DNA from: Anaerovoracaceae bacterium
GTDB taxonomy: Bacteria > Actinomycetota > Coriobacteriia > Coriobacteriales > Eggerthellaceae
Length of the DNA: 64,000 bases
Direction of reading: 5' to 3'
Assembly: GCA_963604235.1 (NCBI GenBank)
Contig: CAVCPR010000003.1
Coordinates: 2,972 to 66,971 of the forward strand
The position numbers and the translations under genes are program-made. Below, in pieces: positions 1 through 64,000 of the stretch (its first letter is position 1; each line of letters starts with the position of its first letter). Under the pieces are notes generated by a model. It did not search any database. It had not been told where the DNA came from and saw nothing but the letters and a program-made list of their open reading frames with translations.

Positions 1-1069
1 CGCTCGCCCAGGTTTGCAGGTAATCCGAGAAGTTGACGGTGGCCGTCGGCATCCCCGTGGTGGAATCGACCTCGAAGGAGACCTCCTTGCCGTCCATCGT
101 GATGGTGAACGCGTCGCTGACGTAGGACGCCAGACTCCACGTGCCGCTGACGTCGACCGTCTCATCAAACGGACCCGTCAGCATGGATTCGGTGGATTCG
201 CCGTCGTTGGTGATAACCACGTAGGCCTGCTGCCCGGAAGCAAGCTTGTACTCGACCTTCACGCTCGTCGGCACACTTACCGTCGACGCGGCCGTTGCGG
301 CCTCGCTTTCGCTTGAAGAGGTTCCCGACCCGTCGGCTGAGGTGTCGGTAACGCCCGTCACCGGGACTTTCGGCACATCCTGCGAACCCGACGATCCATG
401 GTTGCCGAACGCCATCGCGATGATGATCACGAGCAGCACCAAGATGACGGCGGCCACGATAAGATATGGGCCTCGAGCCGTATGGCCCGACGAGCCGCCA
501 AGGGAAGGCGACCCGGTATAGAAATTGGTGAACTGAGTAGTTAGCGTAGACCCGATCTTGCCCTTGCGTGCCGAGTCGTCGGCTCGCGCCGCACGGGAGG
601 CCAACGACTCGCGATACCCCTCCGAGCGCTGCTGACGCGAATGCAACGCACCCCCGCGCTGCGGACGTCCCTCGCCCGACCGACGACGTTGCGAACCCTC
701 GCCGGCCTCTTCCCTTGATGCGCGCTGCTGGGAGCGCGGCGAGCGGGAAGTACGTGACGAAGACACCGACTTTCGTCCGGACACGTGCGTCGGCGAGTCG
801 GCTTCGCTGCGACTGCGCCCCACCTGATACGCGTATTGCTCGTCGAGGAACATCCGCGTGATCTCCGACGGGTTGAGCCCGACCAAGCGCGCGTACGCGT
901 TCACCATGTTGCGCGTGTAACCGCGAGGGGGCATGCGCGAGAAATCGTTGTTTTCAATAGCGCGCAGAATATCAGGCCTGATGCGAAGCTTGCGCGCGGC
1001 GGACTGCACATCCATGCCCTTGCGTTCACGAGCTTCGCGAAGAATAGAACCGAATGCCATATGCGACAT
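1..1069 (-). CDS. XRE-type helix-turn-helix membrane protein, RodZ-like (C-terminus runs off the left edge of the window)
   Basis: Absent from the ORF track because its stop lies outside the window. My reverse-strand translation from ATG 1069 (GGAG 5 nt upstream, 9 nt after the ftsK stop) reads MSHMAFGSILREARERKGMDVQSAARKLRIRPDILRAIENNDFSRMPPRGYTRNMVNAYARLVGL. A basic/Ser-rich linker follows, then one TM helix (YLIVAAVILVLLVIIIAMAF) and a C-terminal part that stays open to position 2 (...TGMPTATVNFSDYLQTWAS). The HTH + TM + DUF4115-like layout matches RodZ. Confidence 0.6.
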   Translation of the reverse strand, partial: MSHMAFGSILREARERKGMDVQSAARKLRIRPDILRAIENNDFSRMPPRGYTRNMVNAYARLVGLNPSEITRMFLDEQYAYQVGRSRSEADSPTHVSGRKSVSSSRTSRSPRSQQRASREEAGEGSQRRRSGEGRPQRGGALHSRQQRSEGYRESLASRAARADDSARKGKIGSTLTTQFTNFYTGSPSLGGSSGHTARGPYLIVAAVILVLLVIIIAMAFGNHGSSGSQDVPKVPVTGVTDTSADGSGTSSSESEAATAASTVSVPTSVKVEYKLASGQQAYVVITNDGESTESMLTGPFDETVDVSGTWSLASYVSDAFTITMDGKEVSFEVDSTTGMPTATVNFSDYLQTWAS

Positions 1070-1077
1070 ATGAACTC

Positions 1078-3657
1078 CTAGTCGTTTCCGTCATGCGACT
1101 CGAACGCCTTCAGCGTCTCAAGCTCCATGACATCGACGAGCACCTCTCGAGGTTTGCTGCCGTTGGGCGGACCCACGACGCCCTTTTCTGCCAACATGTC
1201 CATTATACGCCCAGCGCGCGAATAGCCCACCTTTAGGCGTCGCTGTATATTTGAGGTGGACCCCAGCCCGCTCGACACCACGATATCCGCCGCTTCCCAA
1301 ATGAGCGGATCGTCGTCGGTGCAGGTGCCGCCGGAAGCATCGGAGGGGCACGATCCCAAGGTGATAAGGTTCGTGGAGAGAATCTCGGAATGATACTCCG
1401 GCTCCCCTTGGCTGCGCAACTGCTCGACCACCGCGTTGATTTCATCCTCGGAAACATAGCAGCCCTGGATGCGCACCGGCTTGGCATATTCGGGCTTGCT
1501 GAACAGCAGGTCGCCCAAACCGATAAGGTTCTCAGCACCGGGCGTATCGAGCACGACGCGACTGTCGATGCTACTTGCCACGTTAAACGCGATGCGGTTT
1601 GTGATGTTCGCCTTGATAAGGCCCGTCACGACGTTGGCGGAGGGGCGCTGCGTCGCAACGATGAGGTGGATGCCCGCCGCACGGGCAAGCTGCGCGATGC
1701 GGCTGATGGAGAACTCGACTTCCTTGCCGACGTTCATCATGAGGTCGGCAAGCTCGTCAATGATGATGACGATGTAAGGCAGCTCGTCGCCGAGGTCGTT
1801 TTCCGGTGGCTCCTCCCCCGCCCCTTCGGCTTTCGCGGCCGCTTCGAGCGCCGATTGCACCTTGGCGTTGTACTGGCCGATGTTTCGCGCGCCGACCTTG
1901 GAAAACACCTTCAGGCGCCGCTCCATCTCGGCAACGCCCCACGACAAGGCGCTTGCCGCTTCCTTAGCCTCGGTCACCACGGGCACGTAGAGATGCGGAA
2001 TACCGTTATATGGGGTGAATTCGACGCGCTTCGGGTCAATCATGATGAAGCGGACCTCGGCGGGCGTGGCGCGCATGAGGATAGACATGATCATGGCGTT
2101 GATGGAGACGGACTTGCCCGAGCCGGTGGTGCCGCCGATGAGCAGATGAGGCATCTTGGCGAGATCGGTCACGATGCAGTTACCCTCGACGTCTTTGCCG
2201 ATGGCGATCTGCAGGGGGCCCTCGGATGCATCCTTGATAACGTCACCGAGCAGAACCGTCTGCCTGGTACGATTCGGAACCTCGATGCCCACATAATTCG
2301 TGCCGGGAATGGGCGCGAAGATGCGCACGCCGGGCGCGGCGAGTGCAAGCGCGATATCGTCTTCGAGCGCGGTAACGCGGCTGACACGCACGCCGGCCGG
2401 AAGGTCGACTTTGAACAGCGTGACCGTCGGGCCGGCCACCCAGCCGACGACCTTCGCCATGATATTGAAGTCCTCGAGCGTCTCCTGCAGACACGCGCCC
2501 GTTTCCTGCAGCTCGGATTCGGTTGCAAGCTCCGCTTCGGGGTTCGCCGACGTGGCGAGCAAGTCCATCGAAGGAAGCTCGAAACCCTGTTCAGGGCGCG
2601 GCGTCGCAACGGGGGAAGCCGTCTTCGACGTGCGTCTCGGCGCCTCGGCTGCGCTTGGCGCGGCCGGGCGGGCGCGACGCCCTAACTTACGCGTAATCTG
2701 TGCAGGCTGCTCTTGGGCCGCTCCGGCCGCTTCCGACTCGGTGAGCGCATGAGAGCCCACACGGCGAGAAGATGCCTTGCCCACAGGGGCGTCCTCCTGC
2801 GATTTATTGGCAATGACCTGCGTCTTCGCCGCGGAAATATCCTCGTCGTCCTCAATTGGGGCCCCACGCTTGGGACGCTTGGACGCAAGGGAGATGCGCG
2901 GTAAACGAGCGCCTGCGCTCTCGGCATCGGGATCTTCGACTGTCCCATCGTCCTGTCCGCGATGCGCGTGAAGCACCTCGAAGAGCTTCGACAAAGACAG
3001 CCCGATAATCGAGATGCCGACGATAACGACGCCGACCAAGACGATGGCCGAGACCGCCAGACCAAGCAACTTCAAGCCCACCCAAGCAATTCCCGCGCCA
3101 AGATAGCCGCCGCGCGCAAAGAGCTGATCAGGCAGGAACAGATTATCGGTTGCATCGGGCGCAACTTCGGGCGTGAACAGGGCAAGCAAGGCGAGCACGG
3201 CAACAAACACCATTGCAAGCCCCACGCAGACACGCAGCGGGACGCGCTCGCGATCGAGGCGAACCAGGCAGCTTGCGCCTACCGCCACCAACAAAAACGG
3301 CAACACGTAGGCGCCGAGGCCGAAGCTTAGGTGCAGCGCCTGAGACGCCGCCGAGGTAAGCAGGGCGTCGGTGGGCACCACGGCAGCTACAAACAGCACA
3401 ATGCCGAGCACCGACAGGCAAACGCCGGTGACGTCCCGTTTGGTGCGCTCGTCAAAAATTTTGGGCTGTCGCTGCGGCTCCACCGATGCTTTAGTGCGCG
3501 CGCCTTTTGCACCCGAGGCGCCTTGCCTTTTCGCACCCGAAGACGATGCGGCTTTGGCGCGAGACGCCTGGGAGCGCTTCGTAGGCGATGAACCCTTGCC
3601 CGACTGCTTATTTGTTTGCGCGGATCGAGCCACGCGACCTCCTATTTGCTCGTTCAC
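1078..3657 (-). CDS. ftsK: DNA translocase FtsK
   Basis: 859-aa ORF with N-terminal TM helices and an Ala/Pro/Ser-rich linker. The motor domain carries Walker A GGTTGSGKS and DELADLMM. A C-terminal gamma-like winged helix is present (STSNIQRRLKVGYSRAGRIMDMLAEKG). Confidence 0.95.
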   Translation of the reverse strand: MNEQIGGRVARSAQTNKQSGKGSSPTKRSQASRAKAASSSGAKRQGASGAKGARTKASVEPQRQPKIFDERTKRDVTGVCLSVLGIVLFVAAVVPTDALLTSAASQALHLSFGLGAYVLPFLLVAVGASCLVRLDRERVPLRVCVGLAMVFVAVLALLALFTPEVAPDATDNLFLPDQLFARGGYLGAGIAWVGLKLLGLAVSAIVLVGVVIVGISIIGLSLSKLFEVLHAHRGQDDGTVEDPDAESAGARLPRISLASKRPKRGAPIEDDEDISAAKTQVIANKSQEDAPVGKASSRRVGSHALTESEAAGAAQEQPAQITRKLGRRARPAAPSAAEAPRRTSKTASPVATPRPEQGFELPSMDLLATSANPEAELATESELQETGACLQETLEDFNIMAKVVGWVAGPTVTLFKVDLPAGVRVSRVTALEDDIALALAAPGVRIFAPIPGTNYVGIEVPNRTRQTVLLGDVIKDASEGPLQIAIGKDVEGNCIVTDLAKMPHLLIGGTTGSGKSVSINAMIMSILMRATPAEVRFIMIDPKRVEFTPYNGIPHLYVPVVTEAKEAASALSWGVAEMERRLKVFSKVGARNIGQYNAKVQSALEAAAKAEGAGEEPPENDLGDELPYIVIIIDELADLMMNVGKEVEFSISRIAQLARAAGIHLIVATQRPSANVVTGLIKANITNRIAFNVASSIDSRVVLDTPGAENLIGLGDLLFSKPEYAKPVRIQGCYVSEDEINAVVEQLRSQGEPEYHSEILSTNLITLGSCPSDASGGTCTDDDPLIWEAADIVVSSGLGSTSNIQRRLKVGYSRAGRIMDMLAEKGVVGPPNGSKPREVLVDVMELETLKAFESHDGND

Positions 3658-3751
3658 TACAAGCGTCTAGCATCCTAGACGCCCGAAAACCACGCGCCCG
3701 CAGGCGAAATACCGCATGCGGGCGCAACGAAAACCGATAAATGCGGCGGAA

Positions 3752-5596
3752 TTACACGTCGAGAAGATGCAGAACCGTCATCGGGCGCGTCTTCGTGCGC
3801 TCCCACAGAAGCGACAGCAACGCGTCACGGCACGCCTTCCTCAGCTCCTTGGCGCTCGCCCCCTTGCCGAGCTGCTTCGCAAGGCAGTTCTTCACGCTCT
3901 TCTCGCACTCGCGCACGAGATACGGGTCGTCGCCGCCGGTGATGCCGCGCATTTCCACGACGACATTGCCGACCACGGCCTTCTTGCGACCCGAAACGGC
4001 GGCGGATACGGCCACGAAGCCCTGACTGCCGAGCGCCGTGCGCTCCTCGAGAACCTCCTCGGAGGTGTCGCCGACCGAAAGACCGTCGACGAAGACGATA
4101 CCGGACTGCACTACTTCGCCCGGCACGACGCCCTTGGTGGAAAGCTCGAGGCTCTCGCCATTTTCGCAGATGAAAATGTTATCAGCCGGGACGCCAACCG
4201 CTTCAGCCAATCGGGCATGGGCACGCAGGTGCGTCGCCTCGCCATGCACGGGCATGAACGCCTTGGGTTGCACGATGCTCAACGCGATCTTCAGCTCCTC
4301 GGCCGAGGCGTGGCCCGACACATGCACGCGTGCGCGCGACTTGTCGTACACATCGGCACCGATTTTCGCCAGCGAATTGATAACCTTCGTGACGGCCTTT
4401 TCATTGCCGGGAACGGGCGTTGCGGAAATGATGACCGTGTCGCCGGCGTCCATCTCGATGGTCTTATGCTCGCCGTTGGCGATGCGCGCAAGCGCCGAAA
4501 GCGGCTCGCCCTGGCTACCGGTGCACATGATGACCACCTGCTCGGGCGGGATGCCCTTCAGGTCATAGGCATCGATGATGTCCGCATCGGAGACGTTAAG
4601 ATACCCCAGCTTGCGGGCGATATCGGTGTTCTGCACCATGGAGCGGCCCGTCACGACGACCTTGCGCCCGTTAGCCACGGCAGCGTCGCAGATCTGCTGC
4701 AAGCGGTGAATGTGGCTTGCGAACGAGGCGATGATGACGCGACCCTTTGCCTGCGCGATGATGCGCTGCAACACCTTGCCCACCTCGGCCTCGGAAGGCG
4801 TGAAGTTAGGGTTGGTTGCATTCGTCGAGTCCGACATCATCAAGTCGACGCCCTCGTGCGAGAAGCGCGCAAGCGCCCCGAAATCGGTATGGACGCCGTC
4901 GATGGGCGTTTGGTCGAGCTTGAAGTCGCCCGTGTGCAGCACGTTGCCGGCGGGGCTGCGGAAAAACACGCCGACCGCGCCGGGAATGGAGTGGTTAACG
5001 GCAAAGAATTCCGCGGTCATGCAACCGAGCTTGACGGTGTCGCCCGGCTTGATCTCGCACAGCTTGGCATTCTTGATGCGATGTTCCTTGAATTTGCCCT
5101 CGATAAGCCCGAGCGTCATCTTCGTGCCATAAATGGGAATCTGGCGATCGAGATCCTTGATGAGATACGGCAGGGAGCCCGTATGATCCTCATGGCCGTG
5201 CGTGATGATGATGCCGCGCAGCTTGTCCGCGTGCTGCAGGACATAGGTGTAATCGGGAAGAATCAGGTCAACGCCGGGATGGTTGTCGTCCGGGAACATC
5301 AAGCCCGCGTCGTCGAGCACCATGTCGCCCTTGCATTCGAACACGGTCATGTTCTTGCCGATGGCATCCAAGCCGCCGAGCGGGATGATTTTCAGCGTGG
5401 CATTTTTATCTTTTTGGGCAGAGTCGAAAGAGCGGCGCTTCGCGTTATTGCGCCCCTTCTGAGCCCCAGCCTTGCCCTCCTTGGTCAGCTGCGGGCGTTT
5501 CAAATCAAGCTTCACATGCTTGACCGATTGCGTCGGCTTTCCCTCTCGAGCGCGCACCTTATCGTCGCGCTTGCCGCGCTTTTCGTTTTGATCCAT
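3752..5596 (-). CDS. rnj: Ribonuclease J (metallo-beta-lactamase/beta-CASP)
   Basis: 614 aa with the HxHxDH motif (IIITHGHEDHTGSLPY) and RNase J-type N-terminal core (LKIIPLGGLDAIGKNMTVFE). A Lys/Arg-rich N-terminal extension of about 65 aa means the true start could be internal. Confidence 0.9.
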   Translation of the reverse strand: MDQNEKRGKRDDKVRAREGKPTQSVKHVKLDLKRPQLTKEGKAGAQKGRNNAKRRSFDSAQKDKNATLKIIPLGGLDAIGKNMTVFECKGDMVLDDAGLMFPDDNHPGVDLILPDYTYVLQHADKLRGIIITHGHEDHTGSLPYLIKDLDRQIPIYGTKMTLGLIEGKFKEHRIKNAKLCEIKPGDTVKLGCMTAEFFAVNHSIPGAVGVFFRSPAGNVLHTGDFKLDQTPIDGVHTDFGALARFSHEGVDLMMSDSTNATNPNFTPSEAEVGKVLQRIIAQAKGRVIIASFASHIHRLQQICDAAVANGRKVVVTGRSMVQNTDIARKLGYLNVSDADIIDAYDLKGIPPEQVVIMCTGSQGEPLSALARIANGEHKTIEMDAGDTVIISATPVPGNEKAVTKVINSLAKIGADVYDKSRARVHVSGHASAEELKIALSIVQPKAFMPVHGEATHLRAHARLAEAVGVPADNIFICENGESLELSTKGVVPGEVVQSGIVFVDGLSVGDTSEEVLEERTALGSQGFVAVSAAVSGRKKAVVGNVVVEMRGITGGDDPYLVRECEKSVKNCLAKQLGKGASAKELRKACRDALLSLLWERTKTRPMTVLHLLDV

Positions 5597-5660
5597 ATTC
5601 TATTTCCTAACTGCTGAGCACAAAGCCGCACGCTGATCAGGCGTGCGGCTTTGCTCCCGG

Positions 5661-6551
5661 CTAAAGGACGCCGACTTCGCGCATCGTCTGCGCGAGTTCA
5701 GCCGACTGCTCCTCGGTGGCATTGACGAGCGGCAGGCGCACGCCGCCGACCGAAAAACCACTCAACTTCAAAGCTTCTTTAACCAGGATGGGGTTCGCTG
5801 TCTTGAACAGCCCTTCCATAAGGGGCATAAGGCGTTCGTTCGCCTGCGCAGCCTGCTCCCATTCGCCGGCTGCGCACAGATCGACGATCTCCTTCATGCG
5901 GGAAGGAGCAACGTTGCCAATCGTGGAGATGACGCCTACGCCACCCAATTTCATAATGTCATACGTGGCCGAATCGTCACCGGAATACACGCTGAAGCCC
6001 TCGGGGGCGTCGGCGGTGATCGCGGCCACCTGGTCCATCTTGCCGGAAGCTTCCTTCACGGCGACGATGTTGTCGAACTCATGCGCCAGACGCAGCGTCG
6101 TTTGCGCTTCCATGTTCACGACGCAACGCCCGGGGATGTTGTAGAGGATGATAGGCAGCTCAACCGCGCTTGCAATAGTTCGGAAGTGCTGGTAAATGCC
6201 CTCTTGCGGAGGCTTGTTGTAGTACGGCACAACACACATGAAGCCGTCGACGCCGAGCTTGGCGACATCGTTGGCGAAGTCGACCGTGTCGGCCGTGCAG
6301 TTGTCGCCGACGTTTGCGATGACCGGAACGCGCCCGTCAACCGCGGAGACAACGGCCTTGAACAGCTCGATCTTGTCGGGATAAAACACGGTCGGGCTCT
6401 CGCCGGTGGTGCCGTTGATGATAAGCGCGTCGGAGCCGCCCTCCACAAGGCGGTTCGCAAGCTGCTGAGCACGATCGAGATCGAGCTCGAGGTTTTCCTT
6501 CATGGGCGTGACCATGGCCGGAATCATGCGGCCGAAACGAGGCTCAGACAT
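5661..6551 (-). CDS. dapA: 4-hydroxy-tetrahydrodipicolinate synthase
   Basis: DapA hallmarks are present: MVTPM, INGTTGESPT, VVPYYNKP, VAVKEASG. I moved the start to ATG 6551 (MSEPRFGR), which has GGAAAGG upstream. The track ORF starts at 6599. Confidence 0.93.
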   Translation of the reverse strand: MSEPRFGRMIPAMVTPMKENLELDLDRAQQLANRLVEGGSDALIINGTTGESPTVFYPDKIELFKAVVSAVDGRVPVIANVGDNCTADTVDFANDVAKLGVDGFMCVVPYYNKPPQEGIYQHFRTIASAVELPIILYNIPGRCVVNMEAQTTLRLAHEFDNIVAVKEASGKMDQVAAITADAPEGFSVYSGDDSATYDIMKLGGVGVISTIGNVAPSRMKEIVDLCAAGEWEQAAQANERLMPLMEGLFKTANPILVKEALKLSGFSVGGVRLPLVNATEEQSAELAQTMREVGVL

Positions 6552-6685
6552 CTTGGCACCTTTCCGAGTAAGCACGAACCGTATATCCGTGCGCTGCAAT
6601 GCAGTAATTCAACGTGTAGGTATTATGACAGAAGCGCTTTACGCCGCGCTCGAAGTCCATTACTTTGCCATGCGAGAGGGGCCTG

Positions 6686-7453
6686 CTAGCCCATGAACGA
6701 CTCCAGGCCGACCACGAGGCCCTCGCATTCGCGCACGCTCCTGATGCCGAGCAGCACGCCGGGCATGTAGGAAGTGCGATCCCAGGAGTCGTGGCGGATG
6801 GTAAGCGTCTGCCCCATCGAGCCGAACACAACTTCCTGGCTGGCCACATAGCCCATGGAGCGGACGGAATGCACGGGCACGCCCTCGACGAGCGCGCCGC
6901 GCGCGCCTTCGCAGCCCGCAAGCTCCGTTTCGCGGCCCGGGGCCACACTTGGACGGCCGCCGCGGGCCTCGGAGATGATCTGGGCCGTGCGCACCGCCGT
7001 GCCGGAGGGGGCGTCCTTCTTGTTGCAATGATGGAACTCGAGCACCTCCGCCTCGGGGAAATACGGGGCAGCGGCCTTGGCGAACTGCATCATGAGGACC
7101 GCACCGGTGGTGAAGTTCGGCGCATAGAACAGGCAGGTGCCGGGAGACGCGACCGACGCGAGGTCGGCAAGCACCTCGTTGGAAAGGCCGGTCGTGCCCA
7201 CCACGCAATCGATGCCCGCGGGAAGCGCGGAGCGCAGATTCCCCTCGACCACCTTCGGCTGCGTGAAATCGACGAGCACCTGGAAACCGCCCGCGGAAAC
7301 GGCCTGATCGACCGTCGCATACACCGGAAAGTCGGCGCTTTCGCCGTGCGGATCGATGCCGCACGCCATGCGCATGTCGTCAGCGGCATTGACGGCGTCG
7401 ACCACGGCCGATCCCATACGTCCCGCAAAACCCGCAACTGCTACATCTATCAT
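6686..7453 (-). CDS. dapB: 4-hydroxy-tetrahydrodipicolinate reductase
   Basis: 255 aa with an N-terminal nucleotide fold (VAVAGFAGRMG) and the DapB signature EFHHCNKKDAPSGTA. Confidence 0.93.
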   Translation of the reverse strand: MIDVAVAGFAGRMGSAVVDAVNAADDMRMACGIDPHGESADFPVYATVDQAVSAGGFQVLVDFTQPKVVEGNLRSALPAGIDCVVGTTGLSNEVLADLASVASPGTCLFYAPNFTTGAVLMMQFAKAAAPYFPEAEVLEFHHCNKKDAPSGTAVRTAQIISEARGGRPSVAPGRETELAGCEGARGALVEGVPVHSVRSMGYVASQEVVFGSMGQTLTIRHDSWDRTSYMPGVLLGIRSVRECEGLVVGLESFMG

Positions 7454-7649
7454 TCGATACTCCTTGGATTGGGAACTTCCATTTCAAATCACGTTAGGAC
7501 CAAATAATAGCCGATAGCGCATCAGCCGCAGCGCTTCTGCTTGCAACTACAGAGAAAGGCCCGCAAACCCAGGATGCGAAGGACATCCGGACTTGCGGGC
7601 CTTTACACCCACTACGGCTTAGCTCAGAGACTCGCCGAAAGATTTAACG

Positions 7650-9890
7650 CTAGGCGTCGTGACGGCGACGGGGCGTGCGATTCGCGCGTCCGGGACGCAC
7701 GTCGCGCTCGCCGTGGCCCTTGCCGCCCTCGCGGCGCTCGCCGCCGTGGCGCGAGCCGTGATCGCCGCGCGGCGCCGGGGCGCTGCCCTCGGGGGCGTCG
7801 GGCTTGTCGAGGCGGTCGAGCGAGATCTTGCCGGTCTTGGCGTCGACCTCGAGCACCTGCACCTTCACAGTATCGCCAAGCGTAAGGACGTCCTCGACCT
7901 TGCCGACACGGCCGTTGGCGACGCGGGAGATGTGCAGCAGGCCATCCTTGGCGGGCGTGAGCTTCACGAACGCGCCGAAGTCCTTGATGCCGACGACTTC
8001 GCCCTCGAACGTCTCGCCCACCTCGGGCTCCTTAACGATGCCGAGGATCATGGCCTTCGCGGCCTCGCCGGCCGGGCCTTCGACGGCGGCAATGTGGATA
8101 GTGCCGTCTTCCTGGATGTCGATCTGCGCGCCGGTCTCGTCCTGAATGCCGCGCACAACCTTGCCGCCGGAACCGATGACGTCGCGGATCTTGTCGACCG
8201 GGATGTGGATGGTCTCGATGCGCGGCGCCGTATCGCGCAGCTGCTCACGCGGCTCGGGCAGCTCGCCGAGCATGGCGTTGAGGATGTAGGCGCGGCCCTC
8301 ATGCGCCTGGGCGAGCGCGCGGCCGAGGATTTCAGTGGACAGGCCGCGCGCCTTGTTGTCCATCTGCAGGGCGGTGATGCCCTTCTCGGTGCCGCACACC
8401 TTGAAGTCCATGTCGCCGAGGAAGTCCTCAAGACCCTGGATGTCGGAGAGGATGACGACGTCGTCGCCTTCCTTGATAAGGCCCATAGCGATACCGGAAA
8501 CGGGAGCCTTGATCGGCACGCCCGCGTCCATGAGGGCAAGCGTGGAGCCGCAGGTGGAAGCCATAGAGGACGAGCCGTTGGACTCGAGCACCTCGGAAAC
8601 CACGCGGATGGCGTAGGGGAACTCCTCCTCGGAGGGGATCACCGGCAGAAGCGCGCGCTCGGCGAGGGCGCCGTGGCCCACCTCGCGACGCTTCGGGGCG
8701 CCCATGCGGCCAACCTCGCCGGTGCAGTACGGCGGGAAGTTGTACTGATGCATGTAACGCTTGCCCTCGGCCGGGTCGATGGTGTCGAGACGCTGCCACT
8801 CGTTGAGCATGCCGAGCGTGCAGATGGACAGCGCCTGCGTCTGGCCGCGCTGGAACAGGCCGGAGCCGTGAACGCGCGGCAGGTAACCCGGCACGATGTG
8901 CAGCGGGCGGATTTCCTCGGGACGACGGCCGTCGGCGCGCTCGCCGGTGGCGATGACCATGGCGCGCATGGCCTTCTTCTCGAGCTTCTTGAGCGCAGCG
9001 GCGATATCGGAACCCCAGGCGGAAAGCTCTTCCTCGCTGAACTGCTCGGACTTGATGCGGGCTTTCAGCTCCTCGACCTTGCCCATGCGCGCGAGCTTGT
9101 CGGCGTCTTTCAAGGCCGCGGACATCTCGTCGAAGAACGGATCGACGCGCTCGGCGATGGACGGGTCGGCCACATGGATGGGCCACTCGACCGGCGTGAT
9201 GTTGCAGCGGTCGAGGAAGCGCTGCTGCGCCTCGCAGAACTTCGCAATGGCCTCCTGGCCGAAGTTCATGGCGTTGAGCATGAGCTCCTCGGAAACCTGA
9301 TCGGCGCCCGCCTCGACCATGGAGATGTAGTCGGCGGTGCCGGCGATGGTCAGCTCCAGGTCGGAGGTTTCCTGCTCGGCGTACGTGGGATTGACGATGA
9401 ACTCGTCGGTTTCGGGATTATGTGCGATGCGCACACAGGCGGCCGGGCCGTCAAACGGCGCGCTGCCGAGCATGAGGGCGCCGGAAGCGCCGCCGACGCA
9501 GATGCAGTCGGGGGGATTCTGGCCGTCGCACACCAGCGTGGTGGCCACGACGTGGACCTCGCGCTTGAAGCCGTCGGCGAAGCCGGGACGGATCGGGCGG
9601 TCGATCATGCGGGCGGTCAGCGTGCCCTTTTCGGAAGGACGCGCCTCGCGCTTGAGGTAGCCGCCGGGGATGCGCCCGACGGAGTACATCTTCTCGATGA
9701 AGTCGACGGTCAGCGGGAAGAAGTCGTAGTTCTTCTCCTCTTTCGAGATGACGGCCGTGACGAGCACCGTGGTCTCGCCCTGGGTGACGAGCACCGCACC
9801 CGTGGCCTGCTTGGCCAGCTCACCGGTTTCGAAGCGGTACTGCTTGCCGTACAGCTCGAAGGACTCGACGATCTTTTCCATGTGATTCAT
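7650..9890 (-). CDS. pnp: Polyribonucleotide nucleotidyltransferase (PNPase)
   Basis: 746 aa with two RNase-PH domains, a KH domain (IRDVIGSGGKVVRGIQ) and an S1 domain (GEVVGIKDFGAFVKL). It ends in an Arg/Gly-rich tail and lies directly downstream of rpsO, as in most bacteria. Confidence 0.96.
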   Translation of the reverse strand: MNHMEKIVESFELYGKQYRFETGELAKQATGAVLVTQGETTVLVTAVISKEEKNYDFFPLTVDFIEKMYSVGRIPGGYLKREARPSEKGTLTARMIDRPIRPGFADGFKREVHVVATTLVCDGQNPPDCICVGGASGALMLGSAPFDGPAACVRIAHNPETDEFIVNPTYAEQETSDLELTIAGTADYISMVEAGADQVSEELMLNAMNFGQEAIAKFCEAQQRFLDRCNITPVEWPIHVADPSIAERVDPFFDEMSAALKDADKLARMGKVEELKARIKSEQFSEEELSAWGSDIAAALKKLEKKAMRAMVIATGERADGRRPEEIRPLHIVPGYLPRVHGSGLFQRGQTQALSICTLGMLNEWQRLDTIDPAEGKRYMHQYNFPPYCTGEVGRMGAPKRREVGHGALAERALLPVIPSEEEFPYAIRVVSEVLESNGSSSMASTCGSTLALMDAGVPIKAPVSGIAMGLIKEGDDVVILSDIQGLEDFLGDMDFKVCGTEKGITALQMDNKARGLSTEILGRALAQAHEGRAYILNAMLGELPEPREQLRDTAPRIETIHIPVDKIRDVIGSGGKVVRGIQDETGAQIDIQEDGTIHIAAVEGPAGEAAKAMILGIVKEPEVGETFEGEVVGIKDFGAFVKLTPAKDGLLHISRVANGRVGKVEDVLTLGDTVKVQVLEVDAKTGKISLDRLDKPDAPEGSAPAPRGDHGSRHGGERREGGKGHGERDVRPGRANRTPRRRHDA

Positions 9891-10007
9891 TCTTTCTCTT
9901 ACCTTGGCGCCGTAGTGCGACCAAGCTTCTTCGGGCTTTTGCGGGTACTTACGCTTCCCCTTCGCCCACGGAGAGGTTGCGCCTCATGCGCACCTGACCG
10001 CTATGCA

Positions 10008-10030
10008 AAAGCCCGCATGACGCGGGCTTT
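10008..10030 (-). terminator. Hairpin between rpsO and pnp (terminator/processing stem)
   Basis: The minus strand reads AAAGCCCGC-GTCAT-GCGGGCTTT followed by T. It lies 8 nt after the rpsO stop and 118 nt before the pnp ATG. A rpsO terminator and pnp leader stem at this position is well known in E. coli. Confidence 0.55.
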
Positions 10031-10037
10031 CGTTGCG

Positions 10038-10325
10038 CTAGATGTTGTCGCGGATGCCGAGCTTCTTGATGAGGGCACGGTAACGCTCGATGTCGCGTTC
10101 CTTGATGTAGCTGAGCAGGCCGCGACGCTTACCGATAAGCATCATGAGGCCACGGCGGGAATGGTTATCCTTCTTGTGGACCTTCAGGTGCTCGGTGAGG
10201 TTGCGGATACGCTCGGAGAGGATGGCGACCTGGACGTCCGGATTGCCGGTGTCCTGCTCGTTTGCGCCGAACTCCTTGACCAGCTCGGCCGTGCGCTCCT
10301 TCGAGATGCTGAGTTTGCTAGGCAT
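10038..10325 (-). CDS. rpsO: 30S ribosomal protein S15
   Basis: 95 aa with the typical S15 sequence ([43 protein letters not shown]). Confidence 0.97.
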
Positions 10326-10626
10326 AGCTTAACTCCACCTTTCCTGCGGGTTTCCCCGCCTTCCGTGCAGCTTTTGCGCTGCGCTCTTCACGCTTTCCGC
10401 TGGGTTGCATGCGCGCATGCCTACCAAGTGGAAAGTGACGCCCGCTTTGGGCAACTTTTGCAGAATAGACCACATCGAGGGGAAATGCCAGCTGCGCCGC
10501 ACGATGCCACAGCATCAGCACATACCGTGCCTCATCGGGGATAAGCGCCGCACACCAACGGTGAGGCGGGCAGCATACGGCAGACGCCCGCCCCAGTCAC
10601 GCCTGCGCATCGATGGCGGAGGTGCG

Positions 10627-12951
10627 CTATGCCCGCGTCACGATAAAGCACGAATGGATGCGCTTGTTGCGCCCGAAATCATGCGGAATGGTGTCGGCGC
10701 TGATGTCGCGCAGCGCGACTCCGTACTTCGAAAGCTGCTCGTAGTCGGGCTTGAACGAACGCAAGTTGCAGCTGAAAATGGCCTGGCCGTCACGTGTGAG
10801 CAGACGCGTGACGCCCACCAACAGCTCGACGTGGTCGCGCTGCACGTCCCAGGTGCGCCGCCCCATCGCCTTCGAGTTGCTGAACGTCGGCGGGTCGACG
10901 AAGATGAGGTCGAAGCGGCGCGGGCTGCGCCGGCACTCGGTGATCCACTGCATGCAGTCGCCGCGCTCGAACATATGCTGCTGCCCGCTAAAGCCGTTCG
11001 CTTCCATGTTGCGACGCGCCCAATCGAGATAGGTCTGCGAAAGGTCGACCGTGACGGTTTCAACCGCGCCGCCGGCCGCCGCGAGCACGCTGGCCGTACC
11101 GGTGTAGGCGAACAGGTTCAAGAAACGCTTCCCCGCCGCCTGATCACGCACCATCTTGCGCGTGTCACGGTGATCGAGGAAGATGCCCGTGTCGAGGTAC
11201 CCGGAAAGGTCGACCTCGAACAGACACCCCGACTCCTCGACGGTGGTGACGTAGCTGCGGCTTCCAGCGTCGCGATACTGCCCGCCGCCCGCGGCGCGCA
11301 CGCGCATCTTGGAGAATACGTGGTCGGGTCGCACGTCGAGTGCCACGGGGGCCAAGGCGAGGATGTCGTCGAAGCGCCGGCGCGCCTTATCCGGATCGAT
11401 GGACTTGGGAGCAGCGTATTCGGCGATATGCAGATACGTATTGCCGGATGCCTGGCCGGCGCCGGTATAGACGTCGATAGCGCAGGAATAATCCGGCAGA
11501 TCGGCGTCGTAGATGCGGTAGCAGCTCACACCTTCGCGGCGAGCCCACTTGCGTCGCTCCTTGGCAACCTTGCGCAAGCGGTCGACGAACTGCTGGGACG
11601 TTTCCTCATAAGCCTCGACATGGCGCTCGGCGCCGCCGGCGTTGTCGGGGACGGTGATGAGCGTCATGCGCTCGGGCGAGCGCAGGTACAGCTGCACCTC
11701 GACGCTGACGCGGCCTCGGCCGAAGCGCAGCGTGTCGGCCGCGGCGGCGCCGAAGCGCCCCTGAACGCCCTCGCCGCCGGAGACGGCGTACACGCTGCCG
11801 GCCGGGGCGGCCAGAGAAGCCTTGACGAACGCCGACGCGTCCGCCTGGGCGCTCGCGTCGGAACGGATGCGTTCACCGAAGGGCAAGGTGCTCGCGATGA
11901 GACAGGGACATGCATGGTCGTCGGCAGGGGCAGCCTGGGCAACACGCGCAGAGGCGGCGCATGCGCGCCGAACCGCCTCGCCCGCGTTTTGGGCATCCCC
12001 CGCCTCGATGCTCACCGCAAGACGCACGCCGGCGCGTTTGGCGCGTTCGCGCGCCTTGGCGATGGCCGGCGACGACGAGGTCAAACCGATGATGCGCACG
12101 CGCTCCAAATCGGGGCGCGCCGAGGCGCTCGCCCCGGCCGCACCCTCGCCCGCCACCGCCTCAAGTCCGCGCTCGAAGCGCTCGTCGGCCTCGTCGAGCA
12201 GGCTGTTCCATGCATCTTCATCAAAGGCAGCCCATCCGGTGAAACCCCACCTGCTGCGTGCAAGTCCAGGCGCCATATCGCAAGCTGCGCATGCAGCCTC
12301 GACGACGAGCGCGCCCGAAGAACAGGCGGGGTCGATTAGCGCGCTACCGCCCGCCATGCCGCCCCATTGCGCCATTGCCAGAACGCCGGCTGCGATGGCG
12401 CACTCCAAAGGAGCGTCTTGACCGGCCTGCGGTTCAAGGTAGGAACGCTGATACAGCGAGCTTCCCGACAGGTCGAGCGACAGCGTTGCACGTCCGTCGC
12501 GAATGCGCACGTCGATGGCGCAATCGGGGTTGTCGTTGTCCACATCGGGGCGAGATCCCGTCCGCTCGCGCAGCGCATCGCAGATGCCGTCTTTGACCTT
12601 CAGCTCGGTGAAATGGCTGTTGCGCAGCTCGTCGTTGGTGCCATGCGCGTGCACGGCGATGGTCGAGCCGGGCGCGACGACATCCTGCCAGGCCACGCGC
12701 CGCACGCCCTCGTAGAGCAGCGCCGCGTCGCCGGCGTTCACGCGACCGACCACGAGCGTGACGCGGGAAGCAAGACGCGACCACAAGCACACCTTCAAAC
12801 CCGCCTCGGCGGGCCCGAAAAACGCCACGCCGCCACCGAGCGGCCTGACGCGCCGGGCGCGCAGCCCCTTCAGCTCCTCGGCGAGAAAACGCTCCAAACC
12901 GGCAAGGCAGCTGGCGAAGAATTCATATTCGACTTGTTCGATGGTAGCCAT
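10627..12951 (-). CDS. rlmL: Fused 23S rRNA methyltransferase, RlmKL-like (THUMP + two class-I SAM MTase modules)
   Basis: The N-terminal part is THUMP-like. The first MTase motif is LIDPACSSGALVVEAA. The C-terminal module carries FLNLFAYTGTASV and the DPPTFSNSK motif. I moved the start to ATG 12951 (MATIEQ, GGAAAGGG upstream); the track start 12975 would abut the rpoD terminator. Confidence 0.75.
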   Translation of the reverse strand: MATIEQVEYEFFASCLAGLERFLAEELKGLRARRVRPLGGGVAFFGPAEAGLKVCLWSRLASRVTLVVGRVNAGDAALLYEGVRRVAWQDVVAPGSTIAVHAHGTNDELRNSHFTELKVKDGICDALRERTGSRPDVDNDNPDCAIDVRIRDGRATLSLDLSGSSLYQRSYLEPQAGQDAPLECAIAAGVLAMAQWGGMAGGSALIDPACSSGALVVEAACAACDMAPGLARSRWGFTGWAAFDEDAWNSLLDEADERFERGLEAVAGEGAAGASASARPDLERVRIIGLTSSSPAIAKARERAKRAGVRLAVSIEAGDAQNAGEAVRRACAASARVAQAAPADDHACPCLIASTLPFGERIRSDASAQADASAFVKASLAAPAGSVYAVSGGEGVQGRFGAAAADTLRFGRGRVSVEVQLYLRSPERMTLITVPDNAGGAERHVEAYEETSQQFVDRLRKVAKERRKWARREGVSCYRIYDADLPDYSCAIDVYTGAGQASGNTYLHIAEYAAPKSIDPDKARRRFDDILALAPVALDVRPDHVFSKMRVRAAGGGQYRDAGSRSYVTTVEESGCLFEVDLSGYLDTGIFLDHRDTRKMVRDQAAGKRFLNLFAYTGTASVLAAAGGAVETVTVDLSQTYLDWARRNMEANGFSGQQHMFERGDCMQWITECRRSPRRFDLIFVDPPTFSNSKAMGRRTWDVQRDHVELLVGVTRLLTRDGQAIFSCNLRSFKPDYEQLSKYGVALRDISADTIPHDFGRNKRIHSCFIVTRA

Positions 12952-12984
12952 GAATGCCCTTTCCGCAACTGTCACGGCAGCAAG

Positions 12985-13014
12985 AAAACGCGGGCCCTCA
13001 AGACCCGCGTTTTT
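12985..13014 (-). terminator. Intrinsic terminator after rpoD (A-tract and T-tract on both sides)
   Basis: AAAACGCGGG-CCCTCAAGA-CCCGCGTTTT, located 9 nt after the rpoD stop. Confidence 0.6.
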
Positions 13015-13022
13015 ACAGTGCT

Positions 13023-14285
13023 TTAATCTTCCAGGTAGTCCTTCAGCTTCGAGCTGCGGCTGGGGTGGCGAAGCTTGGCCAGCGTCTTGCTCTCGATTTG
13101 GCGAATGCGCTCGCGCGTGACGCCGAATTCGCGGCCGACCTCCTCAAGCGTGCGCGGATGGCCGTCTTCCAGGCCGAATCGCAAGCTGATGACCTTGCGC
13201 TCGCGCTCGGCCAGCCCGTCGAGCACCTTGGCGAGCTGCTCCTGCAGCATGCTGAACGATGCGGCGTCGGGGGGCACCACGGCGGCGTCGTCCTCGATGA
13301 AGTCGCCGAGCTGCGAGTCCTCCTCTTCGCCAATGGGGGTTTCGAGCGACACCGGTTCCTGGCTGATCTTCTGGATCTCGCGCACGCGTTCCGCCGTGAG
13401 GTCCATCTTCTCGCCGATCTCCTCCGGCGTTGGCTCGCGACCGAGCTCCTGCAGAAGCTGGCGCTGGATGCGCACGAGCTTGTTGATGGTCTCGACCATA
13501 TGCACCGGAATGCGGATAGTGCGGGCCTGGTCGGCGATGGCGCGCGTGATGGCCTGGCGAATCCACCAGGTGGCGTAGGTGGAGAACTTGAAGCCCTTGG
13601 TGTAGTCGAATTTCTCGACGGCGCGGATGAGGCCGAGGTTACCCTCCTGGATGAGATCGAGGAAGAGCATGCCGCGACCGACATAGCGCTTGGCGATGGA
13701 AACCACCAGACGCAAGTTCGCTTCAATGAGCTGCTGCTTCGCGTCGAGGCCGACCTGCTCGATACGGCCAAGGCGGCGCCTCTCGCGACGATCGAGTTCG
13801 CGACCCTCTTCCTCGGCCTTGTCGAGCTCCGCCGTGGCGGCAACACCGGCCTCGATCTTCATTGCAAGATCGATTTCCTCGGCCGCAGTAAGCAGGGAAA
13901 CCTTGCCGATTTCCTTAAGGTACATGCGCACCGGGTCGCCGGTGAGCATGGTGACGTTGGCGGCTTCGTTGCGCTTGCGGGCGGAAGAACGCGTCTTCTT
14001 CGCGCGGACTTTCGGCAGCGAGACGTCGGAGGCGGCCTTCAGCTCCTCCTCCGGAATGCCCGCGAGCAGGTCTTCCTCCTCGCCGTCCTCGTTGATGTTG
14101 GATTCCGGCTTTTCCTCGCTGGTCGTCTCAGCGACAGTCATATCGGGCTCGACGTCCTCGTCGGCGTCGGCCATAAGCTCCTCGTCGGCCAGCATCTCTT
14201 CCTGGGCGGCGGCGGAAGCGTTCTTCATTCCCGCGGAAGCCTTTTCAGAGGAAGCGGTTGCTTGGTTCTTCGAAGATTGAGCCAC
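13023..14285 (-). CDS. rpoD: Primary RNA polymerase sigma factor (sigma-70 group 1)
   Basis: 420 aa with an acidic N-terminus. Region 2 reads [42 protein letters not shown]. Region 4.2 reads [29 protein letters not shown]. Confidence 0.95.
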
Positions 14286-14357
14286 GTGTCATCCTTTCGC
14301 TACGGCGAACGCGCCCGGCTAAAATACCCACAAATAGGCGCAAACATGCATCAAATT

Positions 14358-14386
14358 AAATTACCATACATTTCGCCTATTGACAA
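14358..14386 (-). promoter_or_regulatory. Candidate sigma-70 promoter for rpoD
   Basis: The minus strand reads TTGTCA-N17-TAATTT with TG at the extended -10 position (ATGGTAATTT). It lies in a locally AT-rich stretch about 75 nt upstream of the rpoD ATG. Pattern match only. Confidence 0.35.
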
Positions 14387-14408
14387 GAGAAAACAGTTCG
14401 CGTAAGGA

Positions 14409-15578
14409 TCAGCTGGCTCCACCGGCGCGCATATGTACTCGCAGCCTAAACCAGCAATAGGCAAGGCCCGCAAGTGCGATGACCGCGCCGACGAATCCCA
14501 CAAAGCCGACGCCCACATAGGTGCATACCCCGCCGCCAATGAAGCTGCCGGTGCCGATGCCGAGGTTGAAGATGCCGGAGAACAGCGCCATCGCTACGGT
14601 TTGCTCGCCATCGGAGGCGAAGTTGATGATCTCGGCCTGGTAGACGATGCTGTAGCACGCGCCCGCAAGCCCCCACACGAAGCAGACGGCGGCGACGCCG
14701 ATGACGGAGGCGGCCGCAACGCGAAGCGCGGCGAGCGAAAGCACGACCCCGGCCACGACAACCACCACGAAGGCGCTTCGATGCCGCGAGTAAATTTTGG
14801 TGCACACGACGCTCGCCACGATGCCGGCAAGGCCGAAGAACACGAGCGCCGCCGTCACCGCGCCCTCGTCAAGGCCGCCGACCTGCAACAGGAAGGGCTC
14901 GATATAGCTGTAACCCGTGTAGTATCCCATCGCATAGAGCGCGGTCACGATGAAGATGCCGACGAGCACCTTGTTGCGGAAGATATCCGGCAGTTGCTTG
15001 AGGCCGAACGGTTTTGCGCCCGGCACGCGGGGGAACACCACCAGCATATACACGAGGCAGGCCAGGGATACCGCCCCGACGCAGGCGAAGGTCAACCGCC
15101 AGCCGAGCGCGAGGCCCACCACGCGCCCGAGCGGCAAACCGACGGTCATCGCGAGGGCAGAGCCCACTTCCACGAGCGACACGGCAAGAGGAGCGTGCAC
15201 GGGGTTGACGACGCGCACCGCAACAGGTGCGGCAATCGCCCAGAACACCGAGTGGGAGCAGGCGACCACGAGACGCGACGCCATGAGCATTCCGTAGCTC
15301 GACGACAGCGCCGAGAGCACTTGTCCGGCACAAAACACCGCGAGAATGCCGAGAATGAGCGGGCGAAAGGCAACGCGCGACGCGGCAACCATAAGCGGCA
15401 GCGAAAGAATCATCACTACCCAGGCATACACCGACACAATAAGGCCCGTCTGCCCCTCCGAGGTGTTGAACGTCGCGCCGATGTCGGTCAACAAACCGAC
15501 GGGCATGAACTCGGACGTATTGAAGATGAAAGCCGAAACCGTCACGCCGAGCAACGGCAGCCATTCGGATAGGGTCAT
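14409..15578 (-). CDS. MFS transporter (DHA1/sugar-efflux-like, 12 TM)
   Basis: Hydrophobic 12-helix pattern. The N-terminus MTLSEWLPLLGVTVSAFIFNTSEFMPVGLL is typical of SotB/YdeA-type exporters. I moved the start to ATG 15578; the upstream part of the track ORF is Arg/Cys-rich and unlike a membrane protein. Confidence 0.8.
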   Translation of the reverse strand: MTLSEWLPLLGVTVSAFIFNTSEFMPVGLLTDIGATFNTSEGQTGLIVSVYAWVVMILSLPLMVAASRVAFRPLILGILAVFCAGQVLSALSSSYGMLMASRLVVACSHSVFWAIAAPVAVRVVNPVHAPLAVSLVEVGSALAMTVGLPLGRVVGLALGWRLTFACVGAVSLACLVYMLVVFPRVPGAKPFGLKQLPDIFRNKVLVGIFIVTALYAMGYYTGYSYIEPFLLQVGGLDEGAVTAALVFFGLAGIVASVVCTKIYSRHRSAFVVVVVAGVVLSLAALRVAAASVIGVAAVCFVWGLAGACYSIVYQAEIINFASDGEQTVAMALFSGIFNLGIGTGSFIGGGVCTYVGVGFVGFVGAVIALAGLAYCWFRLRVHMRAGGAS

Positions 15579-15911
15579 CTTGGTATCGACGAAGCGGGAC
15601 ACGACAAACCTTTCGGGTTGAAAACGAAGTGCACGCATTGTAGTTCGCGCAATGAGCGGATGTACGCAGGGGCGGCACTCGCCATCGGGAATGCACACAC
15701 CTACGCAGCGAGCGCCCCGCATGCTCCAGGTGCTTCGCCTGCCTTAAGGCCACGGCCGACCTTCCCAACCCTCGTGCAGGCCCTGCGAGCTCACCGCGCT
15801 ACAACATGTCGTTGCGCTTTGTTTCAGCTTTGTTAACTGCCTGTTTCTCTTGTATTGCCGGTCATATAATGCAGCCCGGAGTGTCAAGGGAACCATAAGG
15901 AGGTTCGTCAC

Positions 15912-17267
15912 ATGAGTTATGCAGAGCGCATCTTAGATGAGGTCAAGGCCAAGAACGCCGATCAGCCCGAGTTCATCCAAGCCGCTACGGAAATCTTGAG
16001 CACGCTCGGCCCCGCGCTCGACGCGCATCCCGAGTACGAGGAGAACGCCATCCTCGAGCGCCTCGTTGAGCCCGAGCGCGTCATCATGTTCCGCGTCCCC
16101 TGGATTGACGACAACGGCAAAGCCCAGGTCAACCGTGGTTTCCGCGTCGAATTCAACTCCGCAATCGGCCCCTATAAGGGCGGCCTGCGCTTCAATCCGA
16201 CGGTGACGCTCGGCATGCTGAAGTTCTTGGGCCTTGAGCAGATTCTGAAGAATTCCCTGACTACCCTGCCCATGGGCGGCGGCAAGGGCGGTTCCGACTT
16301 CGACCCGAAGGGCAAGTCCAACAACGAGATCATGCGCTTCTGCCAGTCCTTCATGACCGAGCTGTGCCGCCACATCGGCCCGAACACCGACGTTCCGGCA
16401 GGTGATCTGGGCGTAGGCGGTCGCGAGGTTGCCTACATGTTCGGCCAGTACAAGCGCATTCGCAACGAGTGGACCGGCGTGCTGACCGGCAAGGGCCTGG
16501 AATTCGGCGGCTCCCTCGCCCGCACCGAGGCCACCGGCTACGGCCTCGTGTATTTCGTGGACGAGTACCTGAAGAGCTCGGGCGATTCCTTCGAGGGCAA
16601 GAACGTCGTCGTGCACGGCTCGGGCAACGTCGCCATCTACGCCATCCAGAAGGTCGAGCAGCTCGGCGGCAAGACCATCGCCTGCTCCGATACCAAGGGT
16701 TGGATCGAAGACCCCGAGGGCATCGACTACAAGATTCTCGAGCACGTGTACAACAAGAAGCGCTCCGGCAACGACAAGGGCGTCTCCTTGGCGATGTATC
16801 TCGACGAGCGTCCGGGTGCCATCTGGCACGAGGGCGACGGCCGTGGCGTATGGCAGCTTCCCTGCGATGTGGCGCTTCCCTGCGCCCGCGAGAACACGCT
16901 TCTGCTCGAAGACGCCAAGACGCTCGTCGCCAACGGCTGCAAGGCTGTGGGCGAAGGCGCAAACATGCCGACGACCATCGAGGCGACCGAGTACTTCCAG
17001 GAAAACGGCGTGGCCTTCATGCCCGGCAAGGCTGCCAACGCCGGCGGCGTGCTGGTGTCCGGCCTGGAGATGAGCCAGAACGCCGAGCATCTGAGCTGGA
17101 CGTTCGAAGAGGTTGACGGCAAGCTCGAAGAGCTGATGCGCGGCATGTTCCACAACGTCGACGACACCGCGAAGAAGTACGGCCATGCGGGCAACTTCGT
17201 GATGGGCGCAAACATCGCCGGCTTCGAGAAGGTTGCCAACGCGATGATCGCCCAGGGCATCGTGTAG
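15912..17267 (+). CDS. gdhA: NADP-specific glutamate dehydrogenase
   Basis: 451 aa with the Glu/Leu/Phe/Val dehydrogenase active-site motif LPMGGGKGGSDFDPKG and the GSGNVA nucleotide fold. AAGGAGG RBS and strongly biased codon usage. Confidence 0.95.
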   Translation: MSYAERILDEVKAKNADQPEFIQAATEILSTLGPALDAHPEYEENAILERLVEPERVIMFRVPWIDDNGKAQVNRGFRVEFNSAIGPYKGGLRFNPTVTLGMLKFLGLEQILKNSLTTLPMGGGKGGSDFDPKGKSNNEIMRFCQSFMTELCRHIGPNTDVPAGDLGVGGREVAYMFGQYKRIRNEWTGVLTGKGLEFGGSLARTEATGYGLVYFVDEYLKSSGDSFEGKNVVVHGSGNVAIYAIQKVEQLGGKTIACSDTKGWIEDPEGIDYKILEHVYNKKRSGNDKGVSLAMYLDERPGAIWHEGDGRGVWQLPCDVALPCARENTLLLEDAKTLVANGCKAVGEGANMPTTIEATEYFQENGVAFMPGKAANAGGVLVSGLEMSQNAEHLSWTFEEVDGKLEELMRGMFHNVDDTAKKYGHAGNFVMGANIAGFEKVANAMIAQGIV

Positions 17268-17316
17268 GCGCGCATTCGATTCTCTGCTGAGCGGCGCACA
17301 AGCCGACGCAAAGCAA

Positions 17317-17360
17317 GGGGCGGAATCCCGAATGAGGATTCCGCCCCAATTTGTTTCTAT
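17317..17360 (+). terminator. Intrinsic terminator after gdhA
   Basis: A 12-bp stem GGGGCGGAATCC / GGATTCCGCCCC with a 7-nt loop, followed by AATTTGTTTCTATTTG. Confidence 0.75.
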
Positions 17361-17422
17361 TTGCTGAAGCGCTCGCGACCTTCGAACAGCGGCTGCGAGC
17401 GTTGACGTGAACGCCGAGCGCG

Positions 17423-18352
17423 CTACAGGCTGAGGTTCTCGCGCACCCAATCGATATTGCCCTGCACGGTGGCGATCAACTCGGCGATATCGTCGAACTT
17501 GCGCATGGGGCGCAGGAAATGCTCGAAGGACACCTTCATGTACTGCCCGTAGATATCGCCGTCGAAGTCGAGCAGGTGCACCTCGCAGGTGGCCGTGGCG
17601 CGGTCGGCGAACGTCGCCGCGACGCCGACGTTGACGGCGGCCTTGTAACGTTTGCCGTCGACCTCGGCATAGGCGGCGTACACGCCGTCGCCGAGCGGGC
17701 GCATCTGATCGGAAACCTCCAGATTGGCGGTGCGGATGCCCATGTCGGCGCCCTCGCCGCGCCCAGGCGTGACGACGCCGGTCATGAAGTAGGAGCGTCC
17801 AAGCAGCTCGTTGGCCTCGGCAATGTTGCCGTCAGCCAGAAGCAAGCGAATGCGCGTCGCCGTGATCGGCGCGCCGTCGGCGCTCTTCAGGTCATGGGCG
17901 TCGACCTCCATCCCATGGCAGTCTGCCCACTGCCGAAGCTCAGGGACGGCACCGGCGGCTTTCGCGCCGAAACGGAAGTCGGAACCAACGTGCAGATGTG
18001 CGGGAACGCCCGACCCGAAGGTGCGCGCCAGAAACTCCTCCGGCGAGCTGGCGGCGAACTGGCGCGTGAACGGCAGCGCAACCACCGCATCGACGCCGGT
18101 GTCCGCCAACATGGAAAGACGCTCCTCGTTCGACATCAACTTCTTCAAGCGCTGCGCATGAAACATCTCATCGGGATCGATGTCGAAGGTCAGCGCAATG
18201 GAGCGCCCCCCGTTTTCCCGCGCCGTCTGCCGAGCGCAGTCAATGAGGAACCTATGGCCGCGATGCACGCCGTCGAAGACGCCGAATGCGCACGACGCGC
18301 CTTCGAAAACTTCGCGATGAAATGATTCGTCCGCCCTATAAATCTGAGCCAC
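17423..18352 (-). CDS. ribF: Bifunctional riboflavin kinase / FMN adenylyltransferase
   Basis: GVFDGVHRGHRFLI marks the nucleotidyltransferase part and a C-terminal riboflavin-kinase part is present (PGRGEGADMGIRTANL). The likely start is GTG 18352 (VAQIYRADE), overlapping the truB stop by 17 nt. The track ORF extends to 18424. Confidence 0.88.
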   Translation of the reverse strand: MAQIYRADESFHREVFEGASCAFGVFDGVHRGHRFLIDCARQTARENGGRSIALTFDIDPDEMFHAQRLKKLMSNEERLSMLADTGVDAVVALPFTRQFAASSPEEFLARTFGSGVPAHLHVGSDFRFGAKAAGAVPELRQWADCHGMEVDAHDLKSADGAPITATRIRLLLADGNIAEANELLGRSYFMTGVVTPGRGEGADMGIRTANLEVSDQMRPLGDGVYAAYAEVDGKRYKAAVNVGVAATFADRATATCEVHLLDFDGDIYGQYMKVSFEHFLRPMRKFDDIAELIATVQGNIDWVRENLSL

Positions 18353-19349
18353 GGAGCACCCCCGTCTGAAACACGCAGCACGGTTTGAATGACGCGCGGC
18401 GTTGATCGAATGAATACAGTGCAACTAGTTTGTTGTCCGCGATGACGGAAACCACTTCCCCATCAGCCGCCGGAGAAGCGCTTTCGCGAACACCCGACGT
18501 ACAGGCGCAGACGCGCGCTTCAGCCGATGCCTTGGCGTACTCGAACAAGGTCACCGCGTCGCTTTTGAGCATATTGCCGTTTGCGACCAAAGCTGCAAAC
18601 GGACCGTCGGCATAGATGAAACGACTTTCGAGCAGACGCACCGGATCAAGACACGCGCGCTCCCCCAATTCGGCAAGAGTGTCGAGCGACACGCAATCCT
18701 CAAGCGACAAGCTGCCGGACACCAGGCGACGCAAACCGCTCAAGTGCGCGCATGTACCCAGGTCGCGTCCGATATCGCGTGCCAACGCGCGAATGTAGGT
18801 TCCCTTTGAGACGCGGAAATCAACCACCCACACCGGACTGGCGGTTTCAGCCGAAGCATCGACGGAAACCAGGTCGGCCCGCATAACCTCGATCGGGCGC
18901 GGCTTCAGCTCGATGATGCGGCCGGCGCGCGCTTCGTCGCAGGCTTTGCGCCCGCCGACCTTGATGGCGCTGTATGCCGGCGGAAGCTGCATATGCTCGC
19001 CGAGCAAATCCGCAAGATAGCTTCGTGCGAATCCTTCGTCGAAGAGCCGATCAGGCACGCTTGCGCTTCGGATGGCCGACCCGCATGCGTCATCGGTATC
19101 GGTTTCGCAGCCGAACGCAATGAATGCCCGATAGGATTTATCGTGTGCCGTTAGATAAGAGGCCAAACGCGTCGCCGGGCCCACGCAGATAGGGAGCACG
19201 CCGCTTGCCATCGGATCGAGCGTGCCCGTGTGCCCGACGCGCTTCTCGCCGAAAATCCTGCGGCAGCGATTCACCACATCATGCGAGGTCATGCCCGCAG
19301 GTTTGTCTACCCCGACGATGAGCGAGAGCCCCGATTCCCCTCGTTTCAC
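18336..19349 (-). CDS. truB: tRNA pseudouridine(55) synthase
   Basis: The catalytic-Asp motif GHTGTLDPMASGVLPI is present. Its start overlaps the stop of the upstream DHH gene (ATGA-type coupling). Confidence 0.93.
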   Translation of the reverse strand: MKRGESGLSLIVGVDKPAGMTSHDVVNRCRRIFGEKRVGHTGTLDPMASGVLPICVGPATRLASYLTAHDKSYRAFIAFGCETDTDDACGSAIRSASVPDRLFDEGFARSYLADLLGEHMQLPPAYSAIKVGGRKACDEARAGRIIELKPRPIEVMRADLVSVDASAETASPVWVVDFRVSKGTYIRALARDIGRDLGTCAHLSGLRRLVSGSLSLEDCVSLDTLAELGERACLDPVRLLESRFIYADGPFAALVANGNMLKSDAVTLFEYAKASAEARVCACTSGVRESASPAADGEVVSVIADNKLVALYSFDQRRASFKPCCVFQTGVLRGSDL

Positions 19350-20344
19350 TCGGCGGACACCGCCTTGGCGATGGCCTCCCGAACCACGGAGAGCGCCTCA
19401 TCGATCGTGCAATGCAGCGTGAAGCCCGCGGCCGCCACGTGCCCGCCGCCGCCGAGTTGCTCGGCGATGGCTGCGACATTGGTGTCATCCTTCGCACGGA
19501 TGGAGCCGCGAATGCAATCCTCCTGCTCGCGCAGCATACACGCAACGCGAACGCCCTCGACGCTGCGAATGACGTTGACCAGCGGTTCGGCGTCTGATTT
19601 GACCGCGCCGAAGCGCTCGAAATCATCGCGCGTCAAGTAACTGACGACCGAAAGCCCGCCCTCGTCGAAGGCCATGCGCTCAAGCGCAACGCCCTCGAGG
19701 CGCAACGACGCCACGGTGCGGTTCTGGAACACCTCGCGGGAGATGGCGGCGGGATTCGCACCCGCCTCGACCATCTCGGCAGCGAGCGCCATGCAGCGCG
19801 CATCGGTGTTCTGGAACTGGAAGCGCCCGGTATCGGTGATAAGGCCCGTAAAGCAGCACGTCGCGATCTCGCCGGAGCGATCAACTCCCAAATGCCCGCA
19901 AAGCTCCCAGATGAGCATGGTGGTGGAAGCCGCATCCGGATCGGTGTAGCACATCTCGCACATACGCTCAGCAACCGCATGGTGATCGATGGTGAACGAG
20001 GCGCTCGCGGCATCGAGCAGGCGGCACGCATCCTCGCCGATACGCTCGCGCGTCGGGACGTCGACGCCGATGAAAACGTCGGCGGGGCCGTTGTAGGAAC
20101 CCGCGAACACCACCTCGTCGATGCCCGGGAGCACGCGCGCGATGTTCGCCTCCACCGGCTCGTCCTTCACCAGGACGCAGGTAGTGCGCTTGCCGAGCTT
20201 GCGCAGGGCAAAGCTGAGCGCCAACTGCGAGGAAAGGCAGTCGCCATCGGGGCTGACATGCCCGCAAATGACGAAGTTGTCGAGGTCCGCCAACTTGGCT
20301 GCGATGCTTTGTAGCGTGCTGTTCGTCTGCGGCGTCACCGTCAT
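19346..20344 (-). CDS. DHH/DHHA1 phosphoesterase (NrnA-like oligoribonuclease / pAp phosphatase)
   Basis: Motifs GHVSPDGDCLSS, FTIDHHAV and GGGGHVAAAG are present. It holds the usual position between rbfA and truB. Confidence 0.85.
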   Translation of the reverse strand: MTVTPQTNSTLQSIAAKLADLDNFVICGHVSPDGDCLSSQLALSFALRKLGKRTTCVLVKDEPVEANIARVLPGIDEVVFAGSYNGPADVFIGVDVPTRERIGEDACRLLDAASASFTIDHHAVAERMCEMCYTDPDAASTTMLIWELCGHLGVDRSGEIATCCFTGLITDTGRFQFQNTDARCMALAAEMVEAGANPAAISREVFQNRTVASLRLEGVALERMAFDEGGLSVVSYLTRDDFERFGAVKSDAEPLVNVIRSVEGVRVACMLREQEDCIRGSIRAKDDTNVAAIAEQLGGGGHVAAAGFTLHCTIDEALSVVREAIAKAVSAE

Positions 20345-20352
20345 CGAATCAC

Positions 20353-20784
20353 CTATTCCCCATCGCTTACGTCTGCGGCGTCGGTAAGTTCCGCCTCAGC
20401 CTGCGCAGCTTCGAGGGCGGCGGAAATCTCAGCCGACTGCTTATTGCGCTCTGCGTCGCGCTCGAGCGCCGTCGCGATACGCTGTGCCTCATCGACGGAA
20501 CGATCGAGAATAAAGCGCAGCGAAGGCGTGACACGCCAAGACAGCTGGCGGGCCATCAGGGAGCGAATGCGCCCGGAGGCCTTCTCGAACGCCTCTGCTG
20601 CGGCCTCGTAATCTTCAGGCTCCGCCGTGTAGAAAACGTTGCATGCGCTGCGATCATAGCTGACCTCGCACCCGGTGATCGTGACGAGCGACAGGCGCGG
20701 ATCGGAAATTTCGAACAGCAGGATGTTCGCGATGACCTCGCGCGCCTGCTGGTTGACTTTGCGGTTCTGGGAACCCTGTTTCAT
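20353..20784 (-). CDS. rbfA: Ribosome-binding factor A
   Basis: RbfA-like core (REVIANILLFEISDPRLSLVTITGCEVSYDRSACNVFY). I moved the start to ATG 20784 (MKQGSQNRK, AAGGGGGA RBS). Confidence 0.9.
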   Translation of the reverse strand: MKQGSQNRKVNQQAREVIANILLFEISDPRLSLVTITGCEVSYDRSACNVFYTAEPEDYEAAAEAFEKASGRIRSLMARQLSWRVTPSLRFILDRSVDEAQRIATALERDAERNKQSAEISAALEAAQAEAELTDAADVSDGE

Positions 20785-20870
20785 GAGCTTATCCCCCTTG
20801 TTGCATGACGGGTAAGATGAAAAAAGCCGAGGTCTGCGCATGGCAGGCCCCGGCTTGTCGAGCGCTCAGC

Positions 20871-23645
<2,775 letters not shown>

Positions 23646-23656
23646 ATACCACTCCT

Positions 23657-23950
23657 CTACAGTTCCCTCGCAACGCGCGCGTGCGCGGCGATATCGGCGG
23701 CGATCCGTTCGTAATCATCGCTGGTGAGCGTCGCCTTCAACGCGCGGTCGAGCTTCTTTCTCCTGCACGCTGCTGCGAAGCAATTCTCGGAGCACACGTA
23801 CGCGCCCCTTCCCGGCGCGCGGCCGGTGCCATCGAAGGCAACCGAACCGTCAGGCGCGCGTACGACGCGCAGGAGCTCGACCTTGTCGGCCTGGGCCCCG
23901 CAGGCGATGCAGCTGCGCTGTCGTTTCACGTTTGAGGTTCGCATTGCCAT
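23657..23950 (-). CDS. ylxR: YlxR/DUF448 RNA-binding protein
   Basis: 97 aa with CIACG...GRGAYVC, in the conserved slot between nusA and infB. Confidence 0.85.
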   Translation of the reverse strand: MAMRTSNVKRQRSCIACGAQADKVELLRVVRAPDGSVAFDGTGRAPGRGAYVCSENCFAAACRRKKLDRALKATLTSDDYERIAADIAAHARVAREL

Positions 23951-23962
23951 GGCTAAAATCCT

Positions 23963-25180
23963 TTATTCCTCTTCAAGTCCCTCGTGAATGCCGCAGAAAC
24001 GGCTGTCCGGACGAGCGTGGTTGCGGCAACGCACCCCCGCCTCGTCCACATAGGCGCACAGCTCGTCGTCTTCCTCGACATCTTCTTCGTCGATGAACAT
24101 GTTGCCTTCGGGCATAAGCGGCTGGCCGGTGAAGCTGGCGGACTTGATGTCGATGTGCCAACCGGTCAGGCGCGCGGCGAGGCGGGCGTTCTGGCCCTCC
24201 TTGCCGATGGCGAGCGAAAGCTGATCGTCGGGCACGATGACCGTTGCGTAGTTGTTCTCCTCGTCGACGAGCACATGGTCGACCTTCGCCGGGGACAGCG
24301 CATTGGCGACGTAGACCGCCGGATCCTCGGCCCACTGGATGACGTCGACGCGTTCGTTGCGCAGCTCCTCGACGACCATGCGCACGCGGCTGCCTTTCGG
24401 GCCGACGCAAGCGCCAACCGGGTCGAGATTATGTTCGCGCGACGCGACGGCAACCTTCGAGCGGGCGCCGGGCTCGCGGGCGATGGACTTGATCTCGACA
24501 AGGCCGTCGTAAATTTCCGGTACCTCGATCTCGAACAGACGGCGGATAAGGTCGGGGTGCGTGCGGGACACGACAATGGCGGGACGCGCCTGCTCGCCGC
24601 GCATACGCGGCGCATCCGAGGTACCGGGGTCGCGCACGTCGATGATGAGCACCTTGAGGCGCTGATTGTGACGGTAGTGCTCGCCGGCGGGGCGCTCGTT
24701 GCGCTCGCCCGGGTAGCGCTTGACGTCGTAATGGGGCAGCTCGGCCTCGACGCCGTCGCGAATTTTCACGATGGTGAAGTCGGGCGTGCCCTGCAGTACG
24801 GTGCAGGTGACCAGATCGCCCACGCGACCCGAGAACTCCTCGTAGATCGACTGGCGACCGGCCTCGCGAACGATGGAGGAAATGACGCTCTTGGCATTCT
24901 GCGCGGCAATGCGGCTCACATCGGACGGCGTAACGTCGCGCTCGGTGAACTCGGAGTACTCGCCGGTCTCCTCGTCGGGCTCTCCAACGGGAACAAGCTC
25001 GTAGACGTAGATTTTGCCGCTCTGGCGGTCGATGGTGACGCGAGCGTCCCATTCGAGGTCCAGAATATGCTGGTAGCTTTTCGCCAGCGATGCTTCCAGA
25101 CGCTCGATCAGGTAGAACTCATCGATCTTGCGCTCATGAGCCAAAGCCTGCAGCGCCTCGATCAACTCGGAACTTGCCAC
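23963..25180 (-). CDS. nusA: Transcription termination/antitermination factor NusA
   Basis: N-terminal domain (SSELIEALQALAHERKI), then S1 and two KH domains (GACVGPKGSRVRMVVEEL; AIGKEGQNARLAARLTG). The likely start is GTG 25180, 8 nt after GAAAGGAC. The track start 25201 is a TTG. Confidence 0.94.
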   Translation of the reverse strand: MASSELIEALQALAHERKIDEFYLIERLEASLAKSYQHILDLEWDARVTIDRQSGKIYVYELVPVGEPDEETGEYSEFTERDVTPSDVSRIAAQNAKSVISSIVREAGRQSIYEEFSGRVGDLVTCTVLQGTPDFTIVKIRDGVEAELPHYDVKRYPGERNERPAGEHYRHNQRLKVLIIDVRDPGTSDAPRMRGEQARPAIVVSRTHPDLIRRLFEIEVPEIYDGLVEIKSIAREPGARSKVAVASREHNLDPVGACVGPKGSRVRMVVEELRNERVDVIQWAEDPAVYVANALSPAKVDHVLVDEENNYATVIVPDDQLSLAIGKEGQNARLAARLTGWHIDIKSASFTGQPLMPEGNMFIDEEDVEEDDELCAYVDEAGVRCRNHARPDSRFCGIHEGLEEE

Positions 25181-25207
25181 GATTGTTGTCCTTTCTATCA
25201 AAAGCCC

Positions 25208-25678
25208 TTACGAGCTGAAATCCACCATGCCCTTGAGATGCGCACGCTTCATGTCGGAATGCGCAAGCGTAACCTCCGCGCCATCGACATCGAGCACCAC
25301 GTCCTCGCCTTCAGCGGAGACGATCACTCCGGTGAAGTTGCTGCGCCCCTCGATGGGGTGGCCCATCTTGACCACGCAGGTATCGCCGACGAAACGCTTG
25401 AAATGCTCCATCGTTCGCAACGGTCGATCGATGCCCGGAGAAGACACCTCGAGCGTATACGCGCCGGGGAACGGATCGAGCGCATCCATGATGTCGTTGA
25501 TCCATGCCTGCGCGCTGGCGAGTTCGTCGAAGCTCACGCCGCTTTCGGTATCGATGAACACGCGGATGGTCGGCGCCTTCTTTGCACCAACCACCGAAAC
25601 GGTGACGATCTCGACGCCTTCCGCAGCGGCGCGCGGCGCAAGCGCGTCAAGCAGCTCGGATTCTTTTTTGCTCAGCAC
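25208..25678 (-). CDS. rimP: Ribosome maturation factor RimP
   Basis: 156 aa, first gene of the rimP-nusA-infB operon, with the RimP-like motif YTLEVSSPGIDRPL. Confidence 0.92.
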   Translation of the reverse strand: MLSKKESELLDALAPRAAAEGVEIVTVSVVGAKKAPTIRVFIDTESGVSFDELASAQAWINDIMDALDPFPGAYTLEVSSPGIDRPLRTMEHFKRFVGDTCVVKMGHPIEGRSNFTGVIVSAEGEDVVLDVDGAEVTLAHSDMKRAHLKGMVDFSS

Positions 25679-25868
25679 GCGTTGCTCCTTTCCGGGGTAC
25701 TACAACAAAAAAAGCGGGTAAGAACCCACTTTCCTCATCTACGAAAGTATGGTGCGCATCAATCGATGCACGTGCTTGCATGCAATACATATATAACACG
25801 AACTCAATGCGGTGCACAGTCTTGCGTGCGGATAAGCGCAGATAATCACAAGAATCGCTCAACCTGCC

Positions 25869-26561
25869 TTATACGATGGCACAAACCGAAGCGCAAACGA
25901 ACTCGCACGCGCAAGTGCGTTCGCAGACGTCGAAGGCCTCGGGGGTCACCGACACGACCGCTCCGCAGGAAACGGAGGTGAATCCGGCGGCAAGGCACGC
26001 TCCTTTAAACGCATCGAGGGAACGAGCCCGAGCGAACACATTGCCGATCTCGTCCTCCAAAGGTGCGCTCGCGCGCATGCTCTCGCCAGCGGAAAAAATG
26101 CCATCGGCGACCCAAAGGCGCCCGCCGCTTGCCAAGACGCGACGAAACTCCGCCAGGGCAAGCTCCAAATTCCAACACAGGTTGATCGCAGAGTTGATAT
26201 AGACAACGTCGTAGAAGCGATCCGAGACTCCGGCAGCGGAAAGATCCTCGGGCCAAGCTTGAGAAAAGCGCAGATAGGAAGCCCAACGACTACCCGCCCA
26301 GTGATTTTGCTCGGCGCGGGCGCGGGCGCGGGCGACATTGTCGGAATCGGGATCAACCCCGAGCACAAAGCCCTCCTGCCCCGTGTAGTCGGAAAGCTCA
26401 TAAGCGCCTTTGCCCTTGCGGCAGCAAACGTCCAACACGCGCCTGCCGGCAAGGTCGGGCGGCAAGGCCATCGCGCAGCGCCCCGCATGACCGGGCATCC
26501 CGGAAAGCCGCCGATAGTACGCCCGCATAGCCTCATGATTGAGCTGATCCATACCATGCAT
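25869..26561 (-). CDS. Putative class-I SAM-dependent methyltransferase with atypical motif I and a Cys-rich C-terminus
   Basis: The Rossmann MTase pattern is RRVLDVCCRKGKGAYEL ... FVLGVDPD ... YDVVYINSAINL ... LASGGRLWV. The last 25 aa read CERTCACEFVCASVCAIV. I moved the start to ATG 26561 (MHGMDQL); the track start is 26702. Confidence 0.55.
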   Translation of the reverse strand: MHGMDQLNHEAMRAYYRRLSGMPGHAGRCAMALPPDLAGRRVLDVCCRKGKGAYELSDYTGQEGFVLGVDPDSDNVARARARAEQNHWAGSRWASYLRFSQAWPEDLSAAGVSDRFYDVVYINSAINLCWNLELALAEFRRVLASGGRLWVADGIFSAGESMRASAPLEDEIGNVFARARSLDAFKGACLAAGFTSVSCGAVVSVTPEAFDVCERTCACEFVCASVCAIV

Positions 26562-26750
26562 CCCCACGTTCGATGTTGTCGTCACCGCAATGCATAATAG
26601 CGCACGAAAAGATCGCGGCAGACATGAACCGATCACGATAAAACGGAAACGGATTAGTGGTATTTCAAGGGTCATGATTGCGAAACTGTCCCTGCCGGGC
26701 ATCTCCGATTAGCGTTACAGTAGCGCCATCGCGAACGAAAGGACGGAACT

Positions 26751-27170
26751 ATGACCGAACTCACTCCCGAATATGCGGCGGAACTCATGAACAACATCCC
26801 CGCCGGGCAAACCGAATTCCGCGAGGCGGTGACCATCAAGCAATCCGATCCGGGCAGCGTCGTTTACGACATCGACGTGCCGCAAAGCCAGGCGAACCTG
26901 CACGGCACCATCTTCGGCGGGTTCATCAGCTGCATGCTCGAGGCTGCAGCAGGCATGGCAACCTATGCGTACGGGGTTTCCAACGTCGCCATCACCACCG
27001 CAACGAATTTCATTCGCGCGGTCCAGCCGCAGCTTCTCACCGTGAGCGCGCACACGACGCATAAGGGTCGCACCACCACGGTCTGCCACATCGACATCAA
27101 AACCCAGGAAGGCAAAACGGTAGCGGAAAGCACGTTCACCATGTTCATCTTGGGGCCTTTAGAGAAATAA
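26751..27170 (+). CDS. PaaI-family hot-dog acyl-CoA thioesterase
   Basis: 139 aa with the PaaI/YigI-type motif NLHGTIFGGFISCMLEAAAG and a C-terminal beta-sheet (GRTTTVCHIDIKTQEGKTVAEST). GAAAGGAC RBS. Confidence 0.8.
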   Translation: MTELTPEYAAELMNNIPAGQTEFREAVTIKQSDPGSVVYDIDVPQSQANLHGTIFGGFISCMLEAAAGMATYAYGVSNVAITTATNFIRAVQPQLLTVSAHTTHKGRTTTVCHIDIKTQEGKTVAESTFTMFILGPLEK

Positions 27171-27231
27171 CCGTCGGTGCAAAAAGCACCGACGCGCCAC
27201 CGCGCGAACGCTTCGGGTGGGGTAAACAAAA

Positions 27232-27266
27232 AGACTTCCCCTGATTACCAGGGGAAGTCTTTTTTC
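27232..27266. terminator. Bidirectional intrinsic terminator between the thioesterase gene (+) and fixX (-)
   Basis: AAACAAAA-AGACTTCCCCTG-ATTAC-CAGGGGAAGTCT-TTTTTT: a 12-bp stem flanked by an A-tract and a T-tract. Confidence 0.8.
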
Positions 27267-27292
27267 ATGCAGCAATATCGATGCCAATCGGC

Positions 27293-27604
27293 CTAGCCGA
27301 AGCGGTACTCGATACCCATCGTCGGGCCGGGGTTGACCCACTTCTTGATGATGGTGCCTTCACAGGCGATGCGGCACGTGCCGCACTCGAGGCAGCCGGC
27401 GTAATCGAAGGACTTATGACCGTCCTCGTCGATCTTGTACAGCGCAGCCGGGCACACGCGCACGAGCTTGAGGAACTCCTCATGGTCGACCTTGTCGATG
27501 TCCTCCTCGCACAGCTCGATATGCGGGGTTTCCTCGTCGACCTCGTACTTGTTGACGGACAGCGCCTCATCGACGTTGACCGTGATTTCGCAAACCTTGC
27601 TCAC
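27293..27604 (-). CDS. fixX: Ferredoxin-like protein FixX
   Basis: 103 aa with the FixX-type Cys pattern (VCPAALY ... YAGCLECGTCRIAC). Its start overlaps the fixC stop. Confidence 0.85.
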   Translation of the reverse strand: MSKVCEITVNVDEALSVNKYEVDEETPHIELCEEDIDKVDHEEFLKLVRVCPAALYKIDEDGHKSFDYAGCLECGTCRIACEGTIIKKWVNPGPTMGIEYRFG

Positions 27605-28908
27605 AGCGCCTTCACCGCCTTACGAACCTCGCCGCCAAGCTTGAACAGCCCACGCTTCTTGATAATGGGCATCATGCGCTTCATGAGCGGCTTCTGGGGC
27701 TGACCGTCAACGCTGAACATAGCGTTGAAGATTTCCTTCACCATCACCGGGTAATCGGTGAACATGGAGTCCCACTCCTCCATGACGTGCGGCCACTTGG
27801 AGAACGTGCGCAGGTCCTGGATGACAAACGAGCCCTCCATGGCGTCCTTGTAAGACGCAAGGCCGGCAGCGGAGGTGTCGCCGGCGTCGATGGCCTTGAT
27901 GGCGGCCTCAGCAGCCATGCGGCCGGAAGCCACGGCGAAGTCCATGCCGCGCACCTGGTAGCCCATGTTCATGCACAGACCGGCAGTCTCGCCGGCAATG
28001 AGGCAGCCGTCGAAGATGTACTTCGGAATCATGTTGTAGCCGCCCTCGGGAACCATATGACCGGAATGCTCGGTCATCTTGGCGCCCTTGATGATGGGGG
28101 CAACGGCCGGATGGTTCTTGAAGTCCTCGAGCATCTGGTAAACCGGCACCTCGTTGCGGCTGCCGTCGGCAGCCAGAGAGATGGTGGCCACGAGACCGAG
28201 GCTGATGGAGTCCTTGTTGGTGTACAGGAAGCCGCCACCAACGCTGCCCTTGGTGCAATCGCCCACGAACAGCATGGCCGCACCCTCGCCCTCGGGGAGC
28301 AGGAAGCGATCCTCGATGGTCTGCGAAGGAAGCTCGAAGACTTCCTTGATGCCGACGGCCATCTGATTGGCCTTCGGACGCGGGTTGCCCAGGCAGCGCT
28401 CGGAGAGCATGGAGTTCGTGCCCTCGGCCAGGATGACCACCTGCGCGGTGATCTCGTCCTCGCCGGCGCGAACGCCCACGACGCGACCGGCGTCGTCCTT
28501 GATGAGCTCCTCAACGGCGATGCCGCAGATGTACTCGGCACCGGCATCCTCGGCCTGCTCGGCAATCCACTGGTCGAAGGGACCGCGCAGCACGGAGTAG
28601 GAGTCCTTGCCCTCTTCGCCAAGCTCGGCGGAGGTGAAGTCGATGGTCATGTTGGACGTGGGGTCCATCATGGCGATGCGCTCGTGCGTGATCTTGCGCT
28701 CGACAGGGGCCTCAGTCTCGAAGTTCGGGAAGACCTGCTTGAGCGAGTGGGAATAGATGCGGCCGCCGGTCATGTTCTTGGCGCCGGCGAAGTTGCCGCG
28801 CTCCACGACCAGGACGGACTTACCCGCGGATGCGGCGACATACGCCGCCACGCCGCCGGCGCAACCGGAGCCCACGACGATGACGTCGAAATCAGCTTCT
28901 TCAGCCAC
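27601..28908 (-). CDS. fixC: FAD-dependent oxidoreductase FixC (electron-transfer-flavoprotein:quinone oxidoreductase-like)
   Basis: 435 aa with the FAD fold FDVIVVGSGCAGGVAA and FixC/YdiS-like length and layout. GTG start after GAAAGGAC. Confidence 0.88.
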   Translation of the reverse strand: MAEEADFDVIVVGSGCAGGVAAYVAASAGKSVLVVERGNFAGAKNMTGGRIYSHSLKQVFPNFETEAPVERKITHERIAMMDPTSNMTIDFTSAELGEEGKDSYSVLRGPFDQWIAEQAEDAGAEYICGIAVEELIKDDAGRVVGVRAGEDEITAQVVILAEGTNSMLSERCLGNPRPKANQMAVGIKEVFELPSQTIEDRFLLPEGEGAAMLFVGDCTKGSVGGGFLYTNKDSISLGLVATISLAADGSRNEVPVYQMLEDFKNHPAVAPIIKGAKMTEHSGHMVPEGGYNMIPKYIFDGCLIAGETAGLCMNMGYQVRGMDFAVASGRMAAEAAIKAIDAGDTSAAGLASYKDAMEGSFVIQDLRTFSKWPHVMEEWDSMFTDYPVMVKEIFNAMFSVDGQPQKPLMKRMMPIIKKRGLFKLGGEVRKAVKAL

Positions 28909-28948
28909 GTTGCGTCCTTTCGTATTTGGGGTTTCTCGTCTTAGGGAA

Positions 28949-29011
28949 GCTGCCCGTTTCGCGCAGGTTTAACGATGGGCTGCATCGCAAAACGCGCGCG
29001 AAGCGGGCAGC
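28949..29011 (-). repeat. 16-bp inverted repeat (one G-U position) in the etfA-fixC spacer
   Basis: GCTGCCCGTTTCGCGC (28949-28964) pairs with GCGCGAAGCGGGCAGC (28996-29011). The 31-nt loop contains its own small dyad, CGATGGGCTGCATCG. Confidence 0.6.
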
Positions 29012-29101
29012 GTGGGCGGGGAAGCGCCTGTAGAGCACTCCCCCGCTTTCGCATTCGGCAGCGCTTATGCTACCGAACATCGCCTATTCGGCGGATAACG
29101 C

Positions 29102-29983
29102 TTAGAGAGCAGCGTTGAGAGCCGGCAGGACAGCGTCGATGTCGCCGACGATACCGAAGTCGCACTGCTTGAACACCGGAGCGTTCTTATCCTTGTTGAT
29201 GGCGACGACGCAGCCGGAGCGGTTGCAGCCGACCATGTGCTGCATCTGACCGGAAATACCGGCGGCAACATAGAGCTTCGGGGAAACCGTGATGCCGGAA
29301 ACGCCGACGTACAGCTCGGTGGGCAGCCAGTTGACGCCCTCAGTGAGCGGACGGGAGCAGGCGATGGCGCCGCCGAGCTTGTCAGCCAGCTCGCGAGCCA
29401 TATCGAGCTTGCCCTCTTCGCTAAAGCCACGGCCGCAGGCAACGACGACGTCGGACTTCGTCGGGTCGGCAGCGGTCTTCTCGCGCTCGACGGTGGCGGT
29501 CACGGCAGCGGCGCGCTCGGGAGCAACCCAAGCGACATCCTCGGCAGCGCCGGCACCAGCGGCCTTAGAGGCGTCGCAAACGCCAGCGGCCACAACGTAC
29601 ACCTGCTTGTCGCCAGCAGCCTTCTGCACGCGCTCGGCAACGCCGCCGAAGTACGTGCCACGGCCACCCTCAGCGGTGAGGGCGACGGTAGCGGCAGCAG
29701 CGGCCGTGCCCAGCTTGGCAGCCAGACGACCGGCGATAACCTTGCCGCGGCGGGTAGCCTCGACCAGCAAGACGTCGGCAGCCTCGGCAGCGCCAGCAAG
29801 CGCGTAGGCGGCGTCGTCGACCAGAGCACCGGCCGGAACGGCAACATTGAGAACCTTGTCGGAAGCGCCCTCGACAGCGCCGCCGAAGCAGACCAGGGAG
29901 ACCTCGTCGGCGCCCAGCTCGCGCGCGCCGCCGGCCAGCTCGCGGGCAACGTCCACGTGCTCAGCGATAACCAATGCCTTCAT
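29102..29983 (-). CDS. etfA: Electron transfer flavoprotein alpha subunit (FixB/YdiR-like)
   Basis: 293 aa with the C-terminal FAD-binding signature LYVAAGISGQMQHMVGC. It has no N-terminal ferredoxin domain. Confidence 0.9.
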   Translation of the reverse strand: MKALVIAEHVDVARELAGGARELGADEVSLVCFGGAVEGASDKVLNVAVPAGALVDDAAYALAGAAEAADVLLVEATRRGKVIAGRLAAKLGTAAAAATVALTAEGGRGTYFGGVAERVQKAAGDKQVYVVAAGVCDASKAAGAGAAEDVAWVAPERAAAVTATVEREKTAADPTKSDVVVACGRGFSEEGKLDMARELADKLGGAIACSRPLTEGVNWLPTELYVGVSGITVSPKLYVAAGISGQMQHMVGCNRSGCVVAINKDKNAPVFKQCDFGIVGDIDAVLPALNAAL

Positions 29984-30007
29984 GTATCAGCACCTATCCT
30001 TTCGGGT

Positions 30008-30751
30008 TTACAGAGCAGCCTTGATGGCGGCGGCCAGCTTCTCGATGGCGCCGTCGTCGGCAGCGTCGACGATTTCCTGCTTGCGGGCAACCTGCTCGGG
30101 AGCCAGGCACTCGACGGTGGTCAGCGCGGCAGCCGGAGCGGCGTCGGCACCGGAAACGTCCATCGGCTTCTTGCCGGCGGCCAGGATGTCCTTCATGCCC
30201 GGGATGCGCGGCTCGGCGACATCGGGGGTGACGGAGATGACGGCGGGCAGGGAAACCTCGACGGTCTCGGTGCAGTCTTCCAGAGCGCGGACGACAGTCG
30301 CCTTGTCACCGGCGATCTCGACCTTCGCAGCGGCGGTCACGACCGGCCAGCCGAGCTTCTCGGCGAGCTGCACGTCGACCTGCTGCACGTAGTTGTCGGC
30401 GGAACCGTCGCCGCACAGGACCACGTCCACGTCGCCGGCCTTGCCGAGCACGTCGGCCAGGGCAGCAGCCGTAGCAGCGGCGTCCAGGTCGGCCAGAGCG
30501 TCGTCGGCAGCCATGTAGAGGTGCTCCATGCCGCGGGCCATGACGTCCTTCTTCAGCTTGGAGTTGTCGATGTCCTTGCCGCCGACGGTGATGGCAACGG
30601 CCTCGTCAGCGAGCTGGGCACCAAGCTCCAGCGCGTTCTTGTCGTACTCGGAAATGGTCAGCTTCGCCTTGGAGAAGTCCAGCGTGCGGTCACCCGCAAC
30701 CTGGACGTCCTGGGCGTCGGGAACGGCCTTGAAAGCCACAGCGATCCTCAT
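30008..30751 (-). CDS. etfB: Electron transfer flavoprotein beta subunit (FixA/YdiQ-like)
   Basis: 247 aa, FixA-like (MRIAVAFKAVPDAQDV..., VVLCGDGSADNYVQQV, PAVISVTPD..PRIPGMKDILAAGKKP). Confidence 0.9.
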   Translation of the reverse strand: MRIAVAFKAVPDAQDVQVAGDRTLDFSKAKLTISEYDKNALELGAQLADEAVAITVGGKDIDNSKLKKDVMARGMEHLYMAADDALADLDAAATAAALADVLGKAGDVDVVLCGDGSADNYVQQVDVQLAEKLGWPVVTAAAKVEIAGDKATVVRALEDCTETVEVSLPAVISVTPDVAEPRIPGMKDILAAGKKPMDVSGADAAPAAALTTVECLAPEQVARKQEIVDAADDGAIEKLAAAIKAAL

Positions 30752-30881
30752 GGAATCCGTCCTTTCGTAAAGACTAACTTACGCTACATTCAACCTGCCG
30801 CGGCGCGGCAGGTCAGATGCTAAGGGGTAATGATAGGGCGCCTTGCGCATTCGCAAGGTGCCCCAAAACACATTCGACGCT

Positions 30882-32036
30882 CTATTCGGCGTACTTCTTG
30901 GCAACCTGACGGCCGGCGATGTAGGCCATGATCTCGTGCGTGCCGCCACCGAACATGTTGCCGCGCATGTCAGCCCACAGACGACCGACGCGAACCTCGG
31001 TGGTGTAGCCAAGGCCGGCATAGATCTGCAGGGCGGCGTCGGCGACCTCGAAGCAGGCGGAGCAGCCATAGCGCTTGAGCATGGCGCTCTCGAGCTGCAC
31101 GGACTGGCCGTTGTCCATCATCCACAGCGTCTTGTACAGCATGTTGCGGGTGTTCTGGACCTTGATCTCCATGTCGGTGAGCAGCTCCTGGATCATCTGC
31201 AGCTTGGAGATCGGCTTACCGAAGGCGATGCGCTGGTTGGCGTACTTGGCGGCGTCCTCGAGGGCAGCCTGAGCCAGGCCAACCTGCTCGGCGACGATGT
31301 AGGCGCGCTCGACCTCGAAGTTCTTCATGAGCATCATGAAGCCCTTGCCCGGCTCGCCCATGCGCTGATCCTCGGTCAGCACGACGTCGTCGAGGTACAC
31401 CTCGCAGAACGGGATGCACTGCTGGCCGATCTTGTGCAGCGGGGCGGTGGTCACGCCGGGGGTGTCCATCTTGACCATCCACAGCGACATGTTGTTGTTG
31501 TCGTGGGAGGGATCCTCGTCCTTGGCGATGACGATGGTGTAGGGCAGAACGGCGCCCATGGTCACCCACGTCTTCTGGCCGGACAGCTTGTAGGTGCCGT
31601 CAGCCTGCTTCTTGGCAACGCAGGTCATGGAGCGGTTGTCGGAACCGGCGCCCGGCTCGGAGATGGACAGAGAGGCGATCGGCCAGCCGGTCTCCATGTA
31701 GTGCTCCATGGCTTCCTGCTTCTGGGCCTCGGTGCCGAACTCCATGATGTCGAACATGGACAGGGAGTTCTGATACAGGATGTGCATGCAGCCGCTCTTG
31801 TGATACAGACGCTCGAGCATAAGGCCGATGGTCACGCGATCCATCGGGATTCCGCCGTACTCCTCGGGGATGCCCATCAGACCGAAGCCGGCATCGCGAT
31901 ACGCCTCGGCGATCTCCTGCGGCATGCCGTGATCCTCGTACATCTTCTTGACAACGTCCTCGGTGAAGTAACGCTCGCAGAACTCGTCCACGCTTTCGAG
32001 CAGCATCTGCTGCTCATCGGTCAAATTGAAGTCCAT
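30882..32036 (-). CDS. Acyl-CoA dehydrogenase family protein, CaiA/YdiO-like (probable enoyl-CoA reductase)
   Basis: 384 aa with MDFNLTDEQ, SISEPGAGSD, AAKYANQRIAFGKPISKLQMIQE and a C-terminal FGGGTHEIMAYIAGRQ. These closely resemble E. coli CaiA and YdiO as I recall them. It is the first gene of the operon with etfBA-fixCX. Confidence 0.88.
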   Translation of the reverse strand: MDFNLTDEQQMLLESVDEFCERYFTEDVVKKMYEDHGMPQEIAEAYRDAGFGLMGIPEEYGGIPMDRVTIGLMLERLYHKSGCMHILYQNSLSMFDIMEFGTEAQKQEAMEHYMETGWPIASLSISEPGAGSDNRSMTCVAKKQADGTYKLSGQKTWVTMGAVLPYTIVIAKDEDPSHDNNNMSLWMVKMDTPGVTTAPLHKIGQQCIPFCEVYLDDVVLTEDQRMGEPGKGFMMLMKNFEVERAYIVAEQVGLAQAALEDAAKYANQRIAFGKPISKLQMIQELLTDMEIKVQNTRNMLYKTLWMMDNGQSVQLESAMLKRYGCSACFEVADAALQIYAGLGYTTEVRVGRLWADMRGNMFGGGTHEIMAYIAGRQVAKKYAE

Positions 32037-32431
32037 CTTCTCTCCTTGTGCTCGAACTTGCTTACAGCTCTTGCTTCACGACAGCACACAGCTGCCGCCT
32101 TCGGCATGTACTATACGCGCCGAAAATTGAGTAATAACCGGTCAGATTTTTGTATTTGTGTAACAATTTACCCAAAAGGGCTTATATAGGTAAAAGCAAT
32201 AATGAACGGGTCGTTTCTATAGGTTGCGCGAATAATTGCGTTGACCAGGCTTTTTGTAGCTAATTATAAAATGATTCGCCCAATGGCGCACCAAAAACGC
32301 CAGCGCAAGCAATTCGGTCACTTGTTCGTAACTGTCCATCTACCGTATACTATATGTGGCTTGAAACAGAGATTGATCCATCTCCATCAGGCATTTCCCC
32401 CAACCGTCGAAGCGCAAAGGAGCGTGCAATC

Positions 32432-33085
32432 ATGGGTTCGACCGACACCATGGCGCTTTTGGGTAATTCGTTCATCGAGCTTGCGGAGCACTCCCCCATC
32501 GAAAAGATCTCGGTTTCGGACATAGTGAGCACTTCGGGGAAAAACCGCAAGACTTTCTACTACCACTTCGAGGGCAAGGAAAGCCTCATCCGCTGGATCT
32601 TCCGCAAGGACCTCGCCGATACGCTCATGGCCAACATAGACGTCGAGGAGCTTGTCTACGAGCGACAAGGCGATGGAGCCTATCCCGACTTACCTTATTA
32701 TGTGTGTCGCAAAGTGGGCGTGCGCAGCCTCGATGGCTCGGCGTTTTCCGAAATGCTCGCGACGTGCCTGCAAAACCGCCGCTCCTTTTACAGCAAAGTG
32801 CTCAGGTTCACCGGGCCGGACAGCCTGCAGGCGTATATGCGCCACCTTTACGTCCCGGCACTGACGGCGGATATCCGCTTCATCCTGTCGAACCGCTACC
32901 TATCCGAGGCCAACGTGCGCTTCCTCGCGGAGTTCTACACCGGAGCCATCCTCACCTACATCATAGACAAAGTATGTGACCCCACCTGCACCGACATCCT
33001 GGCCGACGTAAAGCCGTTCCAGAACATCGTGCACTCGTCGCTGGAGAGCGAAATCAAGAAGCAGCAGCTGCAGCGCGTGCTGTAG
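32432..33085 (+). CDS. TetR/AcrR-family transcriptional regulator (DhaS-like subgroup)
   Basis: N-terminal HTH (ISVSDIVSTSGKNRKTFYYHFEGKESLIRWIF). I moved the start to ATG 32432 (AAAGGAG RBS). It is divergent from the acd1-etf-fix operon across a 395-bp AT-rich region. Confidence 0.8.
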   Translation: MGSTDTMALLGNSFIELAEHSPIEKISVSDIVSTSGKNRKTFYYHFEGKESLIRWIFRKDLADTLMANIDVEELVYERQGDGAYPDLPYYVCRKVGVRSLDGSAFSEMLATCLQNRRSFYSKVLRFTGPDSLQAYMRHLYVPALTADIRFILSNRYLSEANVRFLAEFYTGAILTYIIDKVCDPTCTDILADVKPFQNIVHSSLESEIKKQQLQRVL

Positions 33086-33255
33086 CGCATCCATCAAACG
33101 CCCGAATACACGAGTCGATATATAAAATCTGCCTATAGGTATCCCTGTTCGCGACGCGCGGCGATTATTGGACTGCTGAAGGCAGGTCGAACGAAAATAG
33201 ATTCCAGATACCTTACGTAAGCCGAGGGGTTGCGGCTGGCAAAAAGGAGAATCGG

Positions 33256-34899
33256 ATGATCACCGACTTGAAGATCAACGAGGAGCAGAAGCGGCGCTAC
33301 TACGAACGCGGCTGGTGGAGAAGCGAAACCATCGCCGATGTATGGAATGCGCAGGCCGCCTTGTATGCGGACAAGACCTTCGTCACCGACGATCAAGGCA
33401 CGGCGCTGACCTATAAGCGCATCGACGAGGTCTCCAATGCCGTGGCGGCATGGCTCGTCTCCGTGGGCATTCGCCCGGGCGACGTCGTGACATTCCAGCT
33501 TCCCACCTGGGCGGAGTTCTGTCCCGTGTTCATCGGCGTCGCAAAAGTAGGCGCGGTGATGCATCCGGTCGCGCGCAACTACAGCGAATGCGACCTCGCC
33601 TACATCATGAATAAAGTGGGTACGCGCGCTTTCATCTGCCCCACGTACCACCACACCACCGACCATGAGCGCCAAGCGCTCGAGTGTGTCAGCGACGTGG
33701 AGACGCTGAGCGAGGATCGCATCCTGTTTGTACGCAAAGCGGGACCTGCGCCGAAATGCGGCGCACCGACGCTCGAGGACTTAGCCGCCGGCGCCATCCC
33801 CGCTTTTGAAACCGTGCCGGTCGGCGCCGACGACGTCGCGGTGATACTCTCCACTTCCGGAACCACCGGAAAGCCCAAGCAGGCGCTGCTGACGCACAAC
33901 AACATCCTCTTCAGCGAGCGCGCGTTCGTCGGAGGACTTCCGATCGACGCGGACGACGTCATGTTCATGCCGAGCCCTCTGAACCATGCGACGGGTTTCT
34001 TCCATGGCATCATCTCGCCCTTGCTCCTTGGTGGATCGACCGTGCTGCAGCAGGACTTCAAAGCCGCTGCGGCCATCGAGCTCATCAACGAGCACCGTTG
34101 CACCTGGTCGATGGGTGCCACGCCGTTCATCTACGACATGCTCGGATCGATGGAGACCAACGGCACCTCGACGCCGACGCTTACGCTCTATCTTTCCGGC
34201 GGCGCCCCCCTACCGGGCACGCTCGTGAGCTGCGCGCGGGCACACGGCATCACGCTGTGCGAGTGCTACGGTTCAACGGAAAGCTGCCCGCATATCTACG
34301 TCCCGCCGACGTCGTGCGCCGAATGGAACGGCGCCTGGTCGGGAAAGACGCTTGAGGGCATCGAGATCCGCATCGTTGACGAGAACCGCACACCGGTCGC
34401 GCCCGGCGTGCAGGGCGAGGAAGCCAGCCGGGGACCGAACGTGTTCGTCGGATACCTGAACGACCCCGAGCAAACCGACGCGGTCCTCGATGACGAGGGA
34501 TGGTTCTATAGCGGCGACTTGGCAACGATTGACGAGGAAGGGCGCGTGCGCATCAACGGGCGCAAGAAGGAAATCGTCGTGCGCGGTGGCGAGAACATCT
34601 CCACCCGCGAGGTCGACGAGGCCGTAAGCGCCTGGGACGGCATCACCGATCAGGCGACCATCGGCGCACCGGACGACCGCATGGGGGAACGCATCTGCCT
34701 ATTCGCCGTTCCCAACAAAGCGCTCGGCGAGACGCCGCAACTGCCCGATCTGCTAGACTTCCTGAAGGCGCAAGGCGTTTCGAAGCGCCTATGGCCCGAG
34801 CGGCTTGAACTCGTAGACGAGATTCCGCGCACTGCAACGGGCAAGGTCCAGCGGTTCAAACTCGCGGAAGAGCTGAAGCGCCGCATGGCGAAGCAATAA
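33256..34899 (+). CDS. AMP-forming acyl-CoA ligase (adenylate-forming superfamily)
   Basis: 547 aa with the AMP-binding motif ILSTSGTTGKPKQA, then YGSTE, and a C-terminal invariant Lys region (PRTATGKVQRFKL). GGAG RBS. Confidence 0.88.
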   Translation: MITDLKINEEQKRRYYERGWWRSETIADVWNAQAALYADKTFVTDDQGTALTYKRIDEVSNAVAAWLVSVGIRPGDVVTFQLPTWAEFCPVFIGVAKVGAVMHPVARNYSECDLAYIMNKVGTRAFICPTYHHTTDHERQALECVSDVETLSEDRILFVRKAGPAPKCGAPTLEDLAAGAIPAFETVPVGADDVAVILSTSGTTGKPKQALLTHNNILFSERAFVGGLPIDADDVMFMPSPLNHATGFFHGIISPLLLGGSTVLQQDFKAAAAIELINEHRCTWSMGATPFIYDMLGSMETNGTSTPTLTLYLSGGAPLPGTLVSCARAHGITLCECYGSTESCPHIYVPPTSCAEWNGAWSGKTLEGIEIRIVDENRTPVAPGVQGEEASRGPNVFVGYLNDPEQTDAVLDDEGWFYSGDLATIDEEGRVRINGRKKEIVVRGGENISTREVDEAVSAWDGITDQATIGAPDDRMGERICLFAVPNKALGETPQLPDLLDFLKAQGVSKRLWPERLELVDEIPRTATGKVQRFKLAEELKRRMAKQ

Positions 34900-34966
34900 G
34901 CATATAAGGGTGGCGGGCTGCAAACGGGGTATTGCGGCCCGCTTTCATGCAGACGAGGAGGCAAAC

Positions 34967-35590
34967 ATGGCAAAGGGAGCCAAGGAATTCAGCATCACGA
35001 GAACGCGCTCGTCGTTCAAGCCGCGCGTCAACGAGGAGGACATCCCGTTTTTCAACGACGGCTTCGGCAACGTGCTCGTGGGCGTGCACGGTACGCGCGG
35101 GGTTGAGCTGACCGACAGGCCGCCTATCGAGGTACGCCACATGCCCTACGCGCATCTCAACGAGCGTGCAGACGAGGGCGCCAACGAGCCTGTCGAGCTT
35201 GCGAGCGAAGCGGACCTGCCGCAAGGCTGCGAGCTCGACTATCAGATCAACGGCGGCTTCAACAACAACTGCATCATCGTCACCTGGGACGATACGGCTG
35301 AGCATAGGCTCGAGTGGGTGATGATGAAAACCTTCACCGGCGCCCAGATGAAATACGCACTGCCGAAGAAGCGCAACCGCATGGTCTTCGCGCTCGCCGA
35401 CGAGGACGCCTTCGTGTACTGCAACAAGGAGCCATGCGTCGAGTGCGGGTTCCGCTGCAAAAACGGCTTCGTGCTCTACGCCGGATTCAAGGATTTCGGC
35501 GTGGTCCGCAAGCCCGTCGAGCGCATCAGCATGCTCGGCATCATCGGCGACGGAGGCCTGGAAGCAGGCACGACCGACCACCGTTCATAA
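34967..35590 (+). CDS. Hypothetical protein with a C-x4-C-x2-C-x3-C motif (no family recognised)
   Basis: 207 aa counted from ATG 34967, which is preceded by GAGGAGG. Third-position GC periodicity looks coding. The Cys cluster YCNKEPCVECGFRC lies near the C-terminus. It sits between the ligase and the MFS gene. Confidence 0.65.
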   Translation: MAKGAKEFSITRTRSSFKPRVNEEDIPFFNDGFGNVLVGVHGTRGVELTDRPPIEVRHMPYAHLNERADEGANEPVELASEADLPQGCELDYQINGGFNNNCIIVTWDDTAEHRLEWVMMKTFTGAQMKYALPKKRNRMVFALADEDAFVYCNKEPCVECGFRCKNGFVLYAGFKDFGVVRKPVERISMLGIIGDGGLEAGTTDHRS

Positions 35591-35653
35591 GCCGAAAGAT
35601 ACCGCTGGGCAACAACCTCTTAACCAAAGCGTTACCAAGCAAGAGAGCGACTT

Positions 35654-35690
35654 CGACCCCGAAATGCAAGAGGCATTCGGGGTCGATTTA
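35654..35690 (+). terminator. Hairpin after the orphan gene
   Basis: A 10-bp stem CGACCCCGAA / TTCGGGGTCG with a 12-nt loop, followed by ATTTA. Confidence 0.5.
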
Positions 35691-35757
35691 CGTCCAGGCT
35701 TAAACTTCAGCACTATGTTTTCCCAGGTCAAACAATATATATTCACGTCAATGAGGA

Positions 35758-35780
35758 ATCCATAGAAATCAGCAATGGAT
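35758..35780. promoter_or_regulatory. Interrupted dyad ATCCAT-N11-ATGGAT (LysR-type T-N11-A architecture) upstream of the MFS gene
   Basis: A perfect 6-bp inverted repeat with an 11-nt spacer, about 170 nt upstream of the MFS start, in a 358-bp AT-rich spacer. Confidence 0.3.
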
Positions 35781-35822
35781 ACCCCGAAAAACATTCGGTC
35801 GCATCTATTGGCACTTGCGTGC

Positions 35823-35842
35823 GTATGTGAATAGTATGTGAA
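35823..35842. repeat. Tandem direct repeat GTATGTGAA-TA-GTATGTGAA (period 11)
   Basis: An exact 9-mer occurs twice, one helical turn apart, about 110 nt upstream of the MFS start. Confidence 0.6.
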
Positions 35843-35948
35843 GCGGTTGAGCATGCATCGGCTTTGGAAAGGGTCAAAGTCAATGCATGGTTAATCGGAC
35901 CTAAGGGTTGAGGGCTCAAAACTGTTTCATCGTAAGGAGGAGGAAAGA

Positions 35949-37259
35949 GTGAGTGCAGCAGCTCAAGTAGCGAAGAAGTACATGTTCGCAATCGCGACCG
36001 TCTACATGTGCTATCTGACGCATGGCGTTCAGGCAATCATCCTGAGCCAGAACAAGGTTAATTTCTATACGCAGTGGGGTTACACGGATGCAGCAGCCGG
36101 CGCGGCTGCCGTTTCCATGGCAATCACGCTGACCGGCGTTGGCAAATTCGTCAGCGTGTGGATCGGCGGCGAGGTTTCCGACCGTATCGGCCGTAAGCTC
36201 CCCACCGTCCTCGGTTCCATCCTGTACGCGATCTGCTTCATCCTGTTGCTGGTCACGGACAACTTCTACGTGGCTTGCTTCGCCGGCTTCCTGTCCGGTG
36301 TCGCAACCTCCGGCTTCTGGGATGGCGCCCTGTACCCGGCAATCGCCGAGGCCAACCCGAAGTACGCGGGTTCCACGACGATCGGCATCAAGGCCGTTAT
36401 CTCCATTTCCGGCATCATCTACCCGCTGTTCGCCGCTATGAACTCCGGCGATAGCTGGCACATCAACATCTGGATCCCGATCGTGCTCTCGCTCATCTGC
36501 GTCGTGCTGTCCGCCATCACGCCGTTCGTTTACGACGACAAGCGCAAGCAGTCCGCAGGCAACGATGACACGTCCGGCGCCAAGAACGAGGCAGAGGCCG
36601 AGATCCAGGCTGCCAAGGACGCTATGCTGCAGAAGCCGAGCGCGATGACCAACTTCGTGACGCTGTTCTTCGGCTTCGTCATCATGTTCATCATGTACGG
36701 CGCTCAGCAGTACACCAAGGCTTTCGGTCAGAACAACCTCGGTCTCGACTCCGTCGCCGCCGCCGGCCTGACCTCCATCTACACCGCCGGCTCCATCATC
36801 GCCGTTCTGTTCTGGGCTGCCATGATGGCTAAGCTGCGCTGGACGCCCATCAAGGTCATCCTGATCGACGGCATCCTCGCCTCCCTGGCTCTCGCGGTCG
36901 TTATCATCGCCCTGCCGCTGAACCTCGGCGCCGGCGCCGTGTACTTCGGCATCGCGGTCCTCGGCTTCTCCGCCGCAGGCGGCATGCTGCAGACCGGCGT
37001 CACCCTGCGTCAGCAGATGTGCCCCGGCCCGCGCGGTCGTAACGTCGGCATGTACTACACCTTCATGGGCTTCGCCTCCGTGTTCCTGCCCGGCATCGTC
37101 GGTGCCATGACCGGCGCCGTCGGCGAGACCCAGGCTGTTTGGATCATGATGATCCTGCTGCTCGCCGCCTCCCTGCTCTCCGTGCTCATGAGCGCCTACG
37201 TGTGCGCCCAGTACAAGAAGCAGTTCGGCTACAGCGCAATGGAGCCCCAGAGGGACTAA
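35949..37259 (+). CDS. MFS transporter
   Basis: 436 aa with 12 predicted TM helices and the MFS loop motif GGEVSDRIGRKLP. GTG start after AAGGAGGAGG. Strongly biased codon usage. Confidence 0.85.
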   Translation: MSAAAQVAKKYMFAIATVYMCYLTHGVQAIILSQNKVNFYTQWGYTDAAAGAAAVSMAITLTGVGKFVSVWIGGEVSDRIGRKLPTVLGSILYAICFILLLVTDNFYVACFAGFLSGVATSGFWDGALYPAIAEANPKYAGSTTIGIKAVISISGIIYPLFAAMNSGDSWHINIWIPIVLSLICVVLSAITPFVYDDKRKQSAGNDDTSGAKNEAEAEIQAAKDAMLQKPSAMTNFVTLFFGFVIMFIMYGAQQYTKAFGQNNLGLDSVAAAGLTSIYTAGSIIAVLFWAAMMAKLRWTPIKVILIDGILASLALAVVIIALPLNLGAGAVYFGIAVLGFSAAGGMLQTGVTLRQQMCPGPRGRNVGMYYTFMGFASVFLPGIVGAMTGAVGETQAVWIMMILLLAASLLSVLMSAYVCAQYKKQFGYSAMEPQRD

Positions 37260-37306
37260 GCACCAGCACATGCTCACGCAGCCCGTTTTATAACCCTTTG
37301 CTCAAC

Positions 37307-37345
37307 GAAGGCCCCCGAAACCCGGGGGCCTTCCTCGTGTTTGCG
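37307..37345 (+). terminator. Intrinsic terminator after the MFS gene
   Basis: GAAGGCCCCC-GAAACCC-GGGGGCCTTC followed by CTCGTGTTTG. Confidence 0.6.
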
Positions 37346-37503
37346 AACAAATAGCCGCAAACACGCAGCAAGGAAAACCAACTATCAGCCACTACCAACA
37401 ACGAATCGAAGGAATGCCGCTTATGGCGGCAGCGGCGAAGACGCTAGCGGCGCGCCCCACTCGCACTTCCCACGACACGTCTCGAACTCCCGCTTGACGC
37501 GGA

Positions 37504-37540
37504 AACAAAAAGGCGCGGATCCCGAACGGAATCCGCGCCT
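37504..37540 (-). terminator. Intrinsic terminator after acd2
   Basis: The minus strand reads AGGCGCGGAT-TCCGTTCGGG-ATCCGCGCCT followed by TTTTTGTTT. Confidence 0.7.
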
Positions 37541-37568
37541 TTAACGTAAAAGCGAACTGCGCCCGCCC

Positions 37569-38738
37569 CTACTCCCTTGCCCGGTACTTACCGAGTACCA
37601 AGGGGGCAGCGATATGCACCATGATTTGATCGGTGCCCTCGGCGATCTGAAAGCCGCGGCAATCCTCCCAAATGGACGCGACGCGCTGGGAGCAGGTGTA
37701 GCCGCGACCGCCCATGATCTGCATCGCATCGGAGGCTACTTCAGTTGCGGTTTTGGGAACATAGCGTTTCGCGAGCGCCACGGCAAGGCGCTGCTCATGT
37801 TCGGGCTTGCCCTCGTCGAGCGTCCATGCGGCCCGATAGACCGAAGCGCGCATATTCTGCAGCTTCAGCTCCATGTCCACGATCATTTCCTGCACCAACT
37901 GGAAGTCGGTGATGGGTTGATTAAAAGCCCTGCGCGTATCGGCAAACGCGATTGCATCCTCGAGCGCCGCCTGAGCAAGGCCCAACGAGGTGGCGCAGGC
38001 AAGCAGACGTCCGATTTCGAAGAACCGGAACAGCTGCTTGAAACCGGAATGCTTGCCGTGCAGCCGCCAGCTCTCCTCCAGCTCGACGTCATCGAAGGAC
38101 ACCGTCGAGAACGGCAGCATCGACTGACCGATCTTTTCAATGGGATACACCGCCACGCCGGGCGCATTATGCGGAACGAGCCAGAACGAAAGCTCGGGCT
38201 TCTCCCCCGGCTTCGCGTCGCCGTCGATGGCGGCCGCAAGCAAATACGGGGCATATTCGCCGTTATTCACGAAAATCTTGTTGCCGCTCAGAACGTGTTT
38301 GCCGTCCACCTCGCGCGTCGAGGTTTCCATGCTCTGCGAATCCGAGCCGGACTGCGGCTCGGAAATGGCAAGCGCGAAAGCAAGGCGCCCCTCGGTCTGG
38401 TAGCGCGAACGAATCGAAGCGGACTCGCCCGTAGCCGCGAACTCCTCGAGAATCTGCAAGTTCACGAAGTCGTTCATGAGCGGCAGCGTGGCGCCGCTCA
38501 CGCGCGCAATCTCCTCGAGCACGAGAACCTGGGCCATGATGTCGTAGGTTGTATGGTTGCGACGGTGAATTACCCCGAAGCCGTTGAAGTCGAGATTGAC
38601 GAAATCCCGCACCACTTCGTCAGGCAGCCCCTCGTCGCGCCGCCACTGGGTCACGCTATCGAAGGTGAAATGCTGCTCGGCAAACGCGCGCACCGTGGAG
38701 ACAAGCTTGCGGTAGTCGTCCGTCAAACCGAAATCCAT
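37569..38738 (-). CDS. Acyl-CoA dehydrogenase family protein (paralog 2)
   Basis: 389 aa counted from ATG 38738 (MDFGLTDDYRKL, GGAAGGAG RBS). Motifs are AISEPQSGSDS and a C-terminal FQIAEGTDQIM, so the canonical catalytic Glu position is present. Confidence 0.88.
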   Translation of the reverse strand: MDFGLTDDYRKLVSTVRAFAEQHFTFDSVTQWRRDEGLPDEVVRDFVNLDFNGFGVIHRRNHTTYDIMAQVLVLEEIARVSGATLPLMNDFVNLQILEEFAATGESASIRSRYQTEGRLAFALAISEPQSGSDSQSMETSTREVDGKHVLSGNKIFVNNGEYAPYLLAAAIDGDAKPGEKPELSFWLVPHNAPGVAVYPIEKIGQSMLPFSTVSFDDVELEESWRLHGKHSGFKQLFRFFEIGRLLACATSLGLAQAALEDAIAFADTRRAFNQPITDFQLVQEMIVDMELKLQNMRASVYRAAWTLDEGKPEHEQRLAVALAKRYVPKTATEVASDAMQIMGGRGYTCSQRVASIWEDCRGFQIAEGTDQIMVHIAAPLVLGKYRARE

Positions 38739-39078
38739 GTACCCAGCTCCTTCCAAAACAACGCGCCGATTTCTTACATTGCAGCGCGAACAGCAGCCCA
38801 TTTTTACACAGCTTCAAAGCTATGGGTATATTTTGCGCAGCAAATACCGCATAAGCAACCAACAAAGCACCCAAACCGTTTAACGCCGAGGTCTATTCGC
38901 ACCTTTTATGATTGCGAAAAGTTTCATAGCGTGGTCGAATTGGAAATACCTCAATCGCAAGCGCACAATAATTACAAGGACCAAACCCGCGAGGAAACGC
39001 CTTCCTGGCGAGAGTGGACCAAACGCTTCGGGAATAACAAAAGCGATGCCCGGGCAACCGGGTACCAAGGAGGTAGCG

Positions 39079-40317
39079 ATGTTACCATTGCAAGGCGTCA
39101 AAGTCGTTGATCTGACCACGTTTTTGGCTACGCCGACCACCGGCCGCGTGCTCGGCGAGTGGGGTGCCGACGTCATCAAGGTCGAGGCCGCAAAGGGCGA
39201 CCCGGGCCGCGTGAACCAGGCTGCCGTGTTCGGCATGCCCTCCAGCGATGACGAGAATCTCGGCTTCGACATGTCCAACATGCACAAGCGTTTCATCTCG
39301 CTGAACCTGAAGTCTGAAAAGGGCCTCGAGGTCATGCACAAGCTGCTGGCCGACGCCGACATCTTCATCACCAACAACCGCGCCAAGTCCCTCAAGAAGA
39401 TGGGCCTGGACTGGGAGAGCCTGCATGCCAAGTACCCCCGCCTGATCATGGGCCATGGCCTTGGCTACGGCAAGCAGGGCCCCGAGAAGGACGCGGCCGG
39501 CTTCGACGTGACCTGCTACATGGGTCGCGGCGGCGTCTTCGGCACGACCGTCAACAAGGGCGACGCCCCGATGATCCCGACGAACGGCTACGGCGACTTC
39601 CAGTGCTCGCTGTTCCTTGCCGCCGGCATCCTGGCCGCCTACGTCGGCCGCCAGACCTCCGGTGAGGGCGACTACGTCACCTGCGCGCTGCAGCATGCAG
39701 GCATCTACGCCCTGTCCACCGGCATGGTTTCCGCCCAGTACGGCAACCCCTACCCGAAGAGCCGTCTCGAGGTCAACAACCCGCTCAACAACGTCTTCCG
39801 CTCCAAGGATGACAAGTGGGTCGTGCTGTGCCTGCCCGAGTACGACCGCGATTGGCCGCGCGTCATGAAGCTGATCGGCCGCGAGGAGCTCGCCGAGCAT
39901 CCCGACTACAGCGTGTGCACCACGGTCAACGCCAAGGGCCTCGCTCCCGAGGTCACGAAGATCCTCGACGAGGGCTTCGCCCAGTTCACGCTCGATGAGC
40001 TGCTGAAGATGTTCAAGGAAAACGACATGCCCTGCGAGCCGGCCCAGACGCCGCTCGACATCTACGAGGACGAGAACGCCCTTGTCAACGGCTACATCCA
40101 GCAGGTGCCCTACCCCAATGGCGGCAAGTGGTGCCCGACCGCCCCGGTCCAGTTCGAGCTCGAAGAGGTTCGCCCGCTCAAGCCGACCGGCAAGCTCGGC
40201 TGCGACACCGAGGCCGTCATGAAGGAACTCGGCTACACCGAGGAGGAGTTCAAGGCTGCAGAGGCCGACGGCTCCGTGTCCGGCCCGATCGACCTGGCTG
40301 TGCTGCAGGGCAAGTAA
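39079..40317 (+). CDS. Family-III (CaiB/BaiF/Frc-type) CoA-transferase
   Basis: 412 aa counted from ATG 39079 (AAGGAGG RBS). It reads MLPLQGVKVVDLTTFLATPTTGRVLGEWGADVIKVE, and the catalytic-Asp region is TNGYGDFQCSLFLAAGILAA. Confidence 0.9.
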   Translation: MLPLQGVKVVDLTTFLATPTTGRVLGEWGADVIKVEAAKGDPGRVNQAAVFGMPSSDDENLGFDMSNMHKRFISLNLKSEKGLEVMHKLLADADIFITNNRAKSLKKMGLDWESLHAKYPRLIMGHGLGYGKQGPEKDAAGFDVTCYMGRGGVFGTTVNKGDAPMIPTNGYGDFQCSLFLAAGILAAYVGRQTSGEGDYVTCALQHAGIYALSTGMVSAQYGNPYPKSRLEVNNPLNNVFRSKDDKWVVLCLPEYDRDWPRVMKLIGREELAEHPDYSVCTTVNAKGLAPEVTKILDEGFAQFTLDELLKMFKENDMPCEPAQTPLDIYEDENALVNGYIQQVPYPNGGKWCPTAPVQFELEEVRPLKPTGKLGCDTEAVMKELGYTEEEFKAAEADGSVSGPIDLAVLQGK

Positions 40318-40366
40318 GCTCGCGGACAAATCTGCCTGTTTGACCATGCGCATGCATGGTTATCCG

Positions 40367-40400
40367 AGAACCCCTGGTCTCCTTTGACCAGGGGTTCTCC
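40367..40400 (+). terminator. 14-bp hairpin after the CoA-transferase gene
   Basis: GAGAACCCCTGGTC-TCCTTT-GACCAGGGGTTCTC. There is no T-tract, so it may act as a terminator or as a stabiliser/processing site. Confidence 0.5.
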
Positions 40401-40568
40401 CTGTTCAAAGGGCAAAAAACAGCAGGTGTGGCGCAATTATTCGCTTTGCCTATGATTGCAACGCAATTTCCAACACGCGGCGAATTGGAATTCCAGTGCC
40501 GCGCATCACATAATAGAGACAACAAAGCTGTTGGGGCTTTGGGTACACAAACGTTGAGGAGGTTTTCG

Positions 40569-41765
40569 ATGAATCCGAACGCCAAGATCACCGACGAGCA
40601 GTTTGAGGCTTACCTCAAGCAGGTTCGCGAACTGGTCGAAGGTCCTTTCGAGGAGATCCAGAAGGAAGTTGAGGTGACCAACACCTTCCCGCAGGAGTTC
40701 TACGATCTGGCCATCAAGAACGATCTGTATCGTTTCTACATGCCCTCTCAGTACGGTGGATGGGACCTGAACGAGCTCGAGATCCTGCGTGTGCAGGAAG
40801 AGTTCTCCCGTGGCCCGGGCGGCATGCGTATGCACCTGCATCACGCCGCTGACATGAACTGGCGTATCCTTGATGACTACGGTAAACCGGAGCTCAAGGA
40901 AAAGTACATGGACAAGTTCCAGGACAAGACCATCTACTGCAACTTCGCCATCACCGAGAAGACCGGCGGCACCGGTGCTGACCTGCACACCACCGCCATC
41001 AAGCAGCCGAATGGTCACTACCTGCTGAACGGCGAGAAGTGGCTCATCTCCCACACCGACTGCTCTGACTTCACCTACGTCATCGCTGTGACCGACCCCG
41101 AGTCCGACAAGGATTCCCGTCTGTCCGCCTTCTTCGTGCCGAACGACGCTCCGGGCTTCGAGATCATCGAGATGTCCCACATGATGGGCTGCCGCGGTGC
41201 TGGCCATGCTGGCCTGAAGTTCACCAACGTGGACCTCGACCCGATCTACCTGCTCGGCGAAGAGGGCCAGGGCATGGAGGTTGCTATCCACTCCCTGTCC
41301 GTCTCCCGCGTGCACATCGCCATGTCCAACCTGGGCATGTCTCAGCGCATGCTCGAGCTGTCCCTGAAGCGTGCTAACCAGCGCGTCACCTTCGGCAAGC
41401 CGATCGCTTCCCGTCAGATGATCAAGCAGAAGATCGCTGAGATGCAGAAGATGATCCACGTGCTGCGTTGCGCCATCTACGACTTCGCTCGTGACTACGA
41501 CCTGGATCCGAAGAACGAGTACATCACCGAGAAGGCTGCTATCTGCAAGCTGTTCTCCATCGACACCGTCAAGCTGGTGTCCGACGAGATGCTCGAGATC
41601 TTCGGTGGCGACGGCTACTTCGAGGACGAGCCGCTGGGCCCGACCGAGCGTCTGTACCGCGACTGCCGCGCTATGTGGCTCGAGGAAGGCGCTCCCTGCG
41701 TGCAGCGCATCACCATTGCTCGCGAGTGCCAGAACCACGAGGGCGTTGTCAAGTACAACTTCTAA
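40569..41765 (+). CDS. Acyl-CoA dehydrogenase family protein (paralog 3)
   Basis: 398 aa counted from ATG 40569 (GAGGAGG RBS). Motifs are AITEKTGGTGADL and a C-terminal WLEEGAPCVQRI, so a Glu sits at the canonical base position. Very biased codon usage (almost only CGT, CTG, TCC, AAG). Confidence 0.88.
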   Translation: MNPNAKITDEQFEAYLKQVRELVEGPFEEIQKEVEVTNTFPQEFYDLAIKNDLYRFYMPSQYGGWDLNELEILRVQEEFSRGPGGMRMHLHHAADMNWRILDDYGKPELKEKYMDKFQDKTIYCNFAITEKTGGTGADLHTTAIKQPNGHYLLNGEKWLISHTDCSDFTYVIAVTDPESDKDSRLSAFFVPNDAPGFEIIEMSHMMGCRGAGHAGLKFTNVDLDPIYLLGEEGQGMEVAIHSLSVSRVHIAMSNLGMSQRMLELSLKRANQRVTFGKPIASRQMIKQKIAEMQKMIHVLRCAIYDFARDYDLDPKNEYITEKAAICKLFSIDTVKLVSDEMLEIFGGDGYFEDEPLGPTERLYRDCRAMWLEEGAPCVQRITIARECQNHEGVVKYNF

Positions 41766-41819
41766 GTCGTACTTGCTTGCGAATCTGCGCTTAACGGCGT
41801 AAGCATTCAAAGCGTCGAA

Positions 41820-41852
41820 GGAGCCAATCTTTACGATTGGCTCCTTTTTTTA
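41820..41852 (+). terminator. Intrinsic terminator after acd3
   Basis: GGAGCCAATC-TTTAC-GATTGGCTCC followed by TTTTTTT. Confidence 0.85.
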
Positions 41853-41934
41853 TTTGCACAAACCATGATGAAACCGCTACACTGTTTTGTTAGCGTTCCC
41901 TGCGTTTCGGGTATTACTTATCGTGGAGGTGTGC

Positions 41935-42918
41935 ATGAATCTGCCGCAGTTGTACTATTTCAAAAAACTTGCTGAAGTACAGCACTACACGAAGGCAGCA
42001 AAAGAGCTCTACATCACCCAGCCGACGCTATCCAATTCCATTTCACAGCTCGAGCGCGAACTGGAAATTCCCCTGTTCGAACGCGAAAACCGTAACGTGA
42101 AGCTCACCCGCTACGGGCGAGAGTTCTACCAGTACATCACCGAGGCGCTCAATGCGCTCGACAAGGGCATCGACATAGCCCATGAGCACGCCGGATCGCT
42201 TTCCGGCAGCATCGAGATCGGCACCATCTACACCATTCAGGGAGATTACCTGCCGGCACTGATGTCGGCGTATCGCGCCGAATACGGCACGAGCATCACC
42301 ACGAACATCTACCAAGGCCTGACGCTGCCGCTCATCGAGGATCTCGAGAAGGACCGCTACGAGATCGTGTTCGCAGCCGAAGTGAAGGGCAAGAGCGAAC
42401 TAACTTTCGTGCCCGTGTTCTGTCAGCAGCTTGTGGCCATCATGTCGAACGAACATCCGCTCGCGCAGAAGGCTGAACTCACTTTCGAGGACCTGCAATC
42501 GGTCAATCGCCTCTACTCCTACCCGCCCGAGACGCCTATCGGCTCAGAGGTGCAGGCGACGCTGAAACCCGAGGGCATGACGACCGTCGCCCCGTTCTAC
42601 AACGACGAGATCACCCTCGCAAGCATGGTGGAATCCGACCGCACGTCGGTAGGTCTGGCGCTGAACACTATCGGCCTGCTCCCCTTCAAGGACAAAATCG
42701 TCAGCAAGCGCGTGCGCGGCATCAAGGATGACTTTCACCCCATCTGCATGGTTTATAAAACGAGCGCCTTCAAATCGCGCGCCTTGGAGAATTTCATCTC
42801 CTTCGCGAAAACGTTCACCTGGAACAAGTCGCCACGTCACGAAGACACGCCAACCGGCGATGACGCCAAGGAGTCGGACCCACGAAGCAACGCTAAGCAC
42901 TCCCCTTGCGTAGCGTAA
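41935..42918 (+). CDS. LysR-family transcriptional regulator
   Basis: 327 aa counted from ATG 41935. It has the classic LysR HTH (MNLPQLYYFKKLAEVQHYTKAAKELYITQPTLSNSISQLERELEIPLFER) and a C-terminal substrate-binding domain. GC content is visibly lower than in neighbouring genes. Confidence 0.88.
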   Translation: MNLPQLYYFKKLAEVQHYTKAAKELYITQPTLSNSISQLERELEIPLFERENRNVKLTRYGREFYQYITEALNALDKGIDIAHEHAGSLSGSIEIGTIYTIQGDYLPALMSAYRAEYGTSITTNIYQGLTLPLIEDLEKDRYEIVFAAEVKGKSELTFVPVFCQQLVAIMSNEHPLAQKAELTFEDLQSVNRLYSYPPETPIGSEVQATLKPEGMTTVAPFYNDEITLASMVESDRTSVGLALNTIGLLPFKDKIVSKRVRGIKDDFHPICMVYKTSAFKSRALENFISFAKTFTWNKSPRHEDTPTGDDAKESDPRSNAKHSPCVA

Positions 42919-42985
42919 AAGCAACCTTACCATCATTCGCGAAACCAACTAATCTCCGCTTCGATGATTGAAACGGACAATACCT

Positions 42986-43010
42986 AAACGGCCCTCAAAC
43001 GGGCCGTTTT
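42986..43010 (+). terminator. Intrinsic terminator after lysR
   Basis: AAACGGCCC-TCAAAC-GGGCCGTTT followed by T. Confidence 0.6.
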
Positions 43011-43075
43011 GCATAGACATTCATTGTTCAGAGGATGAAAATAAAGCATATCCGTTTTCGTGATTGGAGCATGCA

Positions 43076-43951
43076 ATGGCAGACATGAAGGAACTCCCCA
43101 ACATCACCGGCCACACCGAGCTCGTCGGTTTGGTGGCCACTCCCATCAGGCATTCGCTGTCCCCCGCAATGCATACCGCATCGTTTGCGCACATGGGCGA
43201 GGACATCGTCTACCTGTGCTTCGACGTTGCCCCCGAGCAGCTCGAAGCCGCCTGCGAAGGCATGCGCGCGATGGGCTTTTTGGGCTACAACGTCTCCATG
43301 CCGAATAAAACCATCATCCACAAGTACCTTGACGAGCTGACGCCGGCCGCTGAGCTCATGGGCGCCGTCAACTGCGTCGACCTGCATACCGGCAAAGCCG
43401 TCGGTCACAACACCGACGGTGCGGGCTTCTGGCGCAACGTCACGGAGCACGGCATCGACCCGAAGGGCAAGAAGATCACGCTCGCCGGCGCCGGCGGCGC
43501 GGGTTCGGCAATCTTCACCCAGGCGGCGCTTGACGGCGTTGCCGAGATCGACGTGTTCAACATCAAGGACGACTTCTTCGGTGCCGCCGAGGAGCGTTGT
43601 CGCGTGCTCTCCGAGCGCACGGGCGCGAAAGTGACCATGCATGACCTCGCAGACGCCGCAGACCTCGCTAAGAGCGTCAACGAGTCCTTCATGTTCATCA
43701 ACGCCTCCCGCGTGGGCATGAAGCCCGACGAGGACGGCAACCTGCTTCCCGAGGAGCTCATGCGTCCCGATTTGGTCGTCGCCGACACGGTCTACAACCC
43801 GCTTGAAACCAAGATGATCACGCTAGCGAAGGAGCACGGCTGCACCGTCGTGCCGGGCCTGGGCATGATGATGTGGCAGGCCGCCATCGGCGAGGAGATC
43901 TGGACCGGCAAGCAGATGGACATCCCCTACATCGAGAGCCTGTTCTTCTAA
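43076..43951 (+). CDS. Quinate/shikimate dehydrogenase, YdiB-type (NAD-preferring signature)
   Basis: 291 aa counted from ATG 43076 (GGAG RBS). Motifs are LVGLVATPIRHSLSPAMH, VSMPNKTIIHKYLDELTPAAELMGAVN and GHNTDGAGF. The nucleotide motif GAGGAGSAI is followed by VFNIKDDFF. E. coli YdiB has LFNRRDEFF at this position and biosynthetic AroE has TNRT. Confidence 0.82.
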   Translation: MADMKELPNITGHTELVGLVATPIRHSLSPAMHTASFAHMGEDIVYLCFDVAPEQLEAACEGMRAMGFLGYNVSMPNKTIIHKYLDELTPAAELMGAVNCVDLHTGKAVGHNTDGAGFWRNVTEHGIDPKGKKITLAGAGGAGSAIFTQAALDGVAEIDVFNIKDDFFGAAEERCRVLSERTGAKVTMHDLADAADLAKSVNESFMFINASRVGMKPDEDGNLLPEELMRPDLVVADTVYNPLETKMITLAKEHGCTVVPGLGMMMWQAAIGEEIWTGKQMDIPYIESLFF

Positions 43952-43979
43952 GACTCACTCGGCTTTACCGGAACCAATT

Positions 43980-44017
43980 GCACGAAGGCCCCCTGCAGAC
44001 GCAGGGGGCCTTCGTGC
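43980..44017 (+). terminator. 17-bp hairpin after the dehydrogenase gene
   Basis: GCACGAAGGCCCCCTGC-AGAC-GCAGGGGGCCTTCGTGC followed by GTT. Confidence 0.6.
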
Positions 44018-44049
44018 GTTCGTCCTGCAGGGATATGGTCACAGGATAC

Positions 44050-44083
44050 AAAAAACGCCCGGGACGATTCCGTCCCGGGCGTT
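44050..44083 (-). terminator. Intrinsic terminator after leuA
   Basis: The minus strand reads AACGCCCGGGACG-GAAT-CGTCCCGGGCGTT followed by TTTTT. Confidence 0.75.
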
Positions 44084-44112
44084 ACAGCGCTGTATAAGCG
44101 TTCAGGCGAACC

Positions 44113-45645
44113 CTACTTGCGGTGAGCCGCCTTGTCGTTCAGAAGGCGGTTCAGGGCGTTCACGTAGGCCTTCGTGGAAGAGACCACGATGTCGCCGTCG
44201 GCGCCGCGGCCGGTGTACACCTCGCCGTCGGGGGCCTTCAGGCGGATGGTCACCTCGCCGAGGGCGGCGATGCCCCGCGTGACGGACTGCACCGCATACT
44301 CAGTCAGGTCATTGTCTACCTGCACGATCTTGTCAACCGCCTTGCACATGGCGTCGACCGGGCCGGTGCCGTACTCGCACGCGGTGACGACCTGGTCGGC
44401 AGCGGTACGCAGCGTGACGGTGGCCGTGGGCTTGAGCGGGAAGCCGCAGGACACCTGCACCGACTCGAGCGTGTAGAGCGCCGTCTCGTGGCGCTGGCTC
44501 TCATGCATGAGCGACTCGAGGTCCTCGTCGAACACTTCCTTCTTCTTGTCGGCAAGATCGAGGAAGGCGTCGTACATCTCGTCGAGCTTTTCCTTGCTAA
44601 GCTCGTAACCGAGTTCCTCGAGGCGATGCTTGAGGGCGGCATGTCCGCTGCGGGCGGTGAGCACGATCTGGGACTGGCCGGCGCCGACCTCGGCCGGGTC
44701 GATGATCTCGTAGGTGTCGCGCTTCTTCAGCACGCCGTCCTGGTGGATGCCGGAGGAGTGGGCGAAGGCGTTCGCGCCGACGATGGCCTTGTTCACCTGG
44801 ACGTTGATGCCGGTGATGGACGACACGAGGCGGCTTGCCTTGATGAACTCGCGGGTGTTGACGTCGGTGTGCGCGTCAAGCTCTTCCCCGTGCATCTTGA
44901 TGCCCATGACGACTTCTTCCATGGCGGTATTGCCCGCGCGCTCGCCGAGGCCGTTGATGGTGCACTCGACCTGCGTGGCGCCGTTCGCGACGCCGGCGAG
45001 GGACAGCGCGGTGGCCATGCCGAGGTCATTGTGGCAGTGGACGGAGACCGTGGCGTTTTCAATGCCGCGGACGTTCTCCATGAGGTACCTGATGCGACGG
45101 CCGAACTCGTCGGGGAGGCTGTAGCCGGTGGTGTCGGGGATGTTCACGACGGTGGCGCCGGCCTCGATGACGGCCTGAATGACCTTGGCGAGGAAGGCGT
45201 AGTCGGCACGGCCCGCGTCCTCGGCGTAGAACTGGACGTCCTCGACGTAGGACTTGGCATGCTTGACGGCCGCGACGGCGCGCTCGATGCACTGATCCTC
45301 GCTGATGCGCAGCTTGTCATGCATGTGCGAGGGGGAAACGCCGATGCCGGTGTGAATGCGCGGGCGCTTGGCGTACTTGAGCGCCTCGGCGGCACGGTCG
45401 ATGTCCTTCGCGACGGCACGCGTGAGGCCGACGACGGTGGCATCGTCGCCAGCAAGCTCGGCAATGCGACGAACGCTCTCGAAGTCGCCCGGCGAGGAAA
45501 TGGGGAAACCGGCTTCGATGACGTCGACGTTAAGGCGTAGCAGCTGACGCGCGACAACGAGCTTCTCCTCAGTGTTCATGGATGCGCCCGGCGACTGCTC
45601 GCCGTCGCGCAGCGTCGTGTCGAAAATTGCGATCTTGCGCGTCAT
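44113..45645 (-). CDS. leuA: 2-isopropylmalate synthase
   Basis: 511 aa counted from ATG 45645 ([31 protein letters not shown]). The HxH motif [12 protein letters not shown] is present, with a C-terminal LeuA regulatory domain. Confidence 0.93.
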
Positions 45646-45850
45646 TTCAGGTCCTTTCATTTTCGTTTGCAACCTAGTCGCATATTCTAGTACAGCAAGC
45701 GTGGATATGCCCGCGAAATGCAGGTGTTTTTGCCGGTTGCACACCGGCAATCCGTTCCACTCGCACCGCCTGCCGAAAAACCCTTGGATACGATGAGGGG
45801 CGCCGTCTCAAACAGACGGCGCCCCTCGCTTAATGCATATGGATTTCAAG

Positions 45851-47431
45851 CTACAGCTTCACGTGCCAGAGATTCTTCAGGTCGTCGAGCTGCTCGCGCA
45901 AATCGTCGAGCACCGAGGCCTCGAGGTCGCCTTCGACGTTCATGTAGACGATCGCCTGCTGCTCGGCAGGGTTGTTCACGATCTGCATCGTGGTGATGTT
46001 GATACCGGCGGCGCCGAGGATGGAGCCGATGGTGCCGACGCGGCCCGGGCGGTCGACGTATTCGAAGATGAGCGCCTGCGGGCCGGGGGCGATATCGACC
46101 TTGTAGCCGAGCAGGTTGATGAGACGCACGTGCTGATCCTCGCCCGAAAGCGTGCAGGCGATTTCCAAGCCATCGGCCACCACGGACACCGACGAAGCGT
46201 AGGCGCCGGCGGAGGCATGCGCACCGGTGTCGACGCGGATGCCGTGGCGGCGCGCGACGGCCTCGGCGTTGACGGGCGTGACGGTGGCGAGGTTCTTATA
46301 GGACAGCAGCCCCTGCATGACGCCGGCCACGAGGATGGTCGGGTCGGCGGGAGCGGCCTTGCCGGCGGCGGTGAGAGACAAGCGCGTGGGCACTTCCCCA
46401 CCGAGCTGCGCGAGCATGCTGCCCATCATCTGGCAAGCGGGAACGTACGGTCCCACGGCGTCCATGACGTCGGGCGGCACCGGAGCCATGTTCAAGGCCG
46501 TGGGCACGATGGAGCCCTCAAGGCCGGCCGAGACGTACTCGGCGATCTGAATACCCGCGCGCGCCTGCGCCTCTTTGGTGTAGGCGCCGAGGTGCGGCGT
46601 GAGGATGGCGTTGGAAAATTCGTGCAACGGGCTTTCCGTGCAGGGCTCCTCCTCGAACACGTCGATGCCCACGGCCGCAATCTTTCCGGCAGCGACGAAG
46701 TCGGCGAGGGAATCGAGGTTGTAGATGCCGCCGCGCGCCGCGTTGACCAGGATGACGCCGTCTTTCATGGCGGCGAATTCGTCGGGGCCGAACATGCCGA
46801 TGGTCTCGGCGGTCTTCGGCAGATGCACGGTGATGAAGTCCGCCACCGGCAGGATATCCTCGAGGCGGTCATAGAGCGCCACGCCGAGCTGATCGGCGCG
46901 CTCAGGGCTGCAGTAGGGGTCGTAGCCCACCAGATGCATACCGAACGCGCGGGCGCGCTCGGCCACGAGTCCGCCGATGCGCCCGAGGCCGAAGATGGCC
47001 AGCGTCTTCTCGTAGAGCTCGGAGCCGCAGAACTTGCCGCGCGACCATTCGCCGGCATGCATGCTGGCGTTGGCTTGGCAGGTATTGCGGGCGCAGGAAA
47101 GCATCAGGCACAGCGTCTGCTCGGCCGCCGAGACGATGTTTGAGGTGGGGGCGTTGCAGACGATGATGCCGGCCTCGGTGGCGGCATCCACATCGACGTT
47201 GTCGACGCCCACGCCCGCGCGCCCGATGATGCGCAGCTTCTTGCCGGCTGCGATGACGTCGGCGGTCACATGCGTGGCCGAGCGGACGATGAGCGCATCG
47301 TAGGAGCCGATGGCCTCCAGAAGCTCTTCAGGCGACAGCTTCAGCTTGACATCGACTTCCAAGCCCTTCTGACGCAAGCGCTCGATGCCCGCCTCGGCGA
47401 GCTTTTCAGTGACGAGAACCTTTTTCGGCAT
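45851..47431 (-). CDS. serA: D-3-phosphoglycerate dehydrogenase (long form with ASB/ACT domains)
   Basis: 526 aa with the 2-hydroxyacid dehydrogenase NAD fold (LAIFGLGRIGGLVA) and a C-terminal ACT-like domain. Confidence 0.9.
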   Translation of the reverse strand: MPKKVLVTEKLAEAGIERLRQKGLEVDVKLKLSPEELLEAIGSYDALIVRSATHVTADVIAAGKKLRIIGRAGVGVDNVDVDAATEAGIIVCNAPTSNIVSAAEQTLCLMLSCARNTCQANASMHAGEWSRGKFCGSELYEKTLAIFGLGRIGGLVAERARAFGMHLVGYDPYCSPERADQLGVALYDRLEDILPVADFITVHLPKTAETIGMFGPDEFAAMKDGVILVNAARGGIYNLDSLADFVAAGKIAAVGIDVFEEEPCTESPLHEFSNAILTPHLGAYTKEAQARAGIQIAEYVSAGLEGSIVPTALNMAPVPPDVMDAVGPYVPACQMMGSMLAQLGGEVPTRLSLTAAGKAAPADPTILVAGVMQGLLSYKNLATVTPVNAEAVARRHGIRVDTGAHASAGAYASSVSVVADGLEIACTLSGEDQHVRLINLLGYKVDIAPGPQALIFEYVDRPGRVGTIGSILGAAGINITTMQIVNNPAEQQAIVYMNVEGDLEASVLDDLREQLDDLKNLWHVKL

Positions 47432-47478
47432 ACCGCTCTACCACCCTTCGTGATTTCCGTAGATGCACCCATGATACG

Positions 47479-47510
47479 AAAAAACCTGCCGCGCGGGAAC
47501 GCGACAGGTT
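47479..47510 (-). terminator. Intrinsic terminator between ilvC and serA
   Basis: The minus strand reads AACCTGTCGCG-TTCCCG-CGCGGCAGGTT (one G-U pair) followed by TTTTTT. Confidence 0.7.
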
Positions 47511-47544
47511 AATTCTCGGAGAACGGACGAACTCGCCCGCCCTC

Positions 47545-47570
47545 CCTGCCTGCGCACGTGCGCAGGCAGG
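47545..47570. repeat. Perfect 26-bp palindrome CCTGCCTGCGCACGTGCGCAGGCAGG
   Basis: An exact self-complementary 26-mer with a CACGTG core, 30 nt after the ilvC stop and upstream of the T-tract terminator. Confidence 0.9.
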
Positions 47571-47599
47571 TATGTGTTGAAGTGATCAGAGGCTCTGAA

Positions 47600-48592
47600 C
47601 TACTTCGTCCAGGAGAACATGGAGCGGATGCGCTCGCCGGTGGTCTCGATCTCGTGGGAGTTGATGGCCTCACGCTGCTCGAGGAGCCACTTGTGGTCGT
47701 TGTTGCAGTCCGCAACGAACTCGCGGGCGAAGTCGCCGTTCTGGATGCGCTTGAGGATTTCCTTCATGGCCTCGCGCGACTGCTCGTTGATGACCTTCGG
47801 GCCGGCGTAGTACTCGCCGTACTCGGCGGTGTTGGAGATGGAGTAGTTCATGAAGTGGATGCCGCGCTCGTACATGAGGTCGACGATCATCTTCATCTCG
47901 TGATAGCACTCGAAGTACGCCAGCTCCGCCGGGTAGCCCGCCTCGGTCAGCGTCTCGAAGCCGGCCTTCACCAGCTCGACGAGGCCGCCGCACAAAACCG
48001 CCTGCTCACCGAAGAGGTCCTCTTCGGTTTCCTGGGCGAACGTCGCCTTGATGATGCCGGAGCGGGCACCGCCGACACCCCAGCAGTAAGACAGCGCGAT
48101 GTCCCAGGCGTTGCCCGTGGCGTCCTGGGCGACGCAAGCCAGATCCGGCACGCCGGAGCCCTCGGTGTACTGACGGCGCACGATGTGGCCGGGGCCCTTC
48201 GGGGCGCACATGATGACGTTGACGCCCTCGGGAGCCTTGATGTAGCCGTAGTGGATGTTGAAGCCGTGGGCGAAGGCGAGCGTGTTGCCGGGCTTGAGGT
48301 GGGCGGCCACGTGCTCCTCGTAGATCTTGGGCTGGATCTCGTCGGGAACGAGGATCATGATGAGGTCGGCCTCTTCGGCAGCCTCGTCCATGGTGGTGAC
48401 CTTCAGGCCGGCTTCCTCGGCCTTAGCCCAGCTCGAAGAACCCTCGCGAAGGCCGACGCGCACGTCGACGCCGGAGTCCATGAGGTTGAGCGCATGGGCA
48501 TGGCCCTGCGAGCCGTAGCCGATGACGGCAACCTTCATGCCCTGGATGATCTTCGGATCGACGTCGTTTTCGTAATAGATCGTAACAGCCAT
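47600..48592 (-). CDS. ilvC: Ketol-acid reductoisomerase (class I)
   Basis: 330 aa counted from ATG 48592 ([48 protein letters not shown]). Confidence 0.95.
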
Positions 48593-48746
48593 GGTGATGA
48601 TGTCCTTTCTTCGTTGGCTGACTTTCCTAGTGTTTTGGCAAGCGGGCAGGCCGCTTGGCTGCATGGTAGCGCGCTCCTAGGGCGTTGACCAGCACCGCAG
48701 GCGGTGCAACCACAAAAGCACGCGATGGGTGGCCACGACGTCTCCT

Positions 48747-49232
48747 TTAGACGTCTTTCGGGGACCGCGACATGGCGATCATGCCCGTGCGCGTGACTTC
48801 CTTGATGCCGTAGGCGCGCAGCAAATCCTCCAAGTCCTTGAGCGCCTCGTCGGTGCCGGTGGCCTCGATGGTGAGGCTTTGGCGCCCGACGTCGACGATC
48901 TTGGCATGGTAGATGCTCGCGATCTCGATGAGCTCGCTTCTGCGCTCGGGCGCGGCGTTGACCTTGAACAGGACCAACTCGCGATCGATGGCGGCCTGGT
49001 CGGTGAGATCGGTGATCTTGAAGACGCTGATGAGCTTGTTGAGCTGCTTGTTGAGCTGCTCATAGCCCAGCTCATCGGCGTTGACGATGATGGTGATGCG
49101 CGACATCGTGGGGTCTTCGGTGGGACCGACCGACAGCGAGTCGATGTTGAAGCCGCGCCGCGACACCAAACCGGTGACGCGCGAAAGCACGCCGGGCTTG
49201 TTCTCAACCAGAACGGACAGGATATGCCTCAT
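48747..49232 (-). CDS. ilvN: Acetolactate synthase small (regulatory) subunit
   Basis: 161 aa with an ACT domain (MRHILSVLVENKPGVLSRVTGLVSRRGFNIDSLSV). Confidence 0.92.
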   Translation of the reverse strand: MRHILSVLVENKPGVLSRVTGLVSRRGFNIDSLSVGPTEDPTMSRITIIVNADELGYEQLNKQLNKLISVFKITDLTDQAAIDRELVLFKVNAAPERRSELIEIASIYHAKIVDVGRQSLTIEATGTDEALKDLEDLLRAYGIKEVTRTGMIAMSRSPKDV

Positions 49233-49234
49233 CG

Positions 49235-51187
49235 CTACTCCCCTTCCTTTGCCGGCGCGGCGGACGTCTCGCCGAGGCGCGGCGCCTTGTCGGCCGGATC
49301 GTTCTCCCAGCGGCCGCCGAACTGCGCGTCGATGGTGGCGCAGGGGCTTTTCGCCGGCGTGGCCGCATCGGGCTGCGGCATGTCGGTACGCACCGCGCCG
49401 ACCGCCACGTCGATGGCGCCGAGCACGTCGTTCATGGCGGCGCCGGGCGCGACCATCGGGAAGACGTTCTGGTCTTCGGAGATGGCCACGTCGAGCAGGT
49501 AGGGAACCTCGCTCGCGAGCATCTCGTCGAGCGCGGACTCGACCTCATCGGGCGAAGTGATGCGCTTGGCAGCCCAGCCGTAGGCGTCGGCGAGCTTGAC
49601 GAAGTCGGGGTTGGCGGCGAGCACCGTGGAGCTGAAGCGCTCATGGTAGAACAGCTTCTGCCACTGATGCACCATGCCGAGCGCGCGGTTGTCGAGGATG
49701 AGCACCTTGACCGGCACGCCATTGATGGCGGCGGTGGCCATTTCCTGACTATTCATTTGGAACGAGCCGTCGCCGGCGATGCAGACGACCTGCTTGTCCG
49801 GGCAGCCGAACGCAGCGCCGATGGAAGCCGGGAAGCCGAAGCCCATGGTACCGAGGCCGCCCGAGGAGAGGAACGTGCGCGGACGCTCGCGATCGACGAA
49901 CTGCGCGGCCCACATCTGGTGCTGGCCGACCTCGGTGACGACGATGGAGCTTTCCGGATCGAGCTTGCGGGAGAGCTTCTGCAGCACCGTCTCGGGGACG
50001 ATGGTGCCGGCTTCCTCCACCAGGTCGCTGTGATAGAACGGGAAGCGGCGGCGCCACTCCTCGAGGTGCTCGAGCCAAGGCCCCGTGACCGGCTCGACGC
50101 CCGCCTTGGCAACCTGCTCGTTGACGGCGGCGAGCACGCCCTTGAGATCGCCCACGATGGGGATCTGCACCTCGCGGATCTTGCCGATTTCCGCCGGATC
50201 GATGTCGATATGGATGACCTCGGCGTGCGGGGCGAATTCGGAGAGCTTGCCCGTCACACGATCGGAGAAGCGCGCACCACAGGCGATGATCAGGTCGGAT
50301 TCGGTCATGGCGAGGTTGGCGTACTTGGAGCCGTGCATGCCGACGAGGCCGAAGTTCAGCGGGTTGGAAGCCGGGAAGGCGCCCTTGCCCATGAGCGTGG
50401 TGACCACCGGCAGCTTGAGCGTGTCCGCGAGGCGCTCAAGCTCCTCGGACGCGCCCGAGGCGATGACGCCGCCACCGACGTAGAGCACGGGGCGCTCTGC
50501 GCGCTCGATGCGCGCCACGGCCGCACGGATCTGCTTGGCGTTGCCGCGATACGTCGGGCGGTACGACGGGATGTTCACCTTGTCGGGATAGGTAAACGTC
50601 ATCGTCTCCGAAAGGATATCGGAGGGGATGTCGATGAGCACCGGGCCGGGGCGGCCGGAGGCGGCGATATGGAACGCCTCGCGGAACGTCGCGGTGAGCT
50701 CGTCGGTGGACTGCAGCAGGAAGGAGTGCTTCACGACCGGCATGGTGATGCCGACGATGTCGGACTCCTGGAAGCTGTCGGTGCCGATGACGCCGCGCGG
50801 GACCTGGCCGGTGATGACCACGAGCGGCACGCTGTCCATGTAGGCGGTGGCGATGCCGGTGACGGTGTTGGTGGCGCCGGGGCCGGAGGTGACGATGACG
50901 ACGCCGACCTTGCCCGTGGCGCGCGCATAGCCGTCGGCCTCGTGCACGGCGCCCTGTTCATGGCGGGCGAGCACGTGGTGCAGCTGCTTGCTGTCGTAGA
51001 GCGCGTCATAGATTTTAATGGCCTGGCCGCCGGGATAGCCGAAGACCAGATCGACGCCCTCGGCCTCGAGCGAGGCGACGACCGCCTGCGCGCCGATCAT
51101 CTGGGTGTTCTGCTTGGGCGTCTTGCTGCCCAGGCCGCGCACCTCGCCGGCGCTTGAAGCGTGCTTGTCGATTTTGGAATCACTCAT
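49235..51187 (-). CDS. ilvB: Acetolactate synthase large subunit
   Basis: 650 aa, ThDP enzyme ([14 protein letters not shown]; [15 protein letters not shown]; [11 protein letters not shown]). It has extra residues at both ends: about 35 aa at the N-terminus and about 65 aa at the C-terminus. Its start overlaps the ilvD stop (ATGA). Confidence 0.93.
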
Positions 51188-52857
51188 GAGACGAATGCCC
51201 CCTTATCAGCAGAGGAAACGAGCTTGGCGTACTTGGCGAGCACGCCATGGTTGTGCTTGGGCGCGGGAGGAACGAACGCCGCGCGGCGGGCCTCAAGCTC
51301 CTCGTCGGAGACGTTCAGCTCGAGCTTACCGCCCTCGATGTCGACGGTGATCTCGTCGCCGTCCTCGATGAGCGCGATAGGGCCGCCGGATGCGGCCTCG
51401 GGGCTGACGTGCCCGATGCACGGGCCCTTCGAGGCGCCCGAGAAGCGCCCGTCGGTGATGAGCGCGACGCTCTTGGAAAGCCCCATGCCGACGATGGCCG
51501 AGGTGGGAGTCAGCATCTCGCGCATGCCCGGGCCGCCCTTCGGGCCCTCGTAGCGGATGACCACCACGTCGCCGGGCTTGATGTCGCCGGCGAAGATGGC
51601 CTCGCAGGCCTCCTCCTCGCTGTTGAAGCAGCGCGCGGGACCGGTGTGCGTGAACATGCTCGGATCGACGGCGCTCTTCTTGACGATGCCGCCGTTCGGC
51701 GCGATGTTGCCGTGCAGCACGCGCAGCGCGCCCACCTTCGAGAAGGGGTTGTCGTGCGTGCGGCACACCTCGCCGTCGGCAGCCGGGGTATTCGCGAGAT
51801 ATTCGGGGAGCGGGCCTACGCAGGTAAGCGCGCTGCTGTCGAGCAAGCCGAGCTCGCCGAGCTCGTGCATGACCACCGGCACGCCGCCGACGGCGTACAG
51901 CGCGATGAGCGGCAAGGGGCCGGAGGGCTGCAGCTTCACCAGATGCGGCGTGCGGGCGGATGCGGCGTCCCAGTCGTCCATCGTGATGGGGCAGCCCGCC
52001 TCCATGGCGATGGCCGTCAGGTGCAGCACCGTGTTGGTGGAGCCGCCGAAGGCCATGTCGCATTCCATGGCGTTGTGGATGGCCGCCTTGGTGATGATGT
52101 CGCGGATGGCGATGCCCTTCTCCACGAGCTCCATCACCTTCATGCCGGCATGCTTGGCCAAGCGCAAACGCTGCGAATACACGGCCGGGATGGTGCCGTT
52201 GCCGGGAAGCGCGATGCCAAGCGCCTCGCACAGGCAGTTCATGGAGTTGGCGGTGAACATGCCCGAGCAGCTGCCGCAGGTCGGGCAGGCGGTGTTCTCG
52301 TAGAACTTGAGCTCTTCCTCGGTCATCGTGCCGGCGCTCACTTGTCCTGCGCCGTCAAAAAGCGTGTTCAGGTCGGTGGTCACGTAGTCGGTGGTGCCAT
52401 GCTTGAAGCCGGGAAGCATCGGGCCGCCCGAGACGAACACCGTCGGGATGTTCACGCGCAGGGCGCCTAGGATCATGCCGGGGACGATCTTGTCGCAGTT
52501 CGGGATGCAGACCGCGCCGTCGAAGGCATGCCCCTGCACCGCGCACTCGAAGCTGTCGGCGATGGCCTCGCGGCTTACCAGCGAATAGTGCATGCCGTCA
52601 TGGTTCATGGCCAGGCCGTCGCACACGCCGATGGTCGAAATCTCGAACGGCGTGCCGCCGGCCATGCGGATGCCGGCCTTGACGGCTTCGCAAATCTTAT
52701 CGAGGTTGGTGTGACCGGGGATGATATCGTTGCGGGAGTTGAACACCGCGATCAGCGGGCGTTCGATCTCCTCGTCGGTGAGGCCGTCGGCCTTCAGCAG
52801 ACTGCGGTGCGGGGCGCGCGCAACGCCCTTTTTCATGGCATCGCTGCGAAGTTGCAT
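51184..52857 (-). CDS. ilvD: Dihydroxy-acid dehydratase
   Basis: 557 aa counted from ATG 52857 ([34 protein letters not shown]). IlvD/Edd motifs are CDKIVPGM and [11 protein letters not shown]. Confidence 0.95.
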
Positions 52858-53170
52858 AAGCTTCCTTCTTCCCTCTCGTCTTGCCCGACGGTTGCGGGCA
52901 TAAAAAAATCCTGCTGCAAGCATTCTGCATCAGGACTTCTACGAAAGAACCGCGCCTTGGCGGTACTGCCGGTAACGGAGCGACCCGATTCAGACTACTT
53001 GCGCAAACCGCACGCGAAGGTTTTTCGCTGCATGCTTGCACGTTCACCAGAACTGCTCGGAGGGGGCATTCGAGCCCGCCCACCATCGGCTCGCACCTTC
53101 CGCCGACTCTCTTTGAGATGGGTTCGTCTCTACTGTCCTCGTCATAGCATTTCGTCTATGAACTTGTGTT
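52858..53170 (-). promoter_or_regulatory. Long 5' leader of the ilvD-ilvBN-ilvC operon with an internal terminator (attenuator; T-box-like motifs but class unresolved)
   Basis: On the minus strand the leader contains AGAGAG-UCGGC-GGAAGGUGCGA-GCCGA, then CCGUUA and GGCAGUACCGCC, then a hairpin followed by U7 just before the RBS. See findings. Confidence 0.45.
52902..52936 (-). terminator. Leader terminator upstream of ilvD
   Basis: The minus strand reads UCCUGAUGCAG-AAUGC-UUGCAGCAGGA (one mismatch) followed by UUUUUUU. It lies 45 nt upstream of the ilvD ATG. Confidence 0.65.
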
Positions 53171-53175
53171 TGGAC

Positions 53176-53203
53176 AGTATACGCCGACGAAAACCCGGCG
53201 CAA
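53176..53203 (-). promoter_or_regulatory. Candidate sigma-70 promoter of the ilv operon
   Basis: The minus strand reads TTGCGC-N16-TATACT. Pattern match only. Confidence 0.35.
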
Positions 53204-53303
53204 CACTTCTTTGCTATGAATTTGAATTTGCGGGGGTTTGCGCACAAAGCACGCACAATAGCGCTCATGCAACAGTGACCGCCCGCAAACGAAGGAGTGC
53301 CCC

Positions 53304-53891
53304 ATGCTGACACTGCGCAAGCCGCCCATTGAAACCTACAAGCGCGTGAAGCTCGACCCCGAATGCCGCATCGCGCCAACCGCCGCCGTCGTCGGCGACG
53401 TGACGCTTGAGAAGGACGTGACCGTGCTGTTCGGCGCCGCCATCCGCGGCGACTACGGAGAGGCCATTCACGTTGGCGAGGGAACCAACGTCCAGGAGGG
53501 GTGCAGCCTGCATGTGGATTTAGGCAGCCCGCTTACCATCGGAAAACGCGTGATCATCGGGCACAACGCCACGGTGCATGGGTGCACGATCGAAGACGGC
53601 GCGCTCATCGGCATGGGCGCCGTGATCATGAACAAGGCCGTCATCGGCGAGGGCGCCGTGATCGGGGCCGGGGCGCTCATTCCCGAAGGCAAGGTCGTGC
53701 CCGCGCGCGCCGTCATGGTCGGCGTCCCCGCCAAGCAGCTGCGCCTGATCAGCGACGAGGAGGCCGCCGTGAACGACGTCGACGCGCAGACCTACATCGA
53801 CGCCGGCAAGCAGATGGAGCGCGAGGGCATCTTGATCAGCGGCGCGAACATGCCCCGAAACATCCCGCATATCACGTTGGCGGAAGAGTAG
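53304..53891 (+). CDS. Gamma-carbonic-anhydrase-like left-handed beta-helix protein (YrdA/PaaY/CaiE family)
   Basis: 195 aa with hexapeptide repeats and the family's His ligands (IIGHNATVHGCTIEDGALIGMGAVIMNKAVIGEGAVIGAGALI). Confidence 0.85.
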   Translation: MLTLRKPPIETYKRVKLDPECRIAPTAAVVGDVTLEKDVTVLFGAAIRGDYGEAIHVGEGTNVQEGCSLHVDLGSPLTIGKRVIIGHNATVHGCTIEDGALIGMGAVIMNKAVIGEGAVIGAGALIPEGKVVPARAVMVGVPAKQLRLISDEEAAVNDVDAQTYIDAGKQMEREGILISGANMPRNIPHITLAEE

Positions 53892-54033
53892 GGTTTTGGA
53901 GGTTGTTCGGGTAAGCCGGCGGAATCAGGGAGCTGGTGTCGCGCCTTCGGCGCTCTTTTATACGGTTTGAGCTCTCGCTCAAACCTACGAGATCTTGCCG
54001 ATATGCTAAACCCCTCGTAATAACTCCAACAAG

Positions 54034-54058
54034 ATACCGGTTACCGGTTTATACCGGT
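54034..54058. repeat. Three copies of TACCGGTT (palindromic ACCGGT core) spanning the prmC stop codon
   Basis: aTACCGGTTACCGGTTtaTACCGGTTtt. A fourth, degenerate copy GCCGGT lies at 54063-54068. Confidence 0.6.
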
Positions 54059-55137
54059 TTTTTGCCGGTGAGAACGCGGGGCCTGCCGGCTAGGTCTTCG
54101 ACGATGCGCAGCTGCTCGAAGCCCGATTCGCAGGCGAGTTGCTTGGCGGCATCGAGGTGCGTCTCGTGCAGCTCGAAGGCAAATCCGCCGCCCGGGCACA
54201 AGGCGCGCATCGTCCAGGGCAGCAACCGGCGCAAGATATCGTTGCCGTCGGCTCCCCCATCGAGCGCAAGCGTGGGCTCGAACTCGGAAACCTCGCGCGG
54301 GATGGACGCGAGCACCGAGGTCGGTACATAGGGCGGGTTGGAAACCACCAAGTCAAGCCGGCCGAGGGCGGCCTCGGGCACGCCCGCGCCGAGGTCGCAT
54401 TGCTCGACGCGCACGCGGTCCGCAAGCCCAAGTTCGCCGGCATTCTCCTTTGCGAGTTCCACCGCAACCGGCGAGACGTCGGTCGCAATGACGCGCGTAT
54501 CGGGGCGCTCATGGGCAATCGAGCAGGCGATGCAGCCGCTGCCGGTGCAGATGTCGGCGACAAGCAAGGGCCGCGAGGGGCGTGCGGCACCAGCACCTGC
54601 GGACGGGCTCGTCTCGCCCTCATCAGCGCGCGAGATGCGCAAAAATTCCGCCACGGCCTTACGCTCCTGCTCGCGCGCACGCTCGTCGGCTTCCCCGCTA
54701 TCGTGCGCTTCGCCTTCGGCAGCTTGCGCCGATTGCATGACGACGTCACCGGCCCAGGCGTCGATGGTGCTGTCGAGCGCGACGCGGCGGGCAGGCGCCG
54801 GCAAGAGCGAGAGCGCCTCGCTCACCAGCACCTCGGTTTCAGGGCGCGGGATGAGCACGCCGGGGCGCACCTTCACGGTAATGTAGCGGAAAGCCGCGCT
54901 GCCGCTGATGTACTGCAGCGGCTCGCCCGCCCCGCGACGGGACACGAAGCCGCGCAGGCGTTCGCGCTCTTCGGGTGCAAGCGGTTCGTCGAAGCAGGTG
55001 TACAGCTCGATGCGGGAATGGCCGGTCGCCTCCCCGATCAGCCATTCGGCCGCTAGCCGCGGCGAGGCGTCGCCCTTGCGCGCAAGGTAGCCGCATGTCC
55101 AGTCGAGGGCCTTCTTGATTGTCCAGATGTCTTCCAT
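54049..55137 (-). CDS. prmC: Release-factor glutamine N5-methyltransferase PrmC with an internal insertion of about 60-70 aa
   Basis: N-terminal PrmC domain (PLQYISGSAAFRYITVKVRPGVLIPRPETE), motif I ADICTGSGCIA, and the catalytic VVSNPPYV. It lies downstream of prfA. Confidence 0.88.
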   Translation of the reverse strand: MEDIWTIKKALDWTCGYLARKGDASPRLAAEWLIGEATGHSRIELYTCFDEPLAPEERERLRGFVSRRGAGEPLQYISGSAAFRYITVKVRPGVLIPRPETEVLVSEALSLLPAPARRVALDSTIDAWAGDVVMQSAQAAEGEAHDSGEADERAREQERKAVAEFLRISRADEGETSPSAGAGAARPSRPLLVADICTGSGCIACSIAHERPDTRVIATDVSPVAVELAKENAGELGLADRVRVEQCDLGAGVPEAALGRLDLVVSNPPYVPTSVLASIPREVSEFEPTLALDGGADGNDILRRLLPWTMRALCPGGGFAFELHETHLDAAKQLACESGFEQLRIVEDLAGRPRVLTGKKPV

Positions 55138-55214
55138 GGGATTCTTTCAGCGCAAAATGGAGAAGGCGCGAGCTTGCCGCCCACGCCTTCAGTCGTTGTC
55201 TATAGGGGCTAAAC

Positions 55215-56288
55215 CTACACCGCGCTTTCCAGCTTCTTGGCGCGGTCGGCCGCCTGAAGGGCCGTGATGACGGCGCCGAGGCCATCGCCCTGCAGCACGC
55301 CGGTGTAGGTGGAGTTGAAGCCGATGCGATGGTCGGTCACGCGGTCCTGCGGGCCGTTGTAGGTGCGGATCTTCTCGGCGCGGTCGCCCGAGCCGATCTG
55401 CGCGAGGCGCTCGGCGCCCTCGGCGGCCTGCTGTTCGGCGAGCATCTTCTCGTACAGGCGCGCGCGCAGCACGGCCATGGCCGCGATCTTGTTCTGCAGC
55501 TGCGACTTCTGGTCCTGCGACTGCACCACCAAACCGGAGGGCAGGTGCGTGATGCGCACCGCGGAGTCGGTGGTGTTGACGCACTGGCCGCCCGGGCCGC
55601 CGGCGCGGAACACGTCGATGCGCAGGTCGTTCTCGTTGATGTCGACCTCGACCTCGTCTGCCTCGGGCAGCACGGCCACCGTGGCGGTGGAAGTGTGGAT
55701 GCGTCCCTGCGACTCGGTCTTCGGCACGCGCTGCACGCGATGCACGCCCGATTCGTACTTCATGACCGAATAGACCTTGTCGCCCTTCACCTTGAACTGG
55801 ATTTCCTTATAGCCGCCGGCCTCGGAGGGGCTGACGTCCATGAGCTCGGTCTTCCAACCCTGGGAAGAGATGAAGCGCTCATACATTTTGAACAGGTCGC
55901 CCGCGAAAATGGCGGCCTCGTCGCCGCCGGCGGCCGCGCGGATTTCCACGATAATGTCCTTCTCATCGGCCGGGTCGGAGGGGATGAGCATGAACTTGAT
56001 GTCCTCGACGAGCGCGGGCATCTTGGCCTCGGCCTCGGAAATGGTCTCCTGCGCGAACTCCTTCATGTCGGCGTCGCCGAGCAGCTCCTTGGCCTCGTCG
56101 ATGTCGGCGCAGCACTGCAGATACGTGCGCGCCTTCTCCACCAAGGGGCCCTGGTCGGAATATTCCTTGGCGAGCTTGTTGTATTCCTTCTGGTCGCCGA
56201 GGACGGCCGGGTCGGTCATCTTGGCCTGCAGCTCCTCGTAGGCCTTGATGATCTTCTCGAGCTTCTCGCGCATATCGTTGTCTTGCAT
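55215..56288 (-). CDS. prfA: Peptide chain release factor 1
   Basis: 357 aa with the GGQ motif ([21 protein letters not shown]) and the RF1-type PxT-region context. Confidence 0.96.
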
Positions 56289-56402
56289 GGTCTATGCATC
56301 CTTCTTGTAAGCAGTGCCGACGCTTGGGGCGCCTTTTAGGTTGCAGGCGCGGGCGCCCGAGGCGAAAAACCCGCGGACGCGTATTCGAACTTTCAAAGTT
56401 TA

Positions 56403-57365
56403 TCAGATGGAAAGCCCGCTTGCAGCACGCTCCGCACAGACTGCACCATCGGCCACCGCCGTGACCACTTGACGCAGCTCCTTGGCGCGCACGTCGCCCG
56501 CCGCGAGAACGCCGGGGGCCGAAGTCGCGCCCGTCTCGTCGGCAATGATGTAGCCGGCCGTATCCAAGGCAAGCGCGCCAGCGAGGAACTCCGTGTTCGG
56601 AACCGTGCCGATGGCGACGAACAGCCCGTCGACCGCAAGGGTTTCGACGCCGCCGTCGACGGCGGCGATGTCGACGGCGGCAAGCTTCCCGTCGCGCTCG
56701 TGCAGGCGAGTGACGTTCGCACCGAGGGCGAGGCGAATGTTTTCCGCAGCTGCAAGCTGAGCGTCGTAGATGGCGGTGGCGCGCAACTTGTCACGCCGAT
56801 GCACGAGCACGACCTCGGAAGCGAGGCGTGAAAGGTAGAGCGCGTCGGCGACGGCGGTATTGCCCCCGCCGACCACCACCACGCGCTTGCCGCGGAAAAA
56901 GCCGCCGTCGCACGTGGCGCAGTACGACACGCCGCGGCCCGCAAGCGCATCCTCGCCGTCAAGGCCGAGTTTGCGCGGGCGTGCGCCGGTGGCGACGATG
57001 ACGCTACGTGCCCGGTGAGCGGAAAACGGCGTGGTGAGGGTTTTCACCGTGCCGTCGAAGTCCACGCCCGTGACCTCCTCCGAAATGATGCGCGCGCCGA
57101 AGCGCTCGGCCTGCTCCTTCATGGACCAGGCGAGCTCGAAGCCGCCCGCCCCTTCCGGGAAACCGGGGTAGTTGTCGACGCGCTCGGTCTGCGCAAGCTG
57201 ACCGCCGGCGGACGTGCGCTCGAACACCGCGACGTCAAGGCCGGCGCGGGCAGCGTAGAGCGCCGCAGCAAGCCCCGCCGGACCGGCGCCGATCACCGCG
57301 ACGTCATACAGCCTTTCATCCGTCGACGCCGATGGGGCGCCCTTCATATCAACAGTCGCATCCAT
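56403..57365 (-). CDS. trxB: Thioredoxin-disulfide reductase
   Basis: 320 aa counted from ATG 57365 (AAGGAAAGG RBS). Motifs are VAVIGAGPAGLAAALYAAR, the redox CATCDG, and VVVVGGGNTAVADA. Confidence 0.92.
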   Translation of the reverse strand: MDATVDMKGAPSASTDERLYDVAVIGAGPAGLAAALYAARAGLDVAVFERTSAGGQLAQTERVDNYPGFPEGAGGFELAWSMKEQAERFGARIISEEVTGVDFDGTVKTLTTPFSAHRARSVIVATGARPRKLGLDGEDALAGRGVSYCATCDGGFFRGKRVVVVGGGNTAVADALYLSRLASEVVLVHRRDKLRATAIYDAQLAAAENIRLALGANVTRLHERDGKLAAVDIAAVDGGVETLAVDGLFVAIGTVPNTEFLAGALALDTAGYIIADETGATSAPGVLAAGDVRAKELRQVVTAVADGAVCAERAASGLSI

Positions 57366-57378
57366 GATGCACCTTTCC

Positions 57379-58686
57379 TTATTTCTTGGCAGTCCTGCGC
57401 CGACGCGCGAGCAGGACGGCGGCGACGGCGCACAGGCACAGCTGCAGCACCGTCGGCGAGAACCACACGCCGTTAACCCCGAAGGCCGCACTGAGGCAGT
57501 AAACCACCACGCACACGATAACGGCCTCGCTCACCACGAGGATATTCGAGGCACGCGGGTCGTCTACGGCGTAGAAGTACGAGGTCGTGGTGTGCGTGAA
57601 GCCGTAGAACACATAGCAGATGGAGAACACCGGCAGCGCGAAGGCGATCACCTCGGCCGCGGCGTCCGATGCCCCGAAAAGCAGCGGGATGGCATTGCGC
57701 AAGGCGAACATGAGCGCAAGGCCCACCACCCCGAACGTGATGGCAACCACATAGTTCGTGTTGCGCAGGCGCCTGACGGTATCGTCGTCGCCGGCTCCCC
57801 GATACACGCTGACGAGCGGCTGGCTGCCGTCGCCGACGCTTTGGATCATCACCTGCACGAAGAACGCGACGTAGGCGATGGCGGCATAGGCCGCAAGCGC
57901 GGTTTCCCCGCCGTAATGAGACAAGCTCACATTGTTGACCACGGTGGAAACCTCGGGAAGCATGGTCAGCCCGAACGGGGCCATTCCCAACTTGCAAATG
58001 TGCGCGGCAATCGACGCCTTCGGGGCGAGCGCGGCGGGCGGGATGCGGTTGTCGCGGCGGGCGAAGAACGCTACCACGCCGACGAAAGCCGCCACCTGCG
58101 CGATGACCGTGGCTGCGGCGCCGCCCTGCACGCCCCAGCCGCATTCCATAATGAACAGCCAGTCCAGAATCACATTGACGACGCCGGCAAGCACCTGCAC
58201 GAACATGGCATAGGCGACGCTGCCCTTGTTGCGAATCAGCGGCATGCAGCCGGTGGTTATGAGCTGGAAGGGCACGCCGATCGCGATCACCTCGAGATAC
58301 ATGACCGCCTGACGAAGCGTCTCCCCCTGCCCGCCGAGCGCACGGCAGGCCGCCTCGGCGGCGAAGTTGTAGACGACGGCGACCGGGATGGACACCACGA
58401 GCAGCAAGACGAACGTGGTTCCGATAACCGAGCGCTCGGCGGCGTAGTTCCTCTCGCCGCGACGGATGGACGAGATTACGCCGCCGCCCATGCCAATGCC
58501 CGTTCCAAGCGCGAGCACAAGGCAGACGAGCGGATAAGCGACGTTGATGCCGGCAAGACCCGCATCCCCCACCGCATGTCCGACGAAGATGCCGTCGACG
58601 ATGCTGTAGATACCCGCGAGCGTGAACGTCACCATCGTGGGGATGACGTATTTGAGGTAGCGGGAAATGAGGGACGGCGGCAGCAC
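57379..58686 (-). CDS. MATE-family efflux transporter
   Basis: 435 aa with 12 TM helices and a MATE-like N-terminus (YLKYVIPTMVTFTLAGIYSIVDGIFVG). It lies between trxA and trxB on the same strand. Confidence 0.85.
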   Translation of the reverse strand: MLPPSLISRYLKYVIPTMVTFTLAGIYSIVDGIFVGHAVGDAGLAGINVAYPLVCLVLALGTGIGMGGGVISSIRRGERNYAAERSVIGTTFVLLLVVSIPVAVVYNFAAEAACRALGGQGETLRQAVMYLEVIAIGVPFQLITTGCMPLIRNKGSVAYAMFVQVLAGVVNVILDWLFIMECGWGVQGGAAATVIAQVAAFVGVVAFFARRDNRIPPAALAPKASIAAHICKLGMAPFGLTMLPEVSTVVNNVSLSHYGGETALAAYAAIAYVAFFVQVMIQSVGDGSQPLVSVYRGAGDDDTVRRLRNTNYVVAITFGVVGLALMFALRNAIPLLFGASDAAAEVIAFALPVFSICYVFYGFTHTTTSYFYAVDDPRASNILVVSEAVIVCVVVYCLSAAFGVNGVWFSPTVLQLCLCAVAAVLLARRRRTAKK

Positions 58687-58910
58687 CTTACAGGCTCCTT
58701 ACGATGCAGCGGGACGCCCGGCTTGGGGCTGCCCCGCATTCAAGCGGGCAAGCAGCCGAAACCGTCACGTGCGCACGGGAGTGCAGGGTATGAGGCTCGG
58801 CGGCTTTGCATGCTACCACACGAGAACATCCATCTGCCATCCCCGCCCCGGGCGCGAGCAGCTCGCGCCCGGCGCACCCGGTTGCGCACCGGCCGTCGCC
58901 AAGCCCCGCG

Positions 58911-59222
58911 CTACAGGCCGAGCATCCCCAAGATCGCCTGCTTGGGCTGCACGCCCACGGCCTGCGACGCCACCTCGCCGCCCTTGAACACAGCGAGCGT
59001 CGGGACGCTCATGACGCCGTAGCGCTGCGCCAAGTCTGGCGAGGCGTCGATGTCGACCTTGACTACCTTCGCGCGCCCAGACACTTCGCCGCCAATCTCG
59101 TCGAGCACCGGCGCGAGCATTTTGCACGGCCCGCACCAGGTTGCGAAGAAATCGACGAGCACCGGCTCGGACGCATCGAGGACAACGGACTGGAAATCTG
59201 CGGAAGAAACGATCTGGCTCAT
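58911..59222 (-). CDS. trxA: Thioredoxin
   Basis: 103 aa counted from ATG 59222 (AAGGAGGTG RBS), with the WCGPC active site (VLVDFFATWCGPCKMLAPV). Confidence 0.93.
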   Translation of the reverse strand: MSQIVSSADFQSVVLDASEPVLVDFFATWCGPCKMLAPVLDEIGGEVSGRAKVVKVDIDASPDLAQRYGVMSVPTLAVFKGGEVASQAVGVQPKQAILGMLGL

Positions 59223-59496
59223 ACGGCCACCTCCTTGCTTGTTGCGCCCGCTTGACGCGGGACGCTTCCTTTGGTTCGGCTGCATTGTACGGGCGGCGCC
59301 CGCCGATTGCACGCACCGTTACCATTTCGTCATATTGATACTATTTTAGTAGCATTATGAGCGGTACGCACGAGGCGTGCGCCCCATTTTCGCCGATTCA
59401 TGGAAACGAAACGCTGACGGCCGCCATCACGCATATGGGTAGGCACGCTCGAAGGCTATACTTGCCAGTGACTCAAAAACGAAACGGAGCAACACT

Positions 59497-60432
59497 ATGA
59501 CTGATGCCAACACGAAACGCGACAAGCCCGAAACCGACCACACCGTCCCCCATGAGCCCGCCTGGCGCGGCTGCGAAGTCACGCACGCGAACCTGGTGCT
59601 TGAAGGCGGCGCGATGCGCGGGCAGTTCACCGCGGGCGTGCTCGACTTTTTCATGGAGCATAAGCTGTTCTGCGATGAGGTGATCGGCGTGTCGGCCGGC
59701 GCGCTGTGCGGCTATTGCTACGTCGCGGGAGATATAGGCCGCACGTGCTTCCTGAACATGAAGTACGCCAATGACCCGCGCTACCTTTCCATGAAGAGCT
59801 TCGTGAACACGGGAAACGCCTGCGGCCGCGAGTTCGCGTTCCACGAGGTGCCCGAGAAGCTCGAGCCGTTCAACTTCGACGCGTACGCCACCTCCCCCAT
59901 CACCTTGACGGCGGTGTCGAGCAACCTGGAAACCGGCGAGGCCGATTACCACGTCATCCGCGACCTTTCCGATGACGGCGACCTTCCCTACCTCATGGCA
60001 TCCTCGTCGATGCCGCTCGTAAGCCACGTGGTGGAAGTGGACGGCAAGAAGCTGCTCGACGGCGGCACCTGCGACAGCGTGCCCATCACCTACAGCCGCC
60101 TGACGGGCGCGAAAAAGCACATCGTGGTGCTGACCCAGGACGCCACGTACAAAAAGTCGCCGAACAAGCTGATGCCCATTCTGCAGGGCACCTACTCCGA
60201 CTACCCCTACTACCTGGAGCGCCTGCGCTACCGGCACGTGGACTACAACCGCACGTATCGCAATCTGGTGCGCCTCGAGCAGGCCGGCGAGATCGTGGTG
60301 GTGCGCCCGCAGCGTCCCGTGACGATCGCGAGCATGGAACACGATCAGGACAAGCTGCTCGACCTGTACGCGCAGGGCTACGAGGCGGCGGCGCGAAAGT
60401 GGCCGGCCATCCAGGAGTATCTAGCGAAATAG
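59497..60432 (+). CDS. Patatin-like phospholipase
   Basis: 311 aa with an oxyanion Gly-rich loop (LVLEGGAMRG), GxSxG (GVSAGA) and the catalytic Asp in LLDGGTCD. Confidence 0.85.
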   Translation: MTDANTKRDKPETDHTVPHEPAWRGCEVTHANLVLEGGAMRGQFTAGVLDFFMEHKLFCDEVIGVSAGALCGYCYVAGDIGRTCFLNMKYANDPRYLSMKSFVNTGNACGREFAFHEVPEKLEPFNFDAYATSPITLTAVSSNLETGEADYHVIRDLSDDGDLPYLMASSSMPLVSHVVEVDGKKLLDGGTCDSVPITYSRLTGAKKHIVVLTQDATYKKSPNKLMPILQGTYSDYPYYLERLRYRHVDYNRTYRNLVRLEQAGEIVVVRPQRPVTIASMEHDQDKLLDLYAQGYEAAARKWPAIQEYLAK

Positions 60433-60540
60433 CAGCCGCGGCGGCGCTTGGGTGCGCCGCCGCGAGAGACGCAGGGGGGCGCCGATTCCGGGCAAGCAAG
60501 CGCAGCCCCCTCGCAGACGCCTGCGCGCGCCGCGGCGCAC

Positions 60541-62040
60541 CTATTCCGGGAAGAAAATCTCCCGCATAGCCTTCTCGTCGGATGCGGCGGCGTTGCGCCG
60601 ATCGAGCGCGCTGCCTGCGAACATGAGCACACCGGCAACGACGATGCCGATGACGATCTGATGCAGCCCGGCGATTTTGAAGCCCGCGGCCATGGTCGCG
60701 CAATACACGACCACGCCGCCGACCATCGAAAGCAAGGCGCCGCGCTTCGTGGCGCCTCTCCAGAACAGCCCGCACGCCATCACCCAGAAAAACGCCGTCT
60801 CAAGACCGCCGAAGGCGAACATGTTGATCTTCCAGATGACATCGGGCGGGACGATGGCAAGGACGAACACGATGACGCCGAGCCCTAACGTGACGACCTG
60901 GCTCGACGCGGCGACGACCTTTTCGCGCGGCTCCCTCCCCTGCTTGGTGACGTGATGGATGTACGTGTCCTTGACAATGGCCGAAGAGGACGCGATAAGA
61001 AGCGAGGAAACGGTCGAGATGGACGCGGCGATCGGGCCGATGATCGCAATGCCGGCCAGCCAAGGCGGCAGCGTGGCAGCGATGGTCGCGGGGATGATGT
61101 TGTCGACGCTCGATCCGTAATCGGCCAGCGACCCGTCGAGCACGCCGGACGCGAGCACGCCGAGCGAGGTGACGCCGATCATCATGATGCCGATGATGAC
61201 GGTGCCCATGATCATCGCGCCGCGCAGCGCCTTCGTGTCCCGAAATCCCATGCAGCGCACCATCGACTGCGGCAGGACGAAGGTGAACACGCCGACCAGC
61301 AGCCACTGCGTGAAATACAACGTCGCGGGCATCTGGCCGCCGCCGAAGGGCTCGAGCATTTCCGGGTGATTCGCCCGAATGGTGTCCATGATGTTTTCGT
61401 AGCCGCCCCCGGCAGACAGGATTCCCGCGGCAAGGACGAAGATGCCGATAAGCATAGCGATGCCGCACAGGGCATCGGTCACCGCCACGCCGCGAAACCC
61501 GCCGATGGTGGTGAATAAAATGACCGCAACGCCGAACAGCGCCAGCCCGATGAAGTACGAGTAGCCGGTCACCGCCTCGAACAGTTTCGCCCCGCCGACG
61601 AATTGCGCCACCATGGTCGCCGCGAAGAAGAGCACGACGATGACGGCGCTCGCGTTGGCAAGCGCATCGGAGCGATAGCGGGCGCGGATGACATCGATCA
61701 CGGTAACTGCGTCGATACGGCGCGACACCAACGCAAGCTTCTTGCCGACGATGCCGTAGAGCAGCACGAGCGCCGTGACCTGCACGACGGCCATGTAGAC
61801 CCAGCCCCAGCCGACCAGCCATGCCTGGCCCGGCCCGCCGACGAACGAGCTGACGGAGCCGTACGTGGCGATCGTCGTCATCGCGAGGACGAAACCGCCG
61901 AGCGCGCGGCTGCCGATGAAGTATTCCTTCACGAAACCGCCCGAGCCCGCAGCGCGCGAGCGGCGGCGCACGAACACGGAAACGCAGAGCGCCACGACGA
62001 GGAAAACGACAAGCGGAATGAGGGCGACCAAGCTATTCAC
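60541..62040 (-). CDS. Sodium:solute symporter family transporter (PanF-like)
   Basis: 499 aa, SSF topology. It is preceded by, and overlaps by 8 nt, a small YhdT-like membrane protein, matching the E. coli yhdT-panF pair. Confidence 0.82.
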   Translation of the reverse strand: MNSLVALIPLVVFLVVALCVSVFVRRRSRAAGSGGFVKEYFIGSRALGGFVLAMTTIATYGSVSSFVGGPGQAWLVGWGWVYMAVVQVTALVLLYGIVGKKLALVSRRIDAVTVIDVIRARYRSDALANASAVIVVLFFAATMVAQFVGGAKLFEAVTGYSYFIGLALFGVAVILFTTIGGFRGVAVTDALCGIAMLIGIFVLAAGILSAGGGYENIMDTIRANHPEMLEPFGGGQMPATLYFTQWLLVGVFTFVLPQSMVRCMGFRDTKALRGAMIMGTVIIGIMMIGVTSLGVLASGVLDGSLADYGSSVDNIIPATIAATLPPWLAGIAIIGPIAASISTVSSLLIASSSAIVKDTYIHHVTKQGREPREKVVAASSQVVTLGLGVIVFVLAIVPPDVIWKINMFAFGGLETAFFWVMACGLFWRGATKRGALLSMVGGVVVYCATMAAGFKIAGLHQIVIGIVVAGVLMFAGSALDRRNAAASDEKAMREIFFPE

Positions 62041-62416
62041 GATGGCCCCCGATCCCCTCTTCGCCGGCGGGGGCGCGCACTTCCGAAGAAACAGACGCCG
62101 AAGCGGCGGCGCCCCGCGACCCGCGGACGTCCGGAACTACCTGACCGGAATCCGCGGCGACGGCATCCAAGTCAAAATCGGCAAACACCTTGTAGCCGAG
62201 CACCACGGCGGCGACAACCGCCGCAATCCAGGGGGCAACGCACCCGCCGATAACCCACAGCGGCGTATGGAATACCCAGATATCCAGGCCGGAAAGGCCG
62301 AACCCGCACACCAGCCACACGACGATGATGGCGCAAAGCGCGACAATCGTGGACTTGGCTTCCCTGTTCGCCTGCTTCATGGCGTCTGCATACGTGATGA
62401 TTCGGCGCTGCGGCAT
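62033..62416 (-). CDS. Small membrane protein, YhdT/DUF997-like
   Basis: 127 aa counted from ATG 62416 (GAAGGGGG RBS), with two TM helices (IVALCAIIVVWLVCGFGL; LWVIGGCVAPWIAAVVAAVVL). It overlaps the symporter start. Confidence 0.6.
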   Translation of the reverse strand: MPQRRIITYADAMKQANREAKSTIVALCAIIVVWLVCGFGLSGLDIWVFHTPLWVIGGCVAPWIAAVVAAVVLGYKVFADFDLDAVAADSGQVVPDVRGSRGAAASASVSSEVRAPAGEEGIGGHRE

Positions 62417-62494
62417 GCTACCCCCTTCATTTGAATAGTATCGCCCCATGCTATCACGCAACCTTGACGCATACAGGGCCAGGTGGGGCTCATA

Positions 62495-62536
62495 GGAAAT
62501 GAAAATGAAGAAGCCCCGCCGGCATGACGGGGCTTC
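62495..62536 (-). terminator. Intrinsic terminator after thrS
   Basis: The minus strand reads GAAGCCCCG-TCATGCCGG-CGGGGCTTC followed by TTCATTTTCATTTC. Confidence 0.65.
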
Positions 62537-62563
62537 CCAAAAACGCTCTAGCAAGCAAGGCGG

Positions 62564-64000
62564 CTAGGCGCGGGTGCGGGTTTCCTCGAGCACCTTCGCG
62601 GCGAAATCGGCGACGGTGGAAGGCACGGTCTCGTTGGAGCGGTCGCGCACGGCGATGGTTCCCTCCTGCGCCTCCTTCTCTCCCACGACGATCATGTAGG
62701 GCACGCGATCGATGCTGCGCGCCTCGCGGATCTTGTAACCGATCTTCGCGTCGCGATCGTCGACGGCCACGCGGATGCCGGCCTCGTCGAGCGCCTTTGC
62801 AACCTTGTGGGCGTAGTCGCGGCTCTTCTCGGACACGCACAGCACCTTGACCTGCGTCGGGGCAAGCCACACGGGGAATTTGCCGGCATAGTGCTCGATG
62901 AGGATGCCGACGAAGCGCTCGACCGAGCCGAAGCAGACTCGATGCAGCATGATGGGGCGCTTGCGCGAGCCGTCGGCGTCGACGTAGTCCAGATCGAAGT
63001 TCTGCGGCATCTGGAAGTCGAGCTGCACGGTGCCGCACTGCCAGGTGCGTCCGAGCGAATCCTCCAGATGGAAGTCGATCTTCGGGCCGTAGAAGGCGCC
63101 GTCGCCCTCGTTGACCTCGTAGTCCATGCCCAGCTGCTCAAGGGCGGTCTTGAGGCCGGCCTCGGCGCGCGCCCAGTCCTCGTCGGAGCCCATGGAGTCC
63201 TCGGGGCGGGTGGAGAGCTCGACGTGGTACTTGAAGCCGAACTTCTGGTACACGGAATCGATCAGGTTGACCACGCCCACGATCTCGTCGGTGAGTTGGT
63301 CGGGGCGCACGAACAGGTGGGCATCGTCCTGGTTAAAACAGCGCACCCGGAACAGGCCGTGCAGGGCGCCGCGCAGCTCGTGACGGTGCACCAGGCCGAT
63401 CTCGCCGGCGCGGATGGGCAGCTCGCGGTAAGAATGAGGCTTGGCTGCGTACACCAGCACGCCGCCGGGGCAGTTCATGGGCTTGATGCAGTACTCTTCC
63501 TCGTCGATGAGGGTGGAGTACATGTTGTCCTTGTAGTGGTCCCAGTGGCCCGAGGTCTTCCACAGCTGCTTGTTCATGATGAGCGGCGTGGAGATCTCGA
63601 CATAGCCGGCCTTGTGGTGAATCTCGCGCCAGTAGTCAAGCAGCGTGTTCTTGAGCGTAACGCCGTTGGGCAGGAAGAACGGGAAGCCGGGGGCCTCGTC
63701 GCGCATCATGAAGAGGTCCATCTCGGCGCCGATCTTGCGGTGGTCGCGCTTCTTGGCCTCCTCGATCAGGCGCAGGTGCTCGTCGAGCTCGTCTTTGGTG
63801 GCAAACGCGGTGCCGTTGATGCGGGTGAGCATCTTGTTGTTCTTGTCGTTTTTCCAGTACGCGCCCGAGACGCCGGTGAGCTTGAAGGCCTTAAGCGCCT
63901 TGGTGTAGCAGATGTGGGGGCCGACGCACATGTCGATGTACTCGCCCTGCTGGTAGAAGGTGATGCGGGCGTCGTCGGCAAGGTCGCCGATGTGCTCGAC
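62564..64000 (-). CDS. thrS: Threonyl-tRNA synthetase (N-terminal part lies beyond the right edge)
   Basis: Class-II core and anticodon-binding domain (HRKIGAEMDLF, FRVRCFNQDDAHLF, GAFYGPKIDF). The reading frame stays open upstream of the track's internal Met (…ITFYQQGEYIDMCVGPH) through position 64000. Confidence 0.95.
   Translation of the reverse strand, partial: VEHIGDLADDARITFYQQGEYIDMCVGPHICYTKALKAFKLTGVSGAYWKNDKNNKMLTRINGTAFATKDELDEHLRLIEEAKKRDHRKIGAEMDLFMMRDEAPGFPFFLPNGVTLKNTLLDYWREIHHKAGYVEISTPLIMNKQLWKTSGHWDHYKDNMYSTLIDEEEYCIKPMNCPGGVLVYAAKPHSYRELPIRAGEIGLVHRHELRGALHGLFRVRCFNQDDAHLFVRPDQLTDEIVGVVNLIDSVYQKFGFKYHVELSTRPEDSMGSDEDWARAEAGLKTALEQLGMDYEVNEGDGAFYGPKIDFHLEDSLGRTWQCGTVQLDFQMPQNFDLDYVDADGSRKRPIMLHRVCFGSVERFVGILIEHYAGKFPVWLAPTQVKVLCVSEKSRDYAHKVAKALDEAGIRVAVDDRDAKIGYKIREARSIDRVPYMIVVGEKEAQEGTIAVRDRSNETVPSTVADFAAKVLEETRTRA

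Follow-up and report, generated by a model that had tools for sequence, protein, structure and literature searches.

A conserved Eggerthellaceae island of acyl-CoA dehydrogenases and EtfAB–FixCX, a candidate electron-sink pathway for an imported organic acid

We analyzed a stretch of 64 000 nt (the window) and focused on a 17-kb island, in which all 15 genes named in an earlier note on this DNA were found and matched their stated families in Pfam and NCBIfam (Table 1). The gene order is PaaI thioesterase, fixX-fixC-etfA-etfB-acd1, TetR, FadK-type ligase, orphan, MFS carrier, acd2, family-III CoA-transferase, acd3, LysR and YdiB-type dehydrogenase. The coordinates were refined by gene calls on near-identical contigs, with only small start-site corrections. 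An overlapping ORF at 27265–27570 was rejected as fixX, since it lies in the wrong frame; tblastn aligns the minus-strand ORF at 27293–27604 with YdiT at 54% and with FixX at 53% identity, and gene calls on relatives agree. Five spacers are 251–395 bp long with a GC content of 0.45–0.59, compared to 0.625 for the whole window, as expected from the earlier description of long AT-rich spacers. Within the acd1/tetR control region the DNA identity to relatives is only 76–83%, compared to 97–98% for the flanking acd1. Strong hairpins were observed at four transcription-unit ends: one at 27172–27194, two facing each other (stems of 11 and 15 pairs) and one after acd3. The claim that the units end in clear terminators holds for these sites, although the overall number of terminator-like sites is no higher than expected from shuffling (16 versus 15.9). 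By tblastn we found no CaiD-type crotonase, no CaiT (BCCT carrier) and no AroD in the whole window. The Pfam scan covered the island genes and the 20 larger flanking ORFs, the latter all housekeeping, and found in them neither a 2-hydroxyacyl-CoA dehydratase nor any beta-oxidation enzyme (enoyl-CoA hydratase, 3-hydroxyacyl-CoA dehydrogenase, thiolase); the absences of hydratase, BCCT carrier and 2-hydroxyacyl-CoA dehydratase noted before are thus confirmed.

Table 1. Genes and features of the island (positions in the window)
Feature	Position	Strand	Remarks
PaaI-type hotdog acyl-CoA thioesterase	26751–27170	+	Pfam 4HBT, 4HBT_3; convergent with fixX
fixX/ydiT, ferredoxin-like protein, 103 aa	27293–27604	-	GTG start overlaps fixC stop codon
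fixC/ydiS, ETF:quinone-oxidoreductase-like flavoprotein	27601–28908	-	NCBIfam PRK10015
etfA (FixB/YdiR type), 293 aa	29102–29983	-	Pfam ETF_alpha, ETF
etfB (YdiQ/FixA type)	30008–30751	-	Pfam ETF
acd1, YdiO/CaiA-type acyl-CoA dehydrogenase (ACAD)	30882–32036	-	Three ACAD domains (Pfam); first gene of acd1-etfBA-fixCX operon
Divergent control region acd1/tetR, 395 bp	32037–32431		AT-rich, GC 0.45 (window 0.625)
TetR-family regulator	32432–33085	+	Pfam TetR_N, TetR_C_8; dS 1.4
FadK-type AMP-forming acyl-CoA ligase	33256–34899	+	NCBIfam PRK06087
Orphan, 207 aa	34967–35590	+	Invariant Cys4 motif: C152, C157, C160, C164
MFS carrier	35982–37259	+	Pfam MFS_1
Two facing hairpin terminators	37307–37542		37307–37333 (+) closes MFS unit; 37509–37542 (-) closes acd2 unit
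acd2, second YdiO-like ACAD	37569–38738	-	ACAD domains (Pfam); own monocistronic unit
Family-III CoA-transferase	39079–40317	+	Pfam CoA_transf_3, 281 bits
acd3, butyryl-CoA-dehydrogenase (Bcd)-like ACAD	40569–41765	+	ACAD domains (Pfam); most conserved gene of the island
Hairpin terminator after acd3	41817–41847	+	13-pair stem, then T run
LysR-type regulator	41935–42918	+	Pfam HTH_1, LysR_substrate
YdiB-class quinate/shikimate dehydrogenase	43076–43951	+	Pfam Shikimate_dh_N, SDH_C; own promoter-like site

All three ACADs carry a candidate catalytic Glu. For acd1, which scores 473 bits against the NCBIfam YdiO model (cut-off 537), it lies in the motif FEVER, common to YdiO and CaiA, which we take to be the isovaleryl-CoA-dehydrogenase-type position; we propose that acd1 is an ETF-coupled enoyl-CoA reductase. 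The second enzyme, acd2, reaches 328 bits against the same model, shares 37% identity with acd1 and 33% with YdiO, and has its Glu in the motif AEGT, presumably the medium-chain (MCAD)-type position. For acd3 the leading NCBIfam models, with scores far under their cut-offs, are acryloyl-CoA reductase AcrC (206 bits) and cyclohexane-1-carbonyl-CoA dehydrogenase (169 bits); its best solved structures are Bcd-type ACADs and its Glu lies in the motif EEGA. Regarding the electron-transfer genes, the best NCBIfam match of etfB is the YdiQ model (238 bits, under the cut-off of 338), and etfA has no N-terminal ferredoxin domain. FixC exceeds the cut-off of PRK10015, the YdiS model (477.9 versus 466), and is slightly below that of Pfam ETFQO_UQ-bd (27.2 versus 27.7); ETF-QO_FixC_C is listed for it in precomputed matches on near-identical contigs.

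The ligase lies over the cut-off of PRK06087 (758 versus 736), with cyclohexanecarboxylate-CoA ligase as second-best NCBIfam model (357 bits), and is proposed to make the first, priming CoA thioester. The orphan, without a match in Pfam or NCBIfam, belongs to a family of 86 homolog clusters, from whose alignment the invariant residues were read. Its AlphaFold2 model (mean pLDDT 75) has superoxide reductases as top Foldseek matches, Pfam Desulfoferrod_N gives weak matches to 6 of 25 members of the family, and distant relatives retain HPM..H and C-N-x-H motifs. The orphan belongs to a new family of the superoxide-reductase/desulfoferrodoxin fold in which the iron ligands are lost and the Cys4 motif is kept invariant. 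It lies directly 3' of a ligase in 43 of 80 species loci, and nearly always adjoins a CoA ligase or a crotonase. The MFS protein, 26–27% identical to E. coli YdiM and YdiN and a weak match to the oxalate/formate antiporter family (NCBIfam), is proposed to carry the substrate and is possibly a substrate/product exchanger. The nearest characterized full-length relatives of the CoA-transferase are succinate-hydroxymethylglutarate and succinate-glutarate CoA-transferases; formyl-CoA transferase aligns with its N-terminal half only and CaiB yields just 102 bits. We propose that it recycles CoA from the product to the incoming substrate. The thioesterase exceeds the cut-off of an NCBIfam hotdog domain and stays under that of the PaaI model; such a gene adjoins fixX in loci L015 and L097 too, and product release or rescue of the CoA pool is proposed as its role. 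At the right edge, the dehydrogenase is 41% identical to YdiB compared to 27% to AroE, and has an NxxDxFF segment in common with YdiB. In Gordonibacter sp. An230 the island likewise ends at leuA-serA and no dehydrogenase gene is present there; the YdiB-class dehydrogenase is island cargo and not part of the leuA flank.

Next, we compared synonymous divergence (dS) and codon bias. For the MFS carrier (dS 0.20, ENC 30.4), CoA-transferase (0.28, 29.3), acd3 (0.16, 27.4, the lowest in the window), acd1 (0.16, 27.9), etfB (0.22, 27.6), etfA (0.22, 30.3), fixC (0.24, 31.8) and fixX (dS 0.19) the synonymous divergence is 4–6 times below that of nusA/infB (dS 0.16–0.28 versus 0.7–1.4 for infB, nusA, rimP and leuA), and their ENC values of 27–32 are the lowest, i.e. 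the codon bias the strongest, in the window. Acd1 and FixX are 100% identical to the sister species at the amino-acid level. The ligase, orphan, acd2 (dS 1.15, ENC 41.5), thioesterase, regulators and dehydrogenase (dS 1.6) diverge at the genome rate, with ENC 38–42 for ligase, thioesterase and regulators; the ligase falls into the low-expression class because of its dS of 1.4 and ENC of 39, the thioesterase into the genome-rate class because of values of 0.9 and 39. We read the low-dS, codon-biased genes as a probable highly expressed engine, and the pattern favours a main route of energy metabolism over a minor accessory one. A pathway that is cycled by the transferase and primed by the ligase would predict just this combination, with strong bias in transferase, carrier, ACAD and Etf and a ligase at genome rate.

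Conservation of the island extends through Eggerthellaceae, a family of gut and oral bacteria. Slackia, Cryptobacterium, Denitrobacterium, Curtanaerobium and others have the same genes in rearranged order, in most cases next to rimP-nusA-infB, and because of this synteny between genera the clustering is not due to chance. The MFS carrier is 80% identical in Slackia and Curtanaerobium, the CoA-transferase 82–85% across genera, and acd3 85–90% in Slackia, Cryptobacterium and Denitrobacterium. Slackia heliotrinireducens and Curtanaerobium contain the same gene set. In 18 full-length species loci we found acd3, CoA-transferase and LysR in 18 and acd2 in 14, and ligase, orphan, acd3, CoA-transferase and LysR occurred together in all 18. 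The block does not behave as a rigid unit: the island is a mosaic of this five-gene core and variable cargo. A literature search yielded no searchable paper that assigns the block.

Most likely the island enables the cell to dispose of electrons on an imported organic acid via CoA-bound intermediates. The explanation we prefer, to which we give an even chance, is one CoA-thioester-level redox pathway with Cai/Car-like enoyl-CoA reduction of an imported carboxylic acid, most likely alicyclic or hydroaromatic; its reductive direction, inducibility, electron donor, substrate and the role of each ACAD are what we infer. The MFS carrier would bring the acid in. Together with the tightly linked Cys4 protein, the FadK-type ligase would spend ATP on the first CoA ester only, after which the CoA-transferase would move CoA from product to incoming substrate. 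Acd1, co-operonic with EtfBA-FixCX, and acd3 would bear the flux as enoyl-CoA reductases, with acd2 catalyzing a minor or side step. With the quinol pool or a low-potential donor supplying electrons by way of FixCX and EtfAB, the acid would be a respiratory electron sink. The thioesterase would free the product or rescue CoA, and LysR and TetR may sense the acid or its CoA ester.

As substrate class, shikimate- or quinate-derived cyclohexene-carboxylates are the best lead, not a result. Shikimoyl-CoA is an alpha,beta-enoyl-CoA, and its full reduction to cyclohexanecarboxylate takes eight electrons. In S. equolifaciens the acd3 ortholog (87% identical) shares an operon with the two genes directly behind it on its strand, which encode a type-I dehydroquinase and a shikimate/quinate dehydrogenase. 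A type-II dehydroquinase gene lies close by; the rimP-proximal site of this species and its relatives also contains a permease and a TIM-barrel isomerase with ferredoxin. In a red-deer MAG the dehydrogenase ORF ends 4 bp ahead of the acd2 ORF. The Slackia run and the YdiB-class cargo speak for the hydroaromatic idea already raised in the earlier note, but such genes lie near the core in a minority of species: within 10 kb in about 6 of 43 ligase-orphan loci, four of them from one Slackia clade. None were found within the flanks read for the Cryptobacterium curtum contig (from a human oral metagenome), Denitrobacterium detoxificans and S. heliotrinireducens. The window itself holds no dehydroquinase and no recognisable dehydratase. 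Conversion of shikimate to cyclohexanecarboxylate requires three dehydrations, which speaks against this substrate class, as does the action of the CoA-transferase's nearest characterized relatives on dicarboxylates. Compared with known cyclohexanecarboxyl-CoA dehydrogenases the ACADs score 169–178 bits (cut-off 650), none of them close. Very strong family-wide conservation and codon bias, which extend to the oral C. curtum contig, would point to a ubiquitous substrate sooner than to a plant acid from the diet.

Alternatively, the island may hold several unconnected pathways and not one: EtfAB-FixCX would be a common electron hub for independent ACAD reductases that each have a separate substrate, regulator and activation enzyme, and the set of organic-acid acceptors could be expanded. 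We consider this unlikely, though worth weighing. The acd1, acd2 and CoA-transferase-acd3 genes lie in separate transcription units that have long spacers and terminators of their own, and two regulators are present. The YdiO-Etf-FixCX unit is a generic chassis, found elsewhere with other, unrelated substrate modules. The island on another contig has an extra CaiA-like ACAD (59% identical) beside a further CoA-transferase, hydrolase, MFS carrier and LuxR-type regulator, and a second orphan paralog immediately after yet another ACAD; in Gordonibacter and Raoultibacter CaiA-like ACADs (60–67% identity) adjoin the core. However, the three ACADs share only one CoA-transferase and one ligase, the core is constant in all full-length loci, and in C. 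curtum and D. detoxificans the set has collapsed into two facing runs with one LysR, the first being ligase-orphan-acd3-CoA-transferase-LysR and the second, on the other strand, acd1-etfBA-fixCX-acd2-MFS.

The relatives of the CoA-transferase, which align over its full length, also fit an internally balanced fermentation in which the substrate is a dicarboxylic or hydroxy/amino-derived acid (such as glutarate or a 5-hydroxyvalerate-type acid), for which 5-aminovalerate and glutarate fermentations are precedents. One ACAD would oxidize the CoA ester, with or without decarboxylation or vinylogous elimination, and another would reduce the enoyl-CoA so formed via the shared ETF, while FixCX would only balance the quinone pool and energy would come from exchange of substrate and product by the MFS carrier. 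Two equally constrained, codon-biased ACADs alongside ETF, transferase and carrier are consistent with this, as are the weak antiporter match of the MFS and the presence of the island in the oral, asaccharolytic C. curtum, which suggests an amino-acid-derived substrate. All three ACADs match the Desulfococcus glutaryl-CoA dehydrogenase model at 130–190 bits, but none comes near its cut-off of 470; the island lacks an aminotransferase, semialdehyde dehydrogenase and glutaconyl-CoA decarboxylase, and the dehydroquinase and shikimate dehydrogenase of the Slackia operon would be left unexplained. We consider this reading improbable.

Respiration of phenylpropenoates (cinnamate/caffeate type) as by A. 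woodii CarABCDE, with the dehydrogenase unrelated or used for the quinate half of chlorogenic acid, whose hydrolysis frees caffeate and quinate together (PMC4488768), seems more doubtful still. The design of ligase, family-III transferase, ACAD and Etf is the same, and an Acetobacterium MAG joins acd3-like (66%), CoA-transferase (54%), ligase and orphan genes with a Bcd-type ACAD and a CarE-like EtfA with an N-terminal extension. However, the ACAD of that locus is not CarC-specific, acd3 scores 133 bits against CarC, no better than other Bcd-type enzymes, and a single double bond needs one ACAD, not three. The use of FixCX by the Eggerthellaceae island, in place of a Car-type bifurcating complex, also speaks against this reading. 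Least probable is an oxidative, anaerobic beta-oxidation-like catabolism of medium-chain fatty acids (ACADs to ETF to FixC to menaquinone) as once proposed for the orthologous E. coli ydiO-ydiQRST-fadK, since, despite the medium-chain fatty-acid–CoA ligase name of the NCBIfam model that the ligase exceeds and the borderline ubiquinone-binding match of FixC, the window gave no CaiD-type crotonase by tblastn and the ORFs scanned with Pfam none of the beta-oxidation enzymes listed above, the CoA-transferase cycle would be pointless if the carbon chain is cleaved, and a y-ome survey still lists the E. coli ydi/fadK assignment as without experimental evidence (PMC6412132).

Regarding known systems, the left half of the island is the ortholog set of the uncharacterized E. 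coli ydiO-ydiQRST-fadK genes (acd1/YdiO 44%, FixC/YdiS 49%, FixX/YdiT 54%, EtfB/YdiQ 42%, EtfA/YdiR 36%, ligase/FadK 37% identity). The match to caiA and fixABCX is weaker (acd1/CaiA 35%); EtfA is 39% identical to FixB. The likeness to ydi and cai/fix put forward earlier is real, with ligase and FixC over their NCBIfam cut-offs, whereas the statement that the island copies no known system is only half right. In E. coli, quinate/shikimate genes lie beside ydiO in the order ydiN-ydiB-aroD-ydiF-ydiO; the aroD linkage may be accidental because the housekeeping dehydroquinase of this species is AroD. A precedent is the anaerobic pathway for cyclohexanecarboxylate in Geobacter metallireducens, which relies on a CoA-transferase and two ACADs (PMC9795900). 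The E. coli Cai/Fix and Acetobacterium Car systems share the build of the island, with ligase, transferase, ACAD and Etf and recycling of CoA.

The gene list that an earlier note had drawn up for positions 26751-43951 was borne out exactly by Pfam and NCBIfam scans. Using these models we identified a PaaI-like hotdog thioesterase, EtfA, EtfB, a TetR and a LysR regulator, an MFS carrier and a protein with the shikimate dehydrogenase fold, and each of the three acyl-CoA dehydrogenases (ACADs; acd1, acd2 and acd3) contains all three Pfam ACAD domains. The FixC/YdiS flavoprotein passes NCBIfam PRK10015 (477.9 bits, cut-off 466) and the AMP-forming ligase passes the FadK model PRK06087 (758 bits, cut-off 736), while the CoA-transferase belongs to family III (281 bits in Pfam). 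Several gene starts were refined from gene calls on near-identical metagenome contigs. A 101-aa ORF starting with ATG (27265-27570, minus strand) overlaps the true fixX and is easily taken for a gene; it matched no Pfam or NCBIfam family because it lies in the wrong frame. The absence of crotonase/CaiD and of a BCCT antiporter, also claimed earlier, was confirmed by tblastn of the whole window, in which no CaiD-type crotonase and no CaiT were found; the same search found no AroD. The island lies between housekeeping genes, with ftsK, rnj, dapAB, pnp, ribF, rbfA, infB, nusA and rimP on the left and leuA, serA, ilvCNBD, prmC and prfA on the right. The left boundary of the variable island is marked by the methyltransferase gene (25869-26702) that separates rimP from the thioesterase gene; in the homologous loci L001, L006 and L023 it is 47-70% identical or swapped for an unrelated ORF. 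In some close relatives a gene for an 800-aa hybrid histidine kinase/response regulator is found between the MFS gene and acd2 (L003 2212-3984, where the copy is apparently fragmented, L004 2088-4496 and L006 2108-4513); its insertion point corresponds to about 37260-37568 of the window, which does not carry the gene.

Two structural claims of the earlier note concerned the spacers and the terminators. The long AT-rich spacers are real: five of them measure 251-395 bp with a GC content of 0.45-0.59, compared to 0.625 window-wide. For the hairpin terminators the picture is divided, as strong ones close the fixX, MFS, acd2 and acd3 units, but terminator-like sites are in total just as numerous as expected from shuffling. 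In the long spacers, a permissive Rfam scan of 25500-45000 revealed no regulatory RNA. We also considered the 13-nt palindrome GCGAATAATTGCG, with copies at 32228-32240 (acd1-tetR spacer) and 40432-40444 (CoA-transferase-acd3 spacer), as a shared operator and rejected it: it does not occur above chance, recurs among the fetched loci only in the near-identical L009-L011, and is missing from the related loci L001-L006, which span the acd1-tetR spacer.

Features of the island and its flanks: position and strand in the window, rate class and synonymous divergence (dS) from the sister-species contigs L001 and L023, presence within 10 kb in 18 full-length ligase-orphan loci of other species, and BLASTP identity to E. 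coli K-12 ydi and cai/fix proteins
Feature	Position	Strand	Class	dS	Loci	E. coli relatives
PaaI thioesterase			genome-rate	0.9		
fixX	27293-27604	-	slow	0.19		YdiT 54%
fixC			slow	0.24	6/18 (fixC/etfA)	YdiS 49%
etfA			slow	0.22	6/18 (fixC/etfA)	FixB 39%, YdiR about 36-38%; under equivalog cut-off
etfB			slow	0.22		YdiQ 42%; best NCBIfam model YdiQ, under its equivalog cut-off
acd1	30882-32036	-	slow	0.16		YdiO 44%, CaiA 35%
tetR			genome-rate	1.4		
ligase			genome-rate	1.4		FadK 37%, CaiC 27%
orphan	34967-35590	+	genome-rate	1.1		
MFS			slow	0.20		YdiM/YdiN 26-27%
acd2	37569-38738	-	genome-rate	1.15	14/18	YdiO 33%
CoA-transferase			slow	0.28	18/18	
acd3	40569-41765	+	slow	0.16	18/18	YdiO and CaiA, each about 26%
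LysR					18/18	
dehydrogenase			genome-rate	1.6	2/18	YdiB 41%, AroE 27%
crotonase					5/18	
dehydroquinase					2/18	
rimP (same chromosomal site)			housekeeping	1.4	12/18	
nusA			housekeeping	0.99		
infB			housekeeping	0.69		
leuA			housekeeping	0.66		
slow block	27293-32036		slow			
slow block	35982-37259		slow			
slow block	39079-41765		slow			
genome-rate block	32432-35590		genome-rate	at/above nusA and infB		
genome-rate block	37569-38738		genome-rate	at/above nusA and infB		
genome-rate block	41935-43951		genome-rate	at/above nusA and infB		

By calculating dS between the window and two sister-species contigs we observed that the island evolves at two speeds (Table), with values of 0.16-0.28 in eight genes and a divergence in the interleaved genes and spacers that matches or exceeds that of nusA and infB (dS 0.7-1.6). 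The eight slow genes, whose proteins are 97-100% identical, do not form one continuous block, and identity in the spacers separating them is only 69-83%. The same eight genes show the lowest effective number of codons of the whole window (27.4-31.8), compared to 30.0 for pnp, 31.2 for rpsO, 32.8 for infB, 35 for the dehydrogenase and 38-42 for the other island genes. It is unlikely that the low dS stems from a recent horizontal transfer, because the slow genes are scattered and the intervening spacers have diverged as the genome has; the strongest codon bias, moreover, falls in the same genes. From these signatures we infer that the carrier, the transferase, acd3, acd1, Etf and FixCX would be very highly expressed and flux-carrying, and that the ligase, the orphan (the 207-aa Cys-motif protein), acd2, the thioesterase and the regulators would be low-level accessories. 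This two-speed pattern is exactly what would be expected of a CoA-transferase cycle that a ligase primes. Codon bias and conservation together predict that proteins of the island rank among the most highly expressed of these cells, and should that prediction hold, the locus would point to a major unrecognised energy metabolism.

For a wider comparison, one genome per GTDB species was scanned with the orphan alignment and the resulting 80 loci were annotated by BLAST against the window and E. coli proteins. Nearly all of them belong to Eggerthellaceae, plus one Acetobacterium metagenome-assembled genome (MAG); the orphan gene directly follows a ligase gene in 43 loci, is divergent from a crotonase gene in 23 and has another context in 14. 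The earlier note had asked whether the block behaves as a unit across relatives. The gene set does recur, often at the rimP site, but as a mosaic with shuffled and variable content (Table). In Cryptobacterium curtum (on a contig from a human oral metagenome) and in Denitrobacterium detoxificans the whole set is present as two facing runs, one strand bearing ligase-orphan-acd3-CoA-transferase-LysR and the other acd1-etfB-etfA-fixC-fixX-acd2-MFS, and Slackia heliotrinireducens and Curtanaerobium carry the same genes as the island. In other bacteria the YdiO-Etf-FixCX unit was seen once with a 2-hydroxyacyl-CoA dehydratase module and once with a YdiF-type transferase, and in the Acetobacterium MAG an acd3-CoA-transferase-ligase-orphan run is paired with a Bcd-type ACAD and a CarE-like Etf. 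From these variable partners and the Acetobacterium pairing it follows that the island is a mosaic, in which a portable substrate module is joined to an electron-input chassis. The Acetobacterium locus was also considered as a car operon, which we rejected, its ACAD being no nearer to CarC than other Bcd-type enzymes are.

Two further loci are of interest in their own right. In L015 (1-10672) a second orphan paralog lies directly after another ACAD gene inside the same island. The island there also has a CaiA-like ACAD (59% identical) whose neighbours are an additional CoA-transferase, a BD-FAE hydrolase, an MFS carrier and a LuxR-type regulator, and these extra modules all adjoin one single Etf-FixCX set. 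In another bacterium, a 63%-identical acd1 homolog belongs to one long operon (L097 6319-21155). That operon also encodes EtfBA and FixCX, a second ACAD and a ligase, both a family-III and a class-I CoA-transferase, an MFS carrier, a hotdog thioesterase, and two subunits of a 2-hydroxyacyl-CoA dehydratase along with the activator. Here the YdiO-Etf-FixCX chassis carries another substrate module.

The homologs of the orphan form 86 clusters, and an alignment of 25 members shows the invariant motif YCx3PCx2CxFxCK (C152, C157, C160 and C164) besides many invariant charged residues. In a Foldseek search with an AlphaFold2 model of moderate quality (mean pLDDT 75) the top 22 PDB matches were superoxide reductases/desulfoferrodoxins (best E 8e-5, TM-score 0.63-0.68 normalised to target), so that the predicted orphan shares their beta-sandwich fold. 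Pfam Desulfoferrod_N is weakly matched by 6 of the 25 family members. A profile search of 1.84 billion representative proteins returned 126 relatives, among which are distant family members that match Pfam Desulfoferrodox and Desulfoferrod_N and keep the iron-ligand motifs HPM..H and C-N-x-H together with the Cys-rich insertion. In contrast, the Eggerthellaceae family has lost the iron ligands: for the Fe(His)4Cys centre, neither an invariant His nor a C-terminal C-N-x-H is present in the 25-sequence alignment, and in the window copy the N-terminal Cys4 site is gone as well. A working superoxide reductase was rejected on account of these missing metal ligands. Unlike superoxide reductases, the orphan is genomically tied to CoA ligases or crotonases and not to oxidative-stress genes, and its neighbour genes tie it to acyl-CoA enzymes. 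The fold match, the ligand loss and the invariant Cys motif together indicate that the orphan, as modelled, is a degenerate superoxide-reductase-fold protein with a probable metal site at its Cys4 motif. The crotonase-linked type occurs in modules without a redox enzyme, which argues against a pure electron-carrier role. The orphan defines a new superoxide-reductase-derived family tied to acyl-CoA enzymes. Outside these contexts, in L081 the orphan lies among ABC-transporter, glycosyltransferase and aldehyde/alcohol dehydrogenase genes, an uninformative setting. Three very large repeat proteins (P0258, P0302 and P0304; up to 2712 aa, with He_PIG/Big_9/RibLong Ig-like repeats) match the orphan profile via the beta-sandwich region, probably by fold-level or compositional resemblance only.

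The best-supported reading of the locus is a single Cai/Car-like pathway. An acid would be imported and then primed by the ligase, the family-III transferase would cycle CoA, and the ACADs would reduce the thioester, drawing their electrons from FixCX-EtfAB; the thioesterase may serve product release or rescue, and LysR and TetR would exert control. A candidate catalytic Glu aligns in all three ACADs, within FEVER in acd1 (as in YdiO and CaiA), AEGT in acd2 and EEGA in acd3, and by our own reading these positions would be IVD-type in acd1 and MCAD-type in acd2 and acd3. The best NCBIfam model for acd1 is PRK12341 (YdiO; 473 bits, cut-off 537). With acd3, the top-scoring models, acryloyl-CoA reductase AcrC (206 bits) and cyclohexane-1-carbonyl-CoA dehydrogenase (169 bits), stay far under cut-off, and among solved structures its best matches are enzymes of the Bcd type. 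The CoA-transferase bears only a remote likeness to CaiB; the characterised proteins nearest to it over the full length are succinate-hydroxymethylglutarate and succinate-glutarate CoA-transferases. A rival to the single pathway is a shared Etf-FixCX hub that feeds several independent ACAD reductases. The three ACADs could alternatively sustain a fermentation that is balanced internally, one of them oxidising while another reduces. Respiration of the cinnamate type is a further rival, and oxidative fatty-acid use is the last that we considered.

For the substrate of the single Cai/Car-like pathway, a hydroaromatic acid is the best single lead, albeit one that we consider unlikely to be correct. 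The island of S. equolifaciens DSM 24851 and relatives occupies the same rimP-proximal site, with the order MFS, CoA-transferase, ligase, orphan, LysR on the opposite strand and acd3 (87% identical to that of the window); a type-I dehydroquinase and a shikimate-type dehydrogenase directly follow acd3, and beyond these lie genes for a permease, a dehydroquinase of type II, a TIM-barrel protein resembling isomerases/epimerases and a small ferredoxin. In a red-deer MAG the dehydrogenase ORF ends 4 bp ahead of the acd2 ORF. The dehydrogenase of the window sits after LysR and shares an NxxDxFF segment with YdiB; its best NCBIfam model is shikimate dehydrogenase (365 bits, cut-off 431), and it scores 251 against a cut-off of 349 with the YdiB model. 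We rejected its assignment to the leuA flank: the island of Gordonibacter sp. An230 ends at the same leuA-serA junction without it, and the dehydrogenase is therefore island cargo. Shikimoyl-CoA, furthermore, is an enoyl-CoA. Against the lead, the association is confined to about 6 of 43 loci, with one clade accounting for four, and in C. curtum, D. detoxificans and S. heliotrinireducens the flanks read hold no hydroaromatic genes. A dehydratase is missing from the window, no gene was recognised as a dehydroshikimate dehydratase, dehydroquinase is absent from the window by tblastn (types I and II occur only in the Slackia version), and the ACADs are not orthologs of known cyclohexanecarboxyl-CoA enzymes. 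As a side observation, in two Slackia loci (L045 19154-20350 and L041 14691-15995) the TIM-barrel gene is followed by a gene for a 95-aa 2x[4Fe-4S] ferredoxin with the ORFs about 4 bp apart, an unusual pairing. This TIM-barrel protein was rejected as a dehydroshikimate dehydratase leading to protocatechuate, since its nearest relatives are hydroxypyruvate/2-oxo-tetronate isomerases and ketose epimerases.

In full-text literature searches we found no paper assigning this block. Eggerthellaceae are gut specialists that convert drugs, diet compounds and host metabolites to reduced products, and cyclohexanecarboxylate is a microbial precursor of host hippurate. Should the substrate prove hydroaromatic, the locus would supply the genes of a microbe-to-host metabolite route ending in urinary hippurate. 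It is conceivable, though unlikely, that the Eggerthellaceae set is the long-sought gut route from dietary shikimate/quinate to cyclohexanecarboxylate, an anaerobic respiration via CoA esters in which the ACADs would perform both the reductions and unusual vinylogous dehydrations and the Cys4 superoxide-reductase-fold protein would be a new kind of pathway component. Were this route true, the E. coli ydi locus would gain a function by orthology.

Among known systems, two bear on the hydroaromatic lead. Corynebacterium-type qsu/qui clusters contain an MFS carrier, LysR, a quinate/shikimate-type dehydrogenase and a type-II dehydroquinase, all of which the S. equolifaciens island has as well; however, the Slackia TIM-barrel protein is isomerase/epimerase-like, no protocatechuate ring-cleavage genes were seen, and the window has the dehydrogenase only. 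In the anaerobic cyclohexanecarboxylate pathway of Geobacter metallireducens a CoA-transferase and two successive ACADs (1,2- and 1,4-dehydrogenation) act on cyclohexane/cyclohexene carbonyl-CoA (PMC9795900), and the titles in the reference list of that paper indicate the same enzymes in fermentative cyclohexanecarboxylate formation by Syntrophus. The likeness of the island to the G. metallireducens/Syntrophus aciditrophicus pathway, a CoA-transferase plus ACADs, is at family level only (169-178 bits, cut-off 650), and there the enzymes are tied to benzoyl-CoA metabolism, which is absent here. In the shikimate-to-cyclohexanecarboxyl-CoA pathway of the Streptomyces/Alicyclobacillus type, a shikimoyl-CoA synthetase and an ACAD-like, FAD-dependent dehydratase take part.

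The closest system is the E. coli ydi locus. The island holds orthologs of EtfB, EtfA, YdiS, YdiT and the FadK-type ligase and a putative ortholog of the YdiO-type ACAD, as well as a YdiM/YdiN-like MFS carrier and a candidate YdiB-class dehydrogenase; in E. coli, ydiN-ydiB-aroD adjoins ydiF-ydiO, with aroD being the housekeeping dehydroquinase. According to the BLASTP identities, the left half of the island is therefore an ortholog set of ydiO-ydiQRST-fadK, and the statement of the earlier note that the locus copies no known system does not hold for this half. However, E. coli has the class-I CoA-transferase YdiF and the AraC-type regulator YdiP, neither of which had a BLAST match in the window, where a family-III transferase and TetR plus LysR are found instead; it has a single ACAD compared to three, and no orphan protein. 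The ydi genes figure in the y-ome survey of genes without experimental evidence (PMC6412132), so the match is orthology to a locus that is itself uncharacterised, and the E. coli genes would gain a testable function from it. With the cai/fix system the island shares, in its proposed design, a priming ligase, a CoA-recycling family-III transferase, an ACAD acting as enoyl-CoA reductase and FixABCX as presumed electron input, but it lacks the CaiD hydratase and the BCCT antiporter, and its proteins do not reach the Cai equivalog models (CaiA 298 bits compared to a cut-off of 540, CaiB 102 to 413 and CaiC 192 to 651). With Acetobacterium woodii CarABCDE it shares the CoA loop of ligase, CoA-transferase, ACAD and EtfAB, which here would likewise serve an unsaturated acid as electron acceptor. 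CarCDE, in contrast, is bifurcating, with a ferredoxin domain on its EtfA and without FixCX, whereas the island has FixCX and a short FixB/YdiR-type EtfA (293 aa) without the CarE-type N-terminal extension; acd3 scores 133 bits with CarC, rank 11 among Bcd-type matches and no closer than other Bcd-type enzymes. Taken together, the proposed design is of a known kind, CoA-loop enoyl reduction with Etf, and what is new is the specific conserved gene set with its three ACADs, its superoxide-reductase-derived partner protein and its two-speed expression signature.
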